42,890 bases of DNA from Psammoneis japonica (lineage: Eukaryota): assembly GCA_008632985.1 (NCBI GenBank), contig QPGO01000134.1:186001-228890 (forward strand). The letters run 5' to 3'. How positions within the stretch are numbered: the first letter of the stretch is position 1; each line of letters opens with the position of its first letter. The notes under the pieces were generated by a model, which was not told where the DNA came from, searched no databases, and worked only from the letters and a program-made list of their open reading frames with translations. The position numbers were made by a program, and so were the translations under genes. This document shows positions 1-42,890 of this stretch, one piece after another.

Positions 1-199
1 GCTTCCTCTAGTAGGAGCTACGGACTCTAGCCCTCTTCTCCGAAATCAGACAATATGCGAAACCGGACTATGGCCGGACGTTGGAAGTACCCACGTCATT
101 TTCGAAAAAAATAGCTACATCATCATCGAATCGGCTCTGCAAGCGACGAAAACTTCCATCCGACAATGATGAACACGGCGGCAACTTGAAAGGGCAAAA

Positions 200-1284
200 A
201 TGTTGAGACTTTTACTTTTGCCTTCATGCTGTGCCATTTAGCGTCTGCTCTGGCTGCAAAGGTGATACTGCTGATAGTTTATCGTTTCGCTTAGGCCACC
301 ACGAGCTGGAGCCACAGGAACTTCCTCCCTTCCTCCACGCATATCATTCGCAGGCACTAAACCTGACTAGCCAGGCGTTGTTGGATGAGTCGCTAGACTA
401 TATTCCGAATGTGTCTTATGGATCCGATTCCCACCAGAAACTCGACGTTTGGAAACGCAAGGACGCTCCCCGGGAGGACCGATTGTCGTGTTTGTGCACG
501 GAGGCGGTTGGGATTGGGGGTACCGAGAATGGGCTGCTTCCCAGCAAAGCATATTGCAAAATGGACAAGTCACCCATTTTTGTAACGCCATCGTATGCTA
601 TTGGGAAGGGCGAACGACAAATGTGGCCTGATGCAAGAAACGATATGGTTGCGGTGCTGGAATGGATCAAATCATCAGCCGAGAAATACGGGGGAATCCC
701 AGTCACGTCTTCCTGGCTGGTCACTCGGCTGGTGGCCACCTAGCTGCAAGTGTAGCAATGAATCCGATCTCTTACGAGAGAAGAATATTGATCCTTCCAC
801 ATTAGAGGTTGTTTCTCATCAGCGCGCCGCTGGGACTCCGTGCCCAAGACTTCTTTCCTTCCCGTCTTTGGGACTACGCTTCATTACAAGACCATTTCTC
901 AAGCTGTTGTATCGGGGAGTCTTCTTGAAAGTGCTTAGTCCCGTGCTTGGAAAGAGAACCGAAAACGCCAAACGCTTCGAAACTGCAAAAGAAGCTTCCC
1001 CTCTATTCTTGTTGGAACGTATGAAGGAAGGAAACTCAAAGGATCTAAGGGACATCTTCCTGATTCGATTCATTACTCTTTTGGCGAGTCTGGCGATTTT
1101 CCCATTTGTAAACCACAACTAACCGTTTGGTAGACATTCTTGGTGACAAAAACCATGTCCAGTCGCTTGAAATTCCTGTTGATTCTCACTTTGATACGCA
1201 CTTCTCTTTAGCAGAAGGAGGTCGCAATGGTACACGGATCTTGGAGAAGCAATGAGTAAATGTTCGTCAGGAGTGTTGAAATGA
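200..1284 (+). pseudogene. Alpha/beta hydrolase (HSL-like / arylformamidase-like), split by several frameshifts (pseudogene or assembly indels)
   Basis: QKLDVW in ORF 231..743, PIVVFVHGGGW (HGGGW at 497-511) in ORF 449..631, and VFLAGHSAGGHLA (GHSAG at 719-733) out of frame with ORF 231..743. Both ends are approximate. Confidence 0.75.
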
Positions 1285-1289
1285 GCAAA

Positions 1290-2110
1290 TTCGACACTGG
1301 CACGAATGATTGAAGATTTGGAATGATCCAGAGGAGGCGAGATCGGTTTGCAGATGGGCTCGTATATGACCCATCCAGCAATTGACTTCTCCTCCATTTG
1401 CTAGCCTACGGAGCAAAATGTATAAATAGAAATGAATTGGTTTCTGTTATATCGTTAAATCTCGAAGACAAACAAAGTATCAACTTAGCCATAAAAACAA
1501 CACTCGGTTGCCATGGTCCATCCTGGCTCCTGGCCGTCACGACCTCCAGACCAAATACATCGAGAGCCTTCTTGATCAAAGCGTCAGACTCTTCTTTGTT
1601 GACGAGTAACGCGTCAATTTCCGCCAAAGAGACACCCTGACACGAATCGACCCGTCCAGAGCCAAAGCGTTTTCCTCTACTTGCAGAAGCAGCTCAGCGT
1701 TCTCCGCGCCTTCGCCGTGTCCATAGTAGGCTTTCATCACAAGACCGTGTCCGCACCAAGAACTCTGTCAAAGGCTTCATTTGCTGCCTTTGGAATTTCC
1801 AAAAAGTTGACAGGAAAAATTGAATCAAACTTTCCCCACGGCTTGGCCTCGTCACAGCTGACGAGAATGCGTGTCTCTCGCTTGGAATACTTTGCAATCG
1901 GTTCCGGTAACTGGGTGCTATCATTGCCGTCACCTCCTTTGTCATTCTTCAAGCTTTCCGCTGGAATGGCACGAGCTGCCATCGAAGCAAGCGACCCATC
2001 GTTAGCGACCTTTTTCAACAACTTCAGATATAGAGGCCAGCATGGATTATGGGGAAGCTTGATAGCGATGCCGTAGCCAAGGCACTAGTGGCAGTAACAG
2101 ATACACCCAT
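1290..2110 (-). pseudogene. Hypothetical protein broken across several reading frames, possibly with an intron
   Basis: ATG at 2110, followed by successive protein-like minus-strand ORF pieces 1737..2021, 1406..1627 and 1119..1397. No family recognised. Confidence 0.35.
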
Positions 2111-2459
2111 CTTCTCTTGAGAGCTTTGCTGCTTCTCCTTGCAGAATGCCAAATCTCTAGCGAAATGGTAGTGAGAAAAGTGCGGTACCCTTAGATCTCT
2201 CTACATAGCATGGAACTCTCCGACGTTTCAATGGCCGTGGCAACCCCGAGCACTTGAGCATGCATGTGAGTCTGTATGTCAGACGATCACGGAGTACACC
2301 ATATAGATTTGGTTGAATGGATTCGAGCAGAATCGATCATTTTCCACCAAAGCCAGAAAAAACAAAATACCAAATCAGATACGACTTAACGCAATTACTA
2401 TGCTCGCTGCAAGTTACTAAACTCATACCTAGTTTATCTATTAGATCGACGACCCTTTC

Positions 2460-3283
2460 CTAAGATGCCTCACTGGTGACCGCCTGAGCAACCTTCAAAC
2501 GGTCAAAATATTCTTCAATGGGGAAATGCGTATCGGCATCGGCGACAAATGTGTCACCGCTTTGATAAGGGAGATCGCCGTGAACAAAGTCATGGACGAT
2601 AGCCGCAAGCTCATCAGCCTTTCCCGGACGCTGACTGGGATTGACCATTTTCGCAAAAGTTTTCGCCATGTCGGCGTCTCCGCCCAACCACCTATCAGAC
2701 ATTTCTGTCTCATACAGGGTAGGATTGATAGACACAACCGACAAGGACTTGATGCGCTCGTCTTGAGACTCAGCAAACTGTGCCGCATAAGAGCGGACGA
2801 GACTGTCGACGGCGGCCTTGGAAGACGCATAGATGGGATTTCCCGAGAACGCCATGATGGAGCTAACACTGCTCGTACAGACAAACGTACCACCAGCTCG
2901 AAGGAGTGGGGTGCCATATTGTAATCCCAGGACGACACCACGTACGTTCACAGAGTAGATGTAATCATGAGTCTTGATGTTCAGGTTCGATACCATGGTC
3001 TCTTCGCTACTTCCCTCTACACCAGCATTGAGAAGGATAAAGTCCACCCTTTCCTTCCCAAAGTGCTTCTCGGCAGCTTCAAAGAAAGTTTTGGTAGACT
3101 CCTCATCCGCAACGTCAACGACGTGGAAAGTCGAGTTGGTCTGCTTCGCTACAGCGGCGCCGCGGTCCTCACGGCGACCACCAATGAAAACAGTGGCTCC
3201 TTCGCTGCTTAGAGCGGACGCCATTTGCACACCAAAGCCGGAAGTGCTCCAGTGATGATGATGTTTTTGCCTTCGAGACTCAT
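2460..3283 (-). CDS. Short-chain dehydrogenase/reductase (SDR) with a 1-nt frameshift near 3247
   Basis: MSLEGKNIIITG joins (G)TSGFGVQM to give TGxxxGxG once one base is restored. Also has LNAG, TSS and the catalytic YASSK motif. Confidence 0.9.
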
Positions 3284-3796
3284 GATTTGGAGTTTTGTTG
3301 TTGTTGTTGTTGGACTTGCTTCGTATGATTTGTGAGATAAAATTGTGAGGAGAAGCGACGAGAAACGTCGCTCGGCGAAGTGCGAAGTCACCTCAGAAGG
3401 CGAAATCCGTATCCACGTAGAAATGACAAATTTCGTACTGAACACTACAAAAAGTTTGCCAGGACGGTTGGACGGACTACGGTGCGCTGATGATCGTTCG
3501 AATTCTTCCGAATTCACTTTTGTTCCTGACTTGGATTTCAATTCTTGGCGCACTCTCTTCGAGGCTTGCTCTTGTTTCCGTCCGAAATCCCTTCAGTTCT
3601 CACGGCAATGTCTACTCACTGAATGTTGTTTTTTTTTGCAGACGAGCGTTGGTAGACTTAGACTCAACCACGGCAATTGCCGCTCCCAACAACAGCACAG
3701 CTTGCCACTCCGGCTCTTCTGAACTCGTTTTTGTTGGGTTGTCGGACCCTCCATGCGTTTGACTGGCTAGATCTTATGAGAATCAGTATGAACTCA

Positions 3797-5239
3797 TCAA
3801 TACGATGACTGCATGTCTGCACTTGCCAAATCTTGTGTATGTAGATTCGTAACACCGGTAATTGCAAGTACCCATGCATGTTGACAGGGTAGAAGGTCGG
3901 GTGTCAAGTTCGGAATCTGTATTGACGTGCCATTCTGATTGGTCGAGAACCTGATTGTCTCGTTAATGTTCAATCCCAGCATCGTAATTCGACTCTGGCG
4001 TGTAACTTGAGGTGCATGAAGCTCTAGCACACCGCCCGTTGGCCATGATGTAAACAATGCGTATAGTGTATCGTCACGACGTGTATAGAACACAACATCT
4101 GATTCGTTCTGACACACTTTCCATGGTTTACTCGCATAAATGGCATCGCCGTTAACTTTGAGCCAATTTCCAATGCCGAGCAAACGATCCCAAAATATTG
4201 GCGCAATTGTCCCGTCGTGACTTGGTCCAACATTCAAAAGCATGTTTCCACCCCACGCAACCACCCGGATCAACTCATGTACAAAGTACTCTACTGTCAA
4301 GTAATCACTGATGGAAGAATTCCGATTGAATCCCCAAGATGTCGCGTCAATGGTCAATGCGTTTTCCCATTTACGATCCAAGAGTCGACCGGGGTTATAT
4401 CGATCGACTGGAGTGAAAAAGGATCCGTGTTTGTTGTTGACATCGGATCCCCACCGATCATTCCACACAACCGTATCTGCAACTGAGCTGTTGGTAGCAA
4501 GCCACGCGAGAAACTCTGGAGCGTGCCAATACTTTTCGTCTGTGACGGGCCAGTCTCCATCACTCCACATGACCTCTGGTTGGTACTTTTTTACCAAGTC
4601 ATAGAGTTCGGGCATGGTTTTGGTATCACGAAAGACACTCGTGGAAAAGTTGTTTCTGGCATCTTGCAAAAAGGCCGGATTGAACCATTCAAGCAAGCTA
4701 TGATAAAGCCCAAAACGCAGTGGTTTGTCCGTAAACGGCGAGGTGGTTGCTTTGACAGCTTTTGATAGCTCTTCTACTAAATCTCTTTTCGGACCAACAT
4801 CCATTGCGTTCCAATTCCACGTCGTTTCAATATTCCGACTGTCCCAATTGCAAAATCCTTCATGGTGTTTGCTGACAAGCACGACATATTGCGCCCCAGC
4901 GTCTCGAAACAGATTTGCCCAATCCTTTGCATTGTACAGCGTCGCATCAAACCGGTGAGCATAATCTTGGTAGACAAAGCCCGGCTTTTCGGTTTTCTGC
5001 ACATAATCCACATACTTTTGTTCGCTCGATGCTTTCCAGTGATACCAGAACCATTCATCTCCATAGGATGGCACCGAAAAAACACCCCAATGAATAAAGA
5101 TTCCAAACTTTGCTTCGTCGTACCATGGCGGTGTTGGACGAGCATCTAAGGATTCCCACGTTGCTTCGTATGCTGAGCTTATCCATACTCTTGCAATGGC
5201 TAGTAAACAAAAACGGAGTAGTAAACACACCCTCATCAT
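3797..5239 (-). CDS. Alpha-L-fucosidase (GH29) with signal peptide
   Basis: WESLDARPTPPWYDEAKFGIFIHWGVFSVP, SKHHEGF, WSDGDW (nucleophile), WNDRWG, GGNMLLNVGP. Intact ORF. Confidence 0.96.
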   Translation of the reverse strand: MMRVCLLLRFCLLAIARVWISSAYEATWESLDARPTPPWYDEAKFGIFIHWGVFSVPSYGDEWFWYHWKASSEQKYVDYVQKTEKPGFVYQDYAHRFDATLYNAKDWANLFRDAGAQYVVLVSKHHEGFCNWDSRNIETTWNWNAMDVGPKRDLVEELSKAVKATTSPFTDKPLRFGLYHSLLEWFNPAFLQDARNNFSTSVFRDTKTMPELYDLVKKYQPEVMWSDGDWPVTDEKYWHAPEFLAWLATNSSVADTVVWNDRWGSDVNNKHGSFFTPVDRYNPGRLLDRKWENALTIDATSWGFNRNSSISDYLTVEYFVHELIRVVAWGGNMLLNVGPSHDGTIAPIFWDRLLGIGNWLKVNGDAIYASKPWKVCQNESDVVFYTRRDDTLYALFTSWPTGGVLELHAPQVTRQSRITMLGLNINETIRFSTNQNGTSIQIPNLTPDLLPCQHAWVLAITGVTNLHTQDLASADMQSSY

Positions 5240-5469
5240 GCACAGCACAAATCAAAATCTACAAAATAGGCTCTCTAAAAAGCGATCTCAATAAGCAAAA
5301 TAAAAGCAGATTCAAGATTTAGGATTTTATTTCGTAAATATATATCTTTCGGATGTTATAGTATTCAAAATCATTTTTCTAGTTCAATTCCTTGCTGCGC
5401 TTCTCTACGTCACCGTTTCCAGTTTTTTCTTCAAGAAGACCGACTATCGACGACATTCTGCTTAAGACC

Positions 5470-6851
5470 ATGGTAGTGTCGACACGAAGCCATCGTCCAG
5501 AAGACCTGCAGCAAATATTTGATGCACTCCATGAAGAGCTGGAGAAAAGTGACGAGGCTTCTCTCGAAAGAGTCCAGTCCTTGGTTCATATGTATCCTGA
5601 CGTAACACAGCGTCTCCGTCGAGGGAATTTCCCTTTACGAGCTCAATTGGAGCTTCCGTTACACGCAGCGATCATGTGGCTGTGCAGCGCTGACATTATT
5701 CTCTTTCTTGGCGAAAGGACGACTTACACGACCTACAGAGCCGTGTTGTGTCCGAGTCCTTTGTATCTTTATTTGGAATGCTTTGTCGAGCCTACTGCAC
5801 TAGCAGATCCATCTCTCCGTGTTCTTCGAATGCTGACCCACCGTTTTCGAAAGGACCTTATGATTCCCACTCCCACGCACGACTGGCATCGCCCTAATCG
5901 ACTAGATTTGCCCATTCACTTTGCTCTTCGGCGGCGTCTACCATCTGACGTTATCAAAATACTTGCAAAGGGCGAACCCGCTGCGCTCAACAAAAAGAAT
6001 GGGGTAGGTCAGTGCCCTCTGCTTGTTGCTTGTTGTAGGCAAAATGTTGACGATGCCAAGATGCTCCAAGCCTACAACTACTAGTGCAGTACTGTCCTGA
6101 AGTGATGGAGTCGGGAGATAATTATCTACATCGATGTCTGGTAGCTCTCATGCAAGACTGTGAAGGCGGTCCCCTGGCGGTCCGGTTCCTTCTCGAACAA
6201 TTGTATCCGTCCCTCCGCGAAAAATTCATACCCTTTCAGGCAACAGAGTGCGAAACCCTGACATGCGGCTTTGTCTATTGTCTCGCACGTCTTTTTCCCG
6301 AGGCCCTTGGGGTTGTTCACAACGGATCGACCGCCCTTCATGAACTCTGTGACAATAGGTATGTCGTTCAAGGCCAAGACAACCTGCTTTTGTTTGCACA
6401 ACCAGAAGCGGCTCGCATAAAGGATAGAAGGGGAAGGCTGCCCTTACACCTTCTTTGTCAGCAAAATCCTGAGCTACAGTTGGTACAGGCGTTTGTGAAG
6501 CTCTACCCAGAATCAGTGCGAATTGCGGACAAGCGTGGATTGCTGCCCTTGCACTTTGCCTGCATGCAGCATCCCACGAACAAGGCTGACGCCATCAAGC
6601 AGAGCAATGTGATTCGGTATTTGGTTGAGCAACACCCTGCCGCAATTGATGTGCCAGCCAACAACCACTGGAATAAACATCGTCCCGAATTGCGCCTTCC
6701 CGTCTTTGTGGTAGCCTCCAATCGAAATGCACAACTGGATGCCGTCTATCATCTATTGAGGCTGCATCCTGGAGCCGTGTTGGCCGCGCAGCATCCTGGC
6801 AGGCCCGCTTCTGGGCGCAAACGCAAGGCTCCAGAGTATCTGTGCTTCTGA
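5470..6851 (+). CDS. Ankyrin-repeat protein with a frameshift near 6060
   Basis: Repeated LPLH/LPIH/TALH helix motifs (GRLPLHLLC, GLLPLHFAC, YPESV). ORFs 5392..6084 and 6084..6851 join through LQLLVQYCP. C-terminal RKRK is a possible NLS. Confidence 0.82.
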
Positions 6852-7227
6852 GTTACCTGGCTTGCATGCAATGGATAGCCAAGCAATGCCGTTCTTCAAG
6901 AGCACCATCAAGAAAAGACGTTCTGGCAAGGTTTGCGGCTAGACTGCGATTTATTCTACGCGAAAAGCTGTAACAGCGAGGTAGTCTCATGTTCTATCCC
7001 CCCTGTCTTGTATCTGTCTAATCTACCTCTCTAGCTAGTGGGTATTATCTCTCCATCTAGGACTAGCTAGAGAGCATGTGCTCCAGGCCAAAAGGTTTCA
7101 GGTTGCTGAGTTTGTGTTTTTTATCCGCACAAAAGAGTTGTGATACGGACGCGCGACAGATCGCAGCGCAGAGACGGTCGGTGATGATAATAGAATACTG
7201 TAGAAGTACTTACTCAAGTTTCGAGAA

Positions 7228-7410
7228 GTGGGAGCAAAAGATGCACAATCCCTTGCTGTTTATCCAGATGTCATGACGTATTCCCAGTTGCACAAGGATC
7301 ATCAGCTTGCAGCTGGGGTGCTACCCGAATTGGTGCGTCTCAGCATTGGGCCGGAGATTGTGGACAATATCATTGACGACTTGGAACAAGCCTTGGCCAA
7401 GGTGATTTAG
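7228..7410 (+). pseudogene. Orphan C-terminal fragment of O-acetylhomoserine sulfhydrylase (MetY/MET17, Cys/Met PLP enzyme family)
   Basis: DAQSLAVYPDVMTYSQL...AAGVLPELVRLSIGPEIVDNIIDDLEQAL matches the family C-terminus (DAKSLxIHPASTTHxQL...LxRLSIGxExxxDIxxDLxQAL). No upstream part is visible. Confidence 0.72.
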
Positions 7411-7463
7411 GAAGTCGTCGCTGCATTTAAATCTCAACATGTCATTTTCTCTACGGAAATATG

Positions 7464-9320
7464 TTAGCCATCAAGAGGGATGAGAACACATCGATGAATA
7501 GGCGTTCCATTCATTGTGCAAGCAACCTCCGTCTCAGTTCTCCCAGGGTTTGGGAGTAGCGGAGTCTCGCACCACCCTTTACCACGAGCTCGTTCTCCCC
7601 CCATTGCAACCCACTCCTGTGTTCGTTTAGGTATTCGAAAATTGTTTCCGCTTGACTGCGTGTCCTTTTCTATTCCGTGAAATTCGTCGACAACGCAAAA
7701 GCCAGCGTCGCGACAAGCAGCATGGCGCATCCACAACGCAACATCCTCGCAGTTTGACTGTATCAACAGTTTCCCACAAAAGTTTGTGCTACCCTTTCCC
7801 TTCTTGACTAGTACTTGCCTTACCGACGAAAGTAGTTCAGGTGTCACCATGAAGCCACTCGTGACGTTGACCGGAAGCGGCGAGTTTCCGTCAGGTTGTT
7901 GGATACCGACGTCAGCAGCAGAAGTAAAGTTAACAGATGCCGGCATGCGATAAGGAGTTGGAAATTGTATAAGGCAGAGCTGAACAGGACCAGGATAAGA
8001 CTCAATAACTTGTTGGAGAAAAGATTCTGCGTCTTGCTGGAAAAAGTGAAGCTTATGATCCAATCCCCAACGTTTGGCAAGCCCGCGGGCATATCCAATA
8101 CCGAGTCCATTGAGATCAACTCCCGCATAATTCGACCCCGACCAGTTGGCTAGGGGATTGCCCTCGACCAATTCCGTGGTGTCTTCCATCTGTGACAGTC
8201 CAAGCAATGACACGCCCATTCCACAACCCACATCCACAACGAGAGGACGAGCCGGGTTCTCGAAGATATCTGACCAAACTATAGGTGTTGATCCGCTATT
8301 CGAGTGAGTCGGTGGCCCAATCGACTCGGCTGTGAAGGGAAACTCTCGCTCCCATTGAGCTGAGGCGGCTTGAAAAAAGTACCGTTGCCGTTGTTGACGA
8401 GTCGAGAATCGCCAAAGCGTGAGGAGACTGCGGTCTGAAGAAAGATTGAGAAGACGATTGCCGGCACCAACACCCTTCTGATCACCCTTGCTCTCTAGAT
8501 CTTTACTCTTTAGAGCCCGTGTTGCAGCTTGCTCGAGGGCTTCATGACGTTGCAATCCGGCAGCTCCAAAGCGTTCCAGGACATGCCAAATATCCTTTGA
8601 TCGACAAGACGCTCGTTTGCCGAATCGATCGAGTTCCTGTGCAGCCACGTCAGCCAGTGATTCAAACAAAGCTTGATCAGCAATACCCGCCAAAGCAAGC
8701 CACAAGCCCGCATCGGCTGCCTTACGACCCTGCAGATCGTACTCGCCCATTTTCTCGAGACGCTCTCGTATTTGTTGCATCAACAGATCGGACTGGTTGT
8801 TCCACAGAGAATCGTCATTTTCTAGTCGTTTTCTCGTCAAAGCTCGCCCCAGAGCCACGTGAGCTAGCTGCAGAACCGTAGGTCCTTCCAAAGAGGATGG
8901 GGGTGTTTCTGCCCATTTCCACGCAGTTCCTCCGCCCTGACTACGAGGTTGGTCCCGCAATACCACGTTTCCAATACTGGAGATTTGAGCCATTAGCTCA
9001 TCGGCACGGGTGTAGTCTCCACAACGGCGAGCCTCGGCACGTTCCTGGACGAGCTTTGATATGGTCTCTTCTAAATCTGCATTTTCTCCTGGCCGTTTCA
9101 CACCATGATCTACTTGAGACTCTTGCGACCACAATGAAGTCGAATAAGCGCGCCGTTTCCATCGGCTTGACTTTTTATTGAGAGGATGAAACGCCAGAAA
9201 GCCACCAGAGGTAGCGCAACGATGAACAGTGTTTCTTGGAACTGATAATGCGCATGCCCAATCATGGAGCCCGAATGCAAAACCCACAAGCCAGAGGTAT
9301 CTCGTATAAGCAGAAACCAT
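7464..9320 (-). CDS. Organelle-targeted SAM-dependent methyltransferase, TrmB (tRNA m7G46)-like, with an N-terminal CysRS anticodon-binding-like segment
   Basis: PLVVDVGCGMG, YAGVDL, FFQQDA, IQFPTP, GKLLIQSNCEDVA, TETE. Hydrophobic N-terminal leader. ERAEARRCGDYTRADEL...VVLRD...GTAWKW segment. Confidence 0.75.
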   Translation of the reverse strand: MVSAYTRYLWLVGFAFGLHDWACALSVPRNTVHRCATSGGFLAFHPLNKKSSRWKRRAYSTSLWSQESQVDHGVKRPGENADLEETISKLVQERAEARRCGDYTRADELMAQISSIGNVVLRDQPRSQGGGTAWKWAETPPSSLEGPTVLQLAHVALGRALTRKRLENDDSLWNNQSDLLMQQIRERLEKMGEYDLQGRKAADAGLWLALAGIADQALFESLADVAAQELDRFGKRASCRSKDIWHVLERFGAAGLQRHEALEQAATRALKSKDLESKGDQKGVGAGNRLLNLSSDRSLLTLWRFSTRQQRQRYFFQAASAQWEREFPFTAESIGPPTHSNSGSTPIVWSDIFENPARPLVVDVGCGMGVSLLGLSQMEDTTELVEGNPLANWSGSNYAGVDLNGLGIGYARGLAKRWGLDHKLHFFQQDAESFLQQVIESYPGPVQLCLIQFPTPYRMPASVNFTSAADVGIQQPDGNSPLPVNVTSGFMVTPELLSSVRQVLVKKGKGSTNFCGKLLIQSNCEDVALWMRHAACRDAGFCVVDEFHGIEKDTQSSGNNFRIPKRTQEWVAMGGERARGKGWCETPLLPNPGRTETEVACTMNGTPIHRCVLIPLDG

Positions 9321-10007
9321 TATGGATTCGAAACATCCACCATGAACCTTGACCTTGACATATGATTGCTTGTCCGAAGTTCTTGTAATCTTATCTTCCA
9401 CGTTCCGTAACGATCAATTGATAGAGCCACCAGAATCCTCATTGGACTGAAGAAGAGTCCACAATCAAAGCTACGGAGGCGTCAGCATGATCATGGTGAA
9501 AATGATGTTCGTTTCCAGTTTATACGCCATCGACCGTCATCAGTCATCAACCCCGCCTCAAAATAAAAAACGCAACTTGTTAGAATCGGTTATGGGACCA
9601 AATCTGGTCGGGCGAGGACCACGACGGTGACAGCGACGCTCTCTCTAGAGCTCTAGTAGAGAGGGCCTACTACTCTAGTAGCTAGCTATTCTAGCTAGAG
9701 AGAGAGAGTAGCTCTACCGGTAGCTCCTCCTACTACTACTACTAGTGCATCTACCCAAGCTCTAGAGTTTAGAACAGAATGACGAAGAGGCAACACACCG
9801 CACCGTTGCTGCGAACTGTGTATGAATAAACCATGGCGCGGTACCCATGAGATTTCGGTTGCAGGCAACGTTCCAGATTCCTACTTGTTGTTGAAGAGAG
9901 GTTCAAATCTGAGACTTGGTTTTATATATGATTTACTAAAAGACAAGTAATGTAGCGTGCGTATCGTGAAAAAGTTGTGGTGGGGATGGCTTGACTTTTT
10001 GCAGGAT

Positions 10008-12139
10008 TTAGAAGGTCATTGAAGCCGGGGAAACCTGGAAAGGAAGGCTCTCACGGTTCTTCTCCTCACCGAGCACCTTGTAGTCAATGGTCTGAGCGCG
10101 GAACTTAACGAGCATCATTTGGAATTCTTCAGCAGAAACAACCTCTTGGTCAATCAGTGTCTTTGCCAAGTGCTCCAACAAATCACTGTTGTCTTGGAGG
10201 ACCTTCTTGGCAATAATGTAACTGTTGTTGACAAGACGCTCAACTTCTTCTTCGGCAGCTTGTTCGACAACACCTCCCCAGGTAGGTGGGCGACGGAGCA
10301 TCATGCGTCCCATAAAGGGTCCGCCACCAGAGGGCTCGGTAACGGCGATACGGCCAAGCTTGTCACTCATTCCCCATTCCTTAACCATGCGCCTGGCAAT
10401 GTTGGCAACCTGCTGAATATCATTGGAAGCACCGGTGGTAACGTAGTCTTCACCGTAAATGAGTTCCTCGGCAAGACGGCCACCAAGGGCAACCGCGAGC
10501 TGAGACTCAAGGTATTGTCTACTGTACATGCCAGACTCCAACCTGGATTCTTGAGGGGCAAAGAAGGTCAATCCACCAGCACCATTGGAGCGGGGGATAA
10601 TGGTGATCTTCTGGACTTGATCGTAGTCAGGAACAAGGGCACCGACAATGGCGTGACCGGCCTCGTGGTAGGCAACGAGTTCCTTTTGCTTGGGGAGTTG
10701 GTTACCTCCAATCTTCTCCAATCCAACCATAACACGGTCGACAGCACTGTCGATTTCTTCCCATCCCAAGGTAGACTTGCCCTTGCGAGCAGCAGAAATG
10801 GCGGCCTCGTTCATTAGGTTCTCAAGCTGAGCACCAGAGAAACCGGGGGTACGGCGGGCAATGGCTTCGAGATCGACATCGGGTTCAAGGGGCTTTCCAC
10901 GGGAGTGAACACCCAAGATGCGGGCACGGCCCTTGTAGTCGGGAAGATCCACGGTGACCTTGCGGTCAAAACGTCCCGGACGGAGCAAGGCGTTATCCAA
11001 AATATCAACACGGTTCGTGGCAGCAATGGTGATGATTCCAGGGTTGCCCTCGAAACCGTCCATCTCAACCAAAATCTGGTTCACCGTTTGTTCACGCTCA
11101 TCGTTACCACCGGCGTAACCGGCACCACGTTGACGACCAACAGCATCAATCTCATCGATAAAGATAATGCAGGGAGCGTTCTTCTTGGCCTGCTTGAAAA
11201 TATCACGGACACGGGAAGCACCCACACCGACAAACATCTCCACAAACTCGGAACCCGAAATACTGATGAACGGTACTCCGGCCTCACCGGCAACAGCCTT
11301 GGCCAAGAGAGTCTTACCGGTACCGGGAGGTCCATCCAAAATCACACCACGGGGAATCTTGCAGCCATTGGCGGTGTACGCCTCGGGCTGCTTGAGAAAG
11401 TCCACCACTTCGGCCAATTCCAACTTGGCTCCGTCGCAGCCAGCAACATCGTCAAAGGTCACACCGGTATCGGGAACCATTTGAACTTCAGCCTTGGATT
11501 TTCCAAAACCCATGGGGTTACCGGGACCACCAAAGCCTCCGGGCATGCCACCCGCACGACGGCTCAAAAAGAAGAGACCGGCAAACAAAACGGCGGGGAA
11601 TACGAGGGACTGAGCGAGTTCACCCAAACCACTGGCCTCCTGAGCTGGCAAGACTGTAACGTCGACCTGTTAAAGAGAAATAGATATAGAATGATGTGTG
11701 AGATCATGGTTTGCGTTCTTTACAGTCACATACGTCATTTCCATAAATTTCTCACCTTGTGATTGGTAAGTTGTGTGAGCAAATCGGGATCATTGGGAAG
11801 AGTTTCAATCTTGAGACGTGCACCATCCACATCGACTCCCAACAGCTGAGTGCCATCGGCCGAAAAGGTCACTTTTTCAATCTTGTCTGAATCGACCATT
11901 TTCACAAAATCAGAATAGCGAACATCGGATGGTTGTCCGTAATTGTTTTGAACCACAACAGGAGCAGGAGCAGACACTTCTGGAGCAGGAGAGGCATCTG
12001 GCGGCATATCCACAGCCATATTCACACGGCTCTTATTCGTAGACACTCTATTTACAATCGAGGAGTGCGGAGCAAAGGCGATGGCATTGTCAGCCAAACA
12101 CAGAGTTACGCAAGCAATTGCTGAAAGAGAAAACTTCAT
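10008..12139 (-). CDS. ftsH: Nuclear-encoded plastid FtsH AAA+ zinc metalloprotease; 2 exons (12139-11756, 11666-10008)
   Basis: Signal peptide plus AIA-FAP plastid motif, Walker A GPPGTGKT, Walker [22 protein letters not shown], and HEAGH zinc site. Splicing gives in-frame HK|VDVTVLP. Confidence 0.96.
11667..11755 (-). other. Spliceosomal intron of ftsH (89 bp)
   Basis: AAG|GTGAG donor and TTTAACAG|G acceptor; removal restores the frame. Confidence 0.92.
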
Positions 12140-12673
12140 CTTGTTGTTGTAGTCGTTGGGAAGGATCGAAAATTATGACGATTTCAAGGTTGTCGTTGTG
12201 CTTCCAGCGTGTGTGACTCGGTGCAAGGTACTGATGACAATGCCTGACACAGAGAACCGAATTCTTGTGTTACTGAAGCAACAAGATACAACAAAGGTTC
12301 AGGTTGTTGTGAGTGACGCAGAGAAAACAACGATGGCGATGGAAATTCCCTCCACACCACGAGTGACGTGGTTGGTGTCAATCTTTGATCTCCGTACAAA
12401 ACTTGCGTTGGATTCTACGAAGCTCTAAAGATACACTCAATATCCGGGTTTTTCGGAGATGAAGTGCGTGTTGTTTGCCGCGTTGTTTGAGATGCGTGTT
12501 TCGTGCGCGCGTTTTCGTGACATCATCCGACATATTTTAATATATCCGGGTGCCTTTTTATTCGAATTCAAATTTTGCGTTGTCGTCCAAACTGCCAACT
12601 TCAAACTGCCAATCACCACAAAGACGCTACCACCCACCTTTCTGCCGGTGCTACCAGCATCTCTTTTGAGATT

Positions 12674-13984
12674 ATGGGAAGCAACAGTCGAGTTTTAGTT
12701 CTTTTGCTAATCGTTTCATGTGTGACGTTGCTATCAAACCAAACTTCGGTGCGAAGTGTGCACCATTTATACTTTGGCATCAAGCAATATGCTCCCGATG
12801 AGACGGAGGACATAAGCACCCGAAATGACGAGCGTTTGCAGGAGAAAAGTGCGAATGCTGTATCAAACGTCAGAAATAACCCAGTGAAAAAAGTCAAGAA
12901 TCCCATACATTCCGAAAACAAGATGATCAATAGTCGCATAAAAAAGAAACCGAGCAACGCCGTCAAAAGAAGCAAGTTTTTCAACAATCACACCTGTGTA
13001 ACCCAGGGTGACCCTGATTTTCCGACCGACTGGAGACGCCGTGCTCCTCATTTTGTGCTGTTGGGTGCCATGAAGGCAGGGACGGAAACCTTAATGTACT
13101 ATTTGAGACAACACGAACAGATTGTGAAACCAAAAGACAAGGAAGCAAACTTTTTGGGTCAAGAAACCTATCAAAGCATATTTACTCCTAATGGTATTTT
13201 GCGCAAGAATGCTCGAGACGTTTACGCTGCATACCTGAGAAAGGAAACCCTCGTGTACACCAAGGAGGATATCAAGAAGAATGCTTCACTCGTAGCTTCG
13301 GACAACACGCCGCATTACATTTTTTGGAATGATGTGGTTCCGGCACGTCTCTTTTGTATAGCGCCATGGGTAAAGCTCATCCTGTTGCTTCGCGATCCCG
13401 TGGAACGATGTTTTTCGCATTACACAATGTCGACGAATACTAGAATTCGCAAGGGATTGGAGACATCCGATTTCGAAACATGGATTATCAAAGACTTGCG
13501 TCGGATGCGAGATTCCGGTCTGATACCACAAGATAAGAAATGGGAAAGTCAGGATGAATATGATGCGTTTGCCGGCTCGCCACAAGAGCAAGAAGCTTGG
13601 ATGACATATACTGGCCAAGATATCGGAAAGAAATATCACGAATCCGTCGTTGGCAAGAGCCTGTACTCCATTCAATTACGAAACTGGTTGCGTGTCATGG
13701 ATAGAGTCGGCAAACCTAGGTCGGATCTGTTGGTGCTAAGGTCAGAAGAAATGAGAACAAACCCGAAAGAAGTCATTGATCGAGTCATTGATTTCATCGG
13801 TTTGCCTCAGTCAGGAATTACTCCCGACACTCATGAACAACATCATGGACGGTACAGGTCTACTATGAGCAACGAGACGCGATCTATGCTACAAAACTTT
13901 TTCGAGCCTTACAATAGAGACCTCTACAAAATGCTGGGGAAAGAGTGGGATGGTGTGTGGGACAAATCAACGACTGCGCCGTAG
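12674..13984 (+). CDS. Golgi-type sulfotransferase (heparan sulfate 3-O/N-sulfotransferase-like, type II membrane)
   Basis: N-terminal TM anchor, 5'-PSB PHFVLLGAMKAGT, KE motif, 3'-PB KLILLLRDPVERCFSHY, C-terminal FFEPYNRDLYKML. Confidence 0.9.
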   Translation: MGSNSRVLVLLLIVSCVTLLSNQTSVRSVHHLYFGIKQYAPDETEDISTRNDERLQEKSANAVSNVRNNPVKKVKNPIHSENKMINSRIKKKPSNAVKRSKFFNNHTCVTQGDPDFPTDWRRRAPHFVLLGAMKAGTETLMYYLRQHEQIVKPKDKEANFLGQETYQSIFTPNGILRKNARDVYAAYLRKETLVYTKEDIKKNASLVASDNTPHYIFWNDVVPARLFCIAPWVKLILLLRDPVERCFSHYTMSTNTRIRKGLETSDFETWIIKDLRRMRDSGLIPQDKKWESQDEYDAFAGSPQEQEAWMTYTGQDIGKKYHESVVGKSLYSIQLRNWLRVMDRVGKPRSDLLVLRSEEMRTNPKEVIDRVIDFIGLPQSGITPDTHEQHHGRYRSTMSNETRSMLQNFFEPYNRDLYKMLGKEWDGVWDKSTTAP

Positions 13985-14021
13985 TTGTCATCGATGAAAG
14001 TTGCAGCGACCTACCATCATA

Positions 14022-15877
14022 TCATCGTCGCTCAAACACGCAAAGAGTTTCCACGTGGTCGCTCCCTGGAAATAAAATATAACCCGTCGCACTCTTCAAC
14101 ACCCACCCACCCTGACTTGCCAAAAGTCGGTCGCAATCCCTTGCAAGAGCATCAAAACCACAGCTTACATAAACTAGAGTACGAACATCATTGGTCCAGT
14201 TGACTCTTGCATCAGGAATCATTAACATTGTCGCGTCTTCCACAAAATCTTGGTCGCGAGAAATGGGTTTGCACAGTTCGGTCAACACTTCTGGTTCCAA
14301 TCCCTTGCGAGGTGGATCCACAATCAAGACATTGGCTCCAAGCGCATCTCCTTCATGCAGGGCTTGCGAGGCTGAAGCAACCAAGTAGCTTGTCTTTTCT
14401 TCAATACTTTTGGGTCCATAATCATCATATCCTCGGCGGGATTTCTTGTTGTTCTGTCCAGTAACTTCTTGTGGCCTGTACAAGTAAAAACATTGCCAGA
14501 AATACATAATTCACGAAAGCTTTGTCAGTATCAACACTTAGCATACACTATTCGTTCATCGACTTACATGCTGCTCACCGCCCGTTTAAAGCATCGGGGG
14601 TTGGCGGGATTTTCATCGCTGCATCGTAACCATTGCAAGGGTGTCCCTTGTTGAGCGTGGTGCGACAAGGCGGTCAAGCCTAAAACTCCAACACCGGCAT
14701 ACAACTCGCAGACACGACTGTTTGCCGGTACGGTACGAGCAACATTCAAGGCCAAAACATCAAATCCATCCATATTTCCCTGACGAAATGCAGATGGCGT
14801 AAAGTACAAGAGTCCATTCTTAACGTCGCTCTTGTTGATGGATGGAATCGGTTCTCGGACAAACTCGGGACCCCATACCAAATGCCACCGATTTGGATTT
14901 CGGGCAAAGATATTATTCTTGACGCCGTCATTGCAATGGCACCACATGCTGTGCCAAAGATTGGGTTCCGCCTTGAGTAAAGCCTTGGTCAAGCGCGAAA
15001 CGCCCGGCTGTGTTTGTTTCAACTGTGCGGCATTCCATACAAGAGTCAAACAAATCTTGGCCGTGCTTCGATCCACTTGCAACTGAACATAACGCAAGCC
15101 TCCTTCACCACTATCTTCATCATAGGCGGCAGTCCCCACCTTGGCGGTAGCATCCACCAACGCCTGAGCAGCCTTGTTGATGGATGGATGATGAACCTTG
15201 CACTGTGGAATCGACACGACCTTGTGGGATGCACGCTGATAGAGTCCAAAACTACAGCCATCTTTACCCCACGAGGATGATTTGGGTGCGACAGCCAATT
15301 TTGCTTGAGTCCGCCATCCCACCAAGGAGGACGGTACGACAAGCTTGTAAAAGTCATCTCCTTCTTGAACCATTTCTTCCCTGCTGCCAATCAAATCAAA
15401 GCGGTGTTTTCGTACAGCCGGACTGGAAAAGTAGAGCTTGGACGATTCGAGAATGTCAACGGATCCCACCTTGTCATTCACCACACAACCGGGACAAACA
15501 TCAAAATGCTCACAACCAATTGGGTCAACCAATCGTTCCTCGTTGGTGCTCATGTCATTATCATTGTTGATAAAGAGTGGTTGGCGCCCTTGGTCGTCTT
15601 TATGTTTTTGTTGCTTCTTTTTTACTGTGTATCGTCGTTTTTGTTGCCACTTTTTGTTACGGGGAGGAGATCCACTGCCACGATTTCCCTGTCTTGAAGT
15701 AGAGGCTGCTGCAAGCTGTAATAAAGAATAAGGCTTTTGTACCGACGCTGCTATTGTTCTTGGCGGGGAGAATCCGACAACAAAGAACGTTTGATCAACC
15801 GACAACAGCAACAACAATCCAATTGTTCCCAACACCATTGAAGTCTGAAAGAGTGTTGCGCACATCATATTTTTCAT
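14022..15877 (-). CDS. RNA (uracil-5)-methyltransferase, TrmA/RlmD family, probably plastid-targeted; 2 exons (15877-14568, 14475-14022)
   Basis: CEHFDVCPGC (Fe-S motif), FRQGN, ELYAGVG, VDPPRKGL, LVYVSC (catalytic Cys), FPGSDHVET. Leader ends in VVG-FSP. Confidence 0.92.
14476..14567 (-). other. Spliceosomal intron (92 bp)
   Basis: AT|GTAAGT donor and TTGTACAG|G acceptor; the join reads SSMPQEV in frame. Confidence 0.9.
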
Positions 15878-16045
15878 CAATCTTTGTTGGACAGTGCTTT
15901 GCCACAGTGAATTATATAATATTACGGCATAGCAATTGCGTCACTTTCCACAATTCTCAGCTGTGATGATTGATGTTGTCGGTGGGGCGGAATGCTGATG
16001 ATTTGATGATGGCGGATGATGGATGCAAAGCTGAAAATTTTTTTT

Positions 16046-16147
16046 GGAGGGACGCGGAGCGTCCCTGGAGGGACATTTGTCCCGCGGAGCGGGGAGGGAC
16101 GCGCGAAGCGCGCCCCCGAGGGACAGGGTGTCCCTCGGGTCCCTCGC
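16046..16147. repeat. GC-rich cluster of nested short inverted repeats
   Basis: AGGGACGC-GGA-GCGTCCCT (16048-16066), GGGACA-TT-TGTCCC, CCCGC-GGA-GCGGG, CGCGC-GAA-GCGCG (16100-16112), CCCGAGGGACA-GGG-TGTCCCTCGGG (16115-16139). Confidence 0.9.
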
Positions 16148-16334
16148 AAATCGGCCGGAAATCGACGGGTGGAGCCGGCGACCAGACCGGTCACCCTACG
16201 ACGGACGACAGACGGTCCGACCACTGCACTACCGCCGCTCGCTCGTTGCTGCTGTCTACCGTTTTCATTGCCATTGTTGCGATTCGTTGCGATTGGACTT
16301 GTATGGCATGCGCTGTTGGCATCATTTGTCCATA

Positions 16335-17314
16335 ATGCCATCTCTCATCAATGAAAAAGATGCTCCAACTGCACAGGCCCAGGACGGGTTGGAACCACCA
16401 GCAACCACTGCAGCAGGCACAATCTTCTACTCGCATCACAGCAATCCATGCAAGAAGGACAAGTCCAGCGACGAGCCGAGCGACGAGGCAAAAGCGAGTG
16501 AGGTGGACCACATCAATCGACTTGCTACTGAGCTTGAGGCCTCCTTTTTGGAAGATTCAAATGAGGATGAGGCAGAAGAGCGCGAAGACGAATCCATGAT
16601 GCTCCAAGCATGCGCAGAAATGCAAGACAAAGCAGACCGAACCGAAGATGGCTACAAGACGGCGGTCGCAGCATTTAACGTTTTTGCCAAAAAAACAGGA
16701 TATCCACCAGTCCATCAGTTGGAACGAAAGCATCTACGTGGAGAGACTCTCACTGTGCCGAACTGCAGCAAATTGATGAGGCAATTCTGCACTTTCTTGA
16801 TGGAGCACAAGATTGAACGCGAAGGTGCTCGCAAGGGGACTCATTGGAAGCCCAAGTCGCAGGCACAATGTGATTCTGGTGTGTACATGGTGCTCAAGAA
16901 GAAGTTGGGGCATGGAGCACTTTACAAAAAATCCGAGCATGACGAACTCAACAAATCTCTAAAAGCAAGGGCCTGCGCACGCTGTTTACAAGTGAGGAGA
17001 AGGAGCATTTCAATGGCAGCAATCGTCCTCAAGCAAAGGATGATGACAACTACATGGCTTGGTGGGACAGGGCTTGCAAGATATTGAAATCCGTGTCTCT
17101 CAAGCACATTTTTAATTTGGTTGAGCAGCACAACAAAGCCGTGCCCTTGTGCAACAAGCTGGTTGATGAAAAGAAGGCAGCATCAACTCGCAGCTTCAAA
17201 GCCAGCACAAGTGAGGAGAGGAAGGTTATTGATGGAAAATCCAAATTGGAAAACAAAGTGGGAGCTGTTGTTTCGGTATTGGAAAAAACTGCAAACGATG
17301 ATGAACAAGATTGA
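16335..17314 (+). mobile_element. Probable defective tyrosine-recombinase (Crypton-like) element ORF, core-binding domain only
   Basis: An acidic N-terminus is followed by TEDGYKTAVAAFNVF...LMRQFCTFLME...KPKSQAQCDSGVYMVL, resembling the YR N-terminal SAM-like domain. No RHRY catalytic domain seen. A second ORF piece lies at 17054..17314, next to the hairpin cluster. Confidence 0.5.
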
Positions 17315-17362
17315 GAAAGAGGGCAAGAGGGCGGCGGCTTAAAAACTCCAGTCACATTGACA

Positions 17363-17542
17363 GCAGATTAGCATGCTATTTGCATCACTAGTGTTTATTG
17401 TAAGAGTCTCAAATTTAACAACCTAACATGCTCCATCATGCGACACCACTGGTAGTTTCGGATCGACGGCAGATTAGCTTGCTGTTTGCACCACTGGCAT
17501 TCATTGTAGGAGTCTTAATTTTAACTACTGCATCATATGCTC
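17363..17542 (+). repeat. Imperfect ~70-bp direct repeat with ~106-bp period
   Basis: GCAGATTAGCATGCTATTTGCATCACTAG... at 17363 versus GCAGATTAGCTTGCTGTTTGCACCACTGG... at 17469. Confidence 0.75.
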
Positions 17543-17799
17543 TATCACATGTCACACGACATACGATGGTGTGACACTACCAATAGTTTCGGATTGACCA
17601 TTGGGAATCGAAATGCTGCACAACCTGCATCCTTCGTACACGCTTTCCCTAGAGTGCGCGCTTCTCCAAATTTGAAATTGCTGCATGGTTTCAAACAAAA
17701 CAGAAATCCATAATTCACAATGACACACAATGGAATCAAAGTCATTGGATGTATTGTACAATTTATGTTAAGAATGAAATAAGCAACGGGAAAATCGGT

Positions 17800-20150
17800 G
17801 AAAGTATCATTGAGATATCACGCCGTAAAGTGGGACACCGGCGGCTCGCATCATTGTGCTGCTGCAGTTTGCTGCGTGCAAATTGACTTGGTGAAATTTT
17901 GTGAGGGTTTCGTGTCCCTTGGAAATTGTGCGTGTTGTGTGCGATTGATTATGTGTCTGTGTATGGCACTTGTATGCGTGTCGTGTCCCTCAGGAATTGG
18001 GTGTACTGTCCCTCTGAGTCGGTCTAACACAGAAAATGCGCGAATGAATGAAAGGCAGGCAGGGGGGGGAAACAGTTGCGTTGGGCGGGTGGACAGGCGC
18101 CAACAACCCCATGCTGTTTGTCCGTCATTGCGCACACACGTGAATCTCTCCGAATGAATGAGTTCACTTCAAGTTCATCTTGGCACTCAGTGAGTGCTGT
18201 GCAACATGCCAGTTGAGTGCATGGCCCTTGTTTTGTGGTGTGGGCTCACCTGCAGACATGACTCGAAATCTTGGGTGTCAGCGCACATCACAAGACATTT
18301 TCCAGCATCTGCCAGTTGTTGTCAGCGCCGCGCATGTCAGCACATGCTCCCTCAAGACACAAGGGCCATGACAGACATGTCAAGCAGCAGAAGATGTCTT
18401 GCTGATGGCAGGGTGTGGCTGCAGTGTGTGACAGATTGTGTGAGTCAGCGAGCGTCCATCTTGTGTGGTGTGTGCAACGCGCCGTTGTCATGTGTGGCCA
18501 GCTCTTGCAGGGCCTGCTGCATGGCAGTCCGCCCAGCATTTGGTCTTCTCATGCTCTTGTTTGACAAGTGCCAAAACTGCCCTGTGGTGCACTGGTGGTC
18601 TGTGCATTTAGAGAATTGTCTTGTTTGTCAGCGAGCTGAGCAACAAGGCCCTGTTTTCTGTCCTGGGCACATTGCCACTTGGAAGACTGCACACAGCACC
18701 TCAAATGAGGACAGTTCTCTGCTGAACACTGACTGCGCTGGACTTGCATGTTGAGTGGCTGGCAGAAGCGTGTGCTGGGGTGGTTGGCCAGTTAGAGTGT
18801 CCAATGGCGGCAAAGTTAGTTTCCGTGTGGACGATGTACAGACGCAACGAAGGACAGCCGCTCCGATCCCATGCACCACTTGTCAGACACTGTTGTTTGT
18901 GCTCTGCTTTGATGTCATTTTGTGTCAATTTGTGGAGTGATTGTTGGGTGATCCACTCAGCAACTTTGTCATTTTTCACTGCTGGCACAGGCAGATTTTC
19001 TAAAATGTGGAGTGTGAAGAGGTGCAAATGCACTGCAGACTTGGCTGTTTGCTTGAGTGTTGAAGACAAATGTGTCTGTGTTGAGGATGGATTGACAAGC
19101 AAAGGTCATTTTTTGTGCTGAGAGCTCACATTTTTTTTGTTTTTGAGAAAAAGGGCACACCCCACACAAAGTGCGCAAGGTTTGCCAAAATGAAATTTTG
19201 ACAATGAGCAGAACTTTGTCTGTTCACAAGACATTGTGCACACAAAATGGCAACGACCATGTGCAATGTTCAGCTTGGTGCAAACACGTCTGTGGCGAGT
19301 CAAATGCCAGCCCTTGGCATTTCCTTGGAGATTGTGGCTTGCCAGCCACAAGCAGCAGTGCAATTTTGTAAAAAAGAGCAGATTGTTGAATGTGACAATT
19401 GCACACCAAATCTGACAATTGGAGCTTGAATGTTTGGACCCCACACTTGGAAAGGAGCCCCACCAGCAAGTCATGTTCTTGGTGTGGCAAAAATGTCTGA
19501 GCAATGCAGAGCCATGCATCTCAGTGGCAGAGCCAGCTGCAATTCTCACAAATGAGCACAAACCTCTTTTGTCCCATTGCACTGCAACCACATCCAAGTG
19601 ATTGCCTCAACATTTTGGTGGTTGACAGCAGAGTGCATCATCTTGCAGTTGGATGACCAGAGTGCTCCAGCTGAGTTTGGCAAAAAAAAGCTGACTTGTT
19701 GGCATGGCCCCAAAGTCTTGAGGTTCATGTGAAGTCTCTCAAGACCATGTCCAGCTTCTCAAGATTGTCTTTAAAGGATCCCTTTGTTGTGGCAAGCAAG
19801 TTGCTTGTATCCTGTTCAGGCTCCTGGGCAGAAGACAGGCTCTCAACAATGCTGTCGTCATGTGTTGGCTTCCAGGTCAAGATCACTTTGGGATCAAAAG
19901 AATCCCTTCACAAATGTCACCAAGGTGGTGAGACAAATGATGAAGAATGAAAGTGGAAACGGCACGCCGACGTTTGTTTGCCTTGGAGCTCGCAGCCGCC
20001 CAGTTTTTCCTCCCCTGCTCAAGATTCTTGCAGATTGCAACACACTGCACACACTGCCAAAAGTGCCATTTCATCACACGACCCTGTGCTGAGGTGTTTC
20101 TTACAACTGCTCGAAGCAACAGTCGGACGAGACTGGGATCGTCGTCAACT
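17800..20150. repeat. Degenerate TpA/CpG-depleted repeat relic, unclassified
   Basis: Almost no TA dinucleotides. The six-frame ORFs are Cys/His-rich and Tyr-poor, matching the composition of the repeats at 22.7-38 kb. Confidence 0.6.
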
Positions 20151-20502
20151 TTTTTCGGTTGCTGCGTTCATGGCAAGAACAAGATCGGTTTTTGAATCAA
20201 TCCCGTATGATCACGACTGACACGCATCTTTCGGTCGCACAACTTGGATGACGTCATCTTCGGTATGGTCATTGAGGCATTTGGTTTGTTCGGCGGAGTT
20301 CGTGACCTTCCAAAACCAGACATTCGTACTTTTACATATGCCCTTCACAATATTTTCGATCTTGGGCGTCGTTTGATGAGCTTTCATTGGGTTGTTGCCA
20401 TTGACGTTTCTCCCTTCGCATAATTTGGATGTTCGGCTTTTGGCGTAACATAATCCACTCTCTTGCTGGAACACAGAAGACGAAAGACGATACAGGTAGA
20501 CA

Positions 20503-22361
20503 ATGATGTTGCGATCCCTCTCCACAACGACGACGACACTCTTGGTGGCGCTGCTCTCGGGGTTACACTGTGTCGTTCACCCTGTTCAGGCTCGCATCAT
20601 TCCTCCATCATCAACCACTTGCGCCAGTGACACGGGCGGCAATACCTACCACGTCGGTCCCGGGCAAACCTACGCTACTATTGGGGCCGCTCCTCTGGAT
20701 ACGTTGGAACCCGGTGATTGGGTGTGCATTCACTACAGTGCCACACCGTATGCGGAAAAGTTTGTCTTGAATGTCAACGGCAATGCGACTCATCCCATTG
20801 TCGTGACGGGTGTGGCGTCGGCCGACGACCCCGTCTTGTTGCCAATAATCGATGCGGCGGGCGCCACGACGCCCACCTATCTAAATTATTGGAATGAAGA
20901 TCGATCTTTGATCAAGATTGGGGCGGCGAGTTACCCCACGGGCACGGCCTCGTATATTCGCGTCCAGTACTTGAAACTGCAAAATGCGCATCCGAACTAC
21001 ACGTTTACCGATGACACGGGAGCCGGGGCAAGGTTTATCGCAGCAATGCAGCCTGTGTGCACGTCGAACAGGGCAGTCATATTGAAATTGTGGGGAATGA
21101 AATTACGGCCTGTGGCAATGGGATTTTTATCGGTGGACCCAACGTGTCCGACATTTTGATTGAACGCAATTACATTTACGGCAATGGCATTTCCGGATCC
21201 ATTTATGAACACAACACGTACACGGAAGCGGCGGGCATTACCTATCAGTACAACCGCTTTGGAGAATTGTGCAGCGATTGTTTGGGCAACAACTTGAAGG
21301 ATCGGTCGGCGGGATTGGTTGTGGCATACAACTTTATTCAAGGAGGCAATCGACAATTGGATCTGGTCGACTCGAGCAATTTGGTATCACACCCGGATTA
21401 CGACGAGACGCACGTGTACGGCAACCTCTTGGTCGAATACGACTTGCAAGGCAATCGTCAAATGGTCAACTTTGGAGGAGATTCGGGCAATACGGCCAAT
21501 TATCGATCTACGCTCTACTTTTATCACAATACCGCCTTGTCGACCCGGGCGGGCAAGTCCACCTTGTTAAGATTGGGGGCAAACTCCTTGACGGCATACC
21601 TGTCCAATAATGTCTTGGTGGCCACGGGCGCCGAAAGTTTAGAATTGTTGGCCGATAATGGTCCCGGAACTGTCTACGCAAAGCACAATTTGATTTCCGA
21701 CAATTACGTGCACTATTACTTTGGCTCGACTCCCTCCAATGTGGTGGAATCTGGTACCGTGCTGGAATCCCAAGTGGCTCCCGTGTTTAGCGATGCCAGT
21801 TACGACGCGGAACCGTACAACTTGCAGCTGGCTGGCTCCTTATTGTTTGGCACTGCCTTGGAAGCTGGTTCTCCCGCCGTTACATCGGAATATGTCATGC
21901 ATACAGCCTCTCAGAGTCGTAGCACTCTAGATCTTGGAGCCTACGGTTATGGTACACCTGCGCCCACCATCTCACCGTTTCCATCGAGCGCACCGTCCGA
22001 GTCCAAATCGCCCTCAGTGTCACCGAGTGCCTTTCCCTCTACCTCACCGTCGGTCCTACCTACCAAGGCTCCTACTGCACCAATCAATTGCTCGTTGTTG
22101 GGGGGCAAGGATGCCTGCAATGCCGAGATGGACTGTTTTTGGTGCGACGCCAATGGCGATCCCACCAATTCGGGCAAACCCGGCAATACTTGCTGTAGTA
22201 ACAGCAGTGGACCGACACCAACTCCTCCTACACCGACACCTCCTACACCTACGCTGGAACCTCCCACGTGTCCTGGAACGGGAGAGGGGCGAAATGGATC
22301 CTGTACCGTCGATTCCGATTGTATCAGTTGCAAGTGCAAAAACAATGGACGATGCCAGTAA
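20503..22361 (+). CDS. Secreted right-handed beta-helix (pectin-lyase-like) protein with a Pro/Ser/Thr linker and Cys-rich tail; frameshift near 21025
   Basis: Signal peptide, TYHVGPGQTY, LEPGD, parallel beta-helix repeats (IVGNEITACGNGIFI, ILIERNYIYGNG, NLKDRSAGLVVAYN, LYFYHNT), DLGAYG, PSxSPS repeats. The frames join at a GGGG run. Confidence 0.85.
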
Positions 22362-22664
22362 AAAAAGCCGATTTCGATACCTTTTGGCTACCGAGCAGGT
22401 GGGTAGAAGTACTTGTGTGACACTATTATACATTACTTCGAAATACATAAAACCAAACCAAAATAGCAATGGACTTTGGGAGTCGAACTTGCCGATTACA
22501 CGAACGTTTAAGACAGGTGCAGCCATTAGAGAATCGCTTGCTGACGTGGACTATGCACACAAATGGAAAACGAGTTTTATGTCTAGTAGATCCATGCAAA
22601 AGTGGAGATTCCAATTTTTGTACTCTTTTTAGCAGAGGAAAGCAAGAAGACATAAACAGTTAGA

Positions 22665-22990
22665 TTGCATGTTCTTTTAAAAAATCGTCAGCCGTGCCAT
22701 CTGGCGCTTGCATGCGACAATTGCAGGGGCCAAAACAAGAACAGAATGGTCACAAGGTCGATTCTGTGGCTTGTTGAGACAAAAAGATTCAAGAAAGTGC
22801 CTCTTGTGTGCCTTGCAGCTGGTCACTTGAAGAACCCTTGTGACGGGATGTTCAATCTGCTGATAAAGGACCACACAAACCTCAATCTTTTCACAGATGA
22901 TGGCCTCATTGGCACTTTGAATGGACACAAGGAGACCCTGGGAAGTTGTTTCAGTGGACGAAAAAAAGTCTGTTGAAACAGACTGTGGGT
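22665..22990 (+). mobile_element. DDE transposase fragment, Sola-like
   Basis: LALACDNCRGQNKN...LWLV...VCLAAGHLKNPCDGMF matches the DNCxGQNKN...xLxxGHTxNxxDxxF pattern. Confidence 0.7.
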
Positions 22991-24259
22991 TGGAACAGCA
23001 AGAAGGCACGTTGAAACTGACACCTTGTTGGTGCCGCTGTCACTCATTGCCCTGTGCACACACACTCATGTCAGTCAAACAGTGATTGAAAAACAATGCT
23101 GGGTGATGATGAAGCAGGCAGAGCAGCAAATGCATGGGAGAACAAACCATGTTCACATTGTGGCAAGATGAGGAGGGCTGCCTCCTTGTCATTGGGGTTG
23201 AAAAACAAAGGGAGAGAGGGGGCTCCATCTTGCCATCACCTCTCTGTCATTCAAACTGTGCAGAATTGGTTGATTTGGAAGACCACTCTTGGCATCTGTC
23301 AAGTGGACCCCTTTGCCATTTCAAACAACTGGAGATTGTTGGGTTAGATTGACACTTGTCAACGTGTCTTGCTTCCAGCAAACTTGGAATGAGACTGCAT
23401 TGTGCAAATTCCATGGCTCCAATGTTTTGTGATGCTTGTTTCCAAAACTCCAAGCACTGGTTGACTGCTTGTCAATGGACTCTCAACTGACCATGGGCTG
23501 AATGCTGCAGACCACAGCCAAGGCACAAGGCTTGGCATCATTTCTTTGTTGAGCTCCATGGAAGTCACAACTGGTTGCACTTTGTCAATCATGTGATCAG
23601 AGCTGGTTTTGTGCGAAGCAGCATCGGCACTGCAGCATTGTTGGGCACATTTTCACAGCCATGGATTCAACCCACTTCTTCAACCAGGTCGATTTCTTGA
23701 GTCAAATCTTTCTGCCAAGTCAGCGGCATGCAGGTGATTGACTTGTTGTCTTGCAACTCAATTGTCAGCCCCTGCTCCTCTGGAGTTTTTGGAATGACAG
23801 TGGTGGGGATCTCAATTCCAAGGATCTGTTCCAGCTTGCTTGGTTGCTGCAGTGCCATTGGATCATGTTTTCAGGTTTCTGTCCTGCGTCAACAATGCCA
23901 CCCAACAACTCACCACCCCCAGTCTCAAGGATGATTTCACATCATCGCCAACTTGCCTGTTTCATTTGAGTCAAGTCACAACATTTCATTTGAAGCAAAA
24001 AGAGCCAGGACTGTGCAGATTTAGACTGTGAGCAGTCTTTTCCATGGACAGCTGGTTGAAGTGTGTGGCCACTTTGACTGGAATGTCTGTTGTTGAATCA
24101 GAAATCTCAGAGCTGGTGCTGCCCATTGCACCGCCAACAGCAACTGCATCTTTGGCATCTGCAATGATGCACATTTCCAGCTTCAAGGCATGGCTTTTGT
24201 GAACAATCACTTCTGTTGTTTTGCCCTTTTTGGGTTCACAAACAATGATTTTGCCATCT

Positions 24260-24649
24260 GACGCGTTCCAGGTCTAGGTGGGACCTCGTACTACTGAACT
24301 GTGACATCGATAGTTTTTTGAATCACGTCGTATGTCGCGCACGTAGATTTCTACGTGATTTTTTTGACATTTTGTGTCATTTTACGGTACACTTACTGAG
24401 CGATCCGTCCAACAACTTTTGACATTTTTTGTTACAGCGCGATTCTATAATGTCTTAAGAATCGCGTAGGGCAGGTGCATTTGCAAAAACGTCGAGTGGT
24501 AAGAGGCATAATTGTACCACAAACTTGGCCGTTTATTTGATGTTGAAGATAAATATATCCATTAATTAAATTCTCGTAGTACGGAGCTCGCACGTAGAAT
24601 TCTACGGGCCCAATGTCACACGGAGTCCCACCTAGGGCTGGAACGCGTC
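24260..24649. mobile_element. MITE (390 bp), young copy with TSD ATCT
   Basis: TIR GACGCGTTCCAG..CTAGGTGGGAC at both ends. ATCT at 24256-24259 and 24650-24653. Non-coding, AT-rich interior. Confidence 0.93.
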
Positions 24650-26633
24650 ATCTTTCACTTTGACAAAATCAAAGGCGTGAAGCGGTTGTCTGCATTTGAG
24701 CATCACGCAGTTGGTTGCATCAACATCATTGTTGATGGAAGCAATTCCTGCAGCTGCCAAGCAACCCACCAGTCATGACAGACTGCTCACAATTTTTGCA
24801 CCTTGAGTCAATTGGGTTGTGCATTGACGCTGCTTTAAAAATGCAAACTTGCCTTTCCAGCCTTGAGAGCTCCTCAAGAAGCTCTTTGCCATTTGCCGTG
24901 TCAGTCAATGGGGCACAATGTGTGGTGCATTGCATTTCCCCTCCAACCCAATCAGATGAAACAGAGGGAAGAGCACAAGCAAAGAACGGAGCAACAACAC
25001 AAGTTAAACAGAGCAAAGCATGCAGTGGCAAACAACAAATGAGTTGCTCACACCCAAAACTCATGAGGTGCAACTCTGCACATTTCAACAGCAATCCACA
25101 AAGAGAAAAATGATGCCACAAGAGCTGGCATGTGACATGTTTGAGAGTCTCCTCTTGACCACAGCAATGACGCCACTTCAGGTTTGACAGATTGCAGTCA
25201 ACGCAAACAAGGCCAATGTTTTGGGTGGGCAGCAGGCAGCCACAAGGCTGAAAAAGGATGCAGCAGGCACTGCGTGAAAAAGCAAGAATGACATTTGTTT
25301 TTCCAAAGCCTCCCTTCCCATCCTTGGCCACTTTCCTTGGCTGTTGTTGCATCCTTCCATCTCCACCAGCCATGACACACAAGCGCTCAAAATGTGGGGC
25401 AGCCAGGACTCACAAATTGACAAAGCACTTTCTCCTTTTCTGGAGCATGCCAGAGCAGAAGACCAGTGCAAGTGATTCTGCTGCCTGGGTGACTGCAAGA
25501 GACTGCCCAACATGGTGTGCAAAAGAGGCAGCAAAAATCCTGGGCTGCTCCCCATGCATGGTCTGCAGCTGACAAAGGACCCAGCTTTTCTTTTCAGGCT
25601 TTGTCCTGGCTGTTTTCCTCTCATGCACAACTCCAACAATGGACAGCCACGTTGCTGCAGTCGGCCAATGTGGCTCAATTGGTGTTGCCTTGTTTGGCTG
25701 TGTTTTTGCACGACCACAAATTTGTTCCTCATTGTGGCTGTGGCAAACAAAAAATTGCCCAGACAAATCATTTGGTTCCCCTTCACCATGTGCAGGCAGA
25801 AATGGCACTTTCACCTCTGATGTCCAAAACATTTCTCCAGGCTCACGTGTTCTCACCTGGTGCAAACCACTCTACAAGATCCTTCAACTTTGAATCTCTG
25901 TCAAGCTTTTCATCTCAAGTCTGGCCACAGCCACTTGCATTGCTGCCATTGCTGGCCAGCATTTCCCTCCAGTGCTTTTGCAGAATTGAGCCTGGCTCTG
26001 AGTCGAGACACTGCACTGTTGAAGAAACAATTTGAGTTGTGCACTGGAACACTTGGATTTGTTTTGACCAGCCCCACTCTCAAAGTGCCCTGAAGTCTTG
26101 ACACATCATTTGTTGCTCCTGTCTGGCTTCTGCCAAACTGATCAGACATTGTGCTTTTGCCATGATCAAGGAATCATTGGCGCACTCACCCTCTTGAACA
26201 TTCAGCTGGTGTCTCTTGTTGCATTTTTGCAGCCAATGTGTCAACAGATCATTGGGGCCCATCTTGAGAAGACTGTTGTCTTCAAATGCATGGACATCTT
26301 CCTTGGCAACAAGGTCATGGACGGCTGCGCTGCAGCCAAGCAAAGAGTGCTGATGGCACCCCAGATGCCCAGTCTGGAGTGAAGGCATCACACCAGCGGG
26401 GTTCACAAAGTTGTCAGCAGGGCAGAGTGGATCCTCAACTTGAAGACATCAAAAACATTGGTGGGCACAGCAGCGCTGAGAGCACAACAGGCCCTGCAGG
26501 CCATGGAAATCTTGCCATGACTCTCATCAGCAAAACACAAGGGTCAGCTGATCAAAAATGCATGGGGCCTGGGTGGGTGGGCCAGAGCCATCATTTCATT
26601 GTCAATCTCCTGGCACACCAACTTGTGGCGGTG

Positions 26634-27071
26634 TGCAACACACAGCCACTGACAAGAGCCAATGCATCACGGCGACGTGTTGCAGCCTTTAAATGTCACA
26701 AAGGGCGTGACAAAATAACCTTTTGTCTGCATGCATGCTGCGTTGTGAATCCATGGCGGAGTGGTTCATCGTGTGACCATTAGGCAGGAGGCCAGGGGTT
26801 CGAAACCCTGAGTGGGAGTTGTCTGCAGCAACGTTGATCACTGTCGAACGCGTAAAACTCTGTGCAGTTCTGCATGTTCCTTCGCACGTGCCCACACTGT
26901 TCCGCCAAAACCGTGCAGTGTCAGCACACGTGAGCGTAGGTCGCGTGACACATGGGGAGGAGTGCAACACACAGCTGCTGATGAGAGCCAATGCATCACG
27001 GCGACGTGTTACAGCCTTTAAATGTCACAAAGGGCGTGACAAAATAACCTTTTGTCTGCATGCATGCTGCA
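26634..27071 (+). mobile_element. TRIM-like mini LTR retroelement (438 bp) with TSD GGTG
   Basis: 109-bp direct repeats at 26634-26742 and 26963-27071 (TG...CA). PPT GGGGAGGAG at 26954-26962. GGTG at 26630-26633 and 27072-27075. Interrupts a region that is continuous in copies A and B. Confidence 0.88.
26754..26807 (+). promoter_or_regulatory. tRNA-type Pol III internal promoter (A and B boxes) inside the TRIM
   Basis: A box TGGCGGAGTGG at 26754-26764; B box GGTTCGAAACC at 26797-26807 within the stem CAGGG...CCCTG. Confidence 0.7.
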
Positions 27072-30000
27072 GGTGCTTGAGAAATTTTGCCAACAACACC
27101 TCATCTTTGACAAAAATGACATGTGGCTCACACCAACAAGGCCAGTGCCACAAGAAATGCAACTTTTGAGTTCATCAACAGCACAGACCCTGTCCCTGCT
27201 TTCCTGCCTGCCCCTTGTTCTGGTGCGCAGGTGGTGGAAAAGATTTGAGCTGCACCCTTTGCGCTCCCAAATGTGAGAAAGCCAAGTGTGCCTCCAAACA
27301 CATGCTCTTGTCCCGCGACAGAATCAAGTGTCTCTCATTTGCTCAACACGCCATTGTGGCCAGGCCTCCATGAGCCAGCTGGACAAACAAACAGCTTGAC
27401 ATTGTTTTGCTGGCATTTTGCTGTCCTCACAATGGGCTGCAAGTTGGATGAGATGCACCCGGAGCTGCCACTCATGGTTGTGTGGTGGTTGTTTGCAACT
27501 TGATGTTCAAACATTGCAGACTCTTGTGTGCTCAACAAGCCATGACAGAGCTGCGCGCCTGTCTTGACCAACTGGAGTGGCGCCTGTCTCTTGAAATCTT
27601 GGGGTGAAGTTGGCTGTCAGCTGCCATGGCATTGATGAATGGATCCACAGAATTGTGGACAAGCTCCTTCTCAACCTTGTTGTTGGCAAGATCAAGAGAC
27701 ACAAGAGAACCCAAAACTGCTCCACTGCAATCTCAGACAAATCAACCTGACACTTTTGGCAATTGACAAAATCAGTGCTTGTGCCAACAGCCTGCACTTG
27801 CTCCAGTTCCAAGTCCACCGCAGCACATGTCACACCCCATGGAGTGCCGTCTTTTGCGCCAGAGATGCAAGATGTCTTCAATGACACCCGCATGGATCTT
27901 CAAAATCCAAGGAATCTTTCAAGATTTTGAGCACCTTTTCAGCACACAGCTCAGCAATCTTCCGTGCCATTGGGCTGCAACCAATCTTCGTGACAAACAG
28001 CCAGCTGCACTTCCCCCCTTCTGACTGGTGGGCGTGTCATCAGCAAAGGACTCTTGCCCAGTTCCAGAAGCTCTTTTTCTTCCTTGGTGCAAAGTGGCTG
28101 TTTGCCATGAGCTCATTGTGGTTGTTGCCCTTGGTTGATGCCAAGGCTGAAACATTGGCAGCAGGTGATTTTTTTTTGGTCAGTGTTGGTGGCTGAAGCA
28201 CCAGCAGTGGGCAAGTGGGTGTCAGCAGCTGCAGTGTTGGCAGCAGGTGAGTGGCGGGTGTCAGTCAAAAATTGAAAGGGGGTGTCAACAGCTCCAGCAG
28301 GTGGTGGTGATTGGAAGAAAGCAACAATTGACAGTGTGGGTTGCTTGGTCAATTTAGCCACCTTGTCATTCTTGAGGGTCAGTGTGCCAGCCACCACATT
28401 CAGTTTTGGCAGCTCAGTGGTTGGTGCCTTGGTGGTTGTCCTCTTGAAGTTGCTTGTGACAATGGCTGCTGCATTTGGCCTTGGAAGAGGGGATGAAAAG
28501 CATGGCCAGCAGCTTTTTATGGAGAGCAGCATTTGATGATGCAAAAGATTTTGCAGGCAAGCCCTGCTCAGCTCCTGTCTTGGCAAATGACTGGAAAAGC
28601 ATTGGCAACAAAAGAACAGTGCAGTGTGAACATGACAATGTGATTGAATGCTTGCCATGTCACAAATGACAGTGGTTGGTGTGCAAGAGCCAATGCCAAG
28701 CAAAGAGCTGTGCACCTCATGCTCATCTCTTGTCTCACTTGTGAAACAAACAAACAAACAAACAAACAACAGCAGAAATTCAGGGAAGATCTTGCATCAA
28801 TTCATTGCTCATCCAGAGAAAAAGCTGCGGCGGGTGTGACAAGAGGAGTCACTTGATGCCCAATGCACCTCATGTGCTGTTGGAGTTGACTGTTGTGTTC
28901 AAACAATTGGCGTGACAACAAGCCACATGCAAGAAGTGAGAGTCATGCTCAAAGCAGAAACAACACAAGCAGCAAAAAAACAAAGTGACTTGCTGCAACT
29001 CTTGCCAGTTTGGTGGATCTTTTTCCAGTCATCAACCCTGCCTGCTCAGTCACGGATGGTCTGGCAACATCACACTCATCTCATCACTCACAACCCACAA
29101 CATGGTGTCACCTTGTTGTTTGCATTGTGGTGGCAGAATGCACTGCAAAGCTCAAACAAACAAAGCAAGTGCAAAAATCAGCAACATCAGTGCATGAGCT
29201 GGACAGTGTTTGCCCCTCACAAGCAGGAGAAGCTCATGTTCCAGGGCATGAAGGACCCTGCTGCAGAGGTGTGCATTGAGGCAGTGCAACTTGAGGTGCT
29301 TTTGAAATGCCTGTGACTCACTGACACCTCGTCATCACCACAAAACATTGACCTGATGATGACAGCCCCAGATTGACAAGGCACAAGTTGCTCCAGGTCT
29401 CCTCTGCAGATCAGAAAGGCAACAAGAAAAGAGGACACTGCCTTGATGGAAAAACAGTCAAGTGCAGACAGTGTTTCAGCCAGAGCCGCATTCTTGGAGG
29501 ACAGACTTGGACCACCATCATTGGCTGTCTGCAAAAGAAAGACAGGTGCACTTGTCAGATGCACAAAATTTGTTCGTTGTCCTCGTGATTCATTTTGCAC
29601 ATTGCGCACTTGCCGCGCTCAAAAAACAAATGGTTTGACAGCAATGAAATGTCAGTCAAAGCAAGAAGCAGTGCATCTCAAAAAAAAAACAATTTGAAGT
29701 GCTGCTGCACCTTCACCCAGCAATGCTGGTGCCAGCTGACCCACACCTCCGGTGCACCCTGCAAGGAGTGCGGCAGAAGCGGGCTTGATTGGCCTGAATC
29801 GGCATCTCCCCTGAGGAGATGCCCGGCGGGAACAGCTGGTGCAGAGAGTGCAACAACACTTGGAGTTTGCTGTGGCATTGCTGGCAACATGCACACTGGT
29901 CATGCCATTGCCACAGAGGACAGTTGCAGCTGGGAAAAATTCACACGGGAGCCACAAAGGGAGCCAAAAGGAAGTCAAAGGAAGAGTGCCAAACCACTGG

Positions 30001-31169
30001 CTGTTGCTCATCAAGCAGTGAAACCTCACTCAAACCTCAAAGAAATGAAGCAATGGAAAGATTGCTGCATGCAGCAGAAAGCTTGATTTGCTGGCAAGCA
30101 AGGGGGAGTTTGTCCAGGGCTGGGTGACAAGAAATGGGAGTGCTTGATGATTCGACCAGTCCGTCATTGGGAAAAATGTTTTTCACGTGCAGAAACCATG
30201 CCTGATCTTGCGCAGAAATGCCGACACACACAGCAAATGGATGGCAGTCACTTGTTGCCAAAGGGAGGCTCATGCTCACACTCGTCAGCATCACAACAGA
30301 AGAAGCAATTTCGCCACAAGCAGTGAAGGACTTGGCTGGCCGATGGGAGCAAAGAAAGTCATTGGAGACAGAAGAGTGACGTGTTCCAGCCGCACGTGAC
30401 CCAAATCATGCACAAAAACAACATTTGCGCAATTTTTGCACGGTCTCTGACTTGCAAACGGTTTCTCACCACCAAAAGAATGGATTTGTTCAAATTTGAA
30501 TGTTTTGCAACACTGACAAGACTCGTGTGAGTGTTGCAACATCATTGTCATTGTGCTGTCTGTGTTTTTCATTGCGACAAACAAATCGCAACACAACAGA
30601 TGATTTTCAGCAAAATCATTGCCGTCATTTGGATGTCACCCAAACACATCTTTCTACGATGAGGCTTGGTGGGTTTTCTACCTGCAAAAAAGCTCAGCAC
30701 ACAATGCACTGACGCATGATCAGCGTTGAGTCTACAGAGAAAGTTCATGACACATGTCCCATGAGGACTTAACACCCCACAAAAAACTGTTCAAATGTTC
30801 ATGCTCTGGACTCCTGTAAAAGCCAATCCACTCAAGCATTTTGTGTGAAAATGCTCAACGCACTAAAAGATGCACAATTTACATTCAAAATCGATTGTCG
30901 TTTTGTGTGTCACCTGGGACTGGAACACATCAAGTGTGGGCACAAGAAGCTTAGAAACTTGACAAAACATTCATTGGTGGGGTTTGACGAAGCGCAAAGA
31001 ATTTGTGCTGAAATCCGTGCAGACAATTTCTTGGCTCTGCAGAAAATGACAAAAAGAATCAACACGCACATGACCCATGAGGAGTTGACGCCAATGCATG
31101 CACTCAATGTCAAAAAAAAAAGCACAAAAGTCCAAACGAATGTCATCCCACATTGTTGCTCCACACCCG

Positions 31170-34100
31170 TGGTCCATTTGTTGCTGAGCTGACAAAGGAT
31201 CCAGCCTTTCTTTTCAGGCTTTGCAATGACATTCTTCACCTCATGTGCTGCTCCGACAATGGACACGCCATTGCAGTCAGCCCACGTTGCTTGGTTGGTG
31301 TTGCCTCATCTGACTGTTTTTTTGCGCGCCCATGAATGGGTTCCTTGGTGTGGCCATGGCAAATGAAAACATTGCCCGGAAACACGATGCTGGGGCTGCT
31401 TGTCAGCAAATCATTTGGCTCCCCTTTGGCAGGTGCAGGTGGAAATGGCACTTTCACCTCTCAGGTCCAAAACATTCCTCCAGGCTTGCCATCCTCACCT
31501 GGCACAAATCGCTCTGCAAGATCCTTCAACTTTGTGTCTCTGTCAATCTTTTTGTCTGCAGTCTGGCCACTGCCATTTACATTGCCACAATTTTTGGCCA
31601 TTTCCTTCCAGTGTTTTTAGCAGAATTGCACCCAGCTCTGAGTTGCAGAAAACGTGGTGCTGAAGAAACAATTTGAGTCACAAGCTTGAACACTTGGAAT
31701 TGTCTTGACCAACCCTGCTCTCAAGAAGTGCAACCAGACACAGTGCCTTTGCCATGATCAAGGCATCATTCGTGCGCTTGCCCGCTTGAACTTCTGGCGG
31801 GTGTCTCTGGTTGCATTTTTGCATCCGACACGTCAACGGGTTGTTTGGGTCCATCTTGGGGAGATTGTTGTCCTTCAATGCGCAGATGTTTTCCTTGGTG
31901 ACATGGTCACGGAAGACTGCGCTGCAAGTGCAAGGGTGCTGATGGCATCCCAGATGCCCAGTCTGGAATGAAAGCATTGAGTTGATCGGGTTCACAAAGT
32001 CACTGGCAGGGCAGAGCTGATCCTTGTCTTGAAGACGTCAAAAAACATTGGTGAGCACAGCGGCACTGAGAGCACAACGGGCCCTGCAGGCCATGGGAAT
32101 CTTGCTGCGACTGTCGCCAGCAAAACACAAGGGTCAGTTGATCAAGAATGCGCAGGGCCTGGATGGATGGACCAGAGCCATCATTTCATTCTCAACCTCC
32201 CGGCACACCAATTTGTGGCCACGTTTGATGAACTTTGCCAACAACACCTTATCCTTGACACAAACAATGTGGTTTGCATCAACAACGCTGATGCCACAAA
32301 CATGGCTTTCGACCTTGTCAACAGCCAAATCCATTTCTACGTCCCCACCTGCCCGCTGTTCTGGTGAACAGGCGGCAGAAAAGATTTGATTCACACCCTT
32401 TGCATTCTCAAATGCAGGAAAGCCAAGTGTGTCACTGAACACATGCTCTTGTCCCATGACACAATTGGTTGTCTCAAGTTTGCTTGACACGCCATTGTGG
32501 CCAGGCTTCCACAAACCAATTGCATGAACAAACACCTTGGCATTGTTGGATTTGGCAAACCTTGCAAGAGGTTGTAAATCAGAAAAGATGCGTTCGGAGC
32601 TGCCACTCGCCATTGTGTGACAGTTGTTTGCAACTTGATGACCAAACATCACAAACTCTTGTGTGCTTGACAAGCCGCAGCAGAGCTGAACGCCTGTCTA
32701 GACCAACTGGAGCCTCTTGAAACCAAGGACGTCACCTCCACGATCGCGAATCTGCTGATGAAACAAATGTTGAAAAGGATGAAGAAGACTGTCTGTTGCC
32801 ATGGCCTTGATGAATGGATTCACCGCATTGCGGACAAGCTCCTTCTCAACCTCATCATCAATGAGATCAAGAGAAACAAGAACCCGAAACTGTTCCTCTG
32901 CAATCTCGGATGAATCAACCCAACACTTTCGGCGATTGACAAAATTGGTGCTCACACCAACACTCTTCACTTGCTCCAGTTCCAAATCCATTGTGGCATG
33001 CGTCCCACCCCATGCAGTGACTTTTTTGCAGACGCAAGACATTTTGAATGACATCCGTGTGGATCTTCAAACTCCCAGGCATTCTTCAAGATTTTGAATG
33101 CCTTTTCAGCATGAGGCTTGGCAATCTTCCGTGCCGTTGGGTTGCCACCAATCTTCATGACAAACAACCAATTGTGCTTCTCCTTCTGACTGTCAGACAT
33201 GTCGTCAGCAAAGGGCTCTTGTCCCTGCAGCTTCTTCTCCAGTTCCAAAAGCTCTTTTTCTTCCTTGGTGTAAAATGGCTGTTTGCCATCATGATCGTCA
33301 TCCTTGGTTGAGGTGAGCAAGTCGGCATCGGCAGCAACTAAAGAGTCAGCAACAGGCGAGTCGGCATTGGTGGCTGCAATGTTGGCAGCACCGGCAGGCG
33401 AGTCGGTGTCGGTGGCTGCGACGTTGGCACTGGGCATGTGTGCATCAACAGCTCTGGCAGGCGGCGGTGATTGGAAGAAAGAAGCAATGGGCAGTGTGGT
33501 TTGCTTGGTCAATTTGGCCACCTTGGAGCGCTTGACGGTTGGTGTTTCTGCAGCTTTTTGCTTCACTGGGAGCGCAATGGCAGGAGTCCTGATGGCAGTC
33601 CTGAACTTGCTTGTGACGCCAGCTGCTGCATTGGCAACGGGACTAAAAAAGGCACCAACAGTCCTTTGTCTTTTGTCCAGGGGCTTGCGCAGCTTGGGAG
33701 GCATGGTGATGTGACACATTTGGCTGCGGTGCGAATCCTTCTACATCACAAGAGAAAACGACATGACAAACAATGAGAATGACAAATGATTGGAAATGCA
33801 TGAGAGACAAAAGAACAACTCAGTGTGAATGACAACATGATTGAGCACTCACCGTGTCAAATGGCAACGATTGGTGTGTGGCCTCCAATGCCGAGCTGCA
33901 CGAAGAGCTTTGCATCTCGCACTTGTTTCCCGTCACTTGTGAGATGGCAAAACAAACAACAAGCAACAACCAATGTGAGACTCACATGTCAATGGCAGAA
34001 TGAGGAAATGTAACAAGGGAAAGAAGGAACACCACACCAAAAGCAAGTGCAACAACAAGAGCAGAGTGATGTCTCGTTTTGGTTTGTGTTTGATGAGCGA

Positions 34101-35225
34101 AGCGAAACGCGCCGAAAAAAAGCCACTCTGGATTGAACACATGCATTTTCTGGATGTGTCACACGCATCTTTCATCTCTCAGTTGTGAGAGTCAATTGTG
34201 AGTCGGAGGTGCGGAGACACTGTCTCTAGAGCAGAGAGGCGGGCGCACCTCTCTGTGGCACTGACACTGACACTCAATGCTTGCCAGCGAGCACAATCGA
34301 GCATTCATTAATTGCATTGACTGCTGTGGCTCTCCCACTCTCCACTGCAGCACCAGTGGCCAGGCTTTGGGCCCCAATGACAGAGAATCCAAAGCACAGT
34401 GAGACAAGCGTGGCAATCAAGAAATCAAAATGATGCCGAGAGAGAAAGCATCTTTCTTGACGCATTCCAGCCCCAGGTGGGAGCTCGCAGTGCTGACGTG
34501 TGACACAAATGAATTTTGTCATCCGTCGTGTGTTTCGCACGTAGATTTCTGCATGTGACATTTAAAAAAAATTGTCCAGACTCGCTGTTTTGTGAAGCCC
34601 CAGACGTTTTATGTGGCAAGTTCACAGAAACAACAATGTGCCAGTTGCATTCTTCAATGTCTGAAGAATGTAACTGGCCAAGTAAAAAATGATGTGCTTC
34701 AATCACAGGCGAGTTTGTGCGTTCGCAAAATTGCCTCATTTTCTGTTGGTGATCATTGACATTTTAATTGCCGCATGATTTTGCTGTGGAGCTCGCAGGC
34801 AGAAGTCTACGGGCCCAATGTCACACGGATTCCCACCTGCGTCTGGAACGCGTCTCTTGCAGATGGCAATCAACTTGCCAACAATGCAGAGACATCCATG
34901 ATTTGCAGCAGACGGGGACATCACTTGGTGTGAATGCTGTGCGTTCTGGTTGACGAACATGACTGTGCTTCGAATGAAATGAGTGATGGCTTCGTCTTGG
35001 GCCGGCACGCTGCGAGGTGCGTCTGCAGTTTCACATTGTCTCCCCTCCACATGTTGATTTCATCCAATCTGACAATGTTGATAAAAACAGAGTGGGCAGA
35101 GTGTGAGACAAGCAGCTGTTGAAATGACGATGGTGGCAGAAACTCATGAAACACGATGTGTCCAAAAAATCCTGCCTTCCTTGCTTGCTTCCCTTGGTTC
35201 TCTGTGTCCTTCCGCCATCCCCTGA
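31170..35225 (-). mobile_element. Large unclassified repeat, copy B (TpA-depleted)
   Basis: Colinear with 38300-42890 apart from deletions. ORF remnant MPPKLRKPLDKRQRTVGAFF starts at ~33704. Confidence 0.9.
34459..34854. mobile_element. MITE (396 bp), older relative of 24260-24649, with TSD TCTT
   Basis: Termini GACGCATTCCAGCCCCAGGTGGGA and TCCCACCTGCGTCTGGAACGCGTC. TCTT at 34455-34458 and 34855-34858. The empty site with a single TCTT is at 41611-41614. Confidence 0.93.
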
Positions 35226-35274
35226 CCACGTGCGCGTGCAGCACGCACAACGCACGCACAATGGGATGCATGCG

Positions 35275-36800
35275 TGTGGTGTTTCTGCAGCCTTTCGCTT
35301 CACTGGGAGCGCAATGGCAGGAGTCCTGGCAGCAGTCCTGAACTTGCTTGTGACGCCAGCTGCTGCATTGGCATTGGCAAGGGGACTGAAAAAGGCACCA
35401 ATGGTCCTTTGTCCTTCATCCAGGGGCTTGCGCAGCTTGGGAGGCATGGTGATGCGATGTGTTTGGCTGCGGTGCGAATCCGTCGGCATCGCCACAGCAA
35501 ACAACGGATTGTTAGAAATGAATCAGAAACAAACAAGAGTGCAGTGTGAACAATGGTGTGACCATGCACTCACCGTGCCAAATGACAGCAACAGGTGTGC
35601 TGCCACCAATGCCGAGTTGAGTGTAGCGCGCTCGTTGCATTTCAATGCGATCGTTTCCAACACGCTGAATGATGTCGACCCAACAACCAATCAGCACCAA
35701 ACAAAACAGTCAATGAGCAACACATTGTTCCACAAAGAGAAAATCATTGAATGGCAGTGTTGTCGATTCGACACTCACCTGGGGAAAATGTTGTTGGTGT
35801 GACACTGTCACGACGAGTCAATTGACGTTGGACGCACCTCGTGTGCCGATGGAGTCGTCGACTCTTGCGTTCAAACAATCGGCACGACGACAAACCAAAC
35901 ATGACAAGTGAGAATCACATTCAAAGTGTGAACCACACAAGACATTGACATGAATGGAGATGAATGCTTGCCTTTCAAAGAGCAGTCAAAAAACAAAGCC
36001 GCTCGATGCGACAGTTGCCTTCTTTTTGTCGATTCTGAGATTGATGACCGCGGAATTCCGGCGCGCCAATTTCGTGCCAGCATCAATCCCGCCTGATCAG
36101 TCACGGACAGTCTGTCCTCGCACTGCAGGTTTTTTGTCGGCATTCTCATCTTGTCACTCTTGAACTCGTCAAACACAACATGATGTTACATTGTTGTTTG
36201 CGCTGCACAAGATGGCCGAACGCGACAAACAAAGTGTGCAAAAAATCAGCAACGCCCGTGCATTAGCCGGACAGTGTCCAACTCTCTAAAACTCTGCCGC
36301 AGAAGCAGTGCATGAAGAGGCATGTTTTGAGGCAGTGGCCCTGCGTCTTGAGGTGGGTGCTTTTGAAGTTTCTGCAACTTGCTGACACTCGTCACCACAA
36401 AGTGTTGACCCATGACGACAACCCTGGATTGGCAAGGTGCGAGTCGTTTGGCGGCCTTTCTCTGCAGATCCGATGGCACAGAAAGACACAGAAATTAAGA
36501 CACCGCTCTGTCAGTGCCGTTCATCGACATTGTCACACAATGCAGCTTTTCTCATCATTCTTGGAGGACAGACTTGGGCTTGGACCATCATCAACCCGTG
36601 CAGAACTTCAGTCAGAGGGGCGTCATTGGAGGACATTCTTGGACAAGTGTCATTGATTGTCTGCAAAAGAAAGAAAGAGCACTTGTTAGATGCACAAAAT
36701 TTGTTCGTCGTCCTCGTGATTCATCACATGTTGCACAATGCATGCTCACCACATTCACACAAAAAACGGTTCGGCAAATGACAAAATGTCAATCAAAGCA
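35275..36800 (-). mobile_element. Large unclassified repeat, copy D (ORF 5' end plus upstream region)
   Basis: MPPKLRKPLDEGQRTIGAFF at ~35447, truncated after KRKAAETP. The upstream region matches 28600-29700 and 41770-41950. Confidence 0.85.
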
Positions 36801-36915
36801 GGCAGCACGTCTCAAAGCATGTCAGCACGCAAACAACAACATGCACACAAAATACAAACAAAGCAAATGGTGCAAGATGCCCATGACAAACAGCAGGATG
36901 TCCCCACTCCCAGCG

Positions 36916-37554
36916 CAAACTGTGCAGTGGTTCGCCGCATGAAATCACGAATGCGCGCGATTCCTGCCCCAAACCATCAAGTGGTTCGCGGCAAGCAAAA
37001 AACGAACTGACAGACGATGGGCAAAAGTGTAAAAGATGATGAGACATCTGCAACAACATTGCATCAGTCGACACAGCAACGTCTGTTTGACAATGTGTGT
37101 GCTTTGTTTTGGCGGTTTACTGTGTTCTTAAACTTCTCCATGCTGCTGCCGTCTTGTTCATCGTGAGCCTCATTTTTCTGGTTCAGTTTTGCACTCGACC
37201 CTCTGGCGCAAATTGCCACGCATGTTTCTACGCTCGTCCTCCCGAACCACCTCATGGTTCGCCAATTCTACGGGGCTCCCGGCACTTGTCCACGCAGCGA
37301 ACCGCTCAATGGTTTGATGTTTTTTTCTGGTGCTGCCCTGCGGTTTTTTCTGCGGGGTGAGAAAATCACCGCCAATGACCATGACGGTGATTTGACGGCG
37401 ACCGAGCTCCACACACGAGTGGCGGCTGACAACATGATGCATTGACAACAATGGCTTTTTGCCTCTGTTGAAAGGTTGCATCTGTGCAGGCACTCCTTTG
37501 TTGTGTCAGTTGCGAGTTTTATCCTGCGCAAGTTGCGAACCACTGAGTGGTTCG
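36916..37554. repeat. Five dispersed copies of the palindrome CGAACCA-N5-TGGTTCG
   Basis: 36916-36934, 36970-36988, 37243-37261, 37298-37316 and 37536-37554; deviations are transitions only. Confidence 0.85.
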
Positions 37555-38079
37555 ATTTTTTGCCCGAGTGGGGATGTCATGTGGCGTCGTTGCCTCACCG
37601 TTTTTCGAGCGTTTCGTTTGCGATGCATGCCGGCACTTCTGCTGCAAAATGCCAAACAGGAGATAAATCAACATTGCACAGAGAGAGCAGACAGCAGCTC
37701 AAAAAAATCATCACTGCACTTGCAACTTGCAAAGTGTGTCGCATCATGTGGATTCTGCCAAATGTGTGTCGAGTTCAGAATGAAGAACGCAATGAACGAA
37801 ATGAGCGCAATGAATGCAACAATGAATCGTGTCGAGACTCGTCCATGCACATGATGTTCATTTTGTGTTTGATGTGTTGAGGTTGCGTTGGCCAATTGAC
37901 CAAGGGAAAGCAAGGAAGGAAGGAGTTTCTTGGATCGCGCTCGCTCGCTCAAGTGGATTTTGAATCGCCAATGCACGAACCACGCACGTGCGATGGGATC
38001 GTGCGTGCACACAAAAATTTTAAAAGCACAACCGCCAAAAAATGATCGCAGCGAGTGCAATTGAAATTGTTTTTACGTG

Positions 38080-38222
38080 CTGTGCTCTCCAGCTCTCTAG
38101 AGTAGAGAGAACAGCCAGTCCACCAGAGGAATGCTGCTGTCTGCTTTTCTAAATTGTTTCTGCTGTGCTCCAGCTCTAGCAGAGAGAACAGCCAGTCTAG
38201 AGGAATGCTGCTGTCTGCTTTT
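38080..38222. repeat. Imperfect tandem duplication (~70-80 bp) at the truncated end of copy A
   Basis: CTCCAGCTCT...AGAGAGAACAGCCAGTC...AGAGGAATGCTGCTGTCTGCTTTT occurs twice. Confidence 0.8.
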
Positions 38223-40907
38223 CTTCGAGTGCAAGAGACTGCCCAATTTGCCGCAGTCCCAAAGAGCAAAAATCCCACATTGCTCCAAACCCATTGCCCA
38301 TTTGTTGCTGAACTGACAAAGCATCCAGCCTTTCTTTTCAGGCTTTGTCCTGATCGTCTTCCCCTCATGTGTGACTCCCACAACAGACACGTCATTGTGG
38401 TCAGCCGACGTTGCTTGGTTGGTGTTGCCTTGTCGGACTGTGTTCTTCGTACGCCCACGAATGGATTCTTTGGTGTGACCGTGGCAAACGAAAATGTCGC
38501 CGGGAAACACGACACTGGGACAGCTTGTCGGCAAATCATTTGGCTCCCCTTCATCAGGTGCCGGCAGATGTGGGACTTTCACCTCTCGTGTCCAAAACAT
38601 TTCTCCAGCCTTGCCGTCCTCGCCTGGTGCAAACCGTTCCATGAGATCCTTCAACTTTGAATCTCTGTCCAGCTTTTCGTCTTTAGTCTGCCCACTGGCA
38701 TTTACATTGCCACGATTGCCAGCCTCTCCCCTCCAGTGCTTTCGTAGAATTGGAGTGAGCTCCGAGTCAGAGACGACTTGGCATTGAAGTAAGGATTTGA
38801 ATCGAAAACTGGAACACTTGGAATTGTTTCGACCGACCCCGCTCTCAAGAAGCACCCTCAAGTCTTGACACATTTGTTGCTCCTCTCCAGCTTCTGCCAA
38901 ACTTGTGAGAGATCGTGCCTTTGCCATGATCAAGGAATCATTCGTGCGCTTGCCCTCTTGAACTTCTAGCGGGTATCTCTGGTTGCATTTTCGTATCCGA
39001 TGCGTCAACGGATCGTTCGGGTCCATCTTGGGGAGATTGTTGTCCTTCAATGCGCAGATATTTTCCTTGGTGACAAGGTCACGGAAGGCTGCACTGCAAG
39101 TAAAAGGGTGCTGATGGCATCCCAGACGCCCAGTCTGGAATGAAAGCATCGCGTTGATCGGGTTCATAAAGTCGTCGGCAGGGCAGAGCGGATCCTCGTC
39201 TCGAAGACGTCGAAAAACATTGGTGAGCGTAGCGGCACTAAGAGCACGACGGGCCCTGTGGGCCATGGGAATCTTGCTGCGACTGTCACTGGCAAAACAC
39301 AAGGGTCTGTTGATCAAGAATGCACAGGGCCTGGATGGATGGACCAGAACCATCATTTCATTGTCAACCTCCCGGCGCACCAACTTGTAGCCACGTTTGA
39401 TAAACTTCGCCAACAACACCTCATCCTTGACATAAATAATGTGGTTCGTATCAACAATGCCAATACCACAAATATGGCTTTCGACCTCGTCAATAGCCGA
39501 ATCCATTTCTACGTCCCCGCCTGCCCGCTGTTCTGGTGAATAGGCGGTAGAAAAGATTTGATCCGCACCCTTTGCGTTCTCAAATACAGGAAAGCCAAGT
39601 GTGTCACTAAACACGTGCTCTTGTCCAACGACACAATTGGTTGTCTCAAGTTTGCTTGACATGCCATTGTGGCCAGGCTTCCAAGATGCAATTACACGAA
39701 CAAACAGTTTGACATTGTTGGATTTGGTAAACTGCACAACGGGTTGTAAATCGGAAAAGATACGTTCGGAGCTGCCACTCGCCGTTGTGTAATAGTTGTT
39801 TGCAACTTGATGATCAAACATTATAAACTCTTGTGTGCTTGACAAGCCGTAGTAGAGCTGAACGCCTGTCTCGACCAACTGGAGCAGCATCTGCCTCTTG
39901 AAACCAAGGACGTCACCTCCACGATCGCGAATCTGCTGATGAAACAAACGTTGAAAAGGATGAAGTCGACTGTCCGTTGCCATGGCCTTGATGAATGGAT
40001 TCACCGCATTGCGGACAAGCTCCTTCTCAACATCATCATCAATGAGATCAAGAGAAACAAGAACCCGAAACTGTTCCTCTCTAATTTCGGATGAATCAAC
40101 CCAATACTTTCGGCGATTGACGAAATTGGTGCTCATACCAACACTCTTTACTTGCTCCAGTTCCAAATCCATTATAGCATACGTCCCACCCCATACAGTG
40201 ACTTTTTTTACAGACGCAAGACATTTTGAATGATATCCGTGTGGATCTTCAAACTCCCAGGCATTCTTCAAGATATTGAATGCCTTTTCAGCATAAGGCT
40301 TGGCAATCTTCCGTGCCGTTGGGTCGCCACTAATCTTCATGACGAATAGCCGATTGTACTTCTCCTTCTGACTATCGGACATGTCGTCAGTAAAGGGCTC
40401 TTGTCTCTGCAGCTTCTTCTCCAGTTCCAGAAGCTCTTTTTCTTCCTTGGTGTAAAATGGCTGTTTGCCATCATGATCGTCATCCTTGGTTGAGGTGAGC
40501 AAGTCGGCATCGGCAGTAACTGTAGAGTCGGTAGTAGGAGAGTCGGTAGTAGGAGAGTCGGTATTGGTGGCTGCAATGTTGGTAGTACCGGTAGGCGAGT
40601 CGGTGTCGGTGGCTGCGACGTCGGCACTGAGCGTGTGTGTGTCAACAGCTCTAGCGGGGGGTGGCGATTGGAAGAAAGAAGCAATTGGTAGAGTGGAGCT
40701 CTCAGTCAATTTGGCTACCTTGGAGCGCTTGACGGTTGGTGTTTCTGCAGCTTTTCGCTTCACTGGGAGCGTAATGGCAGGAGTCCTGGTAGTAGTCCTG
40801 AACTTGCTTGTGACGCCAGCTGCTGCATTGGCATTGGCAAGGGGACTAAAAAAGGTACCAATAGTCCTTTGTCCTTTATCCAGGGGCTTGCGCAGCTTGG
40901 GAGGCAT
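38097..40907 (-). CDS. 936-aa repeat-encoded protein of unknown family with an N-terminal PIP box; probably 3'-truncated
   Basis: Long uninterrupted ORF with three decayed paralogs in the window. QRTIGTFF motif and a Thr/Asp-rich linker with a 15-bp DSPTT duplication. Homology with copy C ends near 38290. Confidence 0.75.
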   Translation of the reverse strand: MPPKLRKPLDKGQRTIGTFFSPLANANAAAGVTSKFRTTTRTPAITLPVKRKAAETPTVKRSKVAKLTESSTLPIASFFQSPPPARAVDTHTLSADVAATDTDSPTGTTNIAATNTDSPTTDSPTTDSTVTADADLLTSTKDDDHDGKQPFYTKEEKELLELEKKLQRQEPFTDDMSDSQKEKYNRLFVMKISGDPTARKIAKPYAEKAFNILKNAWEFEDPHGYHSKCLASVKKVTVWGGTYAIMDLELEQVKSVGMSTNFVNRRKYWVDSSEIREEQFRVLVSLDLIDDDVEKELVRNAVNPFIKAMATDSRLHPFQRLFHQQIRDRGGDVLGFKRQMLLQLVETGVQLYYGLSSTQEFIMFDHQVANNYYTTASGSSERIFSDLQPVVQFTKSNNVKLFVRVIASWKPGHNGMSSKLETTNCVVGQEHVFSDTLGFPVFENAKGADQIFSTAYSPEQRAGGDVEMDSAIDEVESHICGIGIVDTNHIIYVKDEVLLAKFIKRGYKLVRREVDNEMMVLVHPSRPCAFLINRPLCFASDSRSKIPMAHRARRALSAATLTNVFRRLRDEDPLCPADDFMNPINAMLSFQTGRLGCHQHPFTCSAAFRDLVTKENICALKDNNLPKMDPNDPLTHRIRKCNQRYPLEVQEGKRTNDSLIMAKARSLTSLAEAGEEQQMCQDLRVLLESGVGRNNSKCSSFRFKSLLQCQVVSDSELTPILRKHWRGEAGNRGNVNASGQTKDEKLDRDSKLKDLMERFAPGEDGKAGEMFWTREVKVPHLPAPDEGEPNDLPTSCPSVVFPGDIFVCHGHTKESIRGRTKNTVRQGNTNQATSADHNDVSVVGVTHEGKTIRTKPEKKGWMLCQFSNKWAMGLEQCGIFALWDCGKLGSLLHSKKSRQQHSSRLAVLSARAGAQQKQFRKADSSIPLVDWLFSLL

Positions 40908-42890
40908 GTTGATGCGATATATTTAGCTGCGGTGCGAATCCTTCTACATCACAAGAGAAAACGACATGACAAACAATGAGAACGACGAATGATTAGAAAT
41001 ACATAAGAGACAAAAGAATAATTCAGTATGAATAATAATATGATTGAGCACTCACCGTGTCGAACGGCAGCGATTGGTGTATAGCCTCCAATGCCGAGCT
41101 GCACGAAGAGCTTCGTATCTCGCGCTCGTTTCCCGTCACTTGTGAGATAGCGAAACAAACAACAAGTAACAACCAATGTGAGTATTATATATCAATAGCG
41201 GGATGAGGAAATGTAACGAGGGAAAGAAGGAATACCGTACCAAAAGCAAGTGTAATAACGAGAGTAGAGTGATGATGTCTCGATTTGGTTTGTGTTTGAT
41301 GAGCGAAGCGAAACGCGCCGAAAAAATGCCACTCTGGATTGAACATATACATTCTGGATATATTATGCGTATCTTTCATCTCTCAGTCGTGAGAGTCAAT
41401 CGTGAGTCGGAGGCGCGGAGATAGGTGGGCGCACCTCAGCGAGCATTCATTAATTTTGAAATTGCATTGCTAGCTGTGATTCTCCCTCTCTCTACTACAG
41501 TACTCGTATCGGTAGCTAGGCTTTAGGCCCTAATGATAGAGAATCCAAAGCACAGTGAGACAAGCATAGCGATCGAGAAATCAAAACAATGCCGAGAGAG
41601 AAAGCATCTTTCTTGTAGATGGTAATCAACTTACCAATAATACAGAGTTTTCCATAATTTACAACAAACGGGGAGATTACTTGGTGTGAGTGTCGTGTGT
41701 TCTGGTTAACGAATACGACTGTGCTTCGAATGAAATGAGTGATGGCTTCGTCTTGGGCCGGCACGCCGTGAGGTGCGTCTGCAGTTTCTGTAACTCGCTG
41801 ACACTCGTCACCACAAAGTCTTGACCTATGACGACAACCCTAGATTGGTAAGGTACGAGTCGTTCGGCGGCCATTCTCTGTAGATCCAAATGAACAGCAA
41901 GACACGGAAATTAAGACACCGCTCACCGCTCTGTCAGTGCCGTTCGTCGACATTATGTAGGTAACCATTTTGCACACAATGAGGCACGATGCTCGACGTG
42001 TGGCGTCTCCCCTTCACGTGTTGATTTCATCCAATCTGATAATGTTGATAAAAACAGAATAGACAGAGTGAGAGACAAACAGCAATTGAAATGACGAATG
42101 TTGCCGAGAGTGAAATGGTGCGTTGCTTACCAATAATACAAACACAGCAATCCACAATCCACCGGTAGCTAGCAGATGGAGAGATTGTTCTCTTCAATAC
42201 CGCTCGTTCTCACTAATGACTAGAGACCGGTAACTCTGGCAGAAAAGGATGTCTCTTAGTATCAAGCCACCAAAAGGTATTATTGCCATACCCAAAGTCG
42301 CAACACTGATCTTCAACAAAACCAAAGAGTCTAAATACCAACACACAGCAAAAAGCGTGTGGAGACTCAATGAATACAATAGTCATTTCGTCTTGTCTGT
42401 CAATAAGGGATAGCGTATGTCGTCTCTTGTTGGTATAATCTGAAGAAAAGAAATAAAGAGTATAAGAGAAAACAATACTAGCAAAGAATGGAGCACTGGA
42501 CTGATAGCAGAAGCTCAAAAGAGCACGCATTCAATACTCACCAGATGCGGTGCGATCATTCAAGACGACAATCCATAAAAAGGAAAATGGACGCCATAAG
42601 AATTCGGATGTCACTTCTACTTGTGTCGTTTCAGAATCATCTTGCAAATGATAATATAGCACTTGACCACTTACTGCAGCTCTGCTTCAGAAAATCAGAT
42701 TGATGGAGACAACATATATTATTGTAGTCAGCACAAGTGTGCCGAGCAGCAGGCAACCCTAAGGCTACTGTAAAGGAAGATAGGCGACGCATACCGGTAT
42801 CGCTTGATGATGGTGGCAGAAACTTTTTATGAAACAATCCAAAAATCCTGCCTTCCTTGCTTCCCTTGGTTTTCTGCGTCCTTCCGCCAT
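38290..42890 (-). mobile_element. Large unclassified repeat, copy A (least mutated; runs off the window)
   Basis: Homologous to copies B, C and D, and retains TA and CG at many sites where the others have TG or CA. Confidence 0.85.

Follow-up and report, generated by a model that had tools for sequence, protein, structure and literature searches.

The question raised by this locus is why long stretches of repeat-derived DNA in a raphid pennate diatom have lost almost every TA dinucleotide while the genes beside them have kept theirs. Across the window, i.e. the whole 42,890-nucleotide stretch of Psammoneis japonica DNA analysed here, a per-kb scan gave TA observed/expected ratios (o/e) of 0.00–0.15 at 18–20 and 23–38 kb versus 0.42–0.81 elsewhere. 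Over the 15.9 kb of strictly depleted, repeat-derived DNA (18.0–20.25 and 22.75–38.0 kb) the ratio was 0.051, compared with 0.54 in neighbouring genes of the same window and 0.61 in unique intergenic DNA between long open reading frames (ORFs). In counts, 53 TA remain there (3.3 per kb) versus 924 in 23.4 kb of normal DNA (39.5 per kb), a 12-fold depletion. TG and CA were raised in the depleted DNA (TG+CA o/e 1.75), CpG was lowered (o/e 0.44), and G+C was not lowered. This confirms the TA depletion in repeats, with unique nearby DNA spared, that an earlier reading of the sequence alone (hereafter the sequence-only reading) had described; of its 17 kb estimate, at 17.8–20.1 and 22.7–38.1 kb, the domains proved real and the edges had to be trimmed slightly, to the strict total of 15.9 kb.

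Ordinary composition flanks these bounded regions, whose edges are sharp at 250-bp resolution (18.0, 20.25, 22.75 and ~38.0 kb). Domain 1 (18001..20250, no strand) has 12 TA in 2.25 kb and holds an old, hypermutated MITE fragment (18916–19079) visible only after purine/pyrimidine recoding, and in alignment. Domain 2 consists of a left part (22751..24258, no strand), with a DUF7869 relic (22656–22976, plus strand) and the 3′ portion of a pseudogene for the beta subunit of phenylalanyl-tRNA synthetase (PheRS beta), and a main part (24651..38000, no strand), with copies C and B of a repeat unit and further partial copies. Between the two domains lies a spared single-copy gene island (20251..22750, plus strand) of normal TA and CpG that includes a beta-helix ORF (21015–22361, plus strand); in the public run X1 its word depth is 47–59, with ~1.4% differences. 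Within domain 2, one MITE forms a spared island at 24.26–24.65 kb, and partly spared islands lie at 26.75–27.1, 30.5–31.0 and 34.46–34.85 kb.

The PheRS beta pseudogene (23658..24823, minus strand) is bacterial-type, hypermutated and frameshifted; with stops read as X it matches the B3_4 (E 1.5e-10 and 5.6e-11) and B5 (E 5.8e-08) domains, as well as the PDB PheRS beta structure 4p71 (E 4e-05). It is interrupted within its B3_4 domain by the spared island, a young 392-bp MITE (24259..24650, no strand) with 31-nt terminal inverted repeats and normal TA and CpG. Another MITE (34459..34854, no strand), which shares that terminal family, is partly hypermutated, several of its terminal TA being now CA or TG. 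The repeat unit is represented by copy A (38227..42890, minus strand), which copy comparison and TA counts per 250 bp identify as the least altered, copy B (31145..35218, minus strand) and copy C (25491..28520, minus strand). A 941-codon open frame of copy A (38097..40922, minus strand) belongs to an unnamed multi-copy family, and probably carries a putative GIY-YIG nuclease domain near residues 244–365. Its family profile matches UvrC (1yd6, E 0.17) and T4 endonuclease II (2wsh, E 0.26) weakly, I-TevI (1ln0) superposes on model residues 244–365 (Z 4.5, rmsd 2.7, 69 residues), and GIY-YIG clusters account for nine of the ten Atlas structure rows of homologue P0124, at low TM. The frame had no Pfam or PHROG match and no Foldseek match at E<=0.001.

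Could such a signature originate in sequencing rather than in the genome? Modified bases can be miscalled, and TA avoidance occurs in some viruses, which would suit either a sequencing or assembly artefact or a native TA avoidance of foreign DNA. Six X1 contigs match depleted stretches with 0 differences over 771, 767, 788, 1047, 1326 and 973 bases, at depths of 30.5–39.5 (~32), although X1 is possibly the same sample as the window assembly. In addition, one locus present in two metagenome records from two sources (L001 and L002), without nucleotide similarity to the window, carries the same signature (TA o/e 0.02 and 0.04; CpG o/e 0.78 and 0.90), and its sole three TA lie in CTAA, CTAA and TTAG, the same contexts that survive in the window. 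In a two-strand consensus, a strand-specific miscall should moreover not erase TA on both strands so that TG/CA alone remains, while native composition is contradicted by sister copies and outgroups, in which TA was once present and then lost. We therefore regard this pair of explanations as highly improbable, and the base-calling artefact that worried the sequence-only reading as very unlikely.

Copies B and C were compared with copy A site by site. Copy B keeps 8 of 148 aligned TA (66 became CA and 51 TG), and its identity to copy A is 84% in nucleotides versus 97.2% in purine/pyrimidine coding; copy C, the oldest, keeps 0 of 105 (46 CA, 33 TG). The example pair of the sequence-only reading, CCATTATAGCATACGTC at 40169 (copy A) versus CCATTGTGGCATGCGTC at 32988 (copy B), is exact, and both KPYAE to KPHAE and HGYHS to HGCHS were found again. 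Comparing A with B or C alone gives no direction, and RIP-like C>T changes at CpA/TpG could on that basis have created the TA of copy A from TA-free ancestors. Yet among the 72 TA sites of copy A that are TG/CA in both other copies, B and C disagree (TG vs CA) at 25, each of which takes one change per copy from TA and double changes if the direction is reversed; between B and C there are 55+50 TG/CA swaps. Copy A has 15 Tyr codons, read as His or Cys at 14 positions in B and 13 in C, and Tyr is what the protein family keeps at residue 248 (48/53) and residue 461 (44/60). The TA o/e of copy A is ordinary, not raised (0.43–0.81), and that of the other copies far below the genome norm; the abundant, high-depth MITE version bears TA where the relic at 18.9 kb bears TG/CA. 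Since copy comparisons, outgroup proteins and the high-copy MITE all agree, TA is the ancestral state and change runs from TA to TG or CA, which is the A:T to G:C polarity first proposed; the reversed direction is refuted, with next to no probability left to it. Copy A is itself partly affected at both ends, where sites mutated independently of copy B; over 38.25–41 kb its TA count per 250-bp bin climbs from 1 to 19.

This polarity also separates the locus from fungal RIP. Both are local, saturating, transition-only and dinucleotide-specific mutation of non-genic repeated DNA (in Neurospora for RIP), and both leave relics barely recognisable by similarity search. However, RIP turns CpA into TpA by C>T change, whereas here TpA is destroyed and G:C gained; with TA to TG/CA polarised by outgroups and G+C not lowered, the RIP signature is absent. 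RIP is further triggered by duplication above a length threshold and hits both duplicates; here copies B and C are saturated, copy A is largely spared, with change only at its ends, and the high-copy 392-bp MITE is untouched.

The spectrum of change is narrow. Per adenine, A>G occurred at 120/289 TpA sites (0.415, for a ceiling of 0.5), compared with 33/583 at ApA, 57/587 at CpA and 37/540 at GpA, and the rate at TpA depended on the 3′ neighbour (TAC 0.53, TAT 0.44, TAG 0.41, TAA 0.22). When the two strands of a site compete, wins likewise rank by 3′ base (C 62/94, T 48/86, G 31/74, A 18/64): the process prefers T-A-pyrimidine. Surviving TA mirror this, with TTAA and CTAA/TTAG making up 23/53 versus 90/924 in normal DNA (Fisher p 1e-9), and with no ATAT or ATAG (0 each, versus 77 and 89 in normal DNA). 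TA survival of 0.265, 0.067 and 0.026 with a 3′ pyrimidine on 0, 1 and 2 strands fits independent action on each strand. Single transitions account for 117/140 changed TA sites from A to B and 79/105 from A to C, and TA sites with any transversion (22/148) compare with 0.116 expected from background. These features distinguish a second mutational process at TpA, acting on both strands, from CpG decay, as the sequence-only reading had supposed. Its candidate of Pol-eta-like error-prone repair synthesis, at WA motifs in methylated or silent chromatin, fits poorly: Pol eta does make A>G errors at WA in immunoglobulin hypermutation, TA being hottest, but its spectrum is rich in A>T and A>C, and here ApA stays at background and so do transversions at TA sites. 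We consider Pol eta very unlikely.

Marginally less likely again is editing of RNA, in which an ADAR- or ADAT-like enzyme would convert A to I at UA in retroelement transcripts or dsRNA, the change entering the genome by reverse transcription. A U before the edited A is preferred by ADARs and by fungal sexual-stage A-to-I editing, and ADAR hyper-editing of repeat dsRNA and fungal TAD2/TAD3 mRNA editing share with this locus an A read as G after U/T. ADARs are known from metazoans, and both systems edit RNA, whereas this locus carries a change fixed in the DNA of a contiguous domain, on either strand. Strand outcomes are about equal (TG 51 vs CA 66 in copy B, TG 33 vs CA 46 in copy C) without strand runs (runs test z -1.37 and 0.79), ApA is not elevated, and the 3′ preference is for a pyrimidine, not for G as in ADAR-type editing. 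The sharp-edged domain takes in a DNA-transposon relic and a pseudogene as well as tandem local copies, the gradient along copy A is in place, and no reverse transcriptase domain was found among 79 ORFs scanned. ADAR-type hyper-editing fixed by retrotransposition was rejected on the equal strands, the background ApA rate and the inclusion of DNA-transposon and pseudogene relics.

CpG is lost in a slower process of its own, laid over the TpA change. At 37–38 kb a TA o/e of 0.11 stands beside a CpG o/e of 0.98, and CpG o/e spans 0.09 (28–29 kb) to 0.98 within the main part of domain 2. Copy B keeps 5% of TA but 43% of CpG (89/206 of those in copy A), and copy C 6% (9/146). The erosion of CpG to TG/CA noted in the sequence-only reading is borne out, with C>T at 96/406 CpG and other contexts at background (CpA 47/587, CpC 20/384, CpT 36/457). 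Decay of CpG to TpG/CpA would be the expected, superimposed result of 5-methylcytosine deamination: the same change, graded with copy age, is known for methylated diatom transposons. Such decay leaves TpA alone, and the two signatures are uncoupled here at 37–38 kb; as TA loss is almost total even beside intact CpG, repair coupled to methylation need not be invoked.

What marks a sequence for mutation is less clear-cut than the term "repeat-targeted" of the sequence-only reading implied, and that rule is not demonstrated. Sequences hit include the MITE relic, the GIY-YIG-like selfish ORF copies and the DUF7869 relic, but also the PheRS-beta pseudogene. No relatives turned up in viral_contigs. 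In X1, the depth of much of the depleted sequence approaches that of single-copy DNA, and the young MITE has a word depth of 58,699–68,377 versus ~32–50 for unique DNA, roughly two thousand times single-copy; it nonetheless sits unmutated inside the domain. With this high-copy MITE unmutated and a host-type pseudogene mutated, neither "repeats" nor "foreign DNA" fits the target cleanly, and a domain-wise target, such as silent chromatin, fits the data no worse than a homology trigger.

Taken together, we consider it reasonably probable that a localised TpA mutator, namely an adenine deaminase working in silenced DNA, shaped this locus, with CpG decay superimposed. Gene-free domains of dead repeats (GIY-YIG-like selfish ORF copies, MITE relics, the DUF7869 relic and a duplicated PheRS-beta pseudogene) have undergone A:T to G:C change at TpA only, each strand independently and T-A-pyrimidine preferred, until TA was almost gone. 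The likeliest chemistry would be that an enzyme deaminates adenine within the DNA and that the resulting hypoxanthine is copied as G when the strand is next replicated; candidates are TadA/ADAT2-type polynucleotide deaminases and other members of the deaminase superfamily, which may be recruited to silenced chromatin. The known natural ADAT2/3 substrates have G, A or C after A34, not U, and the TAT preference is thus not simply tRNA-like. Alternatively, thymine may be attacked, a TET/JBP-like enzyme oxidising T at TpA to 5-hydroxymethyl- or 5-formyl-uracil that mispairs with G. Because TpA is its own complement, T>C on one strand looks identical to A>G on the other and sequence cannot separate the two; 5-hydroxymethyluracil lies preferentially at TpA and TpC in dinoflagellate DNA, and 5-formyluracil is mutagenic towards A:T>G:C. 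Still, we know of no such thymine modification or modifying enzyme in diatoms, and the near-absence of transversions suits clean deamination at least equally. Attack on thymine thus appears unlikely, albeit the least so of the alternatives to adenine deamination.

The sequence-only reading knew of no description of such a system, but one exists, so far only in a 2026 preprint on the alga Bigelowiella natans: as its available text describes, integrated NCLDV and virophage DNA there undergoes hypermutation of A>G/T>C at TpA only (Mettrop et al., bioRxiv 10.64898/2026.01.13.699255, 2026). According to the same text, TpA-poor, CpA+TpG-rich windows, enriched in transposon-type domains, are its long-term trace, the NCLDV region has a Rho of 0.45, and the de novo rate is ~1000-fold above that of the genome, in some lines only; ADAT2-like adenine deamination is proposed, there too by inference, and the preference of RNA editing enzymes for U before A is argued in its Discussion (bioRxiv 10.64898/2026.01.13.699255). 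No description of TpA hypermutation in diatoms was found in the literature searched.

On the preprint's account, the two cases share A>G/T>C change at TpA only, yielding TpG and CpA in bounded regions with the rest of the genome ordinary. They differ in host, a diatom (stramenopile) here and a chlorarachniophyte (rhizarian) there, and in target, which here comprises dead repeats and a host-type pseudogene without viral hallmark, as opposed to the viral and virophage DNA that the preprint describes. Depletion is near-saturated here (TA o/e 0.05, versus the Rho of 0.45 it gives), CpG decay is superimposed, unlike in the B. natans case as presented, and a 3′ pyrimidine preference is measurable, whereas trinucleotide context does not appear in the preprint text at hand. 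The window would thus represent the long-term, saturated end state of a B. natans-type process in a stramenopile, and such saturation would set only a lower bound on the mutation rate.

The occurrence of the same odd process in a diatom and an unrelated alga suggests that a mutator of this defence-like kind may be widespread among marine protists. A bolder proposal, for which we hold the chances to be somewhat below even, is that an adenine-directed counterpart of RIP is common to diatoms and chlorarachniophytes, in the form of a T-A-pyrimidine DNA adenine deaminase that erases TpA at silenced selfish DNA. If this is true, erasing every TpA would destroy all Tyr codons together with the TAA and TAG stop codons, short or already TA-free elements could escape, and the surviving CTAA/TTAA contexts would be the fingerprint of the enzyme. 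Enzymatic A-to-I editing of genomic DNA would then be a widespread arm of genome defence in SAR protists.

TA dinucleotides are nearly absent from two parts of the window, at 18–20 kb and 23–38 kb, where the observed/expected ratio (TA o/e) is 0.00–0.15 in 1-kb steps, compared to 0.42–0.81 for genes within the first 17 kb. In these TA-poor stretches, TG/CA o/e is 1.6–1.9 and CpG o/e varies from 0.09 to 0.98. At 250-bp resolution the depletion has sharp borders at 18.0, 20.25, 22.75 and ~38.0 kb, and it spares both a single-copy gene island between the depleted domains (20.25–22.75 kb) and a 392-bp island at 24.26–24.65 kb. Strictly depleted domains (15.9 kb) hold only 53 TA (TA o/e 0.051, CpG o/e 0.44, TG+CA o/e 1.75) vs 924 TA in 23.4 kb of normal DNA (TA o/e 0.56, CpG o/e 0.95). 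The long ORFs of flanking genes (12.0 kb, 403 TA) have a TA o/e of 0.54, a CpG o/e of 0.94 and a TG+CA o/e of 1.22, and the depletion is likewise absent from unique DNA between these ORFs (8.4 kb, 365 TA; TA o/e 0.61, CpG o/e 0.96, TG+CA o/e 1.18). An earlier sequence-only reading of the window had noted this TA depletion and proposed a TpA-directed mutator; these counts confirm the depletion, and the nucleotide and peptide examples of that reading proved exact. A matching depletion of unique intergenic DNA, which the reading had named as refuting its proposal, was not observed. The flanking genes are intron-poor and eukaryotic, and include an SDR, a GH29 fucosidase, an FtsH, a sulfotransferase and an ankyrin protein. 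The top named relatives of the FtsH frame are from raphid pennate diatoms (87% identity for Seminavis robusta; 84–87% for Cylindrotheca, Fistulifera, Epithemia and Mayamaea), with at most 89% identity to any protein among the matches listed, which places the window in a pennate diatom other than these named species.

On the right-hand side, a single ORF-bearing unit is repeated three times in direct orientation as a local array, namely copy A (38.2–42.9 kb), which has ordinary TA and is the least altered, copy B (31.1–35.2 kb, 84% identity to A) and copy C (25.5–28.5 kb, 69–75% identity to A), with additional partial copies at 35.3–36.8 kb. Recoding the bases as purines and pyrimidines raised the A/B identity to 97.2% over 2.5 kb and the A/C identity to 92–93%, so that nearly all divergence between the three copies consists of transitions. 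Two TA-poor stretches displayed a raised word depth in sequencing run X1, at 29806–31139 (2,764–8,165) and 35142–37799 (143–636), which indicates many TA-free repeat copies of at least 90% identity; these may stem from copying of already hypermutated repeats, or may represent TA-less elements that are still multiplying. Direct or tandem duplications were also observed at 26621–26741/26950–27070 (121 bp, 92.6% identity), flanking a segment with a word depth of ~55,000, and at 38064–38150/38151–38224 and 17356–17442/17462–17551 (87 bp, ~90 bp).

Comparison of the copies revealed a strongly context-dependent spectrum. Among 148 TA sites of copy A aligned to copy B, only 8 are kept, with 66 now CA, 51 TG and 22 carrying any transversion (background-expected fraction 0.116), and none of 105 sites is kept in copy C (46 CA, 33 TG, 25 with any transversion; background-expected fraction 0.175). 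Per adenine, A>G changes affect 120/289 at TpA vs 33/583 at ApA, 57/587 at CpA and 37/540 at GpA. The TpA rate is near its ceiling of 0.5, because one change removes the site for the opposite strand, and from the 5% survival we infer an excess of at least 20-fold over background transitions, a lower bound since the sites are saturated. Mutagenesis of the Pol eta type was rejected, as both ApA changes and transversions are at background levels in the window.

TG and CA outcomes are about equally frequent and do not form strand runs (z −1.37 and 0.79); strand-coordinated clusters resembling those of a processive deaminase were not seen either, which says little given saturation. The base 3′ of the adenine has a clear effect, with A>G fractions of 0.53 at TAC, 0.44 at TAT, 0.41 at TAG and 0.22 at TAA, and the two strands competing for a TA site win in the same order of 3′ base (C 62/94, T 48/86, G 31/74, A 18/64). 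Surviving sites reflect the same preference: TTAA and CTAA/TTAG account for 23 of the 53 remaining TA, compared to 90 of the 924 TA of normal DNA (Fisher p 1e-9), whereas ATAT and ATAG/CTAT, found 77 and 89 times in normal DNA, are both absent among survivors. TA survival is 0.265, 0.067 and 0.026 when 0, 1 or 2 strands have a 3′ pyrimidine, a series close to the prediction for independent action on each strand. This preference looks like that of an enzyme reading one strand as T-A-Y. RNA editing of the ADAR type was considered and rejected, since in the window both strands are changed, the affected sequences include relics of DNA elements, and the preferred 3′ base differs. Taken together, these patterns support the central proposal of the sequence-only reading, i.e., a TpA-specific A:T>G:C mutator acting on both strands and distinct from CpG decay.

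Because two copies alone give no direction, polarity was tested in four ways. First, copies B and C both carry TG or CA at 72 sites where copy A has TA; at 25 of these sites one has TG and the other CA, and overall B and C differ by 55+50 TG/CA swaps. Such discordance is expected if each copy underwent one change from an ancestral TA, and is not explained if TA arose in copy A through a RIP-like process. Second, the 15 tyrosine codons of copy A are replaced by histidine or cysteine codons at 14/15 positions in copy B and 13/15 in copy C, and tyrosine is kept across the protein family (residue 248 in 48/53, residue 461 in 44/60). Third, the abundant version of a miniature element (MITE) found in the window is TA-bearing, and its relic has TG/CA. 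Finally, the TA content of copy A is at the ordinary genome level rather than raised. The four tests agree, on sequence comparison, that TA is the ancestral state, and the reverse polarity, in which copy A would have gained TA, was rejected on all of these grounds. The direction of change is opposite to that of RIP, and the process is thus not RIP.

Loss of CpG follows a different course. C>T changes at CpG affect 96/406 cytosines vs 20–47 per 384–587 in the remaining contexts, and 89/206 CpG of copy A are kept in copy B and 9/146 in copy C, so that copy B retains 43% of CpG and 5% of TA. At 37–38 kb, CpG o/e is 0.98 while TA o/e is 0.11, and almost nothing of either dinucleotide is left at 28–29 kb. 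The two losses are therefore uncoupled and represent two processes, of which the TpA process is the faster or acts in bursts. Decay of CpG is what cytosine methylation of diatom transposons would be expected to leave behind. By 5′ base, C>T at CpG between copies A and B was 43/128 for TCG, 25/113 for ACG, 16/84 for CCG and 12/81 for GCG, a mild 5′-T effect common to the TpA process.

The depleted DNA contains relics of several kinds. A DUF7869 relic ORF (22656–22976, + strand, E 8e-11), perhaps of a transposon protein, occupies the left margin of the second depleted domain, and a bacterial-type PheRS beta subunit is represented at 23658–24823 (− strand) by a frameshifted pseudogene with B3_4 and B5 domains; arginine-to-histidine and arginine-to-cysteine replacements in this pseudogene fit with CpG decay. 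Inserted inside its B3_4 domain is the spared island, a complete MITE (24259–24650) with 31-nt terminal inverted repeats and an X1 word depth of 58,699–68,377, compared to ~32–58 for unique DNA. A second MITE (34459–34854) is only partly hypermutated, and a MITE relic (18916–19079) was found only after purine/pyrimidine recoding. The hypermutation also explains why such relics escape similarity searches, with recoding restoring 97% identity from 84% in the case of copies A and B. Members of the MITE family are ~392–396 bp long with 24–31-nt terminal inverted repeats (TGACGCGTTCCAG...CTAGGTGGGAC), and their word depth of 44,000–68,000 vs ~32–58 in unique DNA suggests roughly a thousand copies, if not more. 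The two full MITE copies were rejected as a clean ancestor–descendant pair, since their homology is limited to the termini. A Pfam search of the region's 79 ORFs yielded nothing beyond DUF7869, B3_4 and one weak chance-level match, and an Rfam scan of 17–42.9 kb yielded no family.

The process had been described as repeat-targeted. All depleted DNA is indeed repeat-derived or duplicated, with genes and unique spacers spared up to sharp borders, but the label is not established, and three observations speak against a simple homology trigger: the MITE at 24259–24650, far above all other DNA in depth, has remained intact within a depleted domain, the second MITE was hit only in part, and much of the depleted DNA is now near single-copy depth. 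Copy A is altered at its ends only, where mutations independent between A and B cluster (14 sites at 38.25–39.0 kb, 13 at 41.5–42.25 kb) with 0–2 independently mutated sites per 250 bp in between, and its TA count increases from 1 to 19 per 250 bp with distance from the border. This suggests a spreading domain, e.g., of silent chromatin, or repeated partial episodes, which short or recent insertions would escape.

The open frame of copy A (941 codons, 38097–40922, − strand) has decayed copies at 31.1–34.5 and 25.5–28.5 kb. It has no match in Pfam or PHROG, and its 164 relatives at E≤0.001 among 1.84 billion representative proteins reach at best 36% identity. Three weak lines of evidence make an N-terminal GIY-YIG nuclease domain probable, namely family-profile matches to UvrC (E 0.17) and T4 endonuclease II (E 0.26), both weak, a Z of 4.5 between residues 244–365 of the predicted model (mean pLDDT 75.5) and I-TevI, and GIY-YIG assignments for 9 of 10 structure rows of a homologue in Atlas, every one with a low TM. 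A body of 700 residues is confidently folded in the model without a clear structural match; a Foldseek search of PDB returned no match at E≤0.001, and a wide structure search (VIA) gave middling Z values only. A word-index homologue search returned nothing for P0001 and only itself for P0123, and no related locus was found for P0001 among metagenome contigs, or for P0001 and P0122 among viral contigs. We infer that the ORF belongs to a selfish element, possibly a new one of diatoms.

This protein family also provided independent DNA with which to assess the reality of the bases. The window stretch is present in one sample (runs X1–X3) as Logan contigs, and six X1 contigs (767–1326 bases, depth 30.5–39.5) match depleted stretches with 0 differences (22834–23604, 25138–25904, 25875–26662, 27043–28089, 28060–29385 and 30904–31876). 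As X1 may be the window's own assembly sample, these exact contigs mainly exclude long-read base-calling error. Among the 150 ORF relatives listed, a few are tyrosine-free (P0169, P0234, P0250). P0169 has cysteine in 3 of 4 family tyrosine columns, where four control proteins retain tyrosine, and its coding DNA is carried by the metagenome records L001 (2381 bases) and L002 (1170 bases). The two records share 99.9% identity and lack any nucleotide similarity to the window. L001 and L002 have TA o/e values of 0.02 and 0.04, CpG o/e values of 0.78 and 0.90 and TG o/e values of 1.72 and 1.62, respectively, and the only three TA they contain (CTAA, CTAA, TTAG) are in the resistant contexts of the window. 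A sequencing or assembly artefact was thus rejected, based on both the exact contigs and the recurrence of the signature in these records. Other relatives (P0234, P0240, P0243, P0207, P0250) have 0–0.8% tyrosine vs the ~3% typical of the family; low-tyrosine relatives may, like P0169, be predicted from TA-depleted DNA elsewhere. Across the gene island (20324–22439), X1 contigs differ from the window at 9/652 and 12/843 positions (~1.4%) and X2 contigs match it near-exactly, a pattern resembling that of two haplotypes in a heterozygous diploid.

The sequence-only reading knew of no description of such a system, but the process is no longer undescribed: a 2026 preprint describes TpA hypermutation in mutation-accumulation lines of the chlorarachniophyte Bigelowiella natans (bioRxiv 10.64898/2026.01.13.699255). 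There, 231 of 302 nuclear point mutations fell in integrated giant-virus and virophage regions, were almost all A>G/T>C and all at TpA, and arose in some lines only, at ~6e-7 per site per generation; in the genome, windows poor in TpA and rich in CpA+TpG form 124 clusters with an enrichment of transposon-type domains, and the authors propose an ADAT2-like adenine deaminase (bioRxiv 10.64898/2026.01.13.699255). The part of the preprint text available mentions neither diatoms nor trinucleotide context, full-text literature searches returned no account of such hypermutation for diatoms, and the accessible part of a Phaeodactylum mutation-accumulation paper (PMC6604790) mentions no hotspot. The window therefore extends a known type of process to a new lineage. 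New relative to B. natans are the saturation, the T-A-Y preference, the independence from CpG decay, and the non-viral targets, a host-type pseudogene among them.

Overall, we consider it very probable that the window records a genuine TpA process with local targeting in diatom DNA, and adenine deamination in DNA is a possible mechanism that we hold tentatively. To our knowledge, no natural system for targeted mutation of genomic DNA at adenines was known before 2026, and we know of only one report to date, the preprint on one rhizarian alga. The combination of TA o/e below ~0.1, TG/CA above 1.7 and survivors at CTAA/TTAA provides a genome-wide marker that could locate hypermutated DNA in any assembly. 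A natural DNA adenine deaminase would interest base-editing research, and diatoms are a place to identify the enzyme, as genetic tools exist for them. The presence of the same signature in a diatom suggests that, among major marine primary producers, the process is either ancient or recurrent.

Follow-up and report, generated by a model that had tools for sequence, protein, structure and literature searches.

The window analysed here, a stretch of 42,890 nucleotides from Psammoneis japonica, contains two blocks of DNA from which the dinucleotide TA has almost disappeared, and we consider that a mutation process acting at the DNA level and confined to an island of silenced transposons and junk DNA probably converts TpA to CpA or TpG. 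Within this one window, where ancestors are available for one repeat family and one MITE, the changes have a definite direction and spectrum, depend on the flanking bases and occurred in place on both strands. The ratio of observed to expected TA (o/e), calculated per kb, is 0.00-0.15 in the two blocks, located at about 18026-20100 and 22679-38900; in both of them CG is scarce too and CA/TG is raised to 1.5-2.1x. From bin 23001 to bin 37001 TA o/e is 0.00-0.11, except in bin 24001 (0.42), which contains a young MITE, and in bin 34001 (0.15); in bins 1-15001, outside the depleted blocks, it is 0.42-0.80. The GC content of the island is unchanged (0.46-0.50). The depleted DNA comprises the following features:

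18026-20100, no strand: isolated 2.1-kb depleted block; 8 TAs, TA o/e 0.06, CG o/e 0.33, CA/TG 1.8-1.9.
22679-38900, no strand: main depleted island.
22680-22919, plus strand: DUF7869 fragment (Pfam match of 42.3 bits, cut-off 26), beginning exactly at the left edge of the island.
23670-24261, minus strand: pseudogene of a bacterial-type phenylalanyl-tRNA synthetase beta subunit (PheRS-beta), with matches to the B5 domain (23670-23870) and the B3_4 domain (23989-24261) in different frames.
34862-38099, no strand: region upstream of repeat copy B with more repeat pieces; TA o/e 0.07-0.12, CG o/e 0.79-0.95.

Both edges of the isolated block, in which no Pfam match was found, are sharp. The left edge of the main island is sharp as well and adjoins the 3' end of a normal gene; its right edge is a gradient reaching about 800 bp into a repeat copy (copy C), for which recombination of an old with a new copy could be an alternative cause. 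The edges of the depleted blocks do not correspond to element edges. The PheRS-beta pseudogene, which carries in-frame stops, is split by the young MITE and has no second copy in the window, is not transposon-derived, yet it is depleted likewise (TA o/e 0.03).

One repeat is present in three copies within 17 kb, of which the two older are saturated, and is accompanied by MITEs of different age:

25491-28500, minus strand: repeat copy A, the oldest, 70-75% identical to copy C and split by an insertion at 26621-27076.
31145-34457, minus strand: repeat copy B, 84% identical to copy C.
38100-38900, minus strand: left end of copy C, partly mutated, TA o/e 0.19.
38097-40907, minus strand: open reading frame P0001 of copy C (936 aa, 14 Tyr codons), the ancestor-like copy.
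40908-42890, minus strand: upstream part of copy C, with normal TA o/e (0.75) and CG o/e (1.03), continuing past the window end.
24259-24657, plus strand: young MITE with terminal inverted repeats TGACGCGTTCCAG; 29 TAs, TA o/e 0.91, CG o/e 1.52, hence unmutated.
34458-34861, plus strand: old MITE, inserted in copy B; 7 TAs, TA o/e 0.24, CG o/e 0.88, hence partly mutated.
30377-30933, minus strand: third MITE relative, with mutated terminal repeats (CG to TG, TA to CA).

The less mutated copy C (38100-42890) was used as ancestor proxy for copy B, and the young MITE for the old one. Copy B has kept 7 of 120 TAs, 63 having become CA and 42 TG, and 48% of its CGs; copy A has kept 0 of 96 TAs and 7% of its CGs. 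Discordances of the CA/TG type between C and B are concentrated in 38100-38900 (18 of 27), and the C-to-B spectrum was taken from C positions 38900 and above, where 2619 sites show 215 transitions and 44 transversions. A>G affects 101/220 A's at TpA versus 34/1159 at other A sites (TAA 11/39, TAC 37/61, TAG 20/49, TAT 33/71); outside TAN it is 0-0.10 in every context, with CAC next best at 0.10 and AAN at 0-0.02. C>T affects 58/275 CpG sites versus 22/965 other C's, as expected of methylation-type CpG decay, and is most frequent at TCG (30/85; ACG 13/70, CCG 8/56, GCG 7/64), remaining at or below 0.03 in every context outside CpG. The resulting rate ratios are about 48x for TpA over other A and about 16x for CpG over other C, and the rate of a TA site is 3.9x that of a CG site. 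When the two A's of one TA compete, the effect of the 3' neighbour on a log scale is 1.15 for C, 0.59 for T, 0.43 for G and 0 for A (likelihood-ratio chi-square 18.1, 3 df); TACG is mutated most often (23/31), yet three retained sites are TTCTACG. CpG is kept at 22-25% in TCGA and ACGA/TCGT versus 56-100% elsewhere.

At the TA sites of copy C, one of A and B shows CA and the other TG in 23 of 67 cases, and at its CG sites the two products differ in 22 of 48. Copy B has His or Cys in place of 13 of the 14 Tyr codons of copy C, and copy A has Tyr at none of them; at family-wide Tyr columns (27/29 and 25/33 homologues) Tyr is kept in C only. The differing products at TA sites and these columns establish that the change runs from TA to CA/TG. 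Since A>G is confined to TpA, and CG changes from S to W, opposite to TA and with the same CA/TG products, general GC-biased drift is excluded.

The TAs that survive are found in a narrow context. According to the initial annotation, outside the young MITE they lie in TTA/TAA or TCTA/TAGA, other contexts being essentially gone. All ten sites cited there are present, at most 1 base from where they had been placed, and the rule holds for 32 of 32 TAs in 22670-34020 once two young insertions are excluded: 25 are TTA/TAA, 7 are TCTA/TAGA and 0 are of other types, 7 of the 32 being carried by the third MITE relative. The young MITE accounts for 29 excluded TAs (11 TTA/TAA, 6 TCTA/TAGA and 12 of other types), and the second insertion, of which the 208-bp core at 26742-26949 was left out, for 3 (2 TTA/TAA, 1 other). 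The two classes make up 382/765 TAs in normal DNA (Fisher p = 4.7e-10 against 32/32) and 93/190 in copy C, and 36 of 40 TAs in independent depleted DNA (18026-20100 and 34021-38450; p = 2.8e-7), although the classes were set after viewing the data, on part of the data tested. With correction for ancestral context (C to B, and young to old MITE), retention still depends on the flanks (p = 3.2e-4, on just 12 retained sites with a known ancestor): it is 8/64 for TTA/TAA and 4/20 for TCTA/TAGA, or 12/84 pooled, versus 0/83 elsewhere. Copy A, the oldest, retains 0/68 ancestral TAs in the same test, and in copy B about 4 of 14 TAs are newly made, not retained.

Both contexts are united by a sharper rule, TA followed by purine-A on either strand, that is TAAA/TAGA (TTTA/TCTA on the opposite strand). 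Sites obeying it were retained in 10/46 cases versus 2/121 for the others, and it covers 56/72 survivors versus 214/765 TAs in normal DNA. At one-sided TARA sites, 18 mutations fell on the A of the TARA strand and 34 on its partner, and 10 sites remained intact; both A's appear to be shielded by TARA on one strand, and the pattern fits duplex recognition better than a single-strand deaminase. The protected context had been ascribed to an enzyme preference rather than GC-biased drift. Flank-dependent retention and the exclusion of drift bear out part of this claim, but an enzyme as the cause does not follow from it, because context dependence would also arise from local DNA structure or from the error signature of a polymerase or of repair.

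TA loss and CG loss are uncoupled. In 34862-38099 TA is nearly gone at a CG o/e of 0.79-0.95, so TA loss precedes CG loss; TA o/e and CG o/e are 0.12 and 0.95 in 36601-38099, 0.06 and 0.49 in copy B, and 0.01 and 0.14-0.19 in copy A. These values bear on error-prone synthesis, in which a polymerase would insert G opposite T at TpA, in the manner of the polymerase-eta WA signature, either in repair patches at deaminated methyl-CpG or during replication of silenced, late-replicating DNA. A>G at 5'-T-A resembles the WA motif, and CpG decay and TA loss share one domain. The abstract of PMC3409255 puts forward error-prone gap filling around deaminated 5mC. We nevertheless regard this explanation as rather unlikely, because in 36601-38099 TA is almost gone with CpG near intact. 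Moreover, WA includes AA, though A>G at AA is not raised in copy B (AAN 0-0.02), and the 48-fold context effect is far above the roughly 2-fold TA-over-AA bias of polymerase eta.

The MITE, a cut-and-paste element, has 29 TAs in its young copy versus 7 in the old one. Since the young copy lies untouched inside the island, the process must either be slow, come in episodes or have ceased. A RIP-like process triggered by homology in the sexual cycle, mutating duplicated DNA in bursts with TpA (and TCG) instead of CpA as its target, would suit the episodic option, and would also suit three repeat copies within 17 kb of which the two older are saturated; the gradient extending some 800 bp into copy C is reminiscent of the leakage seen with RIP. 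According to PMC9998398, diatoms possess DNMT4 enzymes of unknown function that are related to fungal RID. We find a RIP-like origin quite unlikely, as copy C, despite its length and its 84% identity to B, is mostly unmutated, and the PheRS-beta pseudogene is saturated without a second copy in the window. The summed contig depth of the MITE family is by far the highest in run X1, 127,601 versus about 40, depth not being equal to copy number, and still the island copy is unmutated. CA/TG flips in copy A (36/329 versus 20/787 for other double-transition swaps) are the mark of a persistent process, and together with the intermediates (old MITE, 36.6-38.1 kb) they point to gradual build-up. A>G is, besides, beyond the reach of a C5-methyltransferase-like enzyme.

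Both strands are mutated throughout, and runs tests found no strand-coordinated runs (p = 0.08-0.99); because the cut-and-paste MITE and the PheRS-beta pseudogene are affected too, the DNA must have been mutated in place. Editing of transposon RNA from A to I by an ADAR- or ADAT-type enzyme, fixed through reverse transcription and re-insertion, is thereby largely refuted and very improbable, even if the strict 5'-U/T and the A>G change match fungal ADAT-type mRNA editing and sense-strand A>G is mildly in excess in the reading frame of the repeat (107 vs 72, p = 0.011). MITE, pseudogene and repeat pieces are affected in one contiguous block whose edges ignore element edges, no reverse transcriptase was found in the protein of the repeat or its family, and the 3' order is C > T, G > A where ADAR prefers G.

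The depleted sequence is real. Separately built contigs from run X1, 771-1326 bp long, match it with 0 differences at a word depth of 30-40, although this run, whose platform is not on record, may be the very sample behind the assembly of the window. Modified DNA gives systematic miscalls in some long-read data, and heavily modified TA/CG bases might have been miscalled in sequencing or polishing; such an artefact has very little probability, as A and B differ by 161 and 44 transversions as well, and by indels scaling with the loss of TA/CG, and the choice of CA or TG tracks the 3' neighbour and not long strand runs. Selection against TA and CG words (e.g. nuclease avoidance), for which the joint CpG/UpA suppression with CpA/UpG excess selected in RNA viruses and mRNAs would be a model, is already contradicted and hardly credible, because the DNA concerned is dead (the copies are frameshifted, the pseudogene has stops in frame and all Tyr codons are lost), depletion to 0-0.1 of expectation goes far past selected signatures, and it is copy C, the functional-looking one, that keeps its TAs.

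Under the DNA-level mutation process that we favour, an A:T to G:C transition would occur at the A of 5'-TA on either strand, about 4x faster than the accompanying decay of CpG to TpG/CpA and at a per-A rate about 50x that at other A sites. The flanks would set the rate, which would be highest with a 3' C (TAC, TACG), lowest with a 3' A, and about 10x slower for TA followed by purine-A on either strand, so that the remaining TAs would be the slowest sites together with newly made TAs persisting in that context. As for the agent, our best guess is an enzyme that modifies bases and is directed to silenced chromatin. Candidates would be an adenine deaminase of TadA/ADAT-like specificity, strictly requiring a 5' T, or else an enzyme that modifies thymine at TpA. 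The accompanying CpG decay would be due to ordinary deamination of methyl-CpG that favours TCG; diatom transposons are CpG-methylated according to PMC9998398. No deaminase or other candidate gene was found within the window, and no description of a TpA-erasing process in the literature searched.

It is possible, if doubtful, that a second, A:T-directed genome defence is at work, with an enzyme recruited to silenced DNA that edits duplex 5'-TA. Adenine would then be deaminated (or thymine modified) at 5'-TA of duplex DNA, and transposons would lose their TATA-type signals, terminal repeats and Tyr codons while GC stayed unchanged; if true, this would be a natural DNA adenine editor and the mirror image of RIP. 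To our knowledge, all described DNA-level transposon hypermutation systems (RIP, TCG-type, APOBEC) act via cytosine. A process eliminating TpA through transitions from A:T to G:C would give genome defence a novel mutational chemistry; if an enzyme is responsible, it would be a naturally occurring editor of adenine (or thymine) in DNA whose target is two bases long. Having normal GC content, such islands are missed by GC-based or RIP-index scans, and with TAA and TAG gone they seem rich in long open reading frames, which will mislead gene callers.

Fungal RIP, which is set off by sequence duplication, takes place before meiosis and needs a RID-type methyltransferase homologue, changes C to T at CpA, creating TpA, AT-rich DNA and stop codons, and leaks into neighbouring sequence. 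As in RIP of Neurospora and other ascomycetes, saturating context-specific transitions affect transposon-rich DNA on both strands, with spill-over, and coding capacity is destroyed. Unlike in RIP, the change is A>G at TpA, so that TpA and TAA/TAG are removed and Tyr becomes His or Cys with GC unchanged; no repeat dependence is evident here, and the chemistry is incompatible with a cytosine methyltransferase-like enzyme. The gain of TpA and loss of CpA/TpG typical of RIP were not found, TA being kept in 7/120 cases and CA/TG being up 1.6-2.0x. TCG-targeted hypermutation of repeats in basidiomycetes was reportedly described by Horns et al. in 2012; with it, and with methyl-CpG decay, our data share C>T at CpG (TCG 0.35 vs 0.11-0.19 for the others), but both cover only the slower half of the pattern and leave TpA untouched.

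Dinoflagellate DNA contains 5-hydroxymethyluracil, with a reported preference for TpA and TpC, and offers an algal precedent for enzymatic T modification at TpA. We do not know of it as mutagenic or island-confined, and no report of it in diatoms was found in the parts of the literature searched. Antibody somatic hypermutation, which relies on AID and polymerase eta with its WA motif, is likewise a local process combining C deamination with A>G at T-A motifs; it differs in that TA loss is here independent of CpG loss and in that it acts on a transcribed gene, whereas here an island of silenced DNA is affected. The full polymerase eta signature, A>G at both TA and AA, is absent (TAN 0.28-0.61 vs AAN 0-0.02).

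ADAR acts on double-stranded RNA, with 5' neighbours in the order U > A > C > G and a preference for 3' G; here there is no 3'-G preference and the AA rate is not raised (AAN 0-0.02). The strand clustering and restriction to elements with RNA passage expected of ADAR hyperediting fixed by retrotransposition were not observed (runs p = 0.08-0.99; MITE and pseudogene affected). The target of TadA/ADAT is the tRNA anticodon loop U33-A34-C35-G36. As with these enzymes, A is read as G with a near-absolute 5'-U/T, and their specificity for 5'-T and 3'-C(G) recurs in our data, where TAC is highest at 0.61 per A and TACG reaches 23/31. This is a resemblance only: TadA/ADAT, like ADAR, are RNA enzymes, whereas the changes described here are in DNA, in place and on both strands.

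The window consists of compact eukaryotic DNA whose genes (fucosidase, FtsH-like protease, sulfotransferase, ankyrin proteins) are long and lack introns; among named sequences, those closest to the fucosidase are from diatoms (Bacillariaceae, Seminavis and Nitzschia, 54-56% identity), and other sequences match it at 62-68%. The source is therefore probably a diatom or a near relative of diatoms. Counting dinucleotides per kb, we found two TA-depleted blocks, at about 18026-20100 and about 22679-38900 (the latter called here the island), in which the observed/expected ratio (o/e) is 0.00-0.15 for TA, 0.09-0.98 for CG and 1.5-2.1 for CA and TG; in the gene DNA of the window it is 0.42-0.80 for TA and about 0.9-1.1 for CG. 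The GC content of the depleted blocks is unchanged (0.46-0.50), and depletion sets in abruptly at the left edge of the island and at either end of the 18-20 kb block. Beside the latter block, in 17101-18025, CA/TG is raised (1.5), TA is mildly low (0.50) and CG is 0.74, which may represent an intermediate or very old state of decay. With TAA and TAG lost, every frame of 22679-38000 on both strands is rich in long spurious open reading frames, and gene callers would over-predict there.

Self-comparison of the window revealed three copies of one repeat, of which C is the least mutated and A the oldest.

Repeat copies and associated features (positions in the window)
38100-42890, minus strand: copy C, running off the window, TA at normal level, open reading frame of 936 aa
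31145-36531, minus strand: copy B, 84% identical to C
25491-28500, minus strand: copy A, 70-75% identical to C
38097-40907, minus strand: 936-aa protein of copy C, uncharacterised family
38064-38224: about 80 bp duplicated in tandem (81.6% identity), 3' end of copy C

At the TA sites of C, copies A and B hold different products in 23/67 cases, and at its CG sites in 22/48, so that a change in C alone is no sufficient explanation. Moreover, of the 14 Tyr codons of C, copy B has His or Cys at 13 and copy A has Tyr at none, and two Tyr columns conserved in the protein family (27/29 and 25/33 homologues) are intact, among the copies, only in C. The divergent products, the fates of the Tyr codons and the conserved columns together show copy C to be ancestor-like, TA having been lost and not gained. 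Relative to C, copy B kept 7/120 TAs (63 became CA and 42 TG) and copy A kept 0/96; of the CG sites, B retains 48% and A 7%, the lost ones having become CA/TG as for TA. The left 800 bp of copy C are themselves partly mutated, holding 18 of its 27 CA/TG discordances with B (p = 1.5e-6).

An exhaustive search found 164 relatives of the 936-aa protein at E <=0.001, and none were found by word-indexed search or in viral contigs, metagenome contigs, Atlas, PDB or Pfam (E <=10). Sub-threshold hints of GIY-YIG and T5orf172 nucleases appear in 7 and 5 of 36 family members, respectively, and the family has a weak match to T4 endonuclease II (E = 0.0049); two alignments of relatives, A1 and A2, showed too much divergence to be used in locus scans. 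The protein yielded neither a reverse transcriptase nor any known transposase domain, and its N-terminal part carries QRTIGTFF, which resembles a PCNA-binding motif.

The spectrum of change from C to B was counted at C positions of at least 38900 (2619 sites), where there were 215 transitions and 44 transversions. A>G at TpA occurred in 11/39 TAA, 37/61 TAC, 20/49 TAG and 33/71 TAT, with rates of 0-0.10 in all non-TpA contexts; C>T at CpG occurred in 30/85 TCG, 13/70 ACG, 8/56 CCG and 7/64 GCG, with rates of at most 0.03 in all non-CpG contexts. TpA thus changes at about 48 times the rate of other A sites and CpG at about 16 times that of other C sites, a TA site decaying 3.9 times as fast as a CG site, and the CpG component shares with the TpA component a preference for 5'-T. 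Since a TA has an A on either strand, the two compete for mutation, and whether TG or CA results reveals which of them changed. Over the 227 sites with outcome CA, TG or TA, the 3' neighbours of the mutated A rank, on a log scale, C 1.15, T 0.59, G 0.43 and A 0 (chi-square 18.1, 3 df); TACG was mutated in 23/31 cases versus 8/31 for TAAA. Two rival explanations are error-prone repair synthesis and a homology-triggered RIP-like process; the changes at AA that define polymerase eta were not found here, and the direction of change is not the one that defines RIP. One study (PMC9998398) describes diatom transposons as CpG-methylated via DNMT5, and places DNMT4 enzymes, kin of the RIP enzyme RID and of unknown function, in many diatoms.

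The island also holds other insertions and fragments, among them a MITE family with unmutated (young) and decayed (old) copies.

Mobile elements and other features of the island (positions in the window)
24259-24657: young MITE; the terminal repeats of the family are TGACGCGTTCCAG, with CGTAGA..TCTACG palindromes in subterminal position
30377-30933, minus strand: third MITE relative, terminal repeats mutated
34458-34861: old MITE
26621-27076: 456 bp inserted into copy A, a 208-bp core between direct repeats of 121 bp that share 92.6% identity
23670-24261, minus strand: frameshifted pseudogene of bacterial-type PheRS beta (B3_4 47.6 bits, B5 34.5 bits, in different frames)
22680-22919, plus strand: DUF7869 fragment (42.3 bits), its start coinciding exactly with the start of TA depletion at the left edge of the island
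28738-28775: (AAAC)n microsatellite

In X1, one of two sequencing runs whose contigs were compared with the window, the summed contig depth of the MITE family is 127,601 versus about 40 nearby, a quantity distinct from copy number. No further copies were found in metagenome contigs, a 16-base word giving 97 loci that were all chance matches of 19-23 bases. The core of the insertion in copy A (summed contig depth 55,059) is tRNA-like by eye, and ARAGORN and Rfam scans did not recognise it. The PheRS beta pseudogene (TA o/e 0.03) is split by the young MITE, carries Gln and TGA at Arg positions of a solved homologue, and probably extends to about 22.7-25.4 kb; a search of the fragment against longer proteins found none. 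It may have come from the plastid, by horizontal transfer or as cargo of a transposon.

The initial annotation had proposed that nearly every TA surviving in 22670-34020 lies in TTA/TAA or TCTA/TAGA. The ten sites it cited are all present, and we found 32 of 32 survivors in the two classes (25 and 7, respectively), counted outside the young MITE (29 TAs) and the young insertion core (26742-26949, 3 TAs), against 382/765 in normal DNA (p = 4.7e-10). In depleted DNA on which that observation had not drawn, the fraction is 36/40 (p = 2.8e-7), and the 72 survivors include no ATAT, no ATAG/CTAT, two ATAC/GTAT and one GTAC. With ancestral states read from C for copy B and from the young MITE for the old one, retention was 8/64 for TTA/TAA, 4/20 for TCTA/TAGA and 0/83 for other contexts, and therefore was not independent of the flanks (p = 3.2e-4); copy A retained 0/68. 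In a logo comparing the 72 survivors with 955 background TAs, the flanks likewise differ, with A enriched at +1 (0.44 vs 0.20) and even more so at +2 (0.62 vs 0.27), and T depleted at +1 (0.08 vs 0.28), so that both classes collapse into TA-R-A (TA followed by a purine and A) on either strand. This context accounts for 56/72 survivors, 214/765 TAs in normal DNA and 44/190 in copy C, and its ancestor-corrected retention is 10/46 versus 2/121 otherwise (p = 4.8e-5), the rule being descriptive because it was derived from the same survivors. At sites with TA-R-A on one strand only, the A of that strand was mutated 18 times and its partner 34 times, with 10 sites kept; protection therefore seems to reach both strands, and these small numbers suggest that the agent recognises duplex DNA. 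The earlier observation is thus confirmed and sharpened: the context dependence stands, and an enzyme preference is a candidate cause of it, so that the interpretation is supported in part. Survivors in copy B are mostly retained sites, 10 of 14 aligned TAs matching a TA in C. An origin of TTA/TAA survivors as new products of TCA, through TpC>TpT, was rejected, TCA>TTA being seen in only 2/108 cases; the apparent TC>TT signal is TCG>TTG, which creates no TTA.

RNA editing would imply passage through RNA, together with the neighbour preferences and strand clusters of ADAR, and these features were not found here. No strand-coordinated runs or clusters of outcomes were detected among the changes, and A>G is slightly commoner on the sense strand of the repeat (107 vs 72, p = 0.011). 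The old MITE, of cut-and-paste type and inserted in B, has 7 TAs versus 29 in the young copy, which is unmutated within the island, and the three MITE copies represent three stages of TA/CG decay. The process acted in place, on DNA and not via RNA. Moreover, TA loss precedes CG loss: o/e for TA and CG is 0.12 and 0.95 in 36601-38099, 0.07 and 0.79 in 34862-36600, 0.06 and 0.49 in copy B, and 0.01 and 0.14-0.19 in copy A. In copy A, CA/TG flips (36/329) exceed other double-transition swaps (20/787; odds ratio 4.7), as expected if any TA or CG that arises anew soon changes again.

A technical artefact was also considered. X1 contigs of 771-1326 bp, at a word depth of 30-40, show 0 differences from the depleted DNA, which argues against a consensus artefact, X1 being possibly the assembly's own sample and not an independent organism. 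Run X2 comes from the sample that gave X1 and reaches only 22000-22392 (a gene end) and 38612-41898 (copy C), with no coverage of depleted DNA. Selection was considered as a last alternative to a mutational process.

What we observe is therefore a saturating, flank-dependent series of TpA-specific transitions on both DNA strands, confined to the island, with a slower, TCG-preferring CpG decay. As far as could be found, this loss of TpA is undescribed, searches of the literature covered here having returned no account, for diatoms or any other organisms, of transposons hypermutated from TpA to CpA/TpG. A base-modifying enzyme could act at TpA in silenced DNA, and we lean slightly towards the whole of this account, enzyme included; we are less confident of the class of enzyme, and an alternative chemistry would be modification of T at TpA. 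The process described here has a near-absolute need for 5'-T and favours TAC(G), the 5' base second in rank being C (CAC 0.10), and in this it resembles the specificity of TadA/ADAT.

Follow-up and report, generated by a model that had tools for sequence, protein, structure and literature searches.

Nested MITE-like inserts point to a post-insertion TpA-erasing mutator in a block of repeat and pseudogene DNA

How does a short insert rich in TA come to lie in DNA that has lost nearly all of its TA? The window, by which we mean the whole stretch of 42,890 nucleotides analysed here, raises this question in a converted block of repeat-like DNA (Table 1). The o/e ratio of TA is 0.55 over positions 1-17000, where genes lie, and 0.53 in an intact gene next to the block (paralogue C), as against 0.09 in the block itself, the nearby genes being spared. 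Of the 88 TA dinucleotides left in the block, 51 fall within the four inserts M1, M2, M3 and E4. CG is also depleted in the block, with an overall o/e of 0.48 that is graded from 0.1 to 0.98. A preliminary description of this DNA had taken M1 and M2 for two copies of one MITE that act as a clock, the former unmutated within a fully converted host and the latter largely converted.

Table 1. Features of the converted block and its surroundings, with positions in the window.
Feature	Position	Strand	Description	Basis
Transposase-like fragment	22656..22976	+	Pfam DUF7869, at the left-hand border of the block; the fragment previously described as Sola-type	E 8.3e-11
Converted block	22680..38000	.	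TA-depleted DNA	88 TA in 15 kb, o/e 0.09
M1 host, downstream piece	23989..24258	-	TA-free pseudogene fragment, PheRS-beta B3/4 domain, profile 63-147	E 2.1e-12
M1 TSD	24256..24259 (left copy), 24650-24653 (right copy)	.	ATCT	Sequence
M1	24260..24649	.	Unconverted MITE-like element	TIRs, TSD, dinucleotide counts
M1 host, upstream piece	24650..24772	-	B3/4 domain, profile 27-62, terminating exactly at the insertion	E 7.9e-11
Paralogue A	25491..28771	-	Older, more decayed converted copy, host of E4	Comparison with C
E4	26630..27076	.	Partly converted high-copy insert of ~447 nt, in paralogue A only	Paralogue comparison
M3	30378..30931	.	Converted element with related termini GACGTGTTCCAG and GATGTGTTCCAG	TIRs, TSD, motif search
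Paralogue B	31145..34458	-	Converted pseudogene copy of the C gene, host of M2	Comparison with C
M2 TSD	34455-34458 and 34855-34858	.	TCTT	Sequence
M2	34459..34854	.	Largely converted MITE-like element, 396 nt	TIRs, TSD, alignment, dinucleotide counts
Paralogue C	38097..40907	-	Intact 936-aa ORF	Ancestral-state reference
M2 empty site	41611..41614	.	One TCTT and no element, in the unconverted paralogue C	Paralogue alignment

The direction of change can be read from the three paralogues. The TA o/e of C was calculated over 38272-41615, which covers most of the ORF; searches for its identity gave no Pfam family, no atlas match and no homologue. Paralogue B carries 4 frameshifting indels and 7 stops, and paralogue A carries 23 and 6, respectively. 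In B, 103 of the 120 TA of C have given way to CA (61) or TG (42), and 7 persist; conversely, only one of the 12 TA present in B is opposite a CA of C. Of the 14 Tyr codons of C, 13 now read His or Cys in B, and in A the same codons read Cys (8), His (5) or Phe (1). At 21 of the 65 sites converted in both A and B, the three copies read TA, CA and TG, and TA must be ancestral at these sites because it is the only state one step away from both CA and TG. A further 69 T>C or A>G changes between C and B lie at sites other than TpA, and 73 of the 168 CG of C are replaced by CA or TG in B. The decay of CG in the block is slower than the loss of TA. Between 35 and 38 kb the TA o/e is 0.05-0.11 while the CG o/e is 0.76-0.98, and the two losses are therefore separable; that of CG may be a separate, ordinary 5mC decay. 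Conversions to CA and to TG form 44 strand runs against 50.7 expected (p = 0.10; p = 0.12 for CG), and this non-significant clustering thus lends no support to discrete processive bouts.

M1 is 390 nt long, and its terminal inverted repeats (TIRs) begin GACGCGTTCCAG. The TIR arms extend over 31 nt with 87% complementarity, the outermost base of each arm being part of the target-site duplication (TSD), and the subterminal palindromes are CACGTAGAWTTCTACG. The element holds 29 TA (o/e 0.95), which are distributed along its entire length without any mosaic pattern, and 28 CG (o/e 1.52). Its two 1-kb flanks hold 2 + 2 TA (o/e 0.03) and 8 + 11 CG, and the contrast between M1 and its flanks in TA versus CA+TG is highly significant (Fisher p = 3e-23), just as the preliminary description had perceived from the sequence. 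The motifs quoted there are indeed present, namely CTAGGT, GTACTACT and TATAA in M1, and CCAGGT and GCAGTGCT in M2. M1 interrupts a B3/4 domain of phenylalanyl-tRNA synthetase beta (PheRS-beta) precisely between profile positions 62 and 63, and in-frame stops are found upstream of the B3/4 piece at 24650..24772. No joint of 24259 to 24650, as expected of an empty allele, was among the joints listed from Logan contigs (15 of 60). Separately, a 577-nt Logan contig placed at 24649-25144, which shows 62 differences and 18 gaps there, may cross an empty paralogous site.

M2 possesses TIR arms of 24 nt (88% complementary). The site without the element in C has a single TCTT, and two Logan contigs join 34454 directly to 34855, skipping 400 nt. 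Together with the ATCT and TCTT pairs, the empty site bears out the 4-bp TSD proposed previously. With only 7 TA (o/e 0.25) and 19 CG, M2 is largely converted, as had been claimed: in the alignable termini, the TA sites of M1 are CA or TG in M2 at 10 of 12 positions, and the 5' terminus of M2 bears one CG>CA and one TA>CA change. M2 has kept 2 of 12 TA in its termini versus 10 of 162 in its flanks, an excess that is not significant, and 35 of 42 TA in its right flank have been converted. Given the terminal retention of 2 of 12, the insertion of M2 could predate all conversion. The alignment between M1 and M2 is confined to terminal stretches of 94 nt (75.5%) and 75 nt (88%); globally, 242 of 384 aligned positions are identical, and the interior is essentially unalignable. 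M1 and M2 are separate subfamilies with common termini and unrelated interiors, so the two are not one element at two ages, contrary to the initial proposal. The related idea that the mutator acts after insertion holds as an order of events; the graded, calibrated clock does not, because conversion has gone nearly as far in M2 as in the DNA on either side. The TpA loss saturates, and calibration is impossible without additional copies.

Two further inserts, intermediate in their degree of conversion, extend the comparison. M3 has a TSD of GAGT/AAGT and TIR arms of 27 nt (81% complementary); it contains 7 TA (o/e 0.15), and its left 1-kb flank contains none. Each end of E4 carries a direct repeat of ~110-121 nt, and its core is tRNA-like; ARAGORN detected no tRNA anywhere in the window, and an Rfam scan of 24200-27200 returned one sub-threshold match, located outside E4. 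It contains 8 TA and 24 CG. At three or more of the sites listed, E4 retains TA where 55-84% of the family depth reads TG or CA, and the copies therefore convert independently after insertion. Provided that inserts and flanks had a similar starting composition, as these whole-element tests assume, the index TA/(TA+CA+TG) lies above that of the 2-kb flanks in all four inserts: 0.38 versus 0.009 for M1 (p = 3e-23), 0.075 versus 0.002 for E4 (p = 1e-5), 0.054 versus 0.007 for M3 (p = 0.002) and 0.082 versus 0.018 for M2 (p = 0.005).

We consider it likely that a TpA-erasing mutator acting after insertion rewrote the block, and that the nested inserts record the order of events, which would make the pattern neither a one-off nor an assembly artefact. 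The block at 22.7-38 kb would be dead repeat and pseudogene DNA, comprising a transposase fragment, part of a PheRS-beta pseudogene and an orphan gene in two decayed copies, on either strand of which the mutator would turn TpA into CpA or TpG (A:T to G:C), with a slower decay of CpG to TpG or CpA alongside. M2 would have been inserted into copy B after the B/C duplication and before most of the conversion of B, and then been co-converted with it. M3 and E4 would have behaved like M2, retaining slightly more TA than their flanks. M1, a member of a young family, would have entered an already converted pseudogene and would still be unhit. Such a mutator would target any DNA resident in a marked domain, post-insertion, for a long time or in recurring bouts. 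The insertions, the direction of the mutations and their order relative to one another are shown by the data; the marking of the domain is presumed, and the mutator may have acted in bouts or steadily. By analogy with the proposal for Bigelowiella, the enzyme could be an adenine deaminase acting on DNA. More tentatively, a TpA-erasing defence that is still active and works in bouts on marked domains might exist in diatoms as well as in Rhizaria. If this were true, nested insertions of dated MITE families would provide a genome-wide stratigraphy of mutator bouts, and the most abundant MITE family would have remained intact either because its burst came only after the last bout or because the transposon has evolved a means of evading the mutator.

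The position of M1 in this scheme depends on its age. The summed Logan contig depth reaches ~160,000 in the bin with most of M1 and ~16,700 for M3, compared with ~35 in single-copy flanks, although summed depth over the M1, M2, M3 and E4 families does not equal copy number. Contigs from three small runs over M1 show 0-5 differences each. The family would be young because it is very abundant and homogeneous. Yet an extremely abundant family that seems homogeneous and TA-rich might also be one that is spared and not young, if short hairpin MITEs, or this family in particular, are unrecognised by the mutator, with M2, M3 and E4 having been converted by spread from long flanking repeats. The minimum length threshold of RIP in Neurospora is a precedent for such sparing. 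We regard this explanation as unlikely, since M2, M3 and E4 resemble M1 in size and flank type and were nevertheless converted, and since spread from the flanks would have reached M1 too if it had been present then. The near-identity of M1 to its family majority, as judged from the differences listed and the low difference counts of the contigs, also fits a recent insertion.

For M2, the question is whether conversion took place at this locus. M2 differs from its own subfamily at nine or more sites in the converting direction, this being true of every one of the 9 differences listed out of 25, to which the site-by-site ancestry of the M2 interior is limited because M1 is of a different subfamily. 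At 8 of the nine, the majority or a large share of the family has A or T and M2 has G or C; at the remaining one, a CpG, the family has C and M2 has T. Six of the nine are TpA in the family. The preliminary description had named differences between subfamily consensus sequences as the case that would overturn its reading; the subfamilies do differ, but differences of this kind do not account for the nine listed sites in the interior of M2. It is quite unlikely, in our view, that the CA and TG states of M2 were inherited from a converted master element, in which case they would be silent on post-insertion events. Non-autonomous elements require only their termini to move, and the subfamily is polymorphic, with the family letter making up 36-54% of the depth at four of the nine sites, so that converted copies are common; at the other five, however, 81-99% of the family depth differs from M2. 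Moreover, both flanks are converted as much as the termini, for which co-conversion in place is the simplest account, and the CG>CA and TA>CA changes in the 5' terminus also speak against inheritance.

An artefact, either modification-dependent miscalls of TA and CG as CA or TG, or a polishing step that drew M1 towards the consensus of its family, is very improbable. The two strands of a symmetric modified site could be called differently, one as CA and one as TG, and neither the assembly nor run X1 has a sequencing platform on record. Nevertheless, seven Logan contigs from run X1 (520-1326 nt, depth 30-40), which may be the sample behind the assembly of the window, match the TA-free DNA of 24623-32377 with 0 differences, in agreement with the earlier argument against a regional sequencing artefact. 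The frameshifting indels (4 in B, 23 in A) and the transversions indicate true decay. As for polishing, a single majority difference is found among those listed for M1, at 24579 (98% of depth), where M1 has the letter held by ~2% of the family depth; M1 was thus not overwritten by the family consensus. M2, M3 and E4 likewise keep locus-specific states despite their high copy number. We give similarly little weight to a refreshed M1, that is, an older converted copy overwritten by ectopic gene conversion from an intact family member: the very high copy number supplies many potential donors, but both TSDs and the exact element ends are intact, M2, M3 and E4 were not refreshed despite being high-copy too, and the 29 TA occur throughout M1 without a mosaic. 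The reverse polarity, with TA-free DNA as the original state and TA copies made by RIP-like C-to-T changes at CpA, is hardly conceivable: pairwise CA/TG versus TA differences alone can be read both ways, but the TA-bearing C is intact with a TA o/e like that of the window genes (0.53 and 0.55) while the TA-free copies are broken, the 21 three-state sites need a TA ancestor, so that this candidate is already contradicted, and the B3/4 domain persists in TA-free DNA, but with stop codons.

What kind of element are the inserts? M1, M2 and M3 have TIRs and TSDs, and M2 an empty site in addition; they are short, non-coding and present in many copies, as MITEs are. When up to 2 mismatches are allowed, the window contains 11 matches to the 12-mer terminus versus 2.85 expected, a count reached by 0 of 100 shuffles, and 6 of the 11 are ends of M1, M2 and M3. 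A transition-blind (purine/pyrimidine) search of the window for old hidden copies recovered only the M1-M2 pair, at 173 bits, over noise of 60-77 bits and one likely low-complexity pair of matches at 112-129 bits. A degenerate 18-mer gave 31 loci in metagenomes, all chance matches, with at most 19-23 nt in common with M1 or M2 by BLAST; a 26-mer search for family copies gave 0 in viral_contigs and 0 in genome_contigs, and no copies of the M1, M2, M3 and E4 elements were obtained from public sequence collections. Sola, Ginger and Academ are cut-and-paste superfamilies with 4-bp target duplications, so a duplication of this length, found in M1, M2 and M3, agrees with the putative Sola link of the preliminary description but is not exclusive to Sola. 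Our inserts resemble MITEs of these superfamilies in their TIRs of ~25 nt, their non-TTAA duplications (ATCT, TCTT, GAGT/AAGT), their length of 390-554 nt without coding capacity, their very high copy number, and subfamilies having only termini in common. They differ in that the window yielded neither an autonomous partner nor a transposase whose ends match. DUF7869, whose clusters are eukaryote-only, is the only Pfam match of the transposase-like fragment at the block edge, for which no longer relatives were found; the motif search of the window detected no GACGCGTTCCAG terminus near it, and no autonomous element with GACGCGTTCCAG termini lies within the window. A literature search for GQNKN or DUF7869 gave no match, and Pfam had no Sola model as of a 2017 study, according to the part of that study available.

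Among the known systems, RIP of Neurospora and other ascomycetes is similar in that its transition hypermutation is context-specific, inactivates both repeats and duplicated genes, can spread into adjacent DNA and leaves a dinucleotide signature. Its polarity is the opposite: RIP converts CpA into TpA (C to T at CpA or CpG in duplicated DNA), whereas TpA is destroyed here (A:T to G:C). Furthermore, of the three paralogues in our window, C has been spared, and the very high-copy M1 family is untouched; copy number alone is therefore not the trigger.

A closer parallel comes from Bigelowiella natans, in which integrated NCLDV and virophage DNA undergoes hypermutation at TpA (Mettrop et al., bioRxiv 10.64898/2026.01.13.699255); we refer to the accessible part of the preprint throughout. 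Of the 231 mutations that its mutation-accumulation lines had within two integrated viral regions, 230 were A>G or T>C, every one of these at TpA, and hypermutation was seen in 11 of 15 lines; hence it is ongoing and not constitutive. Its long-term signature consists of clusters that are poor in TpA, rich in CpA+TpG and enriched in transposon domains (10.64898/2026.01.13.699255). So far, TpA-directed DNA hypermutation has been shown only in this chlorarachniophyte (2026 preprint), and our full-text literature search, within the text portions it covered, found no description of it in diatoms. Both systems change A:T to G:C at TpA on both strands, yielding TpG or CpA, and both are restricted to foreign or repeat-like regions. 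The lineage is different: in our DNA, a neighbouring gene has its nearest named relatives in pennate diatoms. The loss here is near saturation (TA o/e 0.03-0.1 versus a rho of 0.45 in the NCLDV region of B. natans), duplicated host-gene fragments are hit besides transposons, and CpG decay accompanies it (73 of 168 CG), so that change is not confined to TpA, while the accessible part of the preprint reports none. Our locus provides an order of events and not a rate. Within the window, the locus suggests a mutator that destroys duplicated genes as well as transposons, acts on DNA once it has arrived in the domain, is separable from CpG decay and has so far left a very abundant MITE family untouched. 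Such nested inserts would thereby offer a cheap ordering of mutator activity genome-wide, and dating given a measured rate, and would help to pick loci for a mutation-accumulation or population test.

The converted block, in which TpA has changed to CpA or TpG, contains 88 TA in 15 kb (~22,680-38,000), with a TA o/e of 0.09 and a CA+TG o/e of ~1.7; the TA o/e of the genes at 1-17,000 is 0.55. We used the intact gene C as the reference for the ancestral state of its pseudogene copies A and B. The 936-aa ORF of C gave no Pfam family, no atlas match and no homologue at E<=0.001. B is 88.2% identical to C over 3254 aligned positions, and the 120 TA of C appear in B as 61 CA and 42 TG, with 7 kept, changes in the opposite direction being rare. 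Among the 168 CG of C, 73 are CA/TG in B and 81 are kept. Read in the frame of C, B carries 7 stops and 4 frameshifting indels, and A carries 6 and 23, respectively; B has His or Cys codons in place of 13 of the 14 Tyr codons of C. Where a TA of C is converted in both A and B (65 sites), the product is the same at 44 sites and opposite at 21, the latter displaying all three states (TA, CA and TG) across the copies. The polarity, TA to CA/TG, is settled. The agreement between A and B exceeds the expectation for independent hits, a hint that strand or context locally biases the product. The contig depth over B is ~3-10x that of single-copy DNA, implying further copies elsewhere in the genome.

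Features of the window. The TA index is TA/(TA+CA+TG), given for each insert and its flank with the p value of the comparison.
Feature	Coordinates	Strand	Description	TA index, insert	TA index, flank	p
Genes	1-17,000		short-chain dehydrogenase, fucosidase, ankyrin proteins, FtsH, sulfotransferase
DUF7869 fragment			transposase-like; left edge of converted block
PheRS-beta fragment			inside converted block
B3_4 match (Pfam), profile positions 63-147	23989-24258	minus	directly downstream of M1; E 2.1e-12
M1	24260-24649		390 nt, inverted-repeat element; ends GACGCGTTCCAG; ATCT at either flank	0.38	0.009	3e-23
B3_4 match (Pfam), profile positions 27-62	24650-24772	minus	directly upstream of M1; E 7.9e-11
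A	25491-28771		hypermutated tandem pseudogene copy of C; inside converted block
E4	26630-27076		fourth, high-copy insert; paralogue A only	0.075	0.002	1e-5
M3	30378-30931		third element, ends related to M1/M2; TSD GAGT/AAGT	0.054	0.007	0.002
B	31145-34458		hypermutated tandem pseudogene copy of C; inside converted block
M2	34459-34854		396 nt, inverted-repeat element; ends GACGCGTTCCAG; TCTT at either flank	0.082	0.018	0.005
C	38097-40907	minus	intact orphan ORF
Paralogous (empty) site of M2	41611-41614		single TCTT, element absent

The two halves of the B3_4 match lie on either side of M1, which therefore split the phenylalanyl-tRNA-synthetase-beta B3/4 domain cleanly. This interrupted domain proves that M1 is a true insertion. 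Its host is a pseudogene fragment with same-frame stop codons upstream, and no empty paralogue of M1 was found within the window. One Logan contig (577 nt, single-copy depth) aligns to the right flank of M1 (24649-25144), differing at 62 positions and with 18 gaps, and seemingly runs on into the left flank with M1 absent; the functional PheRS-beta gene is one possible source, a further pseudogene copy another. For M2, the pair of TCTT around the element and the single TCTT at its empty site bear out the 4-bp duplication proposed in the preliminary description. Duplications of 4 bp are compatible with Sola and likewise with other superfamilies, and a terminus search of the window found no matching terminus near the DUF7869 fragment. 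The fragment itself yielded no superfamily assignment. The elements are ordinary MITEs.

All four inserts have a TA index above that of their flanks, and a significant excess of CG over the flanks was found in M1 and E4 only. The contrast between M1 and its host is real and large: M1 holds 29 TA and 28 CG, and its two 1-kb flanks jointly hold 4 TA and 19 CG; Fisher's test on TA gives p 3e-23. M2 contains 7 TA and 19 CG. The preliminary description had taken M1 and M2 as one MITE at two ages. However, only their outer parts align (~95 nt on the 5' side, ~75 nt on the 3' side), and their unalignable interiors indicate two subfamilies. Within the alignable termini, M2 has CA/TG at 10 of the 12 TA sites of M1 and keeps the other 2; it also keeps 11 of the 18 CG sites.

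Subfamily differences could in principle account for the contrast between M1 and M2, as the preliminary description had itself allowed. We obtained no copies of either family from public collections, and aligned Logan contigs from four runs over 23800-35300; the family figures refer to the sites listed. The M2 interior has its own family, and at eight of nine listed sites an A/T of the family is G/C in M2 (one family C is T); the family state is TpA at six of these sites and CpG at one. The summed contig depth is ~160,000 in the M1 bins versus ~35 in single-copy bins, and small contigs of three low-yield runs cover M1 at 0-5 differences. The sole majority difference among those listed is at 24579, where M1 has G and 98% of depth has C. 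At the listed sites, M2 has thus undergone conversion compared with its own family, and M1 is essentially the consensus of its family. A sequencing artefact, regional or arising in assembly or base calling, is made unlikely by the TA-free part of the block between 24623 and 32377, to which seven contigs of single-copy depth (30-40; lengths 520-1326 nt) align with 0 differences, although the best-matching run may be the assembly's own sample.

E4 ends in direct repeats of ~110-121 nt (26621-26741 and 26950-27070, 92.6% identical), and its core looks tRNA-derived by eye, with a T-loop-like motif GGTTCGAAACCC; ARAGORN and Rfam made no call. Candidate identities for E4 are a SINE and a terminal-repeat miniature element. 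It keeps TA at three listed sites where 55-84% of family depth is TG/CA. Its family is split between CA and TG at several dinucleotides, a mark of independent conversion, copy by copy, after insertion.

The flanks of M2 are ~93-94% converted on either side (TA kept at 7/120 and 3/42), and its termini, at 83%, do not differ significantly from them. These data support an order of events in which B and C duplicated first, M2 then inserted, and B and M2 were converted together; separately, M1 inserted into a pseudogene already converted. Since the loss of TpA saturates, the proposal that the copies act as a clock stands for the order of events but gives no calibration: the inserts provide a stratigraphy. 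The observation is confirmed and its interpretation partly supported. For illustration only, a rate can be borrowed from another organism, B. natans, in which 211 mutations over ~6,169 TpA in 3,132 generations, as given in a preprint (Mettrop et al., bioRxiv 10.64898/2026.01.13.699255), correspond to ~1e-5 per TpA per generation. At this rate, the 29 intact TpA of M1 would imply a residence of at most ~10^4 generations, and 94% of TpA would be gone after a few 10^5 generations; the ~6% non-context divergence that separates B and C would build up far more slowly.

The loss of TA can be separated from that of CG. Between 35 and 38 kb hardly any TA is left (o/e 0.05-0.11) and CG is close to normal (0.76-0.98); the stretch at 23-30 kb is poor in both (CG o/e 0.09-0.42). 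The uncoupling suggests two processes of differing tempo, of which CG loss may be the slower decay of methylated CpG. The variable TA:CG ratio hints faintly at TA loss in bouts; clustering of CA/TG conversions along B was not significant. A second, distinct converted block lies at 18000-20000 (TA o/e 0.06-0.11, CG o/e 0.21-0.45), with seemingly normal genes on both sides.

RIP follows a similar logic, but the change here, TA to CA/TG, runs in the opposite direction. The closest description is that of B. natans, in which viral DNA integrated in the genome is hypermutated from A:T to G:C at TpA only, in 11/15 lines, and TpA-poor clusters are enriched for transposon domains (bioRxiv 10.64898/2026.01.13.699255). 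Compared with that account, our case differs in near-saturated conversion, in targets that include duplicated host genes, in CpG decay accompanying TpA loss, and in lineage, pennate diatoms being among the relatives of the neighbouring fucosidase. Its named relatives closest in length are Bacillariaceae sp., Seminavis, Nitzschia and Mayamaea (53-56% identity); by score, longer proteins from animals rank highest. The finding itself is no new kind of system; it adds a small but useful piece of chronology to a type of mutator that is rare and has been described only recently.

Follow-up and report, generated by a model that had tools for sequence, protein, structure and literature searches.

In one stretch of its genome, the diatom Psammoneis japonica carries mobile-element relics from which the dinucleotide TpA has been almost completely lost. 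With good confidence, this loss is ascribed to a DNA-level, tract-limited TpA mutator of the type found in Bigelowiella natans, acting at saturation on transposon relics. The window analysed here is the whole stretch of 42,890 nt (assembly GCA_008632985.1, contig QPGO01000134.1, positions 186,001 to 228,890 of the forward strand). In the proposed mechanism, nested mobile-element relics would have been struck by tract-limited, DNA-level mutation that converts TpA to TpG or CpA, an A:T-to-G:C transition on either strand. Near saturation would have been reached while ordinary sites differ by a few percent only. The mutation would halt at sharp borders beside host genes and seems to extend some 1 kb into one still-coding copy, at its left end; a slower CpG to TpG/CpA decay in the same tracts is probably the deamination of methylated CpG.

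The window contains three TA-poor tracts which, like the repeat copies and MITE-like elements described below, are treated as unstranded. The main tract, also rich in TG and CA, occupies positions 24634..38966 (bounds 24633–38967) and contains copies C, B and D of a repeat, the left end of copy A and unrelated sequence. TA is absent from 28518–30655, a run of 2137 nt and the longest of its kind in this tract. Tract 1 (18026..20101; bounds 18025–20102) has neither an in-window repeat nor a Pfam match, and parts of the tracts have no other copy within the window. Tract 2 (22679..24274; bounds 22678–24275) holds the remnant of a transposase-like DUF7869 gene on the forward strand (22656–22973; Pfam PF25273, E = 8.3e-11). 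A Pfam search of 39 stop-to-stop ORFs of the tracts yielded DUF7869 only, plus one weak, chance-level match. The three tracts have 80 TA per 18005 nt, and the median TA spacing in the window is 18 nt; ρ TA is 0.0–0.15 in the tracts versus 0.45–0.8 in the adjoining host genes. The borders are sharp, with 250-nt bins jumping from 0–1 to 10–15 TA, and the host genes at 1–17 kb and 20–22.6 kb have normal TA. Nearby genes assign the window to a raphid pennate diatom, an FtsH ORF having 88–90% identity to diatom proteins. CpG is also reduced within the tracts, more slowly than TA; at 35001–38000, the loss of TA is complete in bins while CG is still at 0.76–0.98 of expectation.

About 400 nt long and bounded by terminal inverted repeats, a MITE-like element at 24259..24657 forms an unmutated island with 29 TA and 29 CG per 441 nt, and was probably inserted after its surroundings had been mutated. 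Since this young insert within a tract is unmutated, the process may be episodic or past. A second, diverged copy of the element lies inside copy B (34458..34861) and is partly TA-depleted (7 TA per 441 nt).

Four copies of the repeat were located. Copy A extends from 38227 to 42890, the window end (mapped 38227–41954 and beyond), and is unmutated right of ~39250. Copy B (31145..35218) is hypermutated; copy C (25491..28499) is hypermutated and older, and contains a 442-nt insertion; the fourth copy, D (35277..36531), is partial. Identity is 84% between A and B and 69–75% between A and C. The family is multi-copy, with matches in 474 contigs of public sequencing runs. A three-way MAFFT alignment of A, B and C gave 2456 ungapped columns and 2420 dinucleotide columns. 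TA occurs in 70 of the latter in A, 8 in B and 3 in C, TG in 207, 252 and 277, and CA in 180, 255 and 275, respectively. In a 365-nt segment common to A, B and D, there are 21 TA in A, 2 in B and 1 in D. The strings on which the first-pass annotation had based its comparison were found where it placed them: GCATAAGG at 40291 in A, GCATGAGG at 33109 in B and GCACACAG at 27942 in C for one site, and TAGCATAC at 40175 in A, TGGCATGC at 32994 in B and CAGCACAT at 27821 in C for the other.

That annotation had treated copy A as the TA-bearing copy. This holds for its intact right part, but the left end, up to ~38967–39250, is itself TA-poor: from 38250, the TA counts per 250 nt are 1, 3, 4, 5, 8, 8, 7, 10 and 8. 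Double differences between A and B, in which CA in one faces TG in the other, fall mainly here (16 of 25 in bins 38200–39000). Recombination or an assembly join could account for the border inside A; among the matches listed, no contig without differences spanned 38967. The right 2.6 kb of A, to which B has homologous sequence, is unmutated although its family is multi-copy, which speaks against simple repeat induction; a silenced-chromatin state, rather than sequence repetition, would determine the targeting. When other copies are compared with this right part, the context is readable at 40331 and 40391, and both are TpA to CpA changes (among the 40 of 1122 differing places listed).

The change is specific to TpA and acts on both strands. 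Only 7 of A's 125 TA (5.6%) are kept in B; 66 have become CA and 47 TG, so that 113 of the 118 changed sites are CA or TG. A single one is CG; a second change at a site (1 of 125) is thus nearly absent once the T-A context has gone. Of the other dinucleotides, 14 (all but CG) are kept at 69–88% and CG at 49%. The two directions are intermixed in B, with no strand runs (51 runs observed versus 55.9 expected, p = 0.19), and no strand clustering of the direction of TA loss was found among neighbours within 12 nt (27:21 versus 32:29, Fisher p = 0.70). At 1088 sites outside YR dinucleotides there are 32 substitutions in the B lineage and 17 in the A lineage (1.6–2.9% per lineage). Set against these, the TA retention of 5.6% places the loss of TA at roughly 60–100 times the background per dinucleotide, as a lower bound.

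The neighbouring bases also matter. C is commoner after a changed A than after a spared A (38:15 in B, p = 0.002; 22:13 in C), and A is rarer (14:26 in B; 3:15 in C); TTAG, TTAA and GTAA are over-represented among the TA that survive. At 35 of 51 common sites, B and C are altered in the same direction, which is attributed to flanking-base preference; part of this agreement could be change derived in A. The chemistry would be adenine deamination on DNA, by a putative deaminase that requires a 5′ T and prefers a 3′ C. An unlikely alternative is that the thymine of TpA is modified enzymatically in silenced DNA, for example by a TET/JBP-type enzyme to 5-hydroxymethyl- or 5-formyluracil, and then mispairs with G, giving T to C on either strand. 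5-Formyluracil does mispair with G, and dinoflagellates contain 5hmU. TpA is self-complementary, as CpG is, so a symmetric, maintained mark is conceivable; when the changes are read as T to C, a G-T-A context is favoured (28 GTA to GCA versus 8 GTG). T to C on one strand is, however, A to G on the other, and the two chemistries leave the same sequence. Adenine deamination is preferred by the authors of the B. natans preprint, in the part of it that was available (Mettrop et al., bioRxiv 10.64898/2026.01.13.699255).

TA is the ancestral state, and copies B, C and D lost it independently. The first-pass annotation had claimed this ancestry from the three copies; it is supported by outgroup proteins, composition, a stop-codon simulation and the opposite directions of change in B, C and D. 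The annotation had also disfavoured a CG ancestor. TA ancestry stands, but the three-copy parsimony invoked for it is insufficient alone, because a CG ancestor also yields TG/CA splits and 19 columns with CG in A show them. It had proposed counting columns of the A/B/C pattern TA/TG/CA against CG/TG/CA; the three-way alignment gave 9 TA/TG/CA and 9 TA/CA/TG columns versus 11 CG/TG/CA and 8 CG/CA/TG columns, from which it follows that A retains ancestral CG as well as ancestral TA. The mirror patterns, with B or C as the TA-bearing copy and a split between the remaining two, occur once in total (CA/TG/TA 1, the rest 0).

The outgroup test used amino-acid-changing single-base differences at which A has TA and B (or C) has CA or TG; these were scored by protein homologues from other sources, aligned with phmmer. 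The homologues preferred the residue of A at 22 sites and that of B at 5 (n = 27, sign test p = 0.0015), and that of A at 10 sites versus that of C at 4 (n = 14). At CG sites, the preference for A was 17:2 versus B and 28:1 versus C. For Tyr243, whose codon lies within the second of the string sets quoted above, 50 of 56 homologue rows have Y, whereas B has His and C has Cys. At Tyr456, Y stands in 64 of 93 rows, and B and C both have Cys. The B-favoured sites of the TA class are amino acids 225, 394, 405, 441 and 479. Because the exceptions (5 of 27 favouring B and 4 of 14 favouring C) are mostly V/A, I/V or T/A exchanges, the A lineage may have undergone a few CA to TA changes.

The opposite polarity would resemble the repeat-induced point mutation (RIP) of ascomycete fungi: the family would have been TA-free, and copy A would have gained TA by C to T change at CpA/TpG. 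This is very unlikely. Single-site parsimony does read as A-derived the 36 columns of the three-way alignment in which A has TA and B and C have identical CA or TG, and the homologues side with B at the five sites listed above. The other 22 favour A, among them Tyr243 and Tyr456, taken as invariant. When a random, RIP-like gain of the 79 TA in A's ORF was simulated, a mean of 7.4 stop codons arose and 0 of 2000 runs were stop-free; A has none. The TA level in the right part of A equals that of the host genes, whereas a TA-free ‘ancestor’ would need 3–10 TA per 2.4–3.5 kb. Changes at one site are often opposite in B and C (and D), and each such site costs the RIP-like reading two steps. A majority consensus of all copies would mislead on polarity if most other copies, as is probable, are mutated too.

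RIP as such resembles the present case in being a context-specific transition hypermutation: it inactivates repeated mobile DNA, affects both strands and may spill over into flanks. Its direction is the reverse, since RIP turns CpA/TpG into TpA and creates TAA/TAG, whereas in the present tracts TpA and TAA/TAG disappear and the GC content of the site goes up; moreover, repetition alone does not seem to be the trigger here, as the right part of A is spared. The mutated copies have 3–10 TA and an excess of CA/TG. RIP was rejected on the direction TA to CA/TG, shown by TA counts, simulation and homologues.

The ORF of copy A (P0001; 38097..40907, reverse strand) encodes 936 aa and contains 79 TA and no internal stop. 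As had been claimed earlier, the TA-bearing copy is the only one of A, B and C with an intact long ORF: read in the frame of A, B is broken by 6 in-frame stops and 6 frame-shifting indels, and C by 7 stops and numerous indels. A full HMMER search found 164 homologues of P0001 at E ≤ 0.001; a query with residues 150–800 gave no match, though the full search found relatives. Pfam gave no match for P0001 itself. Among 15 relatives, GIY-YIG (PF01541) was found in 4 and T5orf172 (PF10544) in 3, all under the curated cut-offs (best E 0.0074 and 0.0043, respectively). P0001 belongs to an unnamed conserved family that may have a weak GIY-YIG/T5orf172-like motif at the N-terminus. Its AlphaFold model has a mean pLDDT of 71, and Foldseek gave no match to this model at E ≤ 0.001. 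VIA-align of residues ~398–574 gave Z = 8.8 to MoeA/gephyrin E and Z = 6.2–6.6 to family-4 UDG-like folds; these scores are in the tool's common range, and hence no function is claimed for P0001. PHROGs gave no match for any of four proteins, metagenome contigs scanned with a single protein yielded 51 pattern matches but no relative, and an Atlas search gave no usable match.

Changes in the A lineage are distributed over codon positions as 38/30/43, not concentrated at the third, with 21 synonymous versus 41 non-synonymous. The codon data give no sign of strong purifying selection on A; many of the changes scored in A are really parallel losses in B and C, which makes this codon-position test for selection uninformative.

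An artefact, in which modified TpA makes the base-caller write G or C, is hardly credible. Nanopore assemblies do contain systematic miscalls at methylated motifs. B and C, however, also have the indels, stops and ordinary substitutions of old pseudogenes, copies with a similar context can differ at one site, CA standing against TG, and a conversion of ~94% far exceeds usual miscall rates. Contigs from public runs agree letter for letter where shown (records 2, 9 and 11), though they may share sample and technology.

Editing of transcripts from A to I by an ADAR-like activity, followed by reverse transcription, would make B and C edited retro-copies. Fungal A-to-I editing and ADAR prefer a 5′ U, and this counts for the proposal. 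The same preference is cited in the Discussion of the B. natans preprint, in its available part (bioRxiv 10.64898/2026.01.13.699255). ADAR, fungal A-to-I hyperediting and APOBEC are likewise deaminase-driven systems with clustered transitions and a nearest-neighbour preference, used against repeats and viruses. These act on RNA or single-stranded cDNA and leave a one-strand signature per copy, whereas the tracts are contiguous genomic DNA changed on both strands; APOBEC, in addition, changes C to T, not A to G. ADAR-type hyperediting of retro-copies was rejected on this strand signature: each copy has both directions, which are intermixed in B, without strand runs. The TA-poor state is also continuous over 14 kb of unrelated sequences and stops within A, not at element ends, and Pfam found no reverse transcriptase in the 39 ORFs of the tracts. 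Transcript editing is therefore extremely improbable. Equally remote is selection or compositional constraint, in which the elements avoid TA (and CG), for example to escape a nuclease, with no mutation bias: phage genomes do show word avoidance of comparable strength, but the affected copies are dead, the changes destroyed conserved residues and unrelated sequences within one contiguous tract have the same state.

Alongside the loss of TpA, the tracts show a second, slower change, which is limited to them. Of A's 178 CG, 88 are kept in B, 38 have become TG and 38 CA, and the CG count in the 2420 aligned dinucleotide columns falls from 114 in A to 69 in B and 24 in C. These equal shares and this gradation suggest the deamination of 5-methylcytosine known from CpG decay in silenced transposons, with C more decayed than B. 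Such decay leaves the loss of TA unexplained; TA is gone where CG is still near expectation.

The literature searched yielded a single precedent, a 2026 preprint on the chlorarachniophyte B. natans, and no report of TpA loss in diatoms. According to the available part of the preprint, A>G and T>C accounted for 230 of 231 hypermutations in mutation-accumulation lines, and every one of these A>G/T>C changes was at TpA; the DNA hit was that of integrated giant viruses and virophages, in one case single-copy (Mettrop et al., bioRxiv 10.64898/2026.01.13.699255). The same part reports an approximately 1000-fold elevated de novo mutation rate in living lines, a long-term signature of clustered 1-kb windows depleted in TpA and enriched in CpA+TpG, and TpA-poor coding sequences enriched for DDE and reverse-transcriptase domains. 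As far as this source describes it, the two cases share A:T to G:C change at TpA only, giving TpG or CpA by strand, in foreign or mobile tracts, with the rest of the genome normal. The hosts differ, B. natans being a rhizarian and P. japonica a stramenopile. The targets described there are giant-virus and virophage inserts, whereas here they are transposon-like repeats and a MITE-like element; the NCLDV region has ρ 0.45, and the depletion in P. japonica is near-complete (ρ TA 0.0–0.15); new mutations were observed in B. natans, whereas here they are read from diverged copies. Compared with that account, the present tracts add the 3′-C preference, the gradient into an adjacent intact copy and the coupled CpG decay. 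As suggested for B. natans, the process would serve to defend the genome against mobile or foreign DNA.

We tentatively put forward a broader proposal, possible though short of probable: diatoms would have an active, chromatin-domain-targeted ‘reverse RIP’, in which a DNA adenine deaminase or thymine modifier preferring T-A-C clears silenced mobile DNA of all its TpA before neutral divergence exceeds a few percent. Tyr codons and TAA/TAG stops would thereby be lost, the change would reach about 1 kb into adjacent intact elements, and the process would be homologous to that of Bigelowiella.

For diatom genomics, tracts without TAA/TAG stops give long spurious ORFs, and their Tyr-free, Cys/His-rich translations mask transposon homology; majority-consensus reconstruction of affected families is likely to give the mutated letters. 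Such tracts can be sought by scanning for 1-kb windows with ρ TA near 0 and ρ CA+TG near 1.9. The signature points to an enzyme with base-editor-like T-A specificity. Until the 2026 preprint appeared, A:T to G:C change aimed at a dinucleotide of foreign DNA was not known from any eukaryote. With a saturated signature in a second, distant and ecologically dominant lineage, a single observation would become a candidate widespread defence system, and if the diatom process is indeed homologous to that of Bigelowiella, TpA editing would be an old genome defence of the SAR supergroup and not the curiosity of a single alga.

Self-comparison of the window located four copies of one repeat: copy A, which bears the long ORF (38227 to at least 41954, with more matching blocks to 42890), copy B (31145–35218), copy C (25491–28499) and a partial fourth copy, D (35277–36531). 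Identity is 84% between A and B and 69–75% between A and C. A MAFFT alignment of A, B and C contains 2456 ungapped columns, 1705 of them identical, and 2420 dinucleotide columns; in the latter, TA occurs 70, 8 and 3 times in A, B and C, CG 114, 69 and 24 times, TG 207, 252 and 277 times and CA 180, 255 and 275 times. The first-pass annotation had held that A, B and C carry TA, TG and CA at homologous sites. The strings it quoted lie at the coordinates given for them in all three copies, and the counts confirm the observation: the A/B/C pattern TA/TG/CA occupies 9 columns and TA/CA/TG another 9, against a single mirror pattern in total (TA in B or C, the remaining two copies split). In the comparison with CG in A, which that annotation proposed, CG/TG/CA accounts for 11 columns and CG/CA/TG for 8; at sites that read TG or CA in B and C, copy A thus retains CG as well as TA.

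The pairwise A–B alignment (3490 positions, 443 differences) contains 125 TA of A, of which 7 are kept in B (5.6%), 66 are read as CA, 47 as TG and one as CG. The 178 CG of A are kept in 88 cases (49%) and read as CA or TG in 38 each, while 69–88% of the other dinucleotides of A are kept; B has 10 TA in total. That TA→CG is almost never seen means that a change on one strand removes the target on the opposite strand, as predicted for a strict T-A context requirement. A 121-nt direct repeat (26621–26741 and 26950–27070, 92.6% identical) flanks a 442-nt insertion unique to copy C and resembles the termini of a small element that has inserted. Immediately left of the homology of A with B and C is an ~87-nt tandem duplication (38064–38224, 82% identical).

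The polarity of the change, TA being ancestral in the first-pass annotation, cannot be read from three-copy parsimony alone, since CG ancestors give TG/CA splits too; outgroup proteins, stop codons, composition and independent directions together settle it in favour of that annotation. An exhaustive HMMER search with the 936-aa ORF of A (product P0001; 38097–40907, minus strand) gave 164 homologues at E ≤ 0.001, including 21 at E ≤ 1e-30, with a top identity of 36%; judged by these matches, the ORF is a member of a real protein family. In the phmmer alignment (at most 156 homologue rows), amino-acid-changing codons with a one-base A–B difference were scored. Where A has TA and B has CA or TG, homologues favour A at 22 sites and B at 5 (sign test, p = 0.0015); the ratios are 17:2 for CG in A (p = 0.0007) and 20:10 for all other differences (p = 0.10). 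The corresponding A–C ratios are 10:4 (p = 0.18), 28:1 (p = 1e-7) and 65:13 (p = 2e-9). Tyr243, within one of the examples originally quoted, is TAT in A, CAT in B and TGT in C. Of the homologue rows, 50 of 56 have Y at this position, and 64 of 93 have it at Tyr456. The TA sites favouring B's residue (aa 225, 394, 405, 441 and 479) are mostly V/A, I/V or T/A exchanges.

An origin of A's TA by a process of the RIP type, disfavoured by the first-pass annotation, is opposed by the 22:5 ratio and also by the stop codons. The ORF contains 79 TA, distributed among 14 Tyr codons, the terminal TAG, 18 codon positions 2–3 and 46 codon junctions; when 79 TA were placed randomly on CA/TG sites, a mean of 7.4 stops arose and none of 2000 trials was stop-free. 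Such a model would also require an ancestor with 3–10 TA per 2.4–3.5 kb, whereas the right part of A has the TA level of host genes. Fungal RIP creates TpA, and the process in the window is the opposite. B and C have changed in opposite directions at the same site in 18 columns of A/B/C; for B and D, in A/B/D, 8 are opposite and 7 the same. RNA editing of retro-copies is a misfit with the two-strand, contiguous pattern.

The reading of copy A as the one with an intact long ORF holds in that 936 aa are free of internal stops, but the C-terminal third is encoded in mutated DNA, since the left end of A is itself affected. From 38250 onwards, TA per 250 nt runs 1, 3, 4, 5, 8, 8, 7, 10, 8, and 16 of the 25 A–B columns with both letters different (CA vs TG) fall in 38200–39000, indicating that this end lost TA independently after the A–B split. 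ORF length is a weak sign of integrity for this third because the process removes TAA and TAG; residues 874–936 of the P0001 model have low confidence. The border inside copy A may have arisen by spread from the adjoining tract, by recombination or as an assembly join. P0001 had no match in Pfam or PHROGs, and its relatives gave sub-threshold matches to GIY-YIG (4 of 15) and T5orf172 (3 of 15). A central α/β domain (residues ~398–574; window ~39186–39716, minus strand) is confidently modelled. Fold searches yielded nothing decisive: for this domain, Z scores of 8.8 to MoeA/gephyrin E and 6.2–6.6 to family-4 uracil-DNA glycosylase-like folds are too weak to assign a function, and P0001 is treated as a protein of an unclassified mobile element.

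TA loss is a regional state extending beyond copies A, B and C. The window has 1068 TA (median spacing 18 nt), and only 80 lie in the 18005 nt of three tracts, 18025–20102, 22678–24275 and 24633–38967; the longest TA-free gap is 2137 nt (28518–30655). In 1-kb bins, TA in the tracts is 0.00–0.15 of expectation and TG/CA 1.55–1.92; outside them, TA is 0.42–0.81, save for a stretch at 16–17 kb, and CG is mostly near 1. That stretch (16000–17250; TA rho 0.22–0.33) surrounds a 347-aa ORF (16044–17087, plus strand) without a Pfam match, has 31 CG per 250 nt in the bin at 16000, and is only partly depleted; it could be an element hit lightly by the process, or simply a CpG-rich gene start. Within the tracts are the repeat copies, a remnant resembling a transposase (DUF7869, E 8.3e-11) and stretches without an in-window copy. 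Their borders are sharp: in 250-nt bins, TA goes 1, 15, 14, 1 around the island at 24250–24750. This TA- and CG-rich, unmutated island is a ~400-nt MITE-like element (24259–24657; 29 TA) with terminal inverted repeats CTAGGTGGGA... / ...TCCCACCTAG; a 59% identical relative inside copy B (34458–34861) is partly TA-depleted, with 7 TA.

Genes outside the tracts are ordinary (short-chain dehydrogenase, α-L-fucosidase, FtsH, sulfotransferase, ankyrin protein, β-helix protein), and FtsH shares 88–90% identity with proteins from raphid pennate diatoms, Seminavis and Cylindrotheca among them. The β-helix/Ser-Pro-Thr-rich secreted-type gene at 20102–22678 has normal composition between two TA-free tracts, so that the process spares a host gene about 100–400 nt from tract borders. 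With TAA and TAG lost, TGA is the one stop codon left in the tracts, and 18026–20101, 22679–24274 and 24634–38966 are full, on either strand, of overlapping stop-to-stop ORFs 100–250 aa long; the interval 17500–38300 holds 71 ORFs of 100 aa or more. Gene callers could take these for genes.

The background rate was taken from 1088 aligned sites that are part of no YR dinucleotide, with 17 changes in the A lineage, 32 in B and 137 in C plus stem. TA loss per dinucleotide is at least about 60–100 times this background and about 4 times CpG decay. The two are separable, since bins in 35001–38000 have TA at 0.05–0.11 of expectation, yet CG at 0.76–0.98; the accompanying CpG decay is ordinary. For context, each change was scored as A→G and the changed A compared with the spared A of the opposite strand. 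A 3′ C is commoner at the changed A (38:15 in B, p = 0.002; 22:13 in C) and a 3′ A rarer (14:26 and 3:15); surviving TA are mainly in TTAG, TTAA and GTAA. B and C changed the same way at 35 of the 51 sites they share, probably owing to this flanking-base preference; no strand clustering of TA-loss directions was found. The T-A-C preference recalls U33-A34-C35, the context of bacterial TadA on tRNA-Arg.

Contigs from two public runs of one sample, compared with the window at 80% likeness, gave 474 and 57 matching pieces across all identity classes, so the repeat family is multi-copy. Relative to the window, their commonest changes are T>C (222) and A>G (215), followed by G>A (177) and C>T (167); among the 40 places listed of 1122 that differ, 40331 and 40391 lie in the right part of A, both TpA→CpA. 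Tyrosine, 2–4.5% in most of the family, is absent from two homologues of P0001, P0169 (254 aa; Cys 6.3%) and P0234 (204 aa), which, from composition, may be translations of TpA-erased copies in the same or another organism.

In a full-text literature search, no publication reporting loss of TpA from a diatom was found, and there was one precedent for TpA hypermutation, Mettrop et al. (bioRxiv 10.64898/2026.01.13.699255). In that preprint, mutation-accumulation lines of Bigelowiella natans yielded 302 new mutations, 231 of them in an integrated giant-virus region and a virophage region; 230 of the 231 were A>G or T>C, and every such change was on TpA. Rates were ~6e-7 per site per generation, with hypermutation in some lines only. 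The preprint also describes 124 genomic clusters of TpA-poor, CpA+TpG-rich windows, with DDE and reverse-transcriptase domains enriched in TpA-poor coding sequences, and its authors propose an ADAT2-like DNA adenine deaminase. For the window, we infer an enzyme and a targeting signal of a putative TpA mutator, which may be active at the present day. The signature is the same as that described for B. natans, but here the host is a diatom, the targets are transposon relics and the loss has reached saturation. The window is best filed as targeted TpA hypermutation of this very recently described kind and, within the literature searched, as its first case in a diatom.
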